Part shown: positions 1 to 64,000 of the stretch, in pieces
How the letters are laid out: the number at the start of each line of letters is the position of its first letter
How positions within the stretch are numbered: position 1 is the stretch's first letter
Source: Eledone cirrhosa
Lineage: Eukaryota
NCBI GenBank assembly: GCA_964016885.1
Contig: OZ024741.1
Location: 12,214,001 to 12,278,000 of the forward strand
DNA: 64,000 nucleotides
Reading direction: 5' to 3'
Notes under the pieces: model-generated
Told to the model about the DNA's origin: nothing
What the model saw: the letters and a program-made list of their open reading frames with translations, nothing else
Database searches by the model: none
Translations under genes and position numbers: made by a program

Positions 1-232
1 GAGATCACAGCTCTGATATTAAGGGTATGTGGTTATAATGTCTCAGGAGATCAGAGGGTCATTCCAGGTAGAGTTGCTACTTCTCCGAATTGAGAGATCA
101 CAGCTCTGATATTAAGGGTATGTGGTTAGAATGTCTCAGGAGATCAGAGAGTCACTCCAGGTAGAGCTGCTACCTCTCCGAATTGAGAGATCACAGCTCT
201 GATATTAAGGGTATGTGGTTAGAATGTCTCAG

Positions 233-325
233 GAGATCAGAGAGTCACTCCAGGTAGAGCTGCTACTTCTCCGAATTGAGAGATCACAGCTCTGATATTA
301 AGGGTATGTGGTTAGAATGTCTCAG
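233..325 (+). mobile_element. Representative monomer (re-phased): degenerate fragment of RTE-clade LINE ORF2, post-RT 'RWxGHxxRM' region; non-functional
   Basis: Manual translation of 233-325 gives [29 protein letters not shown]. This is colinear and ungapped with the RTE/Rex3-type motif [28 protein letters not shown] as I recall it; no search was run. Confidence 0.8.
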
Positions 326-420
326 GAGATCAGAGAGTCATTCCAGGTAGAGCTGCTACTTCTCCGAATTGAGAGATCACAGCTCTGATATTAAGGGTAT
401 GTGGTTAGAATGTCTCAGGA

Positions 421-978
421 GATCAGAGTGTCATTCCAGGTAGAGCTGCTACCTCTCCGAATTGAGAGATCACAGCTCTGATATTAAGGGTATGTGGTTA
501 CAATGTCTCAGGAGATCAGAGAGTCACTCCAGATAGAGCTGCTACCCCTCCGAATTGAGAGATCACAGCTCTGATATTAAGGGTATGTGGTTAGAATGTC
601 TCAGGAGATCAGAGAGTCACTCCAGGTAGAGCTGCTACTTCTCCGAATTGAGAGATCACAGCTCTGATATTAAGGGTATGTGGTTAGAATGTCTCAGGAG
701 ATCAGAGTGTCATTCCAGGTAGAGCTGCTACCTCTCCGAATTGAGAGATCACAGCTCTGATATTAAGGGTATGTGGTTACAATGTCTCAGGAGATCAGAG
801 AGTCACTCCAGATAGAGCTGCTACCCCTCCGAATTGAGAGATCACAGCTCTGATATTAAGGGTATGTGGTTAGAATGTCTCAGGAGATCAGAGAGTCACT
901 CCAGGTAGAGCTGCTACTTCTCCGAATTGAGAGATCACAGCTCTGATATTAAGGGTATGTGGTTAGAATGTCTCAGGA
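421..978 (+). repeat. 3-monomer (279 bp) tandem duplication; boundaries approximate
   Basis: The variant series gagtgtcatt / ggttacaatg / ccagatag...ctacccctc starts at 421 and again at 700. Confidence 0.75.
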
Positions 979-3900
979 GATCAGAGAGTCACTCCAGGTA
1001 GAGCTGCTACTTCTCCGAATTGAGAGATCACAGCTGTGATATTAAGGGTATGTGGTTAGAATGTCTCAGGAGATCAGAGAGTCATTCCAGGTAGAGCTGC
1101 TACTTCTCCGAATTGAGAGATCGCAACTCTGATATTAAGGGTATGAGGTTAGAATGTCTCAGATCAGAGAGTCACTCCAGGTAGAGCGGCTACTACTCCG
1201 ATTTGAGAGATTACAGTTCTGATGTTTAGGGTATGTGGTTAGAATGTCTCAGGAGATCAGAGAATCATTCCAGATAGAGCTGCTACTTCTCCGAATTGAG
1301 AGATCACAGCTCTGATATTAAGGGTATGTGGTTAGAATGTCTCAGGAGATCAGAGAGTCACTCCAGGTAGAGCTGCTACCTCTCCGAATTGAGAGATCAC
1401 AGCTCTGATATTAAGGGTATGTGGTTAGAATGTCTCAGGAGATCAGAGAGTCACTCCAGGTAGAGCTGCTACTTCTCTGAATTGAGAGATCACAGCTCTG
1501 ATATTAAGGGTATGTGGTTAGAATGTCTCAGGAGATCAGAGTGTCATTCCAGGTAGAGCTGCTACCTCTCCGAATTGAGAGATCACAGCTCTGATATTAA
1601 GGGTATGTGGTTACAATGTCTCAGGAGATCAGAGAGTCACTCCAGGTAGAGCTGCTACCCCTCCGAATTGAGAGATCACAGCTCTGATATTAAGGGTATG
1701 TGGTTAAAATGTCTCAGGAGATCAGAGAGTCACTCCAGGTAGAGCTGCTACTTCTCCAAATTGAGAGATCACAGCTCTGATATTAAGGGTATGAGGTTAG
1801 AATGTCTCAGGAGATCAGAGAGTCACTCCAGGTAGAGCTGCTACTTCTCCGAATTGAGAGATCACAGCTCTGATATTAAGGGTATGTGGTTAGAATGTCT
1901 CAGGAGATCAGAGAGTCACTCCAGGTAGAGCTGCTACCTCTCCGAATTGAGAGATCACAGCTCTGATATTAAGGGTATGTGGTTATAATGTCTCAGGAGA
2001 TCAGAGAATCATTCCAGATAGAGCTGCTACTTCTCCGAATTGAGAGATCACAGCTCTGATATTAAGGGTATGAGGTTAGAATGTCTCAGGAGATCAGAGA
2101 GTCACTCCAGGTAGAGCTGCTACTTCTCCGAATTGAGAGATCACAGCTCTGATATTAAGGGTATGTGGTTAGAATGTCTCAGGAGATCAGAGAGTCACTC
2201 CAGGTAGAGCTGCTACTTCTCCGAATTGAGAGATCACAGCTCTGATATTAAGGGTATGTGGTTAGAATGTCTCAGCAGATCAGAGAGTCACTCCAGGTAG
2301 AGCTGCTACCTCTCCGAATTGAGAGATCACAGCTCTGATATTTAGGGTATGTCGTCAGAATGTCTCAGGAGATCAGAGAGTCATTCTAGGTAAAGCTGCT
2401 ACTTCTCCGAATTGAGAGATGACAGCTCTAATATTAGCGGTATGTGGTTAGAATGTCTCAGGGGATCAGAGAGTCATTCCAGGAAGAGCTGCTACTTCTC
2501 CAAATTAAGAGATCACAGTTCTGATATTAAGGGTATGGGGTTAGAATGTCTCAGACGATCAGAGAGTCATTCCAGGTAAAGCTGCTACTTTTCCGAATTG
2601 AGAGACAATAGCTCTGATATTAAGGGTATGTGGTTAGAATGTCTCAGGAGATCAGAGAGTCACTCCAGGTAGAGCTGCTACTTCTCCGAATTGAGAGATC
2701 ACAGCTCTGATATTAAGGTTATGGGGTTAGAATGTCTCAGGAGATCAGAGAGTCACTCCAGGTAGAGCTGCTACTTCTCCGAATTGAGAGATCACAGCTC
2801 TGATATTAACGGTATGTGGTTAGAATGTCTCAGGAGATCAGAGAGTCACTCCAGGTAGAGCTGCTACCTCTCCGTATTGAGAGATCACAGCTCTGATATT
2901 AAGGGTATGTGGTTAGAATGTCTCAGGAGATCAGAGAGTCATTCCAGGTAGAGCTGCTACTTCTCCGAATTGAGAGATCACAGCTCTGATATTGAGGGTA
3001 TGTGGTTAGAATGTCTCAGGAGATCAGAGAGTCATTCCAGGTAGAGCTGCTACTTCTCCGAATTGAGAGATCACAGCTCTGATATTGAGGGTATGTGGTT
3101 AGAATGTCTCAGGAGATCAGAGAGTCATTCCAGGTAAAGCTGCTACTTCTCCCAATTGAGAGATCACAGCTCTGATATTAGGGGTATGTGGTTAGAATGT
3201 CTCAGGAAATCAGAGAGTCACTCCAGGAAGAGCTGCTACTTCTCTGAATTGAGAGATCACAGCTCTGATATTAAGGGTAAGTGGTTAGAAGGTCTCAGAA
3301 GATCAGAGAGTCATTCCAGGTAAAGCTGCTACTTCTCCGAATTGAGAGATCAGAGCTCTGATATTAAGGGTATGTGGTTAGAATGTCTCAGGAGATCAGA
3401 GAGTCACTCCAGGTAGAGCTGCTGCCTCTACAAATTGAGAGATCACAGCTCTGATGTTAAGGGTATGTGGTTAGAATGTCTCAGGAGATCAGAGAGTCAC
3501 TCCAGGTAGAGCGGCTACTACTCCGAATTGAGAGATTACAGTTCTGATATTAAGGGTATGTGGTTAGAATGTCTCAGGAGGTCAGAGAGTCACTCCTGGT
3601 AGAGCTGCTACTTCTCCAAATTGAGAGATCACAGCTCTGATCTTAAGGGTATGTGGTTAGAATGTCTCAGACGATCAGAGAGTCACTCCAGGTAGGGCTG
3701 CTACTTCTCCGAATTTAGAGATCACAGCTCTGATATTAAGGGTATGTGGTTAGAATGTCTCAGGAGATCAGAGAGTCACTCCAGGTAGAGCTGCTACCTC
3801 TCCGAATTGAGAGATCACAGCACTGATATTAAGGGTATGCAGTTAGAATGTCTCAGGAGATCAGAGTGTCATTCCAGGTAAAGCTGCTACTTCTCCGAAT

Positions 3901-6900
3901 TGAGAGATTACAGCTCTAATATTAGGGGTATGTGGTTAGAATGTCTCAGGAAATCAGAGAGTCACTCCAGGTAGAGCTGCTACTGCTCTGAATTGAGAGA
4001 TCACAGCACTGATATTAAGGGTATGTGGTTAGAATGTCTCAGGAGATCAGAAAGTCACTCCAGGTAGAGCTGCTACTTCTCATAATTGAGAGATCACAGC
4101 TCTGATATTAAGGGTATGTGGTTAGAATGTCTCAGAAAATTAGAGAGTCATTCCAGGTAAAGCTGCTACTTCTCCGAATTGAGAGACCATAGCTCTGATA
4201 TTAAGGTTATGTTGTTAGAATGTCTCAGGAGATCAGAGAGTCATTCCAGGTAGAGCTGCTACTTCTCCGAATTGAGAGATCACAGCTCTGATATTAAGGT
4301 TATATGGTTAGAATGTCTAAGGAGATCAGAGTGTCACACCAGGTATAGATGCTACTTCTCCGAATTTAGAGATCACAGCTCTGATATTAAGGGTATGAGG
4401 TTAGAATGTCTCAGGAGATCAGAGAATCACTCCAGGTAGAACTGCTACTTCTCCGAATTGAGAGATCACAGCTCTGATATTAAGATTATGTGGTTATAAT
4501 GTCTCAGGAGATCAGGGACTCATTCCAGGTAGAGTTGCTACTTCTCCGAATTGATAGATCACAGCTCTGATATTAAGGGTATGAGGTTAGAATGTCTCAG
4601 GAGATCAGAGAATCATTCCAGGTAAAGCTGCTACTTCTCCGAATTGAGAGATCACAGCTCTGAGATTAAGGGTATGTGGTTAGAATGTCTCAGGAGATCA
4701 GAGAGTCACTCCAGGTAGAGCTGCTACATCTCCGAATTGAGAGATCACAGCTCTGATATTAAGGGTATGTGGTTAGAATGTCTCAGGAGATCAGAGATTC
4801 ACTCCAGGTAGAGCTGCTACTTCTCCGAATTGAGAGATCACAGCTCTGACATTGAGGGTATGTGGTTAGAATGTCTCAGGAGATCAGAGAGTCATTCCAG
4901 GTAGAGCTACTACTTCTCCGAATTGAGAGATCAGAGCTCTGATATTAAGGGTATGTGGTTAGTATATCTCAGGAGATCAGAAAGTCACTCCAGGTAGAGC
5001 TGCTACTTTTCCGAATTGAGAGATCACAGCTCTGATATTAAGGGTAAGTGGTTAGAAGATCTCAGAAGATCAGAGAGTCATTCCAGGAAAAGCTGCTACT
5101 TCTCCGAATTGAGAGATCAGAGCTCTGATATTAAGGGTATGTGGTTAGAATGTCTCAGGAGATCAGAGAGTCACTCCAGGTAGAGCGGCTACTACTCCGA
5201 ATTGAGAGATTACAGTTCTGATATTAAGGGTATGTGGTTAGAATGTCTCAGGAGATCAGAGAGTCACTCCTGGTAGAGCTGCTACTCCTCCAAATTGAGA
5301 GATCACAGCTCTGATATTAAGGGTATGTGGTTAGAATGTCTCAGGAGATCAGAGAGTCACTCCAGGTAGGGCTGCTATTTCTCCGAATTTAGAGATCACA
5401 GCTCTGATATTAAGGGTATGTGGTTAGAATGTCTCAGGAGATCAGAGAATCACTCCAGGTAGAACTGCTACTTCTCCGAATTGAGAGATCACAGCTCTGA
5501 TATTAAGGGTATGTGGTTAGAATGTCTCAGGAGATCAGAGAGTCACTCCAGGTAGAGCTGCTACTTCTCCAAATTGAGAGATCACAGCTCTGATATTAAA
5601 GGTATGTGGTTAGAATGTCTCAGGAGGTCAGAGTGTCATTCCAGGTAGAGCAGCTACTACACAGAATTGAGAGATCACAGCTCTGATATTAAGGGTATGG
5701 GGTTAGAATGTCTCAGGAGATCAGAGAGTCATTCCAGGTAGAGCTACTACTACTCCGAATTGAGAGATCACAGCTCTGAAATTAAGGGTATGTGGTTAGA
5801 ATGTCTCAGGATATCAGAGAGTCACTCCAGGTAGAGCTGCTACTTCTCCGAATTGAGAGATCACAGCTCTGATATTAAGGGTATGTGGTTAGAATGTCTC
5901 AGGAGAACTGAGAGTCATTCCAGGTAGGGCTGCTGCTTCTCCGAATTGAGAGATTACAGCTCTGATATTAAGGGTATGTGGATAGAATGTCTCAGGAGAT
6001 CAGAGAGTCACTCCAGGTAGAGCTGCTACCTCTCCAAATTGAGAGATCACAGCTCTGATATTAAGGGTATGTGGTTAGAATGTCTCAGGAGATCAGAGAG
6101 TCACTCCGGGTAGAGCTGCTACTTCTCCGAATCGAGAGATCACAGCTCTGATATTAAGGGTATGTGGTTAGAATGTCTCAGGAGATCAGAGAGTCACTCC
6201 AGGTAGAGAGGCTACTACTCCGAATTGAGAGATTACAGTTCTGATATTAAGGGTATGGGGTTAGAATGTCTCAGGAGATCAGAGAGTCACTCCAGGTAGA
6301 GCTGCTACCTCTCCGAATTGAGAGATCACAGCTCTGATATTAAGGGTATGCAGTTAGAACGTCTCAGGAGATCAGAGAGTCATTCCAGGTAAAGCTGCTA
6401 CTTCTCCGAATTGAGAGATTACAGCTCTAATATTAAGGGTATGTGGTTAGAATGCCTCAGGGGATCAGAGAGTCATTCCAGGTAGAGCTGCTACTTCTCC
6501 GAATTGAGAGATCCCAGCTCTGATATTAAGGGTATGAGGTTAGTATATCTCAGGAGATCAGAAAGTCACTCCAGGTAGAGCTGCTACTTCTCATAATTGA
6601 GAGATCACAGCTCTGATATTAAGGGAATGTGGTTAGAATATCTCAGAAGATCAGAGAGTCATTCCAGGTAAAGCTGCTACTTCTCCGAATTGAGAGACCA
6701 TAGCTCTGATATTAAGGTTATGTTGTTAGAATGTCTCAGGAGATCACAGAGTCATTCCAGGGAGAGCTGCTACTTCTCCGAATTGAGAGATCACAGCTCT
6801 GATATTAAGGGTATGTGGTTATAATGTCTCAGGAGATCAGAGACTCATTCCAGGTAGAGTTGCTACTTCTCCGAATTGATAGATCACAGCTCTGATATTA

Positions 6901-9900
6901 AGGGTATGTCGTTAGAATGTCTCAGGAGATCAGAGAGTCATTCCAGGTAAAGCTGCTGCTTCTCCGAATTGAGAGATCACAGCTCTGACATTGAGGGTAT
7001 GTGGTTAGAATGTCTCAGGAGATCAGAGAGTCATTCCAGGTAGAGCTGCTACTTCTCCGAATTGAGAGATCACAGCTCTGATATTAAGGGTATGAGGTTA
7101 GAATGTCTCAGCAGATCAGAGAGTCACTCCAGGTAGAGCGGCTACTACTCCGAATTGAGAGATCACAGCTCTGATATTAAGGGTAAGTGGTTAGAAGGTC
7201 TCAGAAGATCAGAGAGTCATTCCAGGTAAAGCTGCTACTTCTCCGAATTGAGAGATCAGAGCTCTGATATTAAGGGTATGTGGTTAGAATGTCTCAGGAG
7301 ATCAGAGTGTCACTCCAGGTAGAGCTGCTGCCTCTACAAATTGAGAGATCACAGCTCTGATATTAAGGGTATGTGGTTAGAATGTCTCAGGAGATCAGAG
7401 AGTCACTCCAGGTAGAGCGGCTACTACTCCGAATTGAGAGATTACAGTTCTGATATTAAGGGTATGTGGTTAGAATGTCTCAGGAGATCAGAGAGTCACT
7501 CCTGGTAGAGCTGCTACTTCTCCAAATTGAGAGATCACAGCTCTGATATTAAGGGTATGTGGTTAGAATGTCTCAGGAGATCAGAGAGTCACTCCAGGTA
7601 GGGCTGCTATTTCTCCGAATTTAGAGATCACAGCTCTGATATTAAGGGTATGTGGTTAGAATGTCTCAGGAAATCAGAGAGTCACTCCAGGTAGGGCTGC
7701 TATTTCTCCGAATTTAGAGATCACAGCTCTGATATTAAGGGTATGTGGTTAGAATGTCTCAGGAGATCAGAGAGTCACTCCAGGTAGAGCTGCTACTACT
7801 CTGAATTGAGAGATCACAGCTCTGATATTAAGGGTATGTGGTTAGAATGTCTCAGGAGATCAGAGAATCACTCCAGGTAGAACTGCTACTTCTCCGAATT
7901 GAGAGATCACAGCTCTGATATTAATGGTATGTGGTTAGAATGTCTCAGGAGATCAGAGAGTCACTCCAGGTAGAGCTGCTACTTTTCCGAATTGATAGAT
8001 CACAGCTATGATATTAAGGGTATGTGGTTAGAATGTCTCAGGAGATCAGAGAGTCACTCCAGGTAGAGCTGCTACTTCTCCGAATCGAGAGATCACAGCT
8101 CTGATATTAAGGGTATGTGGTTAGAATGTCTCAGGAGATCAGAGAGTCATTCCAGGTAGAGCTGCTACTTCTCCGAATTGAGAGATCACAGCTCTGATAT
8201 TAAGGGTATGAGGTTAGAATGTCTCAGCAGATCAGAGAGTCACTCCAGGTAGAGAGGCTACTACTCCGAATTGAGAGATTACAGTTCTGATATTAAGGGT
8301 ATGTGGTTAGAATGTCTCAGGAGATCAGAGAGTCACTCCAGGTAGAGCTGCTACCTCTCCGAATTGAGAGATCACAGCTCTGATATTAAGGGTATGCAGT
8401 TAGAACGTCTCAGGAAATCAGAGAGTCATTCCAGGTAAAGCTGCTACTTCTCCGAATTGAGAGATCACAGCTATGATATTATGGGTATGTGGTTAGAATG
8501 TCTCAGGAAATCAGAGAGTCACTCCAGGTAGAGCTGCTACTGCTCTGAATTGAGAGATCACAGCACTGATATTAAGGGTATGTGGTTAGAATGTCTCAGG
8601 AGATCAGAGAGTCACTCCAGGTAGAGCTGCTACTTCTCCGAATTGAGAGATCACAGCTCTGATATTAAGGGTATGTGGTTAGAATGCCTCAGGGGATCAG
8701 ACAGTCATTCCAGGTAGAGCTGCTACTTCTCCGAATTGAGAGATCCCAGCTCTGATATTAAGGGTATGAGGTTAGTATATCTCAGGAGATCAGAAAGTCA
8801 CTCCAGGTAGAGCTGCTACTTCTCATAATTGAGAGATCACAGCTCTGATATTAAGGGAATGTGGTTAGAATATCTCAGAAGATCAGAGAGTCATTCCAGG
8901 TAAAGCTGCTACTTCTCCGAATTGAGAGACCATAGCTCTGATATTAAGGTTATGTTGTTAGAATGTCTCAGGAGATCATAGAGTCATTCCAGGGAGAGCT
9001 GCTACTTCTCCGAATTGAGAGATCACAGCTCTGATATTAAGGTTATATGGTTAGAATGTCTAAGGAGATCAGAGTGTCACACCAGGTAGAGATGCTACTT
9101 CTCCGAATTTAGAGATCACAGCTCTGATATTAAAGGTATGTGGTTATAATGTCTCAGGAGATCAGAGAATCACTCCAGGTAGAACTGCTACTTCTCCGAA
9201 TTGAGAGATCACAGCTCTGATATTAAGGGTATGTGGTTATAATGTCTCAGGAGATCAGAGACTCATTCCAGGTAGAGTTGCTACTTCTCCGAATTGATAG
9301 ATCACAGCTCTGATATTAAGGGTATGTCGTTAGAATGTCTCAGGAGTTCAGAGAGTCATTCCAGGTAAAGCTGCTGCTTCTCCGAATTGAGAGATCACAG
9401 CTCTGAAATTGAGGGTATGTGGTTAGAATGTCTCAGGAGATCAGAGAGTCACTCCAGGTAGAGCTGCTACTTCTCCGAATTGAGAAATCACAGCTCTGAT
9501 ATTAAGAGTATGAGGTTAGAATGTCTCAGCAGATCAGAGAGTCACTCCAGGTAGAGCGGCTACTACTCCGATTTGAAAGATTACAGTTCTGATATTTAGG
9601 GTATGTGGTTAGAATGTCTCAGGAGATCAGAGAATCATTCCAGATAGAGCTGCTACTTCTCCGAATTGAGAGATCACAGCTCTGATATTAAGGGTATGTG
9701 GTTAGAATATCTCAGGAGATCAGAGAGTCACTCCAGGTAGAGCTGCTACTTCTCCGAATTGAGAGATCCCAGCTCTGATATTAAGGGTATGTGGTTAGTA
9801 TATCTCAGGAGATCAGAAAGTGACTCCAGGTAGAGCTGCTACTTTTCCGAATTGAGAGATCACAGCTCTGATATTAAGGGTAAGTGGTTAGAAGGTCTCA

Positions 9901-12040
9901 GAAGATCAGAGAGTCATTCCAGGTAAAGCTGCTACTTCTCCGAATTGAGAGATCAGAGCTCTGATATTAAGGGTATGTGGTTAGAATGTCTCAGGAGATC
10001 AGAGTGTCACTCCAGGTAGAGCTGCTGCCTCTACAAATTGAGAGATCACAGCTCTGATATTAAGGGTATGTGGTTAGAATGTCTCAGGAGATCAGAGAGT
10101 CACTCCAGGTAGAGCGGCTACTACTCTGAATTGAGAGATTACAGTTCTGATATTAAGGGTATGTGGTTAGAATGTCTCAGGAGATCAGAGAGTCACTCCT
10201 GGTAGAGCTGCTACTTCTCCAAATTGAGAGATCACAGCTCTGATATTAAGGGTATGTGGTTAGAATGTCTCAGGAGATCAGAGAGTCACTCCAGGTAGAG
10301 CTGCTACCTCTCCGAATTGAGAGATCACAGCTCTGATATTAAGGGTATGCAGTTAGAATGTCTCAGGAGATCAGAGAGTCATTCCAGGTAAAGCTGCTAC
10401 TTCTCCGAATTGAGAGATTACTGCTCTAATATTAGGGGTATGTGGTTAGAATGTCTCAGGAAATCAGAGTGTCACTCAAGGTAGAGCTGCTACTGCTCTG
10501 AATTTAGAGATCACAGCTCTGATATTAAGGGTATGTGGTTAGAATGTCTCAGGAGATCAGAGAATCACTCCAGGTAGAACTGCTACTTCTCCGAATTGAG
10601 AGATCACAGCTCTGATATTAAGGGTATGTGGTTATAATGTCTCAGGAGATCAGAGACTCATTCCAGGTAGAGTTGCTACTTCTCCGAATTGATAGATCAC
10701 AGCTCTGATATTAAGGGTATGTCGTTAGAATGTCTCAGGAGATCAGAGAGTCATTCCAGGTAAAGCTGCTACTTCTCCGATTTGAGAGATCACAGCTCTG
10801 ATATTAAGGGTATGTGGTTAGAATGTCTCAGGAGATCAGAGAGTCACTCCAGGTAAAGCTGCTACCTCTCCGAATTGAGAGATCACAGCTCTGATATTAA
10901 GGGTATATGGTTAGAATGTCTCAGGAGATCAGAGAGTCACTCCAGGTAGAGCTGCTACTTCTCCAAATTGAGAGATCACAGCTCTGATATTAAGGGTATG
11001 TGGTTAGAATGTCTCAGGAGGTCAGAGTGTCATTCCAGGTAGAGCAGATACTACACAGAATTGAGAGATCACAGTTCTGATATTAAGGGTATGGGGTTAG
11101 AATGTCTCAGGAGATCAGAGAGTCATTCCAGGTAGAGCTACTACTACTCCGAATTGAGAGATCACAGCTCTGATATTAAGGGTATGTGGTTAGAATGTCT
11201 CAGGATATCAGAGAGTCACTCCAGGTAGAGCTGCTACTCCTCCGAATTGAGAGATCACAGCTCTGATATTAAGGGTATGTGGTTAGAATGTCTCAGGAGA
11301 ACTGAGAGTCATTCCAGGTAGGGCTGCTACTTCTCCGAATTGAGAGATTACAGCTCTGATATTAAGGGTATGTGGATAGAATGTCTCAGGAGATCAGAGA
11401 GTCACTCCAGGTAGAACTGCTACTTCTCCGAATTGAGAGATCACAGATCTGATATTAAGGGTCTGGGGTTAGAATGTCTCAGGAGATCAGAGAGTCATTC
11501 CAGGTAGAGCTACTACTACTCCGAATTGAGAGATCACAGCTCTGATATTAAGGGTATGTGGTTAGAATGTCTCAGGATATCAGAGAGTCACTCCAGGTAG
11601 AGCTGCTACTCCTCCGAATTGAGAGATCACAGCTCTGATATTAAGGGTATGGGGTTAGAATGTCTCAGGAGATCAGAGAGTCATTCCAGGTAGAGCTACT
11701 TCTACTCCGAATTGAGAGATCACAGCTCTGATATTAAGGGTATGTGGTTAGAATGTCTCAGGATATCAGAGAGTCACTCCAGGTAGAGCTGCTACTCCTC
11801 CGAATTGAGAGATCACAGCTCTGATATTAAGGGTATGTGGTTAGAATGTCTCAGGAGAACTGAGAGTCATTCCAGGTAGGGCTGCTACTTCTCCGAATTG
11901 AGAGATTACAGCTCTGATATTAAGGGTATGTGGATAGAATGTCTCAGGAGATCAGAGAGTCACTCCAGGTAGAACTGCTACTTCTCCGAATTGAGAGATC
12001 ACAGATCTGATATTAAGGGTATGTGGTTAGAATGTCTCAG

Positions 12041-12133
12041 GAGATCAGAGAGTCACTCCAGGTAGAGCCGCTACTTCTCCGAATTGAGAGATCACAGCTC
12101 TGATATTAAGGGTATGTGGTTAGAATGTCTCAG
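12041..12133 (+). pseudogene. Monomer carrying the putative ancestral Pro codon ([13 protein letters not shown])
   Basis: CCG at 12068-12070 gives [29 protein letters not shown], a closer match to the RTE ORF2 motif; both stop codons are still present. Confidence 0.7.
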
Positions 12134-13199
12134 GAGATCAGAGAGTCACTCCGGGTAGAGCTGCTACCTCTCCGAATTGAGAGATCACAGCTCTGATATT
12201 AAGGGTATGCAGTTAGAACGTCTCAGGAGATCAGAGAGTCATTCCAGGTAAAGCTGCTACTTCTCCGAATTGAGAGATTACAGCTCTAATATTAGGGGTA
12301 TGTGGTTAGAATGTCTCAGGAAATCAGAGAGTCACTCCAGGTAGAGCTTCTACTTCTCTGAATTGAGAGATCACAGCACTGATATTAAGGGTATGTGGTT
12401 AGAATGACTCAGGAGATCAGAGAGTCACTCCAGGTAGAGCTGCTACTTCTCCGAATTGAGAGATCACAGCTCTGATATTAAGGGTATGTGGTTAGAATGC
12501 CTCAGGGGATCAGAGAGTCATTCCAGGTAGAGCTGCTACTTCTCCGAATTGAGAGATCCCAGCTCTGATATTAAGGGTATGAGGTTAGTATATCTCAGGA
12601 GATCAGAAAGTCACTCCAGGTAGAGCTGCTACTTCTCATAATTGAGAGATCACAGCTCTGATATTAAGGGTATGTTGTTAGAATGACTCAGGAGATCAGA
12701 GAGTCATTCCAGGTAGAGCTGCTACTTCTCCGAATTGAGAGATCACAGCTCTGATATTAAGGTTATATGGTTAGAATGTCTAAGGAGATCAGAGTGTCAC
12801 ACCAGGTAGAGATGCTACTTCTCCGAATTTAGAGATCACAGCTCTGATATTAAGGGTATGTGGTTAGAATGTCTCAGGAGATCAGAGAATCACTCCAGGT
12901 AGAGCTTCTACTTCTCCGAATTGAGAGATCACAGCTCTGATATTAAGGGTATGTGGTTATAATGTCTCAGGAGATCAGAGACTCATTCCAGGTAGAGTTG
13001 CTACTTCTCCGAATTGATAGATCACAGCTCTGATATTAAGGGTATGTCGTTAGAATGTCTCAGGAGATCAGAGAGTCACTCCAGGTAAAGCTGCTGCTTC
13101 TCCGAATTGAGAGATCACAGCTCTGATATTAAGGGTATGTGGTTAGAATGTCTCAGGAGATCAGAGAGTCACTCCAGGTAGAGCTGCTACCTCTCCGAA

Positions 13200-15060
13200 T
13201 TGAGAGATCACAGCTCTGATATTAAGGGTATGTGGTTACAATGTCTCAGGAGATCAGAGAGTCACTCCAGGTAGAGCTGCTACTTCTCCGAATTGAGATA
13301 TCACAGCTCTGATATTAAGGGTATGTGGTTAGAATGTCTCAGGATATCAGAGAGTCACTCCAGGTAGAGCTGCTACTCCTCCGAATTGAGAGATCACAGC
13401 TATGATATTAAGGGTATGTGGTTAGAATGCCTCAGGAGATCAGAGAGTCACTCCAGGTAGAGCTGCTACTTCTCCGAATTGAGACATCACAGCTCTGATA
13501 TTAAGGGTATGAGGTTAGTATATCTCAGGAGATCAGAAAGTCACTCCAGGTAGAGCTGCTACTTCTCATAATTGAGAGATCACAGCTCTGATATTAAGGG
13601 TATGTGGTTAGAATATCTCAGAAGATCAGAGAGTCATTCCAGGTAAAGCTGCTACTTCTCCGAATTGAGAGACCATAGCTCTGATATTAAGGTTATGTTG
13701 TTAGAATGTCTCAGGAGATCAGAGAGTCATTCCAGGTAGAGCTGCTACTTCTCCGAATTGAGAGATCACAGCTCTGATGTTAAGGTTATATGGTTAGAAT
13801 GTCTAAGGAGATCAGAGTGTCACACCAGGTAGAGATGCTACTTCTCCGAATTTAGAGATCACAGCTCTGATATTAAGGGTATGTGGTTAGAATGTCTCAG
13901 GAGATCAGAGAATCACTCCAGGTAGAGCTTCTACTTCTCCGAATTGAGAGATCACAGCTCTGATATTAAGGGTATGTGGTTATAATGTCTCAGGAGATCA
14001 GAGACTCATTCCAGGTAGAGTTGCTACTTCTCCGAATTGATAGATCACAGCTCTGATATTAAGGGTATGTCGTTAGAATGTCTCAGGAGATCAGAGAGTC
14101 ATTCCAGGTAAAGCTGCTACTTCTCCGAATTGAGAGATCACAGCTCTGATATTAAGGGTATGTGGTTACACTGTCTCAGGAGATCAGAGAGTCACTCCAG
14201 GTAGAGCTGCTACTTCTCCGAATTGAGATATCACAGCTCTGATATTAAGGGTATGTGGTTAGAATGTCTCAGGATATCAGAGAGTCACTCCAGGTAGAGC
14301 TGCTACTCCTCCGAATTGAGAGATCACAGCTATGATATTAAGGGTATGTGGTTAGAATGCCTCAGGAGATCAGAGAGTCACTCCAGGTAGAGCTGCTACT
14401 TCTCCGAATTGAGAGATCACAGCTCTGATATTAAGGGTATGAGGTTAGTATATCTCAGGAGATCAGAAAGTCACTCCAGGTAGAGCTGCTACTTCTCATA
14501 ATTGAGAGATCACAGCTCTGATATTAAGGGTATGTGGTTAGAATATCTCAGAAGATCAGAGAGTCATTCCAGGTAAAGCTGCTACTTCTCCGAATTGAGA
14601 GACCATAGCTCTGATATTATGGTTATGTTGTTAGAATGTCTCAGGAGATCAGAGAGTCATTCCAGGTAGAGCTGCTACTTCTCCGAATTGAGAGATCAGA
14701 GCTCTGATATTAAGGTTATATGGTTAGAATGTCTAAGGAGATCAGAGTGTCACACCAGGTAGAGATGCTACTTCTCCGAATTTAGAGATCACAGCTCTGA
14801 TATTAAGGGTATGTGGTTAGAATGTCTCAGGAGATCAGAGAATCACTCCAGGTAGAGCTGCTACTTCTCCGAATTGAGAGATCACAGCTCTGATATTAAG
14901 GGTATGTGGTTATAATGTCTCAGGAGATCAGAGACTCATTCCAGGTAGAGTTGCTACTTCTCCGAATTGATAGATCACAGCTCTGATATTAAGGGTATGT
15001 CGTTAGAATGTCTCAGGAGATCAGAGAGTCATTCCAGGTAAAGCTGCTGCTTCTCCGAAT
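13200..15060 (+). repeat. 10-monomer (930 bp) tandem duplication; boundaries approximate
   Basis: Variant aattgagata occurs at 13291 and 14221, followed by the same order of variant monomers. Confidence 0.85.
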
Positions 15061-18000
15061 TGAGAGATCACAGCTCTGATATTAAGGGTATGTGGTTAGA
15101 ATGTCTCAGGAGATCAGAGAGTCATTCCAGGTAAAGCTGCTGCTTCTCCGAATTGAGAGATCACAGCTATGATATTAAGGGTATGTGGTTAGAATGCCTC
15201 AGGAGATCAGAGAGTCACTCCAGGTAGAGCTGCTACTTCTCCGAATTGAGAGATCACAGCTCTGATATTAAGGGTATGTGGTTAGAATGTCTCAGGAGAT
15301 CTGAGTGTCATTCCAGGTAGGGCTGCTACTTCTCCGAATTGAGAGATTACAGCTCTGATATTAAGGGTATGTGGTTAGAATGTCTCAGGAGATCAGAGAG
15401 TCACTCCAGGTAGAACTGCTACTTCTCCGAATTGAGAGATCACAGATCTGATATTAAGGGTATGGGGTTAGAATGTCTCAGGAGATCAGAGAGTCACTCC
15501 AGGTAGAGCCGCTACTTCTCCGAATTGAGAGATCACAGCTCTGATATTAAGGTTATGTGGCTAGAATGTCTCAGGAGATCAGAGAGTCATTCCAGGTAGA
15601 GCTGCTACTTCTCCGAATTGAGAGATCACAGCGCTGATATTAAGGGTATGTGGTTAGAATGTCTCAGGAGATCAGAGAGTCACTCCAGGTAGTGCTGCTA
15701 CCTTTCCGAATTGAGAGATCACAGCTCTGATATTAAGGGTATGTGGTTAGAATGTCTCAGGAGATCAGAGAGTCACTCCGGGTAGAGCTGCTACTTCTCC
15801 GAATTGAGAGATCACAGCTCTGATATTAAGGGTATGTGGTTAGAATGTCTCAGGAGATCAGAGAGTCATTCCAGGTAGAGCTGCTACTTCTCCGAATTGA
15901 GAGATCACAGCGCTGATATTAAGGGTATGTGGTTAGAATGTCTCAGGAGATCAGAGAGTCACTCCAGGTAGAGCTGCTACCTCTCCGAATTGAGAGATCA
16001 CAGCTCTGATATTAAGGGTATGTGGTTAGAATGTCTCAGGAGATCAGAGAGTTATCCAGGTAGAGCTGCTACTTCTCCGAATTGAGAGATCACAGCTCTG
16101 ATATTAAGGGTATGAGGTTAGAATGTCTCAGGAGATCAGAGAGTCATTCCAGGTAGAGCTGCTACTTCTCCGAATTGAGAGATCACAGCTCTGATATTAA
16201 GGGTATGAGGTTAGAATGTCTCAGGAGATCAGAGAGTCATTCCAGGTAGAGCCGCTACTTCTCCGAATTGAGAGATCACAGCTCTGATATTAAGGGTATG
16301 AGGTTAGAATGTCTCAGCAGATCAGAGAGTCACTCCAGGTAGAGCGGCTACTACTCCGAATTGAGAGATTACAGTTCTGATATTAAGGGTATGTGGTTAG
16401 AATGTCTCAGGAGATCAGAGAGTCACTCCAGGTAGAGCTGCTACCTCTCCGAATTGAGAGATCACAGCTCTGATATTAAGGGTATGCAGTTAGAACGTCT
16501 CAGGAGATCAGAGAGTCACTCCAGGTAGAGCTGCTACCTTTCCGAATTGAGAGATCACAGCTCTGATATTAAGGGTGTGTGGTTAGAATGTCTCAGGAGA
16601 TCAGAGAGTCACTCCGGGTAGAGCTGCTACTTCTCCGAATTGAGAGATCACAGCTCTGATATTAAGGGTATGTGGTTAGAATGTCCCAGGAGATCAGAGA
16701 GTCATTCCAGGTAGAGCTGCTACTTCTCCGAATTGAGAGATCACAGCGCTGATATTAAGGGTATGTGGTTAGAATGTCTCAGGAGATCAGAGAGGCACTC
16801 CAGGTAGTGCTGCTACCTCTCCGAATTGAGAGATCACAGCTCTGATATTAAGGGTATGTGGTTAGAATGTCTCAGGAGATCAGAGAGTTATCCAGGTAGA
16901 GCTGCTACTTCTCCGAATTGAGAGATCACAGCTCTGATATTAAGGGTATGTGGTTAGAATGTCTCAGGAGATCAGAGAGTTATCCAGGTAGAGCTGCTAC
17001 TTCTCCGAATTGAGAGATCACAGCTCTGATATTAAGGGTATGAGGTTAGAATGTCTCAGGAGATCAGAGAGTCATTCCAGGTAGAGCTGCTACTTCTCCG
17101 AATTGAGAGATCACAGCTCTGATATTAAGGGTATGAGGTTAGAATGTCTCAGCAGATCAGAGAGTCACTCCAGGTAGAGCGGCTACTACTCCGAATTGAG
17201 AGATTACAGTTCTGATATTAAGGGTATGTGGTTAGAATGTCTCAGGAGATCAGAGAGTCACTCCAGGTAGAGCTGCTACCTCTCCGAATTGAGAGATCAC
17301 AGCTCTGATATTAAGGGTATGCAGTTAGAACGTCTCAGGAGATCAGAGAGTCATTCCAGGTAGAGTTGCTACTGCTCTGAATTGAGAGATCACAGCACTG
17401 ATATTAAGGGTATGTGGTTAGAATGTCTCAGGAGATCAGAGAGTCACTCCAGGTAGAGCTGCTACTTCTCCGAATTGAGAGATCACAGCTCTGATATTAA
17501 GGGTATGTGGTTAGAATGCCTCAGGGCATCAGAGAGTCATTCCAGGTAGAGCTGCTACTTCTCCGAATTGAGAGATCCCAGCTCTGATATTAAGGGTATG
17601 AGGTTAGTATATCTCAGGAGATCAGAAAGTCACTCCAGGTAGAGCTGCTACTTCTCCGAATTGAGAGATCACAGCTCTGATATTAAGGTTATGTTGTTAG
17701 AATGTCTCAGGAGATCAGAGAGTCATTCCAGGTAGAGCTGCTACTTCTCCGAATTGAGAGATCACAGCTCTGATATTAAGGTTATATGGTTAGAATGTCT
17801 AAGGAGATCAGAGTGTCACACCAGGTAGAGCTGCTACTTCTCCGAATTTAGAGATCACAGCTCTGATATTAAGGGTATGTGGTTAGAATGTCTCAGGAGA
17901 TCAGAGAATCACTCCAGGTAGAACTGCTACTTCTCCGAATTGAGAGATCACAGCTCTGATATTAAGGGTATGTGGTTATAATATCTCAGGAGATCAGAGA

Positions 18001-20209
18001 CTCATTCCAGGTATAGTTGCTACTTCTCCGAATTGATAGATCACAGCTCTGATATTAAGGGTATGTCGTTAGAATGTCTCAGGAGATCAGAGAGTCATTC
18101 CAGGTAAAGCTGCTGCTTCTCCGAATTGAGAGATCACAGCTCTGATATTAAGGGTATGTGGTTAGAATGTCTCAGGAGATCAGAGAGTCACTCCAGGTAG
18201 AGCTGCTACCTCTCCGAATTGAGACATCACAGCTCTGATATTAAGGGTTTGTGGTTAGAATGTCTCAGGAGATCAGAGTGTCACTCCAGGTAGAGCTGCT
18301 ACTTCTCCGAATTGAGAGATCACAGCTCTGATATTAAGGGTATGTGGTTAGAATGTCTCAGGAGGTCAGAGTGTCATTCCAGGTAGAGCTGCTACTACTC
18401 CGAATTGAGAGATCACAGCTCTGATATTAAGGGTATGGGGTTAGAATGTCTCAGGAGATCAGAGAGTCATTCCAGGTAGAGCTACTACTTCTCCGAATTG
18501 AGAGATCACAGCTCTGATATTAAGGGTATGTGGTTAGAATGTCTCAGGATATCAGAGAGTCACTCCAGGTAGAGCTGCTACTCCTCCGAATTGAGAGATC
18601 ACACCTATGATATTAAGGGTATGTGGTTAGAATGCCTCAGGAGATCAGGGAGTCATTCCAGGTAGAGCTACTACTTCTCCGAAATGAGAGATCACAGCTC
18701 TGATATTAAGGTTATGTGGTTAGAATGTCTCAGGAGATCAGGGAGTCATTCCAGGTAGAGCTGCTACTTCTCCGAATTGAGAGATCACAGCGCTGATATT
18801 AAGGGTATGTGGTTAGAATGTCTCAGGAGATCAGAGAGTCACTCCAGGTAGAGCTGCTACTTCTCCGAATTGAGAGATCACAGCTCTGATATTAAGGGTA
18901 TGTGGTTAGAATGTCTCAGGAGATCAGAGAGTCACTCCAGGTAGAGCTGCTACTTCTCCGAATTGAGAGATCACAGCTCTGATATTAAGGGTATGTGGTT
19001 AGAATGTCTCAGGAAATCAGAGTGTCACTCCAGGTAGAGCTGCTACTACTCCGAATTGAGAGATCGCAGCTCTGATATTAAGGGTATGTGGTTAGAATGT
19101 CTCAGGAGATCAGAGAGTCACTCCAGGTAGAGCTGCTACTTCTCCGAATTGAGAGATCACAGCTCTGATATTAAGGGTATGTGGTTAGAATGTCTCAGGA
19201 TATCAGAGAGTCACTCCAGGTGGAGCTGCTACTCCTCCGAATTGAGAGATCACAGCTATGATATTTAGGGTATGTGGTTAGAATGCCTCAGGAGATCAGA
19301 GAGTCACTCCAGGTAGAACTGCTACTTCTCCGAATTGAGAGATCACAGCGCTGATATTAAGGGTATGTGGTTAGAATGTCTCAGGAGATCAGAGAGTCAC
19401 TCCAGGTAGAGCTGCTACCTCTCCGAATTGAGAGATCACAGCTCTGATATTAAGGGTATGTGGTTAGAATGTCTCAGGAGATCAGAGAGTCACTCCGGGT
19501 AGAGCTGCTAGTACTCCGAATTGAGAGATCGCAGCTCTGATATTAAGGGTATGTGGTTAGAATGTCTCAGGAGATCAGGGAGTCATTCCAGGTAGAGCTG
19601 CTACTTCTCCGAATTCAGAGATCACAGCTCTGATATTAAGGGTATGAGGTTAGAATGTCTCAGCAGATCAGAGAGTCACTCCAGGTAGAGCGGCTACTAC
19701 TCCGAATTGAGAGATTACAGTTCTGATATTAAGGGTATGTGGTTAGAATGTCTCAGGAGATCAGAGAGTCACTCCTGGTAGAGCTGCTGCTTCTCCAAAT
19801 TGAGAGATCACAGCTCTGATATTAAGGGTATGTGGTTAGAATGTCTCAGGAAATCAGAGAGTCACTCCAGGTAGAGCTGCTACTGCTCTGAATTGAGAGA
19901 TCACAGCACTGATATTAAGGGTATGTGGTTAGAATGTCTCAGGAGATCAGAGAGTCACTCCAGGTAGAGCTGCTACTTCTCCGAATTGAGAGATCACAGC
20001 TCTGATATTAAAGGTATGTGGGTAGAATGCCTCAGGGGATCAGAGAGTCATTCCAGGTAGAGCTGCTACTTCTCCGAATTGAGAGATCCCAGCTCTGATA
20101 TTAAGGGTATGAGGTTAGTGTATCTCAGGAGATCAGAAAGTCACTCCAGGTAGAGCTGCTACTTCTCATAATTGAGAGATCACAGCTCTGATATTAAGGG
20201 TATGTGGTT

Positions 20210-23000
20210 AGAATGTCTCAGAAGATCAGAGAGTCATTCCAGGTAAAGCTGCTACTTCTCCGAATTGAGAGACCATAGCTCTGATATTAAGGTTATGTTG
20301 TTAGAATGTCTCAGGATATCAGAGAGTCATTCCAGGTAGAGCTGCTACTTATCCGAATTGAGAGATCACAGCTCTGATATTAAGGTTATATGGTTAGAAT
20401 GTCTAAGGAGATCAGAGTGTCACACCAGGTAGAGATGCTACTTCTCCGAATTTAGAGATCACAGCTCTGATATTAAGGTTATGTGGTTAGAATGTCTCAG
20501 GAGATCAGAGAATCACTCCAGGTAGAACTGCTACTTCTCCGAATTGAGAGATCACAGCTCTGATATTAAGGGTATGTGGTTATAATGTCTCAGGAGATCA
20601 GAGACTCATTCCAGGTAGAATTGCTACTTCTCCGAATTGATAGATCACGGCTCTGATATTAAGGGTATGTCGTTAGAATGTCTCAGGAGATCAGAGAGTC
20701 ATTCCAGGTAGAGCTGCTACTACTCCGAATTGAGAGATCACAGCTCTGATATTAAGGGTATGGGGTTAGAATGTCTCAGGAGATCTGAGAGTCATTCCAG
20801 GTAGGGCTGCTACTTCTCCGAAGTGAGAGATTACAGCTCTGATATTAAGGGTATGTGGTTAGAATGTCTCAGGAGATCAGAGAGTCACTCCAGGTAGAAC
20901 TGCTACTTCTCCGAATTGAGAGATCACAGATCTGATATTAAGGGTATGGGGTTAGAATGTCTCAGGAGATCAGAGAGTCACTCCAGGTAGAGCTGCTACT
21001 TCTCCGAATTGAGAGATCACAGCTCTGATATTAAGGTTATGTGGTTAGAATGTCTCAGGAGATCAGAGAGTCACTCCAGGTAGAGCTGCTACTTCTCCGA
21101 ATTGAGAGATCACAGCTCTGATATTAAGGGTATGTGGTTAGAATGTCTCAGGAGATCAGAGAGTCACTCCAGGTAGAGCTGCTACCTCTCCGAATTCAGA
21201 GATCACAGCTCTGATATTAAGGGTATGTGGTTAGAATGTCTCAGGAGATCAGAGAGTCACTCCGGGTAGAGCTGCTACTTCTCCGAATTGAGAGATCACA
21301 GCTCTGATATTAAGGGTATGTGGCTAGAATGTCTCAGGATGTCAGAGAGTCATTCCAGGTAGAGCTGCTACTTCTCCGAATTGAGAGATCACAGCTCTGA
21401 TATTAAGGGTATGAGGTTAGAATGTCTCAGCAGATCAGAGAGTCACTCCAGGTAGAGCGGCTACTACTCCGATTTGAGAGATTACAGTTCTGATATTTAG
21501 GGTATGTGGTTAGAATGTCTCAGGAGAACAGAGAATCATTCCAGATAGAGCTGCTACTTCTCCGAATTGAGAGATCACAGCTCTGATATTAAGGGTATGT
21601 CGTTAGAATGTCTCAGAAGATCAGAGAGTCATTCCAGGTAAAGCTGCTACTTCTCCGAATTGAGAGACCATAGCTCTGATATTAAGGTTATGTTGTTAGA
21701 ATGTCTCAGGATATCAGAGAGTCATTCCAGGTAGAGCTGCTACTTATCCGAATTGAGAGATCACAGCTCTGATATTAAGGTTATATGGTTAGAATGTCTA
21801 AGGAGATCAGAGTGTCACACCAGGTAGAGATGCTACTTCTCCGAATTTAGAGATCACAGCTCTGATATTAAGGTTATGTGGTTAGAATGTCTCAGGAGAT
21901 CAGAGAATCACTCCAGGTAGAACTGCTACTTCTCCGAATTGAGAGATCACAGCTCTGATATTAAGGGTATGTGGTTATAATGTCTCAGGAGATCAGAGAC
22001 TCATTCCAGGTAGAATTGCTACTTCTCCGAATTGATAGATCACGGCTCTGATATTAAGGGTATGTCGTTAGAATGTCTCAGGAGATCAGAGAGTCATTCC
22101 AGGTAGAGCTGCTACTACTCCGAATTGAGAGATCACAGCTCTGATATTAAGGGTATGGGGTTAGAATGTCTCAGGAGATCTGAGAGTCATTCCAGGTAGG
22201 GCTGCTACTTCTCCGAAGTGAGAGATTACAGCTCTGATATTAAGGGTATGTGGTTAGAATGTCTCAGGAGATCAGAGAGTCACTCCAGGTAGAACTGCTA
22301 CTTCTCCGAATTGAGAGATCACAGATCTGATATTAAGGGTATGGGGTTAGAATGTCTCAGGAGATCAGAGAGTCACTCCAGGTAGAGCTGCTACTTCTCC
22401 GAATTGAGAGATCACAGCTCTGATATTAAGGTTATGTGGTTAGAATGTCTCAGGAGATCAGAGAGTCACTCCAGGTAGAGCTGCTACTTCTCCGAATTGA
22501 GAGATCACAGCTCTGATATTAAGGGTATGTGGTTAGAATGTCTCAGGAGATCAGAGAGTCACTCCAGGTAGAGCTGCTACCTCTCCGAATTCAGAGATCA
22601 CAGCTCTGATATTAAGGGTATGTGGTTAGAATGTCTCAGGAGATCAGAGAGTCACTCCGGGTAGAGCTGCTACTTCTCCGAATTGAGAGATCACAGCTCT
22701 GATATTAAGGGTATGTGGCTAGAATGTCTCAGGATGTCAGAGAGTCATTCCAGGTAGAGCTGCTACTTCTCCGAATTGAGAGATCACAGCTCTGATATTA
22801 AGGGTATGAGGTTAGAATGTCTCAGCAGATCAGAGAGTCACTCCAGGTAGAGCGGCTACTACTCCGATTTGAGAGATTACAGTTCTGATATTTAGGGTAT
22901 GTGGTTAGAATGTCTCAGGAGAACAGAGAATCATTCCAGATAGAGCTGCTACTTCTCCGAATTGAGAGATCACAGCTCTGATATTAAGGGTATGTCGTTA
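20210..23000 (+). repeat. 15-monomer (1395 bp) tandem duplication; boundaries approximate
   Basis: Private variants acttAtccg (20351/21746), ccgaaGtgag (20821/22216) and caggatgtcag are each repeated at a 1395 bp offset. Confidence 0.92.
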
Positions 23001-26000
23001 GAATGTCTCAGGAGGTAAGAGTGTCATTCCAGGTAGAGCTGCTACTACTCCGAATTGAGAGATCACAGCTCTGATATTAAGGGTATGGGGTTAGAATGTC
23101 TCAGGAGATCAAAGAGTCACTCCTGGTATAACATCTACTACTCCGAATTGAGAGATCACAGCTCTGATTTTAAGGGTATGTGGTTAGAATGTCTCAGGAT
23201 ATCAGAGAGTCACTCCAGGTAGAGCTGCTACTCCTTCGAATTGAGAGATCACAGCTATGATATTAAGGGTATGTGGTTAGAATGTCTCAGAAGATCAGAG
23301 AGTCATTCCAGATAGAGCTGCTACTTCTCCGAATTGAGAGATCACAGCTCTGATATTAAGGGTATGTGGTTAGAATGTCTCAGGAGATCAGAGAGTCACT
23401 GCAGGTAGAGATGCTACTTCTCCGAATTGAGAGATCACAGCTCTGATATTAAGGGTATGTGGTTAGAATGTCTCAGGAGATCAGAGAGTCACTCCAGGTA
23501 GAGCCGCTACTTCTCCGAATTGAGAGATCACAGCTCTGATATTAAGGGTATGAGGTTAGAATGTCTCAGGAGATCAAAGAGTCACTCCTGGTATAACATC
23601 TACTACTCCGAATTGAGAGATCACAGCTCTGATATTAAGGGTATGTGGTTAGAATGTCTCAGGATATCAGAGAGTCACTCCAGGTAGAGCTGCTACTCCT
23701 CCGAATTGAGAGATCACAGCTATGATATTAAGGGTATGTGGTTAGAATGTCTCAGGAGATCAGAGAGTCACTCCAGGTAGAGCTGCTACTTCTCCGAATT
23801 GAGAGATCACAGCTCTGATATTAAGGGTATGTGGTTAGAATGTCTCAGGAGATCTGAGAGTCATTCCAGGTAGGGCTGCTACTTCTCCGAATTGAGAGAT
23901 TACAGCTCTGATATTAAGGGTATGTGGTTAGAATGTCTCAGGAGATCAGAGTGTCACTCCAGGTAGAACTGCTACTTCTCCGAATTGAGAGATCACAGCT
24001 CTGATATTAAGGGTATGGGGTTAGAATGTCTCAGGAGATCAGAGAGTCACTCCAGGTAGAGCCGCTACTTCTCCGAATTGAGAGATCACAGCTCTGATAT
24101 TAAGGTTATGTGGTTAGAATGTCTCAGGAGATCAGAGAATCATTCCAGGTAGAGCTGCTACCTCTCCGAATTGAGAGATCACAGCTCTGATATTAAGGGT
24201 ATGTGGTTAGAATGTCTCAGGAGATCAGAGAGTCACTCCGGGTAGAGCTGCTACTGCTCCGAATTGAGAGATCACAGCTCTGATATTAAGGGTATGGGGT
24301 TAGAATGTCTCAGGAGATCAGAGAGTCATTCCAGGTAAAGCTGCTACTTCTCGGAATTGAGAAATCACAGCTCTGATATTAGGGGTATGTGGATAGAATG
24401 TCTTAGGAAATCAGAGAGTCACTCCAGATAGAGCTGCTACTTCTCCGAATTTAGAGATCACAGCTCTGATATTAAGGGTAAGTGGTTAGAATGTCTCAGA
24501 AGATCAGAGAGTCATTCCAGATAGAGCTGCTACTTCTCCGAATTGAGAGATCACAGCTCTGATATTAAGGGTATGGGGTTAGAATGTCTCAGGAGATCAG
24601 AGAGTCATTCCAGGTAGAGCTACTACTTCTCCGAATTGAGAGATCACAGCTCTGATATTAAGGGTATGTGGTTAGAATGTCTCAGGATATCAGAGAGTCA
24701 CTCCAGGTAGAGCTGCTACTCCTCCGAATTGAGAGATCACAGCTATGATATTTAGGGTATGTGGTTAGAATGCCTCAGGAGATCAGAGAGTCACTCCAGG
24801 TAGAGCTGCTACTTCTCCGAATTGAGAGATCACAGCTCTGATATTAAGGGTATGTGGTTAGAATGTCTCAGGAGATCTGAGTGTCATTCCAGGTAGGGCT
24901 GCTACTTCTCCGAATTGAGAGATTACAGCTCTGATATTAAGGGTATGTGGTTAGAATGTCTCAGGAGATCAGAGAGTCACTCCAGGTAGAACTGCTACTT
25001 CTCCGAATTGAGAGATCACAGATCTGATATTAAGGGTATGTGGTTAGAATGTCTCAGGAGATCAGAGAGTCACTCCAGGTAGAGCCGCTACTTCTCCGAA
25101 TTGAGAGATCACAGCTCTGATATTAAGGTTATGTGGTTAGAATGTCTCAGGAGATCTGAGAGTCATTCCAGGTAGAGCTGCTACTTCTCCGAATTGAGAG
25201 ATCACAGCGCTGATATTAAGGGTATGTGGTTAGAATGTCTCAGGAGATCAGAGAGTCACTCCAGGTAGAGCTGCTATCTCTCCGAATTGAGAGATCACAG
25301 CTCTGATATTAAGGGTATGTGGTTAGAATGTCTCAGGAGATCAGAGAGTCACTCCGGGTAGAGCTGCTACTTCTCCGAATTGAGAGATCGCAGCTCTGAT
25401 ATTAAGGGTATGTGGTTAGAATGTCTCAGGAGATCAGAGAGTCATTCCAGGTAGAGCTGCTACTTCTCCGAATTGATAGATCACAGCTCTGATATTAAGG
25501 GTATGAGGTTAGAATGTCTCAGCAGATCAGAGAGTCACTCCAGGTAGAGCGGCTACTACTCCGAATTTAGAGATTACAGTTCTGATATTAAGGGTATGTG
25601 GTTAGAATGTCTCAGGAGATCAGAGAGTCACTCCTGGTAGAGCTGCTGCTTCTCCAAATTGAGAGATCACAGCTCTGATATTAAGGGTATGTGGTTAGAA
25701 TGTCTCAGGAAATCAGAGAGTCACTCCAGGTAGAGCTGCTACTGCTCTGAATTGAGAGATCATAGCACTGATATTAAGGGTATGTGGTTAGAATGTCTCT
25801 GGAGATCAGAGTGTCACTCCAGGTAGAGCTGCTACTTCTCCGAATTGAGAGATCACAGCTCTGATATTAAGGGTATGTGGGTAGAATGCCTCAGGGGATC
25901 AGAGAGTCATTGCAGGTAGAGCTGCTACTTCTCCAAATTGAGAGATCCCAGCTCTGATATTAAGGGTATGAGGTTAGTATATCTCAGGAGATCAGAAAGT

Positions 26001-27899
26001 CACTCCAGGTAGAGCTGCTACTTCTCATAATTGAGAGATCACAGCTCTGATATTAAGGGTATGTGGTTAGAATGTCTCAGAAGATCAGAGAGTCATTCCA
26101 GGTAAAGCTGCTACTTCTCCGAATTGAGAGACCATAGCACTGATATTAAGGTTATGTTGTTAGAATGTCTCAGGAGATCAGAGAATCACTCCAGGTAGAA
26201 CTGCTACTTCTCCGAATTGAGAGATCACAGCTCTGATATTAAGGGTATGTGGTTATAATGTCTCAGGAGATCAGAGACTCATTTCAGGTAGAATTGCTAC
26301 TGCTCCGAATTGAGAGATCACGGCTCTGATATTAAGGGTATGTCGTTAGAATGTCTCAGGAGATCGGAGAGTCATTCCAGGTAAAGCTGCTGCTTCTCCG
26401 AATTGAGAGATCACAGCTCTGATATTAAGGGTATGTGGTTAGAATGTCTCAGGAGATCAGAGTGTCACTCCAGGTAGAGCTGCTACCTCTCCAAATTGAG
26501 AGATCACAGCTCTGATATTAAGGGTTTGTGGTTAGAATCTCTCAGGAGATCAGAGAGTCACTCCAGGTAGAGCTGCTACTTCTCCGAATTGAGAGATCAC
26601 AGCTCTGATATTAAGGGTATGTGGTTAGAATGTCTCAGGAGATCAGAGAGTCACTCCGGGTAGAGCTGCTACTTCTCCGAATTGAGAGATCACAGCTCTG
26701 ATATTAAGGGTATGTGGCTAGAATGTCTCAGGAGATCAGAGAGTCATTCCAGGTAGAGCTGCTACTTCTCCGAATTGAGAGATCACAGCTCTGACATTAA
26801 GGGTATGAGGTTAGAATGTCTCAGCAGATCAGAGAGTCACTCCAGGTAGAGCGGCTACTACTCCGATTTGAGAGATTACAGTTCTGATATTTAGGGTATG
26901 TGGTTAGAATGTCTCAGGAGAACAGAGAATCATTCCAGATAGAGCTGCTACTTCTCCGAATTGAGAGATCACAGCTCTGATATTAAGGGTATGTCGTTAG
27001 AATGTCTCAGGAGGTAAGAGTGTCATTCCAGGTAGAGCTGCTACTACTCCGAATTGAGAGATCACAGCTCTGATATTAAGGGTATGGGGTTAGAATGTCT
27101 CAGGAGATCAAAGAGTCACTCCTGGTATAACATCTACTACTCCGAATTGAGAGATCACAGCTCTGATTTTAAGGGTATGTGGTTAGAATGTCTCAGAAGA
27201 TCAGAGAGTCATTCCAGATAGAGCTGCTACTTCTCCGAATTGAGAGATCACAGCTCTGATATTAAGGGTATGTGGTTAGAATGTCTCAGGAGATCAGAGA
27301 GTCACTGCAGGTAGAGATGCTACTTCTCCGAATTGAGAGATCACAGCTCTGATATTAAGGGTATGTGGTTAGAATGTCTCAGGAGATCAGAGAGTCACTC
27401 CAGGTAGAGCCGCTACTTCTCCGAATTGAGAGATCACAGCTCTGATATTAAGGGTATGAGGTTAGAATGTCTCAGGAGATCAAAGAGTCACTCCTGGTAT
27501 AACATCTACTACTCCGAATTGAGAGATCACAGCTCTGATATTAAGGGTATGTGGTTAGAATGTCTCAGGATATCAGAGAGTCACTCCAGGTAGAGCTGCT
27601 ACTCCCCCGAATTGAGAGATCACAGCTATGATATTAAGGGTATGTGGTTCGAATGTCTCAGGAGATCAGAGCGTCACTCCAGGTAGAGCTGCTACTTCTC
27701 CGAATTGAGAGATCACAGCTCTGATATTAAGGGTATGTGGTTAGAATGTCTCAGGAGATCTGAGAGTCATTCCAGGTAGGGCTGCTACTTCTCCGAATTG
27801 AGAGATTACAGCTCTGATATTAAGGGTATGTGGTTAGAATGTCTCAGGAGATCAGAGTGTAACTCCAGGTAGAACTGCTACTTCTCCGAATTGAGAGAT

Positions 27900-30800
27900 C
27901 ACAGCTATGATATTAAGGGTATGGGGTTAGAATGTCTCAGGAGATCAGAGAGTCACTCCAGGTAGAGCCGCTACTTCTCCGAATTGAGAGATCACAGCTC
28001 TGATATTAAGGTTATGTGGTTAGAATGTCTCAGGAGATCAGAGAATCATTGCAGGTAGAGCTGCTACCTCTCCGAATTGAGAGATCACAGCTCTGATATT
28101 AAGGGTATGGGGTTAGAATGTCTCAGGAGATCAGAGAGACATTCCAGGTAGAGCTGCTACTTCTCCGAATTGAGAGATCATAGCTCTGATATTAGGGGTA
28201 TGTGGTTAGAATGTCTCAGGAGATCAGAGAGTCATTCCAGGTAAAGCTGCTACTTCTCGGAATTGAGAGATCACAGCTCTGATATTAGGGGTATGTGGTT
28301 AGAATGTCTCAGGAGATCAGAGAGTCACTGCAGGTAGAGATGCTACTTCTCCGAATTTAGAGATCACAGCGCTGATATTAAGGATATGTGGATAGAATGT
28401 CTTAGGAAATCAGAGAGTCACTCCAGATAGAGCTGCTACTTCTCCGAATTGAGAGATCATAGTTCTGATATTAAGGGTAAGTGGTTAGAATGTCTCAGAA
28501 GATCAGAGAGTCATTCCAGATAGAGCTGCTACTTCTCCGAATTGAGAGATCACAGCTCTGATATTAAGGATATGTGGTTAGAATGTCTCAGGAGATCAGA
28601 GAGTCACTGCAGGTAGTGATGCTACTTCTTCGAATTTAGAGATCACAGCTCTGATATTAAGGGTATGTGGTTAGAATGTCTCAGGAGATCAGAGAGTCAT
28701 TCCAGGTAGAGCTGCTACTTTTCCGAATTGAGAGACAATAGCTCTGATATTAAGGGTATGTGGTTAGAATGTCTCAGGAGATCAGAGAGACATTCCAGGA
28801 AGAGCTGCTACTTCTCCGAATTGAGAGATCACAGCTCTGATATTAAGGTTATGGGGTTAGAATATCTCAGGAGATCATAGAGTCACTCCAGGTAGAGCTG
28901 CTACTTCTCCGAATTGAGAGATCACAGCTCTGATATTAAGGGTATGTGGTTAGAATGTCTCAGGAGGTCAGAGAGTCACTCCAGGTAGGGCTGCTACTTC
29001 TCCGAATTTAGAGATCACAGCTCTGATATTAAGGGTATGAGGTTAGTATATCTCAGGAGATCAGAAAGTCATTCCAGGTAGAGCTGCTACTTCTCATAAT
29101 TGAGAGATCACAGCTCTGATATTAAGGGTATGTAGTTAGAATGTCTCAGAGGATCAGAGAGTCGTTCCAGGTAAAGCTGCTACTTCTCCGAATTGAGAGA
29201 CCATAGCTCTGATATTAAGGTTATGTTGTTAGAATGTCTCAGGAGATCAGAGAGTCATTCCAGGTAGAGCTGCTACTTCTCCGAATTGAGAGATCACAGC
29301 GCTGATATTAAGGGTATGTGGTTAGAATGTCTCAGGAGATCAGAGAATCACTCCAGGTAGAACTGCTACTTCTCCGAATTGAGAGATCACAGCTCTGATA
29401 TTAAGGGTATGTGGTTATAATGTCTCAGGAGATCAGAGACTCATTCCAGGTAGAGTTGCTACTTCTCCGAATTGATAGATCTCAGCTCTGATATTAAGGG
29501 TATGTCGTTAGAATGTCTCAGGAGATCAGAGAGTCTTTTCAGGTAAAGCTGCTGCTTCTCCGAATTGAGAGATCACAGCTCTGATATTAAGGGTATGTGG
29601 TTAGAATGTCTCAGGAGATCAGAGAGTCACTCCAGGTAGAGCTGCTACCTCTCCGAATTGAGAGATCACAGCTCTGATATTAAGGGTTTGTGGTTAGAAT
29701 GTCTCAGGAGATCAGAGTGTCACTCCAGGTAGAGCTGCTACTTCTCCGAATTGAGAGATCACAGCTCTGATATTAAGGGTATGTGGTTAGAATGTCTCAG
29801 GAGGTCAGAGTGTCATTCCAGATAGAGCTGCTACTACTCCGAATTGAGAGATCACAGCTCTGATATTAAGGGTATGGGGTTAGAATGCCTCAGGAGATCA
29901 GAGAGTCACTCCAGGTAGAGCTGCTACTTCTCCGAATTGAGAGATCACAGCTCTGATATTAAGGGTATGTGGTTAGAATGTCTCAGGAGATCTGAGTGTC
30001 ATTCCAGGTAGGGCTGCTACTTCTCCGAATTGAGAGATTACAGCTCTGATATTAAGAGTATGTGGTTAGAATGTCTCAGGAGATCAGAGAGTCACTCCAG
30101 GTAGAACTGCTACTTCTCCGAATTGAGAGATCACAGATCTGATATTAAGGGTATGGGGTTAGAATGTCTCAGGAGATCAGAGAGTCACTCCAGGTAGAGC
30201 CGCTACTTCTCCGAATTGAGAGATCACAGCTCTGATATTAAGGTTATGTGGTTAGAATGTCTCAGGAGATCAGAGAGTCATTCCAGGTAGAGCTGCTACT
30301 TCTCCGAATTGAGAGATCACAGCGCTGATATTAAGGGTATGTGGTTAGAATGTCTCAGGAGATCAGAGAGTAACTCCAGGTAGAGCTGCTACCTCTCCGA
30401 ATTGAGAGATCACAGCTCTGATATTAAGGGTATGTGGTTAGAATGTCTCAGGAGATCAGAGAGTCACTCCGGGTAGAGCTGCTACTTCTCCGAATTGAGA
30501 GATCGCAGCTCTGATATTAAGGGTATGTGGTTAGAATGTCTCAGGAGATCAGGGAGTCATTCCAGGTAGAGCTGCTACTTCTCCGAATTGAGAGATCACA
30601 GCTCTGATATTAAGGGTATGAGGTTAGAATGTCTCAGCCGATCAGAGAGTCACTCCAGGTAGAGCGGCTACTACTCCGAATTGAGAGATCACAGCTCTGA
30701 TATTAAGGGTATGTGGTTAGAATGTCTCAGGAGATCAGAGAGTCACTCCAGGTAGAACTGCTACTTCTCCGAATTGAGAGATCACAGCTCTGATATTAAG

Positions 30801-33800
30801 GGTATGTGGTTATAATGTCTCAGGAGATCAGAGACTCATTCCAGGTAGAATTGCTACTTCTCCGAATTGATAGATCACGGCTCTGATATTAAGGGTATGT
30901 CGTTAGAATGTCTCAGGAGATCAGAGAGTCATTCCAGGTAAAGCTGCTGCTTCTCCGAATTGAGAGATCACAGCTCTGATATTAAGGGTATGTGGTTAGA
31001 ATGTCTCAGGAGATCAGAGATTCACTCCAGGTAGAGCTGCTACCTCTCCAAATTGAGAGATCACAGCTCTGATATTAAGGGTTTGTGGTTAGAATGTCTC
31101 AGGAGATCAGAGAGTCACTCCAGGTAGAGCTGCTACTTCTCCGAATTGAGAGATCACAGCTCTGATATTAAGGGTATGTGGTTAGAATGTCTCAGGAGGT
31201 CAGAGTGTCATTCCAGGTAGAGCTGCTACTACTCCGAATTGAGAGATCACAGCTCTGATATTAAGGGTATGGGGTTAGAATGTCTCAGGAGATCTGAGAG
31301 TCATTCCAGGTAGGGCTGCTACTTCTCCGAATTGAGAGATTACAGCTCTGATATTAAGGGTATGTGGTTAGAATGTCTCAGGAGATCAGAGGGTCACTCC
31401 AGGTAGAACTGCTACTTCTCCGAATTGAGAGATCACAGCTCTGATATTAAGGGTATGGGGTTAGAATGTCTCAGGAGATCAGAGAGTCGTTCCAGGTAGA
31501 GCTGCTACTTCTCCGAATTGAGAGATCACAGCTCTGATATTAAGGTTATGTGGTTAGAATGTCTCAGGAGATCAGAGATTCGTTCCAGGTAGAGCTGCTA
31601 CTTCTCCGAATTGAGAGATCACAGCGCTGATATTAAGGGTATGTGGTTAGAATGTCTCAGGAGATCAGAGAGTCACTCCAGGTAGAGCTGCTACCTCTCC
31701 GAATTGAGAGATCACCGCTCTGATATTAAGGGTATGTGGTTAGAATGTCTCAGGAGATCAGAGAGTCACTCCGGGTAGAGCTGCTACTTCTCCGAATTGA
31801 GAGATCACAGCTCTGATATTAAGGGTATGTGGCTAGAATGTCTCAGGAGATCAGAGAGTCATTCCAGGTAGAGCTGCTACTTCTCCGAATTGAGAGATCA
31901 CAGCTCTGATATTAAGGGTATGAGGTTAGAATGTCTCAGCAGATCAGAGAGTCACTCCAGGTAGAGCGGCTACTACTCCGATTTGAGAGATTACAGTTCT
32001 GATATTTAGGGTATGTGGTTAGAATGTCTCAGGAGAACAGAGAATCATTCCAGATAGAGCTGCTACTTCTCCGAATTGAGAGATCACAGCTCTGATATTA
32101 AGGGTATGTCGTTAGAATGTCTCAGGAGGTAAGAGTGTCATTCCAGGTAGAGCTGCTACTACTCCGAATTGAGAGATCACAGCTCTGATATTAAGGGTAT
32201 GGGGTTAGAATGTCTCAGGAGATCAAAGAGTCACTGCTGGTATAACATCTACTACTCCGAATTGAGAGATCACAGCTCTGATTTTAAGGGTATGTGGTTA
32301 GAATGTCTCAGGAGAACAGAGAATCATTCCAGATAGAGCTGCTACTTCTCCGAATTGAGAGATCACAGCTCTGATATTAAGGGTATGTGGTTAGAATGTC
32401 TCAGGAGATCAGAGAGTCACTGCAGGTAGAGATGCTACTTCTCCGAATTGAGAGATCACAGCTATGATATTAAGGGTATGGGGTTAGAATGTCTCAGGAG
32501 ATCAGAGAGTCACTCCAGGTAGAGCCGCTACTTCTCCGAATTGAGAGATCACAGCTCTGATATTAAGGTTATGTGGTTAGAATGTCTCAGGAGATCAGAG
32601 AATCATTGCAGGTAGAGCTGCTACCTCTCCGAATTGAGAGATCACAGCTCTGATATTAAGGGTATGTGGTTAGAATGTCTCAGGAGATCAGAGAGACATT
32701 CCAGGTAGAGCTGCTACTTCTCCGAATTGAGAGATCATAGCTCTGATATTAGGGGTATGTGGTTAGAATGTCTCAGGAGATCAGAGAGTCATTCCAGGTA
32801 AAGCTGCTACTTCTCGGAATTGAGAGATCACAGCTCTGATATTAGGGGTATGTGGTTAGAATGTCTCAGGAGATCAGAGAGTCACTGCAGGTAGAGATGC
32901 TACTTCTCCGAATTTAGAGATCACAGCGCTGATATTAAGGATATGTGGATAGAATGTCTTAGGAAATCAGAGAGTCACTCCAGATAGAGCTGCTACTTCT
33001 CCGAATTGAGAGATCATAGCTCTGATATTAAGGGTAAGTGGTTAGAATGTCTCAGAAGATCAGAGAGTCATTCCAGATAGAGCTGCTACTTCTCCGAATT
33101 GAGAGATCACAGCTCTGATATTAAGGATATGTGGTTAGAATGTCTCAGGAGATCAGAGAGTCACTGCAGGTAGAGATGCTACTTCTCCGAATTTAGAGAT
33201 CACAGCTCTGATATTAAGGGTATGTGGTTAGAATGTCTCAGGAGATCAGAGAGTCATTCCAGGTAGAGCTGCTACTTTTCCGAATTGAGAGACAATAGCT
33301 CTGATATTAAGGGTATGTGGTTAGAATGTCTCAGGAGATCAGAGAGACATTCCAGGAAGAGCTGCTACTTCTCCGAATTGAGAGATCACAGCTCTGATAT
33401 TAAGGTTATGGGGTTAGAATATCTCAGGAGATCATAGAGTCACTCCAGGTAGAGCTGCTACTTCTCCGAATTGAGAGATCACAGCTCTGATATTAAGGGT
33501 ATGTGGTTAGAATGTCTCAGGAGATCATAGAGTCACTCCAGGTAGAGCTGCTACTTCTCCGAATTGAGAGATCACAGCTCTGATATTAAGGGTATGTGGT
33601 TAGAATGTCTCAGGAGGTCAGAGAGTCACTCCAGGTAGGGCTGCTACTTCTCCGAATTTAGAGATCACAGCTCTGATATTAAGGGTATGAGGTTAGTATA
33701 TCTCAGGAGATCAGAAAGTCATTCCAGGTAGAGCTGCTACTTCTCATAATTGAGAGATCACAGCTCTGATATTAAGGGTATGTGGTTAGAATGTCTCAGA

Positions 33801-36730
33801 GGATCAGAGAGTCGTTCCAGGTAAAGCTGCTACTTCTCCGAATTGAGAGACCATAGCTCTGATATTAAGGTTATGTTGTTAGAATGTCTCAGGAGATCAG
33901 AGAGTCATTCCAGGTAGAGCTGCTACTTCTCCGAATTGAGAGATCACAGCGCTGATATTAAGGGTATGTGGTTAGAATGTCTCAGGAGATCAGAGAATCA
34001 CTCCAGGTAGAACTGCTACTTCTCCGAATTGAGAGATCACAGCTCTGATATTAAGGGTATGTGGTTATAATGTCTCAGGAGATCAGAGACTCATTCCAGG
34101 TAGAGTTGCTACTTCTCCGAATTGATAGATCTCAGCTCTGATATTAAGGGTATGTCGTTAGAATGTCTCAGGAGATCAGAGAGTCTTTTCAGGTAAAGCT
34201 GCTGCTTCTCCGAATTGAGAGATCACAGCTCTGATATTAAGGGTATGTGGTTAGAATGTCTCAGGAGATCAGAGAGTCACTCCAGGTAGAGCTGCTACCT
34301 CTCCGAATTGAGAGATCACAGCTCTGATATTAAGGGTTTGTGGTTAGAATGTCTCAGGAGCTCAGAGTGTCACTCCAGGTAGAGCTGCTACTTCTCCGAA
34401 TTGAGAGATCACAGCTCTGATATTAAGGGTATGTGGTTAGAATGTCTCAGGAGGTCAGAGTGTCATTCCAGATAGAGCTGCTACTACTCCGAATTGAGAG
34501 ATCACAGCTCTGATATTAAGGGTATGGGGTTAGAATGCCTCAGGAGATCAGAGAGTCACTCCAGGTAGAGCTGCTACTTCTCCGAATTGAGAGATCACAG
34601 CTCTGATATTAAGGGTATGTGGTTAGAATGTCTCAGGAGATCTGAGTGTCATTCCAGGTAGGGCTGCTACTTCTCCGAATTGAGAGATTACAGCTCTGAT
34701 ATTAAGAGTATGTGGTTAGAATGTCTCAGGAGATCAGAGAGTCACTCCAGGTAGAACTGCTACTTCTCCGAATTGAGAGATCACAGATCTGATATTAAGG
34801 GTATGGGGTTAGAATGTCTCAGGAGATCAGAGAGTCACTCCAGGTAGAGCCGCTACTTCTCCGAATTGAGAGATCACAGCTCTGATATTAAGGTTATGTG
34901 GTTAGAATGTCTCAGGAGATCAGAGAGTCATTCCAGGTAGAGCTGCTACTTCTCCGAATTGAGAGATCACAGCGCTGATATTAAGGGTATGTGGTTAGAA
35001 TGTCTCAGGAGATCAGAGAGTCACTCCGGGTAGAGCTGCTACTTCTCCGAATTGAGAGATCGCAGCTCTGATATTAAGGGTATGTGGTTAGAATGTCTCA
35101 GGAGATCAGGGAGTCATTCCAGGTAGAGCTGCTACTTCTCCGAATTGAGAGATCACAGCTCTGATATTAAGGGTATGAGGTTAGAATGTCTCAGCCGATC
35201 AGAGAGTCACTCCAGGTAGAGCGGCTACTACTCCGAATTGAGAGATCACAGCTCTGATATTAAGGGTATGTGGTTAGAATGTCTCAGGAGATCAGAGAGT
35301 CACTCCAGGTAGAACTGCTACTTCTCCGAATTGAGAGATCACAGCTCTGATATTAAGGGTATGTGGTTATAATGTCTCAGGAGATCAGAGACTCATTCCA
35401 GGTAGAATTGCTACTTCTCCGAATTGATAGATCACGGCTCTGATATTAAGGGTATGTCGTTAGAATGTCTCAGGAGATCAGAGAGTCATTCCAGGTAGAG
35501 CTGCTACCTCTCCAAATTGAGAGATCACAGCTCTGATATTAAGGGTTTGTGGTTAGAATGTCTCAGGAGATCAGAGAGTCACTCCAGGTAGAGCTGCTAC
35601 TTCTCCGAATTGAGAGATCACAGCTCTGATATTAAGGGTATGTGGTTAGAATGTCTCAGGAGGTCAGAGTGTCATTCCAGGTAGAGCTGCTACTACTCCG
35701 AATTGAGAGATCACAGCTCTGATATTAAGGGTATGGGGTTAGAATGTCTCAGGAGAGCAGAGAGTCGTTCCAGGTAGAGCTGCTACTTCTCCGAATTGAG
35801 AGATCACAGCTCTGATATTAAGGTTATGTGGTTAGAATGTCTCAGGAGATCAGAGATTCGTTCCAGGTAGAGCTGCTACTTCTCCGAATTGAGAGATCAC
35901 AGCGCTGATATTAAGGGTATGTGGTTAGAATGTCTCAGGAGATCAGAGAGTCACTCCAGGTAGAGCTGCTACCTCTCCGAATTGAGAGATCACCGCTCTG
36001 ATATTAAGCGTATGTGGTTAGAATGTCTCAGGAGATCAGAGAGTCACTCCGGGTAGAGCTGCTACTTCTCCGAATTGAGAGATCACAGCTCTGATATTAA
36101 GGGTATGTGGCTAGAATGTCTCAGGAGATCAGAGAGTCATTCCAGGTAGAGCTGCTACTTCTCCGAATTGAGAGATCACAGCTCTGATATTAAGGGTATG
36201 AGGTTAGAATGTCTCAGCAGATCAGAGAGTCACTCCAGGTAGAGCGGCTACTACTCCGATTTGAGAGATTACAGTTCTGATATTTAGGGTATGTGGTTAG
36301 AATGTCTCAGGAGAACAGAGAATCATTCCAGATAGAGCTGCTACTTCTCCGAATTGAGAGATCACGGCTCTGATATTAAAGGTATGTCGTTAGAATGTCT
36401 CAGGAGGTAAGAGTGTCATTCCAGGTAGAGCTGCTACTACTCCGAATTGAGAGATCACAGCTCTGATATTAAGGGTATGGGGTTAGAATGTCTCAGGAGA
36501 TCAAAGAGTCACTGCTGGTATAACATCTACTACTCCGAATTGAGAGATCACAGCTCTGATTTTAAGGGTATGTGGTTAGAATGTCTCAGGAGAACAGAGA
36601 ATCATTCCAGATAGAGCTGCTACTTCTCCGAATTGAGAGATCACAGCTCTGATATTAAGGGTATGTGGTTAGAATGTCTCAGGAGATCAGAGAGTCACTG
36701 CAGGTAGAGATGCTACTTCTCCGAATTGAG
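27900..36730 (+). repeat. ~49-monomer (~4.5 kb) tandem duplication with later gain and loss of whole monomers
   Basis: Marker offsets: gctatgat 27904/32461 (4557 = 49 units); gagtcttttc 29531/34181 (4650 = 50); tcagccg 30634/35191 (49); caccgctc 31713/35991 and actgctggtataacatc 32233/36511 (4278 = 46). Confidence 0.9.
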
Positions 36731-39208
36731 AGATCACAGCTCTGATATTAAGGGTATGTGGTTAGAATGTCTCAGGAGATCAGAGAGTCACTCCAGGTAG
36801 AGCCGCTACTTCTCCGAATTGAGAGATCACAGCTCTGATATTAAGGGTATGAGGTTAGAATGTCTCAGGAGATCAAAGAGTCACTCCTGGTATAGCATCT
36901 ACTACTCCGAATTGAGAGATCACAGCTCTGATATTAAGGGTATGTGGTTAGAATGTCTCAGGAGATCAGAGAGTCACTGCAGGTAGAGATGCTACTTCTC
37001 CGAATTTAGAGATCACAGCTCTGATATTAAGGGTATGTGGTTAGAATGTCTCAGGAGATCAGAGAGTCATTCCAGGTAGAGCTGCTACTTCTCCGAATTG
37101 ATAGATCAGAGCTCTGATATTAAGGGTATGGGGTTAGAATGTCTCAGAAGATCAGAGAGTCATTCCAAGTAAAGCTGTTACTTTTCCGAATTGAGAGACA
37201 ATAGCTCTGATATTAAGGTTATGGGGTTAGAATGTCTCAGGAGATCAGAGAGTCACTCCAGGTAGAGCTGCTACTTCTCCGAATTGAGAGATCACAGCTC
37301 TGATATTAAGGGTATGTGGTTAGAATGTCTCAGGAGATCATAGAGTCACTCCAGGTAGAGCGGCTACTACTCCGATTTGAGAGATTACAGTTCTGATATT
37401 AGGGGTATGTGGTTAGAATGTCTCAGGAGATCAGAGTATCATTCCAGATAGAGCTGCTACTTCTCCGAATTGAGAGATCACAGCTCTGATATTAAGGGTA
37501 TGTGGCTAGAATGTCTCAGGAGATCAGAGAGTCACTCCAGGTAGAGCTGCTACTTTTGCGAATTGAGAGATCACAGCTCTGATATTAAGGGTATGTGGTT
37601 AGAATGTCTCAGGAGATCAGAGAGTCACTCCAGGTAGAGCGGCTACTACACCGAATTGAGAGATTACAGTTCTGATATTAAGGTATGTGGTTAGAATGTC
37701 CCAGGAGATCAGAGAGTCACTCCTGGTAGAGCTGCTACTTTTCCAAATTGAGAGATCACAGCTCTGATATTAAGGGTATGTGGTTAGAATGTCTCAGGAG
37801 GTCAGAGAGTCACTCCAGGTAGGGCTGCTACTTCTCCGAATTTAGAGATCACAGCTCTGATATTAAGGGTATGTGGTTAGAATGTCTCAGGAGATCAGAG
37901 AGTCACTCCAGGTAGAGCTGCTACCTCTCCGAATTGAAAGATCACAGCTCTGATATTAAGGGTATGCAGTTAGAATGTCTCAGGAGATCAGAGAGTCATT
38001 CCAGGTAAAGCTGCTACTTCTCCGAATTGAGAGATTACAGCTCTCATATTAGGGGTATGTGGTTAGAATGTCTCAGGAAATCAGAGAGTCACTCCAGGTA
38101 GAGCTGCTACTGCTCTGAATTGAGAGATCACAGCACTGATATTAAGGGTATGTGGTTAGAATGTCTCAGGAGATCAGAGAGTCACTCCAGGTAGAGCTGC
38201 TACTTCTCCGAATTGAGAGATCACAGCTCTGATATTAAGGTTATGTTGTTAGAATGTCTCAGGAGATCAGAGAGTCATTCCAGGTAGAGCTGCTACTTCT
38301 TCGAATTGAGAGATCACAGCTCTGATATTAAGGTTATATGGTTAGAATGTCTAAGGAGATCAGAGTGTCACACCAGGTAGAGATGCTACTTCTCCGAATT
38401 TAGAGATCACAGCTCTGATATTAAGGGTATGTGGTTAGAATGTCTCAGGAGATCAGAGAATCACTCCAGGTAGAACTGCTACTTCTCCGAATTGAGAGAT
38501 CACAGCTCTGATATTAAGGGTATGTGGTTATAATGTCTCAGGAGATCAGAGACTCATTCCAGGTAGAGTTGCTACTTCTCCGAATTGATAGATCACAGCT
38601 CTGATATTAAGGGAATGTCGTTAGAATGTCTCAGGAGATCAGAGAGTCATTCCAGGTAAAGCTGCTACTTCTCCGAATTGAGAGATCACAGCTCTGATAT
38701 TAAGGGTATGTGGTTAGAATGTCTCAGGATATCAGAGAGTCACTCCAGGTAGAGCTGCTACCTCTCCGAATTGTGTGATCACAGCTCTGATATTAAGGGT
38801 ATGTGGTTAGAATGTCTCAGGAGATCAGAGAGTCACTCCAGGTAGAGCTGCTACTTCTCCGAATTGAGAGATCACAGCTCTGATATTAAGGGTATGTGGT
38901 TAGAATGTCTCAGGAGGTCAGAGTGTCATTCCAGGTAGAGCTGCTACTACTCCGAATTGAGAGATCACAGCTCTGATATTAAGGTATGGGGTTAGAATGT
39001 CTCAGGAGATCAGAGAGTCATTCCAGGTAGAGCTACTACTTCTCCGAATTGAGAGATCACAGCTCTGATATTAAGGGTATGTGGTTAGAATGTCTCAGGA
39101 TATCAGAGAGTCACTCCAGGTAGAGCTGCTACTTCTCCGAATTGAGAGATCACAGCTCTGATATTCAGGGTATGTGGTTAGAATGTCTCAGGAGATCTGA
39201 GAGTCATT

Positions 39209-42200
39209 CCAGGTAGGGCTGCTACTTCTCCGAATTGAGAGATCACAGATCTGATATTAAGGGTATGGGGTTAGAATGTCTCAGGAGATCAGAGAGTCAC
39301 TCCAGGTAGAGCCACTACTTCTCCAAATTGAGAGATCACAGCTCTGATATTAAGGTTATGTGGTTAGAATGTCTCAGGAGATCAGAGAGTCATTCCATGT
39401 AGAGCTGCTACTTCTCTGAATTGAGAGATCACAGCTCTGATATTAAGGGTATGAGGTTAGAATGTCTCAGCCGATCAGAGAGTCACTCCAGGTAGAGCTG
39501 CTACCTCACCGAATTGAGAAATCACAGCTCTGATATTAAGGGTATGTGGTTAGAATGTCTCAGGAGATCAGAGAGTCACTCCGGGTAGAGCTGCTACTTC
39601 TCCGAATTGAGAGATCACCGCTCTGATATTAAGGGTATGGGGTTAGAATGTCTCAGGAGATCAGAGAGTCATTCCAGGTAGAGCTGCTACTTCTCCGAAT
39701 TGAGATATCACAGCTCTGATATTAAGGGTATGTGGTTAGAATGTCTCAGGATACCAGAGGGTCATTCCAGGTAGAGCTGCTACTTCTCCGAATTGAGAGA
39801 TAACAGCTCTGATATTAAGGGTATGTGGTTAGAATGTCTCAGGAGATCAGAGAATCACTCCAGGTAGAGCGGCTACTACTCCGAATTGAGAGATTACAGC
39901 TCTGATATTAAGGGTATGTGGTTAGAATGTCTCAGGAGGTCAGAGTGTCATTCCAGGTAGAGCTGCTACTACTCCGAATTGAGAGATCACAGCTCTGATA
40001 TTAAGGGTATGGGGTTAGAATGTCTCAGGAGATCAGAGAGTCATTCCAGGTAGAGCTACTACTTCTCCGAATTGAGAGATCACAGCTCTGATATTAAGGG
40101 TATGTGGTTAGAATGTCTCAGGATATCAGAGAGTCACTCCAGGTAGAGCCACTACTTCTCCGAATTGAGAGATCACAGCTCTGATATTAAGGTTATGTGG
40201 TTAGAATGTCTCAGGAGATCAGAGAGTCATTCCAGGTAGAGCTGCTACTTCTCTGAATTGAGAGATCACAGCGCTGATATTAAGGGTATATGGTTAGAAT
40301 GTCTCAGGAGATCAGAGAGTCACTCCAGGTAGAGCTGCTACCTCACCGAATTGAGAAATCACAGCTCTGATATTAAGGGTATGTGGTTAGAATGTCTCAG
40401 GAGATCAGAGAGTCACTCCGGGTAGAGCTGCTACTTCTCCGAATTGAGAGATCACAGCTCTGATATTAAGGGTATGGGGTTAGAATGTCTCAGGAGATCA
40501 GAGAGTCATTCCAGGTAGAGCTGCTACTTCTCCGAATTGAGAGATCACAGCTCTGATATTAAGGGTATGTGGTTTGAATGTCTCAGGATACCAGAGGGTC
40601 ATTCCAGGTAGAGCTGCTACTTCTCCGAATTGAGAGATAACAGCTCTGATATTAAGGGTATGTGGTTAGAATGTCTCAGGAGATCAGAGAATCACTCCAG
40701 GTAGAGCGGCTACTACTCCGAATTGAGAGATTACAGCTCTGATATTAAGGGTATGTGGTTAGAATGTCTCAGGAGGTCAGAGTGTCATTCCAGGTAGAGC
40801 TGCTACTACTCCGAATTGAGAGATCACAGCTCTGATAATAAGGGTATGGGGTTAGAATGTCTCAGGAGATCAGAGATTCATTCCAGGTAGAGCTACTACT
40901 TCTCCGAATTGAGAGATCACAGCTCTGATATTAAGGGTATGTGGTTAGAATGTCTCAGGATATCAGAGAATCACTCCAGGTAGAGCTGCTACTTCTCCGA
41001 ATTGAGAGATCACAGCTCTGATATTCAGGGTATGTGGTTAGAATGTCTCAGGAGATCTGAGAGTCATTCCAGGTAGGGCTGCTACTTCTCCGAATTGAGA
41101 GATCACAGATCTGATATTAAGGGTATGGGGTTAGAATGTCTCAGGAGATCAGAGAGTCACTCCAGGTAGAGCCACTACTTCTCCGAATTGAGAGATCACA
41201 GCTCTGATATTAAGGTTATGTGGTTAGAATGCCTCTGGCGATCAGAGAGTCACTCCAGGTAGAGCTGCTACTTCTCCGAATTGAGAGATCACAGCTCTGA
41301 TATTAAGGTTATGTTGTTAGAATGTGTCAGGAGATCAGAGAGTCATTCCAGGTAGAGCTGCTACTTCTTCGAATTGAGAGATCACAGCTCTGATATTAAG
41401 GTTATATGGTTAGAATGTCTAAGGAGATCAGAGTGTCACACCAGGTAGGGCTGCTACTTCTCCGAATTGAGAGATCACAGATCTGATATTAAGGGTATGG
41501 GGTTAGAATGTCTCAGGAGATCAGAGAGTCACTCCAGGTAGAGCCACTACTTCTCCAAATTGAGAGATCACAGCTCTGATATTAAGGTTATGTGGTTAGA
41601 ATGTCTCAGGAGATCAGAGAGTCATTCCATGTAGAGCTGCTACTTCTCTGAATTGAGAGATCACAGCTCTGATATTAAGGGTATGAGGTTAGAATGTCTC
41701 AGCCGATCAGAGAGTCACTCCAGGTAGAGCTGCTACCTCACCGAATTGAGAAATCACAGCTCTGATATTAAGGGTATGTGGTTAGAATGTCTCAGGAGAT
41801 CAGAGAGTCACTCCGGGTAGAGCTGCTACTTCTCCGAATTGAGAGATCACCGCTCTGATATTAAGGGTATGGGGTTAGAATGTCTCAGGAGATCAGAGAG
41901 TCATTCCAGGTAGAGCTGCTACTTCTCCGAATTGAGATATCACAGCTCTGATATTAAGGGTATGTGGTTAGAATGTCTCAGGATACCAGAGGGTCATTCC
42001 AGGTAGAGCTGCTACTTCTCCGAATTGAGAGATAACAGCTCTGATATTAAGGGTATGTGGTTAGAATGTCTCAGGAGATCAGAGAATCACTCCAGGTAGA
42101 GCGGCTACTACTCCGAATTGAGAGATTACAGCTCTGATATTAAGGGTATGTGGTTAGAATGTCTCAGGAGGTCAGAGTGTCATTCCAGGTAGAGCTGCTA

Positions 42201-43672
42201 CTACTCCGAATTGAGAGATCACAGCTCTGATATTAAGGGTATGGGGTTAGAATGTCTCAGGAGATCAGAGAGTCATTCCAGGTAGAGCTACTACTTCTCC
42301 GAATTGAGAGATCACAGCTCTGATATTAAGGGTATGTGGTTAGAATGTCTCAGGATATCAGAGAGTCACTCCAGGTAGAGCCACTACTTCTCCGAATTGA
42401 GAGATCACAGCTCTGATATTAAGGTTATGTGGTTAGAATGTCTCAGGAGATCAGAGAGTCATTCCAGGTAGAGCTGCTACTTCTCTGAATTGAGAGATCA
42501 CAGCGCTGATATTAAGGGTATATGGTTAGAATGTCTCAGGAGATCAGAGAGTCACTCCAGGTAGAGCTGCTACCTCACCGAATTGAGAAATCACAGCTCT
42601 GATATTAAGGGTATGTGGTTAGAATGTCTCAGGAGATCAGAGAGTCACTCCGGGTAGAGCTGCTACTTCTCCGAATTGAGAGATCACAGCTCTGATATTA
42701 AGGGTATGGGGTTAGAATGTCTCAGGAGATCAGAGAGTCATTCCAGGTAGAGCTGCTACTTCTCCGAATTGAGAGATCACAGCTCTGATATTAAGGGTAT
42801 GTGGTTTGAATGTCTCAGGATACCAGAGGGTCATTCCAGGTAGAGCTGCTACTTCTCCGAATTGAGAGATAACAGCTCTGATATTAAGGGTATGTGGTTA
42901 GAATGTCTCAGGAGATCAGAGAATCACTCCAGGTAGAGCGGCTACTACTCCGAATTGAGAGATTACAGCTCTGATATTAAGGGTATGTGGTTAGAATGTC
43001 TCAGGAGGTCAGAGTGTCATTCCAGGTAGAGCTGCTACTACTCCGAATTGAGAGATCACAGCTCTGATAATAAGGGTATGGGGTTAGAATGTCTCAGGAG
43101 ATCAGAGATTCATTCCAGGTAGAGCTACTACTTCTCCGAATTGAGAGATCACAGCTCTGATATTAAGGGTATGTGGTTAGAATGTCTCAGGATATCAGAG
43201 AATCACTCCAGGTAGAGCTGCTACTTCTCCGAATTGAGAGATCACAGCTCTGATATTCAGGGTATGTGGTTAGAATGTCTCAGGAGATCTGAGAGTCATT
43301 CCAGGTAGGGCTGCTACTTCTCCGAATTGAGAGATCACAGATCTGATATTAAGGGTATGGGGTTAGAATGTCTCAGGAGATCAGAGAGTCACTCCAGGTA
43401 GAGCCACTACTTCTCCGAATTGAGAGATCACAGCTCTGATATTAAGGTTATGTGGTTAGAATGCCTCTGGCGATCAGAGAGTCACTCCAGGTAGAGCTGC
43501 TACTTCTCCGAATTGAGAGATCACAGCTCTGATATTAAGGTTATGTTGTTAGAATGTGTCAGGAGATCAGAGAGTCATTCCAGGTAGAGCTGCTACTTCT
43601 TCGAATTGAGAGATCACAGCTCTGATATTAAGGTTATATGGTTAGAATGTCTAAGGAGATCAGAGTGTCACA
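39209..43672 (+). repeat. 24-monomer (2232 bp) tandem duplication containing an older 9-monomer (837 bp) repeat
   Basis: cattccatgt 39391/41623, tctgataata 40831/43063 and gcctctggcg 41231/43463 are all offset by 2232 bp. Internal cctcaccgaattgagaaatc occurs at 39504/40341, offset 837. Confidence 0.93.
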
Positions 43673-46600
43673 CCAGGTAGAGATGCTACTTCTCCGAATT
43701 TAGAGATCACAGATCTGATATTAAGGGTATGTGGTTAGAATGTCTCAGGAGATCAGAGAATCACTCCAGGTAGAACTGCTACTTCTCCGAATTGAGAGAT
43801 CACAGCTCTGATATTAAGGGTATGTGGTTATAATGTCTCAGGAGATCAGAGACTCATTCCAGGTAGAGTTGCTACTTCTCCGAATTGATAGATCACAGCT
43901 CTGATATTAAGGGAATGTCGTTAGAATGTCTCAGGAGATCAGAGAGTCATTCCAGGTAAAGCTGCTACTTCTCCGAATTGAGAGATCACAGCTCTGATAT
44001 TAAGGGTATGTGGTTAGAATGTCTCAGGAGATCAGAGAGTCACTCCAGGTAGAGCTGCTACCTCTCCGAATTGAGTGATCACAGCTCTGATATTAAGGGT
44101 ATGTGGTTAGAATGTCTCAGGAGATCAGAGAGTCACTCCAGGTAGAGCTGCTACTTCTCCGAATTGAGAGATCACAGCTCTGATATTAAAGGTATGTGGT
44201 TAGAATGTCTCAGGAGGTCAGAGTGTCATTCCAGGTAGAGCTGCTACTACTCCGAATTGAGAGATCACAGCTCTGATATTAAGGGTATGGGGTTAGAATG
44301 TCTCAGGAGATCAGAGAGTCATTCCAGGTAGAGCTACTACTTCTCCGAATTGAGAGATCACAGCTCTGATATTAAGGATATGTGGTTAGAATGTCTCAGG
44401 ATATCAGAGAGTCACTCCAAGTAGAGCTGCTAATTCTCCGAATTGAGAGATCACAGCTCTGATATTCAGGGTATGTGGTTAGAATGTCTCAGGAGATCTG
44501 AGAGTCATTCCAGGTAGGGCTGCTACTTCTCCGAATTGAGAGATCACAGATCTGATATTAAGGGTATGTGGTTAGAATGTCTCAGGAGATCATAGAGTCA
44601 CTCCAGGTAGAGCTGCTACCTCTCCGAATTGAGAGATCACAGCTCTGATATTAAGGGTATGTGGATAGAATGTCTCAGGAGATCAGAGAGTCACTCCAGG
44701 TAGAGCTGCTACTTCTCCGAATTGAGAGATCACAGCTCTGATATATAGGGTATGCGGTTAGAATGTCTCAGGAGATCAGAGAGTCATTCCAGGTAGAGCT
44801 GCTACTTCTCCGAATTGAGAGATCACAGCTCTGATATTAAGGGTATGAGGTTAGAATGTCTCAGGAGATCAGAGAGTCACTCCAGGTAGAGCGGCTACTA
44901 CTCCGATTTGAGAGATTACAGCTCTGATATTAAGGGTATGTGGTTAGAATGTCTCAGGAGATCAGAGTGTCATTCCAGGTAGAGCTGCTACTTCTCCGAA
45001 TTGAGAGATCACAGCTCTGATATTAAGGGTATGTGGCTAGAATGTCTCAGGAGATCAGAGAGTCACTCCAGGTAGAGCTACTACTTCTCCGAATTGAGAG
45101 ATCACAGCTCTGATATTAAGGGTATGTGGTTAGAAGGTCTCAGAAGATCAGAGAGTCATTCCAGGTAAAACTGCTACTTCTCCGAATTGAGAGATCAGAG
45201 CTCTGATATTAAGGGTATGTGGTTAGAATGTCTCAGGAGATCAGAGAATCATTCCAGATAGAGCTACTACTTCTCCGAATTGAGAGATCACAGCTCTGAT
45301 ATTAAGGGTATGTGGTTAGAATGTCTCAGGAGATCAGAGAATCATTCCAGGTAGAGCTGCTACTTCTCCGAATTGAGAGATCACAGCTCTGACATTAAGG
45401 GTATGTGGCTAGAATGTCTCAGGAGATCAGAGAGTCACTCCAGGTAGAGCTACTACTTCTCCGAATTGAGAGATCACAGCTCTGATATTAAGGGTATGTG
45501 GTTAGAAGGTCTCAGAAGATCAGAGAGTCATTCCAGGTAAAACTGCTACTTCTCCGAATTGAGAGATCAGAGCTCTGATATTAAGGGTATGTGGTTAGAA
45601 TGTCTCAGGAGATCAGAGAGTCATTCCAGGTAGAGCTGCTACTTCTCTGAATTGAGAGATCACAGCGCTGATATTAAGGGTATATGGTTAGAATGTCTCA
45701 GGAGATCAGAGAGTCACTCCAGGTAGAGCTGCTACCTCACCGAATTGAGAAATCACAGCTCTGATATTAAGGGTATGTGGTTAGAATGTCTCAGGAGATC
45801 AGAGAGTCACTCCGGGTAGAGCTGCTACTTCTCCGAATTGAGAGATCACAGCTCTGATATTAAGGGTATGGGGTTAGAATGTCTCAGGAGATCAGAGAGT
45901 CATTCCAGGTAGAGCTGCTACTTCTCCGAATTGAGAGATCACAGCTCTGATATGAAGGGTATGTGGTTAGAATGTCTCAGGATACCAGAGGGTCATTCCA
46001 GGTAGAGCTGCTACTTCTCCGAATTGAGAGATAACAGCTCTGATATTAAGGGTATGTGGTTAGAATGTCTCAGGAGATCAGAGAATCACTCCAGGTAGAG
46101 CGGCTACTACTCCGAATTGAGAGATCACAGCTCTGATATTCAGGGTATGTGGTTAGAATGTCTCAGGAGATCTGAGAGTCATTCCAGGTAGGGCTGCTAC
46201 TTCTCCGAATTGAGAGATCACAGATCTGATATTAAGGGTATGGGGTTAGAATGTCTCAGGAGATCAGAGAGTCACTCCAGGTAGAGCCACTACTTCTCCG
46301 AATTGAGAGATCACAGCTCTGATATTAAGGTTATGTGGTTAGAATGTCTCTGGCGATCAGAGAGTCACTCCAAGTAGAGCTGCTACTTCTCCGAATTGAG
46401 AGATCACAGCTCTGATATTAAGGTTATGTTGTTAGAATGTCTCAGGAGATCAGAGAGTCATTCCAGGTAGAGCTGCTACTTCTTCGAATTGAGAGATCAC
46501 AGCTCTGATATTAAGGTTATATGGTTAGAATGTCTAAGGAGATCAGAGTGTCACACCAGGTAGAGATGCTACTTCTCCGAATTTAGAGATCACAGATCTG

Positions 46601-48999
46601 ATATTAAGGGTATGTGGTTAGAATGTCTCAGGAGATCAGAGAATCACTCCAGGTAGAACTGCTACTTCTCCGAATTGAGAGATCACAGCTCTGATATTAA
46701 GGGTATGTGGTTATAATGTCTCAGGAGATCAGAGACTCATTCCAGGTAGAGTTGCTACTTCTCCGAATTGATAGATCACAGCTCTGATATTAAGGGAATG
46801 TCGTTAGAATGTCTCAGGAGATCAGAGAGTCATTCCAGGTAAAGCTGCTACTTCTCCGAATTGAGAGATCACAGCTCTGATATTAAGGGTATGTGGTTAG
46901 AATGTCTCAGGAGATCAGAGAGTCACTCCAGGTAGAGCTGCTACCTCTCCGAATTGAGTGATCACAGCTCTGATATTAAGGGTATGTGGTTAGAATGTCT
47001 CAGGAGATCAGAGAGTCACTCCAGGTAGAGCTGCTACCTCACCGAATTGAGAAATCACAGCTCTGATATTAAGGGTATGTGGTTAGAATGTCTCAGGAGA
47101 TGAGAGAGTCACTCCGGGTAGAGCTGCTACTTCTCCGAATTAAGAGATCACAGCTCTGATATTAAGGGTATGGGGTTAGAATGTCTCATGAGATCAGAGA
47201 GTCATTCCAGGTAGAGCTGCTACTTCTCCGAATTGAGAGATCACAGCTCTGATATTAAGGGTATGTGGTTAGAATGTCTCAGGATACCAGAGGGTCATTC
47301 CAGGTAGAGCTGCTACTTCTCCGAATTGAGAGATAACAGCTCTGTTATTAAGGGTATGTGGTTAGAATGTCTCAGGAGATCAGAGAATCACTCCAGGTAG
47401 AGCTGCTACTCCTCCGAATTGAGAGATCACAGCTATGATATTAAGGGTATGTGGTTAGAATGTCTCAGGAGATCAGAGAGTCACTCCAGGTAGAGCTGCT
47501 ACTTCTCCGAATTGAGATATTACAGCTCTGATATTAAGGGTATGTGGTTAGAATGTCTCAGGAGATCAGAGAGTCACTCCAGGTAGAACTGCTACTTCTA
47601 CGAATTGAGAGATCACAGATCTGATATTAAGGTATGGGGTTAGAATGTCTCAGGAGATCAGAGAGTCACTCCAGGTAGAGCCACTACTTCTCCGAAATGA
47701 GAGATCACAGCTCTGATATTAAGGGTATGTGGTTAGAATGTCTCAGGAGATCAGAGAGTCATTCCAGGTAGAGCTGCTACTTCTCCGAATTGAGAGATCA
47801 CAGCTCTGATATTAAGGGTATGAGGTTAGAATGTCTCAGGAGATCAGAGACTCACTCCAGGTAGAGCGGCTACTTTTGCGAATTGAGAGATCACAGATCT
47901 GATATTAAGGGTAAGTGGTTAGAAGGTCTCAGAAGATCAGAGAGTCATTCCAGGTAAAGCTGCTACTTCTCCGAATTGAGAGATCAGAGCTCTGATATTA
48001 AGGGTATGTGGTTAGAATGTCTCAGGAGATCAGAGAGTCACTCCAGGTAGAGCGGCTACTACACCGAATTGAGAGATTACAGTTCTGATATTAAGGGTAT
48101 GTGGTTAGAATGTCTCAGGAGATCAGAGAGTCACTCCAGGTAGAGCTGCTACTTTTGCGAATTGAGAGATCACAGCTCTGATATTAAGGGTAAGTGGTTA
48201 GAAGGTCTCAGAAGATCAGAGAGTCATTCCAGGTAAAGCTGCTACTTCTCCGAATTGAGAGATCAGAGCTCTGATATTAAGGGTATGTGGTTAGAATGTC
48301 TCAGGAGATCAGAGAGTCATTCCAGGTAGAGCTGCTACTGCTCTGAATTGAGAGATCACAGCACTGATATTAAGGGTATGTGGTTAGAATGTCTCAGGAG
48401 ATCAGAGAGTCACTCCAGGTAGAGCTGCTACTTCTCCGAATTGAGAGATCACAGCTCTGATATTAAGGTTATGTTGTTAGAATGTCTCAGGAGATCAGAG
48501 AGTCATTCCAGGTAGAGCTGCTACTTCTCCGAATTGAGAGATCACAGCTCTGATATTAAGGTTATATGGTTAGAATGTCTAAGGAGATCAGAGTGTCACA
48601 CCAGGTAGAGATGCTACTTCTCCGAATTTAGAGATCACAGCTCTGATATTAAGGGTATGTGGTTAGAATGTCTCAGGAGATCAGAGAATCACTCCTGGTA
48701 GAACTGCTACTTCTCCGAATTGAGAGATCACAGCTCTGATATTAAGGGTATGTGGTAATAATGTCTCAGGAGATCAGAGACTCATTCCAGGTAGAGTTGC
48801 TACTTCTCCGAATTGATAGATCACAGCTCTGATATTAAGGGTATGTGGTTAGAATGTCTCAGGAGATCAGAGAGTCACTCCAGGTAGAGCTGCTACTTCT
48901 CCGAATTGAGAGATCACAGCTCTGATATTAAGGGTATGTGGTTAGAATGCCTCAGGAGATCAGAGAGTCATTCCAGGTAGAGCTGCTACTTGTCCGAAT

Positions 49000-51900
49000 T
49001 GAGAGATCACAGCTCTGATATTAAGGGTATGTGGTTAGAATGTCTCAGGAGATTCAGATAGTCACTCCAGGTAGAGCGGCTACTACTCCGATTTGAGAGA
49101 TTACAGTTCTGATATTAAGGGTATGTGGTTAGAATGTCTCAGGAGATCAGAGTATCATTCCAGATAGAGCTGCTACTTCTCCGAATTGAGAGATTACAGC
49201 TCTGATATTAGGGGAGTGTGGTTAGAATGTGTCAGGAAATCAGAGAGTCACTCCAGGTAGAGCTGCTACTTCTCTGAATTGAGAGATCACAGCTCTGATA
49301 TTAAGGGTAGGTGGTTAGAATGTCTCAGGGGACCAGAGAGTCATTCCAGGTAGAGCTGCTTCTTCTCCGAATTGAGAGATCACAGCTCTGATATTAAGGT
49401 TATGAGGTTAGAATGTCTCAGGAGATCAGAGAGTCACTCCAGGTAGAGATGCTACTTCTCCAAATTGAGAGATCACAGCTCTGATATTAAGGGTATGTGG
49501 TTAGAATGTCTCAGGAGATCTGAGAGTCATTCCAGGTAGGGCTGCTACTTCTCCGATTTGAGAGATTACAGCTCTGATATTAAGGGTATGTGGTTAGAAT
49601 GTCTCAGGAGATCAGAGAGTCATTCCAAGTAGAGCTGCTACTTCTCCGAATTGAGAGATTACAGCTCTGATATTAAGGGTATGTTTTTAGAATGTCTCAG
49701 GAGATCAGAGAATCACAACAGGTAGAGCTGCTACTCCTCCGAATTGAGATATCACATCTCTGATATTAAGGGTATGTGGTTAGAATGTCTCAGGAGATGA
49801 GAAAGTCACTCCAGGTAGAGCTGCTACTTCTCAGAATTGAGAGATCACAGCTCTGATATTAAGGTTATGGGGTTAGAATATCTAAGGAGATCAGAGAGTC
49901 ACTCCAGGTAGAACTGCTACTTCTCCGAATTGAGAGATCACAGCTCTGATATTAAGGGTATGTGGTTAGAACGTCTCAGGAGATCTGAGAGTCATTCCAG
50001 GTAGGGCTGCTACTTCTCCGAATTGAGAGATTACAGCTCTGATATTAAGGGTATGTGGTTAGAATGTCTCAGGAGATCAGAGAATCACAACAGGTAGAGC
50101 TGCTACTCCTCCGAATTGAGATATCACATCTCTGATATTAAGGGTATGTGGTTAGAATGTCTCAGGAGATCAGAAAGTCACTCCAGGTAGAGCTGCTACT
50201 TCTCCGAATTGAGAGACCATAGTTCTGATATTAAGGGTATGTCGTTAGAATGTCTCAGGAGATCAGAGAGTCATTCCAGGTAGAGCTGCTACTTCTCCGA
50301 ATTGAAAGATCACAGCTCTGATATTAAGGTTATGGGGTTAGAATGTCTCAGGAGATCAGAGAGTCACAACAGGTAGAGCTGTTACTCCTCCGATTTGAGA
50401 TATCCCATCTCTGATATTAAGGGTATGTGGTTAGAATGTCTCAGGAGATCAGAGAGTCACTCCAGGTAGAGCGGCTACTACTCCGATTTGAGAGATTACA
50501 GCTCTGATATTAAGGGTATGTGCTTAGAATGTCTCAGGGGATCAGAGAGTCATTCCAGGTAGAGCTGCTACTTCTCCGAATTGAGAGATCACAGCTCTGA
50601 TATTAAGGGTATGTGGTTAGAATGTCTCAGGAGATCAGAGAGCCACTCCAGGTAGAGCTGCTACCTCTCCGAATTGAGAGATCACAGCTCTGATATTAAG
50701 GGTATATGGGTAGAATGTCTCAGGAGATCGGCGAGTCACTCCAGGTAGAGCTGCTACTTCTCCGAATTGAGAGATCACAGCTCTGATATTAAGGTTATGT
50801 GGTTAGAATGTCTCAGGAATCAGAGAGTCACTCCAGGTAGAGCTGCTACTTCTCTGAATTGAGAGATCACAGCTCTGATATTAAGGGTATGTGGTTAGAA
50901 TGTCTTAGGAGATCAGAGAGACATTCCAGGTAGAGCTGCAACTTCTCCGAAATGATAGATCACAGCTCTGATATTAAGGGTATGTCGTTAGAATGTCTCA
51001 GAAGATCAGAGAGTCATTCCAGGTAGAGCTGCTTCTTCTCCGAATTGAGAGATCACAGCTCTGATATTAAGGGTGTGTGGTTAGAATGTCTCAGGAGATC
51101 TGTGAGTCATTCCAGGTAGGGCTGCTACTTCTCCGAATTGAGAGATCACAGCTCTGATATTAAGGGTATGTGGTTAGAATGTCCCTGGAGATCAGAGTGT
51201 CACTCCAGGTAGAGCGGCTACTACTCCGATTTGAGAGATCACAGCTCTGATATTAAGGGTATGTGGTTAGAATGTCGCAGGAGATCAGAGAATCACTCCA
51301 GATAGAGCTGCTACTTCTCCGAATTCAGAGATCACAGCTCTGATATTAAGGGTATGGGGTTAGAATGACTCAGGAGATCACAGAGTCATTCCAGGTAAAG
51401 CTGCTACTTCTCAGAATTGAGAGATTACAGCTCTGATATTAGGGGTATCTGGTAAGAATGTCTCAGGAGATCACAGAGTCATTTCAGGTAAAGCTGCTAC
51501 TTCTCCGAATTGAGAGATTACAGCTCTGATATTAGGGGTATGTGGTTAGAATGTCTCAGGAGATCAGAGAGTCACTCCAAGTAGAGCTGCTACTTCTCCG
51601 AATTGAGAGATCCCAGCTCTGATATTAAGCGTATGAGGTTAGAATATCACAGGAGATCAGAAAGTCACTCCAGGTAGAGCTGCTACTTCTCAGAATTGAG
51701 AGATCACAGCTCTGATATTAAGGGTATGTGGTTAGAATGTCTCAGGAGATCAGAGAGTCATTCCAGGTAGAGCTGCTACTTCTCCGAATTGAGAGATCAC
51801 AGCTCTGATATTAAGGGTATGTGGTTACAATGTCTCAGGAGATCAGAGAGTCATTCCTGGTAGAACTGCAACTACTCCGAATTGAGAGATCACAGCTCTG

Positions 51901-54900
51901 ATATTAAGGGTATGTGGTTAGAATGTCTCAGAAGATCAGAGAGTCATTCCAGGTAAAGCTGCTACTTCTCCGAATTGAGAGACCATAGTTCTGATATTAA
52001 GGGTATGTGGTTAGAATGTCTCAGGAGATCAGAGAGTCACTCCAGGTAGAGCTGCTACTTCTCCGAATTGAAAGATCACAGCTCTGATATTAAGGGTATG
52101 TGGTTACAATGTCTCAGGAGATCAGAGAGTCATTCCCGGTAGAACTGCAACTACTCCGAATTGAGAGATCACAGCTCTGATATTAAGGGTATGTGGTTAG
52201 AATGTCTCAGAAGATCAGAGAGTCACTCCAGGTAAAGCTGCTACTTCTCCGAATTGAGATATCACATCTCTGATATTAAGGGTATGTGGTTAGAATGTCT
52301 CAGGAGATCAGAGAGCCACTCCAGGTAGAGCTGCTACCTCTCCGAATTGAGAGATCACAGATTTGATATTAGGGGTATGTGGGTAGAATGTCTCAGGAGA
52401 TCGGAGAGTCAGTCCAGGTAGAGCTGCTACTTCTCCGAATTGAGAGATCACAGCTCTGATATTAAGGTTATGGGGTTAGAATGTCTAAGGAGATCAGAGA
52501 GTCACTCCAGGTAGAGATGCTACTTCTCCGAATTTAGAGATCACAGCTCTGATATTAAGGGTATGTGATTAGAATGTCTCAGGAGATCAGAGAGTCACTC
52601 CAGGTAGAACTGCTACTTCTCAGAATTGAGAGATCACAGCTCTGATATTAAGGGTATGTGGTTAGAATGTCTCAGGAGATCAGAGAGTCACTCCAGGTAG
52701 AGCTGCTACTTCTCCGAATTGAGAGATCACAGCTCTGATATTAAGGGTATGTGGTTAGAACGTCTCAGGAGATCTGAGAGTCATTCCAGGTAGGGCTGCT
52801 ACTTCTCCGAATTGAGAGATTACAGCTCTGATATTAAGGGTATGTGGTTAGAATGTCTCAGGAGATCAGAGAATCACAACAGGTAGAGCTGCTACTCCTC
52901 TGAATTGAGATATCACATCTCTGATATTAAGGGTATGTGGTTAGAATGTCTCAGGAGATCAGAGAGTCACTCCAGGTAGAGCTGCTACTTCTCCGAATTG
53001 AGAGATCACAGCTCTGATATTAAGGGTATGTGGTTAGAATGTCTCAGGAGATCAGAGAGTCATTCCAGGTAGAGCTGCTACTTCTCCGACTTGAGAGATC
53101 ACAGCTCTGATATTAAGGGTATGTGGTTACAATGTCTCAGGAGATCAGAGAGTCACTCCAGGTAGAGCGGCTACTACTCCGATTTGAGAGATTACAGTTC
53201 TGATATTTAGGGAATGTGGTTAGAATGTCTCAGGAGATCAGAGAATCATTCCAGATAGAGCTGCTACTTCTCCGAATTGAGAGATCACAGCTCTGATATT
53301 AAGGATATGGGGTTAGCATGTCTCAGGAGATCAGGGAGTCATTCCAGGTAAAGCTGCTACTTCTCCGAATTGAGAGATTACAGCTCTGATATTAGGGGTA
53401 TGTGATTAGATTGTCTCAGAAAATCAGAGAGTCACTCTAGGTCGAGCTGCTACATCTCTGAATTGAGAGATCACAGCTCTGATATTAAGGGTATGTGGTT
53501 AGAATGTCTCAGGAGATCAGAGAGTCACTCCAGGTAGAGCTGCTACTTCTCCGAATTGAGAGATCACAGCTCTGATATTAAGGCTATGTGGTTAGAATGT
53601 CTCAGGAGATCAGATAATCATTCCAGGTAGCGCTGCTACTTCTCCGAATTGAGAGATCACAGCTCTGATATTAAGGGTATGAGGTTAGAATATCTCAGGA
53701 GATCAGAAAGTCTCTCCAGGTAGAGCTGCTACTTCTCCGAATTGAGAGATTACAGCTCTGATATTAAGTGTATGTGGTTAGAATGTCTCAGGAGATCAGT
53801 GAATCACTCCAGGTAGAGCTGCTACTTCTCCGAATTGAGAGATCACAGCTCTGATATTAAGGGTATGTGGTTAGAATGTCTCAGGAGATCAGAGAGTCAC
53901 TCCAAGTAGAGCTGCTACTTCTCCGAATTGAGAGATCCCAGCTCTGATATTAAGCGTATGAGGTTAGAAAATCTCAGGAGATCAGAAAGTCACTCCAGGT
54001 AGAGCTGCTACTTCTCCGAATTGAGAGATCACAGCTCTGATATTAAGGGTATGTGGTTAGAACGTCTCAGGAGATCTGAGAGTCATTCCCGGTAGAACTG
54101 CAACTACTCCGAATTGAGAGATCACAGCTCTGATATTAAGGGTATGTGGTTAGAATGTCTCAGAAGATCAGAGAGTCATTCCAGGTAAAGCTGCTACTTC
54201 TCCGAATTGAGAGAGCATAGTTCTGATATTAGGGGTATGTGGTTAGAATGTCTCAGGAGATCAGAGAGTCATTCCAGGTAGAGCTGCTACTTCTCCGAAT
54301 TGAAAGATCACAGCTCTGATATTAAGGTTATGGGGTTAGAATGTCTCAGGAGATCAGAGAGTCACAACAGGTAGAGCTGCTACTCCTCCGATTTGAGAGA
54401 TCACATCTCTGATATTAAGGGTATGTGGTTAGAATGTCTCAGGAGATCAGAGAGTCACTCCAGATAGAGCTGCTACTACTCCGATTTGAGAGATTACAGC
54501 TCTGATATTAAGGGTATGTGCTTAGAATGTCTCAGGGGATCAGAGAGTCATTCCAGGTAGAGCGGCTACTACTCCGATTTGAGAGATTACAGCTCTGATA
54601 TTAAGGGTATGTGCTTAGAATGTCTCAGGAGATCAGAGAGTCACTCCAGGTAGAGCGGCTACTACTCCGATTTGAGAGATTACAGCTCTGATATTAAGGG
54701 TATGTGCTTAGAATGTCTCAGGGGATCAGAGAGTCATTCCAGGTAGAGCTGCTACTTCTCCGAATTGAGAGATCACAGCTCTGATATTAAGGGTATGTGG
54801 TTAGAATGTCTCAGGAGATCAGAGAGCCACTCCAGGTAGAGCTGCTACCTCTCCGAATTGAGAGATCACAGCTCTGATATTAAGGGTATGTGGGTAGAAT

Positions 54901-57900
54901 GTCTCAGGAGATCGGAGAGTCACTCCAGGTAGAGCTGCTACTTCTCCGAATTGAGAGATCACAGCTCTGATATTAAGGTTATGGGGTTAGAATGTCTAAG
55001 GAGATCAGAGAGTCACTCCAGGTAGAGATGCTACTTCTCCGAATTTAGAGATCACAGCTCTGATATTAAGGGTATGTGGTTAGAACGTCTCAGGAGATCT
55101 GAGAGTCATTCCAGGTAGGGCTGCTACTTCTCCGAATTGAGAGATTACAGCTCTGATATTAAGGGTATGGGGTTAGAGTGTCTCAGGAGATCAGAGAATC
55201 ACAACAGGTAGAGCTGCTACTCCTCCGATTTGAGATATCACATCTCTGATATTAAGGGTATGTGGTTAGAATGTCTCGGGAGATCAGAGAGTCACTCCAG
55301 GTAGAGCTGCTACTTCTCCGAATTGAGAGATCACAGCTCTGATATTAAGGGTATGGGGTTAGAATGTCTCAGGAGATCAGAGAGTCATTCCAGTTAGAGC
55401 TGCTACTTCTCCGACTTGAGAGATCACAGCTCTGATATTAAGGGTATGTGGTTACAATGTCTCAGGAGATCAGAGAGTCACTCCAGGTAGAGCTGCTACT
55501 TCTCCGAATTGAGAGATCACAGCTCTGATATTAAGGATATGGGATTAGCATGTCTCAGGAGATCAGAGAGTCATTCCAGGTAAAGCTGCTACTTCTCCGA
55601 ATTGAGAGATTACAGCTCTGATATTAGGGGTATGTGGTTAGAATGTCTCAGAAAATCAGAGAGTCACTCTAGGTCGAGCTGCTACTTCTCTGAATTGAGA
55701 GATCACAGCTCTGATATTAAGGGTATGTGGTTAGAATGTCTCAGGAGATCAGAGAGTCACTCCAGGTAGAGCTGCTACTTCTCCGAATTGAGAGATCACA
55801 GCTCTGATATTAAGGCTATGTGGTTAGAATGTCTCAGGAGATCAGAGAATCATTCCAGGTAGCGCTGCTACTTCTCCGAATTGAGAGATCACAGCTCTGA
55901 TATTAAGGGTATGAGGCTAGAATATCTCAGGAGATCAGAAAGTCTCTCCAGGTAGAGCTGCTACTTCTCAGAATTGAGAGATTACAGCTCTGATATTAAG
56001 GGTATGAGGTTAGAATATCTCAGAAGATCAGAGAGTCAGTCCAAGTAAAGCTGCTACTTCTCCGAATTGAGAGACCACAGCTCTGATATTAAGGGTATGT
56101 GGTTAGAATGTCTCAGGAGATCAGAGAGTCACTCCAGGTAGAGCTGCTACTTCTCCTAATTGAGAGATCACAGCTCTGATATTAAGGGTATGTGGTTAGA
56201 ATGTCTCAGGAGATCTGAGAGTCATTCCAGGTAGGGCTGCTACTTCTCCGAATTGAGAGACCATAGTTCTCATGTTAAGGGTATGTGGTTAGAATGTCTC
56301 AGGAGATCAGAGAGTCATTCCAGGTAGGGCTGCTACTTCTCCGAATTGAGAGACCATAGTTCTCATGTTAAGGGTATGTGGTTAGAATGTCTCAGGAGAT
56401 CAGAGAGTCATTCCAGGTAGAGCTGCTACTTCTCCGAATTGAGAGATCACAGCTCTGATATTAAGGTTATGGGGTTAGAATGTCTAAGGAGATCAGAGAG
56501 TCACTCCAGGTAGAGCTGATACTTCTCCGAATTGAGAGATTACAGCTCTGATATTAAGGGTATGTGCTTAGAATGTCTCAGGAGATCAGAGAGTCATTCC
56601 AGGTAGAGCTGCTACTTCTCTGAATTGAGAGATCACAGCTCTGATATTAAGGGTATGTGGTTAGAATGTCTCAGGAGATCAGAGAATCACAACAGGTAGA
56701 GCTCCTACTCCTCCGAATTGAGATATCACATCTCTGATATTAAGGGTATGTGGTTAGAATGTCTCAGGAGATCAGAGAGTCATTCCAGGTAGAGCTGCTA
56801 CTTCTCTGAATTGAGAGATCACAGCTCTGATATTAAGGGTATGTGGTTAGAATGTCTCAGGAGATCAGAGTGTCATTCCAGGTAAAGCTGCTACTTCTCC
56901 AAATTGAGAGATTACAGCTCTGATATTAGGGGTATGGCGTTAGAATGTCTCAGGAGATCAGAGAGTCACTCCAGGTAGAGCTGCTACTTCTCTGAATTGA
57001 GAGATCACAGCTCTGATATTAAGGGTATGTTGTTAGAATGACTCAGAATATCAGAGAGTCACTCCAGGTAGAGATGCTACTTCTCCGAATTGAGAGATCA
57101 CAGAGCAGATATTAGGGGTATGTGGTTAGAATGTCTCAGGAAAACAGAGAATCACTCCAGGTAGAGCTGCTACTTCTCTAAATTGAGAGATCACAGCTCT
57201 CATATTAAGGGTATGTGGTTAGAATGTCTCAGGAGATCAGAGAGTCACTCCAGGTAGAGCTGCTACTTCTCCAAATTGAGAGATCACAGCTCTGATATTA
57301 AGGGTATGTGGTTAGAATGTCTCAGGAGATCATAGAGTCACTCCAGGTAGAGCTGCTACTTCTCCGAATTGAGAGATCACAGCTCTGATATTAAGGGTAT
57401 GTGGTTAGAATGTCTCAGGAGTTCAGAGAGTCACCCCAGGTAGGGCTGCTACTTCTCCGAATTGAGAGATTACAGCTCTGATATTAAGGGTATGTGGTTA
57501 GAATGTGTCAGGAGATCAGAGAATCACAACAGGTAGAGCTCCTACTCCTCCGAATTGAGATATCACATCTCTGATATTAAGGGTATGTGGTTAGAATGTC
57601 TCAGGAGATCAGAGAGTCATTCCAGGTAGAGCTGCTACTTCTCTGAATTGAGAGATCACAGCTCTGATATTAAGGGTATGTGGTTAGAATGTCTCAGGAG
57701 ATCAGAGTGTCATTCCAGGTAAAGCTGCTACTTCTCCGAATTGAGAGATTACAGCTCTGATATTAGGGGTATGTGGTTAGAATGTCTCAGGAAATCAGAG
57801 AGTCACTCCAGGTAGAGCTGCTACTTCTCTGAATTGAGAGATCACAGCTCTGATATTAAGGGTATGTTGTTAGAATGACTCAGAATATCAGAGAGTCACT

Positions 57901-60900
57901 CCAGGTAGAGATGCTACTTCTCCGAATTGAGAGATCACAGAGCAGATATTAGGGGTATGTGGTTAGAATGTCTCAGGAAAACAGAGAGTCACTCCAGGTA
58001 GAGCTGCTACTTCTCTGAATTGAGAGATCACAGCTCTCATATTAAGGGTATGTGGTTAGAATGTCTCAGGAGATCAGAGAGTCACTCCAGGTAGAGCTGC
58101 TACTTATGCAAATTGAGAGATCACAGCTCTGATATTAAGGGTATGTGGTTAGAATGTCTCAGGAGATCATAGAGTCACTCCAGGTAGAGCTGCTACTTCT
58201 CCGAATTGAGAGATCACAGCTCTGATATTAAGGGTATGTGGTTAGAATGTCTCAGGAGATCTGAGAGTCATTCCAGGTAGAGTGGCTACTACTCCGAATT
58301 GAGAGATCACAGCTCTGATATTAAGGTTATGGGGTTAGAATGTCTAAGGACATCAGAGAATCACAACAGGTAGAGCTGCTACTCCTCCGAATTGAGATAT
58401 CACATCTCTGATATTAAGGGTATGTGGTTAGAATGTCTCAGGAGATCAGAGAGTCATTCCAGGTAAAGCTGCTACTTCTCCGAATTGAGAGACCATAGTT
58501 CTGATATTAAGGGTATGTGGTTAAAATGTCTCAGGAGATCAGAGAGTCATTCCAGGTAGAGCTGCTACTTCTCCGAATTGAGAGATCACAGCTCTGATAT
58601 TAAGGTTATGGGGTTAGAATGTCTAAGGAGATCAGAGAGTCACTCCAGGTAGAGATGCTACTTCTCCGAATTTAGAGATCACAGCTCTGATATTAAGGGT
58701 ATGTGATTAGAATGTCTCAGGAGATCAGAGAGTCACTCCAGGTAGAACTGCTACTTCTCCGAATTTAGAGATTACAGCTCTGATATTAAGGGTATGTGGT
58801 TAGAATGTCTCAGGAGATCAGAGAATCACAACAGGTAGAGCTGCTATTCCTCCGAACTGAGATATCACATCTCTGATATTAAGGGTATGTGGTTAGAATG
58901 TCTCAGGAGATCAGAGAGTCTCTCCAGGTAGAGCGGCTAGTACTCCGATTTGAGAGATTACAGCTCTGATATTAAGGGTATGTGCTTAGAATGTCTCAGG
59001 GGATCAGAGAGTCATTCCAGATAGAGCTGCTACCTCTCCGAATTGAGAGATCACAGCTCTGATATTAAGGGTATGTGGGTAGAATGTCTCAGGAGATCGG
59101 AGAATCACTCCAGGTAGAGCTGCTACTTCTCCGAATTGAGAGATCACAGCTCTGATATTAAGGGTATGTGGTTAGAATGTCTCAGGAGATCAGAGAGTCA
59201 TTCCAGGTAGAGCTGCTACTTCTCCGAATTGAGAGATCACAGCTCTGATATTAAGGGTATTTGGTTAGAATGTCTCAGGAGATCAGAGAGTCACTCCAGG
59301 TAGAGCGGCTACTACGCCGATTTGAGAGATCACAGCTCTGATATTAAGGGTATGTGGTTAGAATGTCTCAGAAGATCAGATAGTCAGTCCAGGTAAAGCT
59401 GCTACTTCTCCGAATTGAGAGATCACAGCTCTGATATTAAGGGTATGTGGTTAGAATGTCTCAGGAGATCACAGAGTCACTCCAGGTAGAGATGCTACTT
59501 CTCCGAATTGAGAGATCACAGCTCGGATATTAGGGGTATGTGGTTAGAATGTCTATGGAAATCAGAGAGTCACTCCAGGAAACGCTGCTACTTCTCTGAA
59601 TTGAGAGATCACAGCTCTGATATTAAGGGTATGTGGTTAGAATGTCTCAGGAGATCAGAGTGTCATTCAAGGTAAAGCTGCTACTTCTCCGAATTGAGAG
59701 ATTACAGCTCTGATATTAGGGGTATGTGGTTAGAATGTCTCAGGAAATCAGAGAGTCACTCCAGGTAGAGCTGCTACTTCTCTGAATTGAGAGATCACAG
59801 CTCTGATATTAAGGGTATGTTGTTAGAATGACTCAGAATATCAGAGAGTCACTCCAGGTAGAGATGCTACTTCTCCGAATTGAGAGATCACAGCTCTGAT
59901 ATTAAGGGTATGTGGTTAGAATGTCTCAGGAGATCAGAGTCATTCCAGGTAGAGCTGCTACTTCTCCGAAATGAGAGATCACAGCTCTAATATTAAGGGT
60001 ATGAGGTTAGAATGTCTCAGGAGTTCAGAGAGTCACTCCAGGTAGAGCTGCTACTTCTCCGAATTGAGAGATCACAGCTCTAATATTAGGGGTATGTGGT
60101 TAGAATGTCTCAGGAAATCAGAGAGTCACTCCAGGTAACGCTGCTACTTCTCTGAATTGAGAGATCACAGCTCTGATATTAATGGTATGTGGTTAGAATG
60201 TCTCAGGAGATCAGAGAGTCACTCCAGGTAGAGCTGCTACTTCTCTGAATTGAGAGATCACAGCTCTGATATTAAGGGTATGTTGTTAGAATGACTCAGA
60301 ATATCAGAGAGTCACTCCAGGTAGAGATGCTACTTCTCCGAATTGAGAGATCACAGCGCAGATATTAGGGGTATGTGGTTAGAATGTCTCAGGAAAACAG
60401 AGAGTCACTCCAGGTAAAGCTGCTACTTCTCTGAATTGAGAGATCACAGCTCTGATATTAAGGGTATGTGGTTAGAATGTCTCAGGAGATCAGAGAGTCA
60501 CACCAGGTAGAGCTGCTACTTCTCCAAATTGAGAGATCACAGCTCTGATATTAAGGTTATGGGGTTAGAATGTCTAAGGAGATCAGAGAATCACAACAGG
60601 TAGAGCTGCTACTCCTCCGAATTGAGATATCACATCTCTGATATTAAGAGTATGTGGTTAGAATGTCTCAGGAGATCAGAGAGTCATTCCAGGTAAAGCT
60701 GCTACTTCTCCGAATTGAGAGACCATAGTTCTGATATTAAGGGTATGTGGTTAGAATGTCTCAGGAGATCAGAGTGTCATTCCAGGTAAAGCTGCTACTT
60801 CTCCGAATTGAGAGATTACAGCTCTGATATTAGGGGTATGTGGTTAGAATGTCTCAGGAAATCAGAGAGTCACTCCAGGTAGAGCTGCTACTTCTCTGAA

Positions 60901-63900
60901 TTGAGAGATCACAGCTCTGATATTAAGGGTATGTTGTTAGAATGACTCAGAATATCAGAGAGTCACTCCAGGTAGAGATGCTACTTCTCCGAATTGAGAG
61001 ATCACAGAGCAGATATTAGGGGTATGTGGTTAGAATGTCTCAGGAAAACAGAGAGTCACTCCAGGTAGAGCTGCTACTTCTCTGAATTGAGAGATCACAG
61101 CTCTCATATTAAGGGTATGTGGTTAGAATGTCTCAGGAGATCAGAGAGTCACTCCAGGTAGAGCTGCTACTTCTCCAAATTGAGAGATCACAGCTCTGAT
61201 ATTAAGGGTATGTGGTTAGAATGTCTCAGGAGATCTGAGAGTCATTCCAGGTAGAGTGGCTACTACTCCGAATTGAGAGATCACAGCTCTGATATTAAGG
61301 TTATGGGGTTAGAATGTCTAAGGAGATCAGAGAATCACAACAGGTAGAGCTGCTACTCCTCCGAATTGAGATATCACATCTCTGATATTAAGCGTATGTG
61401 GTTAGAATGTCTCAGGAGATCAGAGAGTCATTCCAGGTAAAGCTGCTACTTCTCCGAATTGAGAGACCATAGTTCTGATATTAAGGGTATGTGGTTAGAA
61501 TGTCTCAGGAGATCAGAGAGTCACTGCAGGTAGAACTGCAACTTCTCCGAATTGAGAGATCACAGCTCTGATATTAAGGGTATGGGGTTAGAATGTCTCA
61601 GGAGATCAGAGAGTCACTCCAGGTAGAGCTGATACTTCTCCGAATTGAGAGATTACAGCTCTGATATTAAGGGTATGTGGTTAGAATGTCTCAGGAGATC
61701 AGAGAGTCATTCCAGGTAGAGCTGCTACTTCTCTGAATTGAGAGATCACAGCTCTGATATTAAGGGTATGTGGTTAGAATGTCTCAGGAGATCAGAGAGT
61801 CATTCCAGGTAAAGCTGCTACTTCTACGAATTGAGAGATTACAGCTCTGATATTAAGGGTATGTGGTTAGAATGTCTCAGGAAATCAGAGAGTCACTCCA
61901 GGTAGAGCTGCTACTTCTCTGAATTGAGAGATCACAGCTCTGATATTAAGGGTATGTTGTTAGAATGACTCAGAATATCAGAGAGTCACTCCAGGTAGAG
62001 CTGCTACTTCTCTGAATTGAGAGATCACAGCTCTGATATTAATGGTATGTGGTTAGAATGTCTCAGGAGATCAGAGTGTCATTCCAGGTAAAGCTGCTAC
62101 TTCTCCGAATTGAGAGATTACAGCTCTGATATTAGGGGTATGTGGTTAGAATGTCTCAGGAAATCAGAGAGTCACTCCAGGTAGAGCTGCTACTTCTCTG
62201 AATTGAGAGATCACAGCTCTGATATTAAGGGTATGTTGTTAGAATGACTCAGAATATCAGAGAGTCACTCCAGGTAGAGATGCTACTTCTCCGAATTGAC
62301 AGATCACAGCTCTGATATTAAGGGTATGTGGTTAGAATGTCTCAGGAGATCAGAGTCATTCCAGGTAGAGCTGCTACTTCTCCGAATTGAGAGATCACAG
62401 CTCTGATATTAAGGGTATGAGGTTAGAATGTCTCAGGAGTTCAGAGAGTCACTCCAGGTAGAGATGCTACTTCTCCGAATTGAGAGATCACAGCTCTCAT
62501 ATTAGGGGTATGTGGTTAGAATGTCTCAGGAAATCAGAGAGTCACTCCAGGTAACGCTGCTACTTCTCTGAATTGAGAGATCACAGCTCTGATATTAATG
62601 GTATGTGGTTAGAATGTCTCAGGAAATCAGAGAGTCACTCCATGTAACGCTGCTACTTCTCCGAATTGAGAGATCACAGCGCAGATATTAGGGGTATGTG
62701 GTTAGAATGTCTCAGAAAAACAGAGAGTCACTCCAGGTAGAGCTGCTACTTCTCTGAATTGAGAGATCACAGCTCTGATATTAAGGGTATGTGGTTAGAA
62801 TGTCTCAGGAGATCAGAGAGTCACTCCAGGTAGAGCTGCTACTTCTCCGAATTGAGAGATCACAGCTCTGATATTAAGGGTATGTGGTTAGAATGTCTCA
62901 GGAGATCTGAGAGTCATTCCAGGTAGAGTGGCTACTACTCCGAATTGAGAGATCACAGCTCTGATATTAAGGTTATGGGGTTAGAATGTCTAAGGAGATC
63001 AGAGAATCACAACAGGTAGAGCTGCTACTCCTCCGAATTGAGATATCACATCTCTGATATTAAGGGTATGTGGTTAGAATGTCTCAGGAGATCAGAGAGT
63101 CATTCCAGGTAAAGCTGCTACTTCTCCGAATTGAGAGACCATAGTTCTGATATTAAGGGTATGTGGTTAGAATGTCTCAGGAGATCAGAGAGTCATTCCA
63201 GGTAGAGCTGCTACTTCTCCGAATTGAGAGATCACAGCTCTGATATTAAGGTTATGGGGTTAGAATGTCTAAGGAGATCAGAGAGTCACTCCAGGTAGAG
63301 ATGCTACTTCTCCGAATTTAGAGATCACAGCTCTGATATTAAGGGTATGTGGTTAGAACGTCTCAGGAGATCTGAGGGTCATTCCAGGTAGGGCTGCTAC
63401 TCCTCCGAACTGAGATATCACATCTCTGATATTAAGGGTATGTGGTTAGAATGTCTCAGGAGATCAGAGAGTCACTCCAGGTAGAGCGGCTAGTACTCCG
63501 ATTTGAGAGATTACAGCTCTGATATTAAGGGTATGTGCTTAGAATGTCTCAGGGGATCAGAGAGTCATTCCATGTAGAGCTGCTACCTCTCCGAATTGAG
63601 AGATCACAGCTCTGATATTAAGGGTATGTGGGTAGAATGTCTCAGGAGATCGGAGAATCACTCCAGGTAGAGCTGCTACTTCTCCGAATTGAGAGATCAC
63701 AGCTCTGATATTAAGAGTATGTGGTTAGAATGTCTCAAGAGATCAGAGAGTCATTCCAGGTAGAGCTGCTACTTCTCCGAATTGAGAGATCACAGCTCTG
63801 ATATTAAGGGTATTTGGTTAGAATGTCTCAGGAGATGAGAGGGTCACTCCAGGTAGAGCGGCTACTACTCCGATTTGAGAGATCACAGTTCTGATATTAA

Positions 63901-64000
63901 GGGTATGTGGTTAGAATGTCTCAGAAGATCAGATAGTCAGTCCAGGTAAAGCTGCTACTTCTCCGAATTTAGAGATCACAGCTCTGATATTAAGGGTATG
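49000..64000 (+). repeat. Distinct variant sub-domain of the array
   Basis: Variants cacaacagg...gagatatcacatctc (first at ~49711), gactcagaatatc (first at ~57040), cagagcagat and ggtaacgctg are seen only here. The gtgtcacacc marker typical of 4-49 kb is last seen at ~48593. Confidence 0.8.

Follow-up and report, generated by a model that had tools for sequence, protein, structure and literature searches.

The locus analysed here raises the question of how a short piece of LINE coding sequence becomes a satellite. The window, by which we mean the whole stretch of 64,000 bp of DNA that was analysed, corresponds to G000:C2:12,214,001-12,278,000 of a 3.0-Gb assembly. TRF reported a single array over its full length, with a period of 93, 688.3 copies and 92% matches. 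When the array was cut into monomers, 676 of the 687 had a length of exactly 93 bp, with a mean deviation of 4.3% from the majority, and no higher-order period was found at lags 1-119 across the window. The initial annotation had described a satellite of at least 64 kb. The whole array was found to cover G000:C2:12,186,202-12,356,483, that is 170,282 bp or ~1,831 units of 93 bp on a single strand, and the array pieces fetched beyond the window contained no gap of more than 30 bases. The features on which the following argument is based are these:

1..64000, + strand: head-to-tail 93-bp array, 688 copies, the middle-left part of the 170,282-bp array
233..325, + strand: a single 31-codon unit in the LINE register with the majority sequence of the array, reading [29 protein letters not shown] and stemming from the ORF's C-terminal domain
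293..301, + strand: the two fixed stops of the C2 array, TGA (from CGA, a CpG change) and TAA (from TAT)
324..328, + strand: unit-to-unit junction; the breakpoints in the parent LINE share the 3-base microhomology GGA
L064:2064-2201, outside the window: upstream LINE flank, ~137 bp, continuing the array in register
L072:8484-8535, outside the window: downstream LINE flank, 52 bp, continuing the array in register

It had been proposed from the letters alone that the monomer is a fossil 31-codon piece of the ORF of an RTE-clade LINE. This is shown by the sequences at the two array ends, both of which pass in register into the upstream and downstream parts of one truncated LINE copy. These flanks differ from the family majority at 16/137 and 5/52 bases, ordinary copies being 10.9% off, and beyond both flanks the LINE gives way to simple repeats. 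Likewise, dispersed matches to the unit, for which a search had been suggested, lie inside 5'-truncated elements that end in (GAA)n. The + frame starting at position 2 does repeat the reported peptide, with variants in the first unit. Using a profile built from 114 non-self homologous C-terminal segments of other organisms' proteins, the real frame scored 36.8 bits and the other five frames -0.9 to -2.2. None of 14,000 shuffled peptides, a comparison on which the proposal had staked itself, exceeded 8.7 bits; the best score was 7.7 among 12,000 nucleotide-shuffle frames and 8.7 among 2,000 codon shuffles. In relatives the unit lies ~65-75 residues before the C-terminus. Pfam returned no family for the X-read dimer or for the 100-aa C-terminal frame, and a PDB search with the C-terminal piece returned nothing. 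That the satellite derives from a LINE is practically certain, and as an event it is of a known kind.

The unit of the C2 array differs from the family majority at 5 of 93 bases, two of which are CpG; codon 10 was ancestrally Pro. TGA is present at codon 21 in 655 of 676 units and TAA at codon 23 in 619. With respect to the ancestral sequence, the predicted peptide LRYYGH proved correct and the codons assumed for it did not, since they read CGA TAC TAT GGG CAT, the TAA being derived from TAT and the TAT of codon 22 from TAC. The ancestral 34-base motif has 1,235 exact matches in the genome and the reversed control none. While these 1,235 carry neither the TAA nor the TAT, 189 and 30 carry one of them, and 5-8 outside the array carry both, where 4.6 would be expected if the changes were independent. 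A templated or subfamily origin of the two changes was rejected on account of this agreement; with haplotype counts as expected from independent changes, no special cause has to be assumed for the two stops. A coding role of the C2 array was also rejected, given that every one of the 676 units has a stop in the LINE frame and that open frames do not exceed 61 codons. Nothing points to a job for this array, and it is most likely functionless. No RNA sample was listed as carrying its sequence, which argues neither for nor against expression.

The peptide had furthermore been described as typical of Rex3-type RTE proteins, and named Rex3 proteins do carry the motif: ERSQL is found three times in the RTE/Rex3 protein file of PMC2887409, including GaRex3-a01 (stickleback Rex3). 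The majority of 66 single copies in the genome shows an open frame, a stop codon, 6 bases and then (GAA)n, and the copies are 10.9% off this majority. Near full-length copies with APE and RT are present. The 877-aa relative P0011 contains an AP endonuclease and a reverse transcriptase in one long ORF (Exo_endo_phos_2, E=2e-8; RVT_1, E=6.5e-37); it clusters at 90% with P0003, whose identity to the C-terminus of a local copy is 73%. The match of genome copies to P0011 reaches 65% over 750 aa, with stops in every long copy, and a 1,047-aa homologue is matched in pieces from residue 7 to 1,047. The nearest named matches to the parent are RT proteins from teleosts and rotifers (50-55%), and in the PDB the long relative matched only the RTs of L1, R2 and group II introns. 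No CCHC pattern was found in the last 200 aa of P0011, P0013 and P0015. The Rex3/RTE subgroup of the RTE clade is not known to have a C-terminal CCHC knuckle.

RTE elements have been described as carrying APE and RT in one ORF, followed by a very short simple-repeat 3' UTR (PMC2887409), and for Rex3 proper a tail of two GAA followed by GATG repeats has been described (PMC6274825). The tails found here consist of GAA runs only, with no GATG repeats, so that the parent is Rex3-like and not Rex3 proper. Judged by domains, tail and motif rather than by a tree, the parent probably belongs to the RTE clade; it has the single APE+RT ORF, the short simple-repeat 3' UTR, the 5' truncation, the target-site duplications and the Rex3 C-terminal motif. 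It shares with the Rex3/RTE subgroup the one-frame APE and RT, the very short GAA 3' UTR, the frequent 3' partial copies and the motif of GaRex3-a01; for RTE elements the tails are reported to seed microsatellites, whereas 93-bp arrays from the ORF are not described in what these two sources report (PMC2887409, PMC6274825). Three side observations concern the family. The LINE copies at L033, L038 and L043 on C1 have in common both the context of their 5' start and the sequence that follows the tail, and are therefore parts of a larger duplicated or mobile unit. Three matches to the upstream control motif, one of them inverted, lie within 10 kb at G000:C3:220,696,470-220,706,887, likely a local segmental duplication. 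The protein P0010, labelled as coming from a Herbaspirillum metagenome-assembled genome, clusters at 90% with this animal-type LINE protein, which is likely to reflect contamination of that assembly.

We found that the breakpoint of the C2 array is shared by many LINE copies. The identical 93-bp junction is present in at least 23 separate copies on 9 contigs; these have individual 5' ends (-366 to +40 relative to the unit) and contain 2 to ~1,831 units. The number 23 is a lower bound, one listing having covered 100 of 299 matches, and it says nothing on rate because it was the junction itself that served to find the loci. The junction motif has 1,664 matches, of which the fetched C2 pieces account for 1,111, a second array for 376 and the portion fetched of a third for 14, the remaining 163 lying elsewhere. 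The 93-bp junction is also spanned by contigs under other labels and is thus not an assembly artefact. This sharing of one breakpoint is new, and arrays of this kind in large number had not been foreseen in the initial annotation.

Further junction types were identified: 99 bp at five loci (C1, C5, C6 twice, C11), 111 bp at two (C9, C18), 123-124 bp at three (C10, C19, C23) and 65 bp, out of frame, on three contigs (C1, C10, C23). Back-jumps of 65, 99 and ~115-123 bases are present in raw reads of two other samples; contigs that bear a second organism label also contain those of 65 and ~115-123 bases. At C10:6.81 Mb, two arrays of the 65-bp type (L079:1086-2188 with 17 units, L156:279-935 with 8) face each other with their 5' ends on opposite strands, ~590 bp apart. 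At C20:10,286,000-10,288,500 (L080), a LINE copy retains both flanks around ~40 in-register units of 48 or 51 bp, among which a 3-base insertion toggles. In a hotspot control the counts among the listed loci were 7/115 for the unit segment versus 0/131 overall, and 7/43 versus 0/22 on C6 and above (p=0.085). Back-jumps were seen in 3 of 40 independently anchored fetched loci, one of them outside the unit segment, and none in the best-covered 200 bases downstream. Resting on the listed loci and these 40, the control gives no more than modest support to the unit segment as a duplication hotspot and is thin as evidence for re-priming.

Two other arrays have reached the size of satellites. The second, at G000:C28:32,197,700-32,277,800 (L180-L188), comprises ~80 kb and ~860 units and lies in a LINE copy of its own, whose 3' end is complete; it shows an open majority frame and an internal divergence of 8.0%. 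Its natural frames extend to 397 codons or 12 units (L185:5071-6261), which a gene caller could annotate as repeat proteins. The third reaches from G000:C28:12,853,515 to beyond 12,880,000 (L248, L249, L253), that is more than 26 kb. It contains mixed units of 93 and 89 bp and begins at the second base of the unit, without an upstream LINE flank.

How such arrays grow can be seen inside the C2 array. Blocks of up to 65 near-identical units recur there at long distance, and an identical twin exists for 1,273 of 1,719 units, the pattern that unequal exchange would leave. A higher-order repeat was rejected, as only local block duplications of up to 65 units were present. The C2 haplotype is confined to the one array, with 578 of 586 exact matches falling in the fetched C2 pieces; this bears on a centromeric role, for which large arrays on most chromosomes and binding of CENP-A would be expected. 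Growth and homogenisation of a seed by unequal exchange are established satellite biology. The surroundings of the array on C2 (10.2-14.3 Mb; L014-L030, L063, L074) are rich in other tandem and simple repeats.

The origin of the seed itself is a separate matter, and the shortest loci are the most informative. The two units of a dimer, compared in 11 cases, show 12.7 differences per 100 sites, against 16.2 for unrelated copies; being nearly as diverged as unrelated copies, they point to a duplication nearly as old as the insertion. The same dimers have 11 shared derived non-CpG changes in 863 sites (1.27 per 100 versus 0.46 in unrelated copies), and at L003, L149 and L252 two to three derived changes are common to both units. 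An origin of L003 by recombination with the C2 monomer was not favoured, its two units sharing two private bases absent from the C2 majority. In longer arrays the first and the last unit often share more changes, the mark of later homogenisation. As the C2 array is homogenised, its own seed is undatable.

A second line of evidence comes from the 5' ends. Of 23 junction loci, 17 have a 5' start inside the unit or at most 50 bases from it, and among single copies 27 of 95 do (rank test p=0.0012). This comparison leaves out nine duplicated loci and any copies whose start lies beyond +45. Restricted to C6 and above, the figures are 14/19 and 7/19 (Fisher p=0.049, rank test p=0.058), so that the signal weakens once chromosomes are matched. 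Among loci running past the unit, 7/13 junction loci stop within 50 bases versus 7/58 single copies, with chromosomes unmatched. Target-site duplications of at least 9 matching bases were found at 5/21 tandem loci versus 7/420 mismatched pairs, and where such a duplication surrounds a tandem locus the short 5' end is original. Together, the divergence of the dimers and the early upstream stops (p ~0.05 after chromosome matching) suggest that the seed likely formed at insertion.

The 170-kb satellite grew in place from 93 coding bases of one dead RTE-clade LINE copy; tentatively, we favour the view that its first duplication arose during insertion by re-priming of the reverse transcriptase. The enzyme would copy from the 3' tail, stall near unit positions -14 to +36 and re-prime ~65-125 bases back on the RNA, at +86 to +115, using 0-3 bases of microhomology. 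Reverse transcription may often end soon after re-priming, and the outcome would be a dimer or short multimer inside one target-site duplication. Through unequal exchange, a few of these seeds would later expand and become homogeneous, and changes private to one array, the two stops among them, would become fixed. This account is preferred because it covers the age of the seeds, the early stops and the mixed junctions. Several junction types occur within one locus at L120, L157, L159 and L247, as repeated jumps would give. In the RNA, the unit is predicted to be an unstructured stretch with a stable fold on each side (z -3.3 and -4.6). A hairpin pairing the ends of the unit was rejected, z being ~0 for RNA and DNA. 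The LINE majority has a strong predicted RNA fold in its coding region, ~290 to 130 bases upstream of the unit, with z down to -5.7, and another downstream of the unit (z -4.6).

For non-LTR elements, template jumping, in which the cDNA continues at a second template position and a concatemer results, offers a parallel. It has been reported to yield concatemers for L1 ORF2p in vitro (PMC10830420), and it is part of models for R2 and L1 (PMC2912911, PMC2718515). In these accounts jumping is shown for template ends or target DNA, whereas the recurrent internal back-jumps on RTE RNA would be a step that we infer here. It is possible, if still doubtful, that the reverse transcriptase of the RTE element stutters at one fixed stretch of its own RNA, repeatedly seeding tandem copies of 65-125 bases, of which at least three became satellites of 26-170 kb; the enzyme would then set the limits of the monomer.

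A less probable though credible alternative is that the seed arose in place at the DNA level, when young copies underwent polymerase slippage or repair at the GGA microhomology and/or when gene conversion carried junctions into near-identical neighbours, with unequal exchange following. Unequal homologous recombination among many copies has been proposed for the squamate sSats (PMC10702118). The distribution of the loci fits this alternative and is not predicted by a stutter at insertion: seven junction loci cluster at C19:22.6-26.2 Mb of 40.2 Mb and five at C6:90.6-99.6 Mb (the cluster covering 90-99.6 of 102.6 Mb), and 4/23 are on C1-C5. With respect to a subtelomeric preference like that of the sSats, the positions are mixed: the C2 array (12.2 of 416 Mb), the C6 cluster and the C8 locus (58.9 of 60.6 Mb) would fit it, whereas the C19 cluster and the C28 arrays (12.9 and 32.2 of 136 Mb) would not readily do so. 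The repeat-rich surroundings and the small excess of shared derived changes in the dimers, which fits later duplication or conversion, also speak for a DNA-level seed and the latter against re-priming. However, no array-diagnostic bases are shared among the junction loci beyond CpG changes and one common family polymorphism, and this includes neighbouring C19 arrays; lacking donor-recipient bases there, any copying must be very old. Moreover, the microhomologies of 0-3 bases are not the best repeats in the region, and neither the mixing of junctions within a locus nor the link to short 5' ends would be predicted.

It is unlikely that the junctions were inherited from one or a few active source elements with in-frame duplications of 31, 33, 37 or 41 codons in the C-terminal domain, the arrays having then grown locally: the reading frame is kept in 9/13 junction types (p=0.009 versus 1/3, 0.045 versus a microhomology-based 0.42), which fits translated source elements better than re-priming, L157 and L159 have the same pair of junctions, identically ordered, the frame of L245 stays open across the dimer and on to the 3' end and the duplication is close in age to the insertion, but the 3' flanks of the junction loci give no subfamily signal (0.68 shared changes per 100 versus 0.73 in single copies), the out-of-frame 65-bp junction recurs on three contigs, the early stops of loci running past the unit distinguish junction loci from single copies (chromosomes unmatched), and none of 120 long homologues of other organisms has the segment twice in one protein. 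Among 150 listed representatives the segment was duplicated in two, neither of them a clean 31-residue dimer.

The array can be compared with systems described before. Satellites from parts of mobile elements, including pieces of LINE ORF2, are well known (PMC9659126, PMC12628747). Among those related to LINE ORF2 are chicken HinfI/SCR1 (CR1), Phodopus PROsat and seal Pvc 20 (L1) and the cetacean common satellite (L1 3' end); as here, they are tandem repeats with LINE ORF2 or 3' sequence (PMC9659126). In the examples given there the monomer includes the LINE piece or resembles it, whereas in the present case the whole monomer is 31 codons, the parent is attached at both ends and the breakpoint is recurrent. 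The terms 'RTE' and 'Rex' are absent from the text of that review.

The closest likeness is to the squamate satellites sSat1-3 (Vassetzky, Kosushkin and Ryskov 2023), with a unit of 67 nt and up to ~950 units for snake sSat3 and more than 1,200 units at one lizard locus (PMC10702118). As in the main features reported for the sSats, the unit is internal to a retroposon, the terminal units run into the parent, and many loci, from short to long, have the same unit limits. Unlike what is reported there, the parent is the coding region of an autonomous LINE and not a SINE, both flanks are usually kept, and the arrays each have private bases rather than forming one homogenised family. With a parent that is not a SINE, the array is sSat-like but no sSat. 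The sSat paper proposes unequal recombination, and the string 'reverse transcript' is absent from its article text (PMC10702118). Among the papers listed in searches of the open literature, none dealt with a satellite from RTE coding sequence or with recurrent seeds made by a reverse transcriptase.

How a satellite gains its first tandem duplication can usually no longer be traced. Here, at least 23 insertions have the same breakpoint across the whole range of sizes, each with parent flanks, so that the age of the seed, its growth and its homogenisation can be measured separately. Our data thus add a graded series of independent arrays with one breakpoint, and evidence that the seeds likely date from insertion. 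If the seed arose at the DNA level, the arrays would be a clean new example of a known process. If it was made by the LINE enzyme at insertion, retrotransposition would be a direct, site-specific source of satellite monomers. And if the enzyme does stutter as proposed, the path from dimer to satellite may be read at loci that still have the ends of their parent attached.
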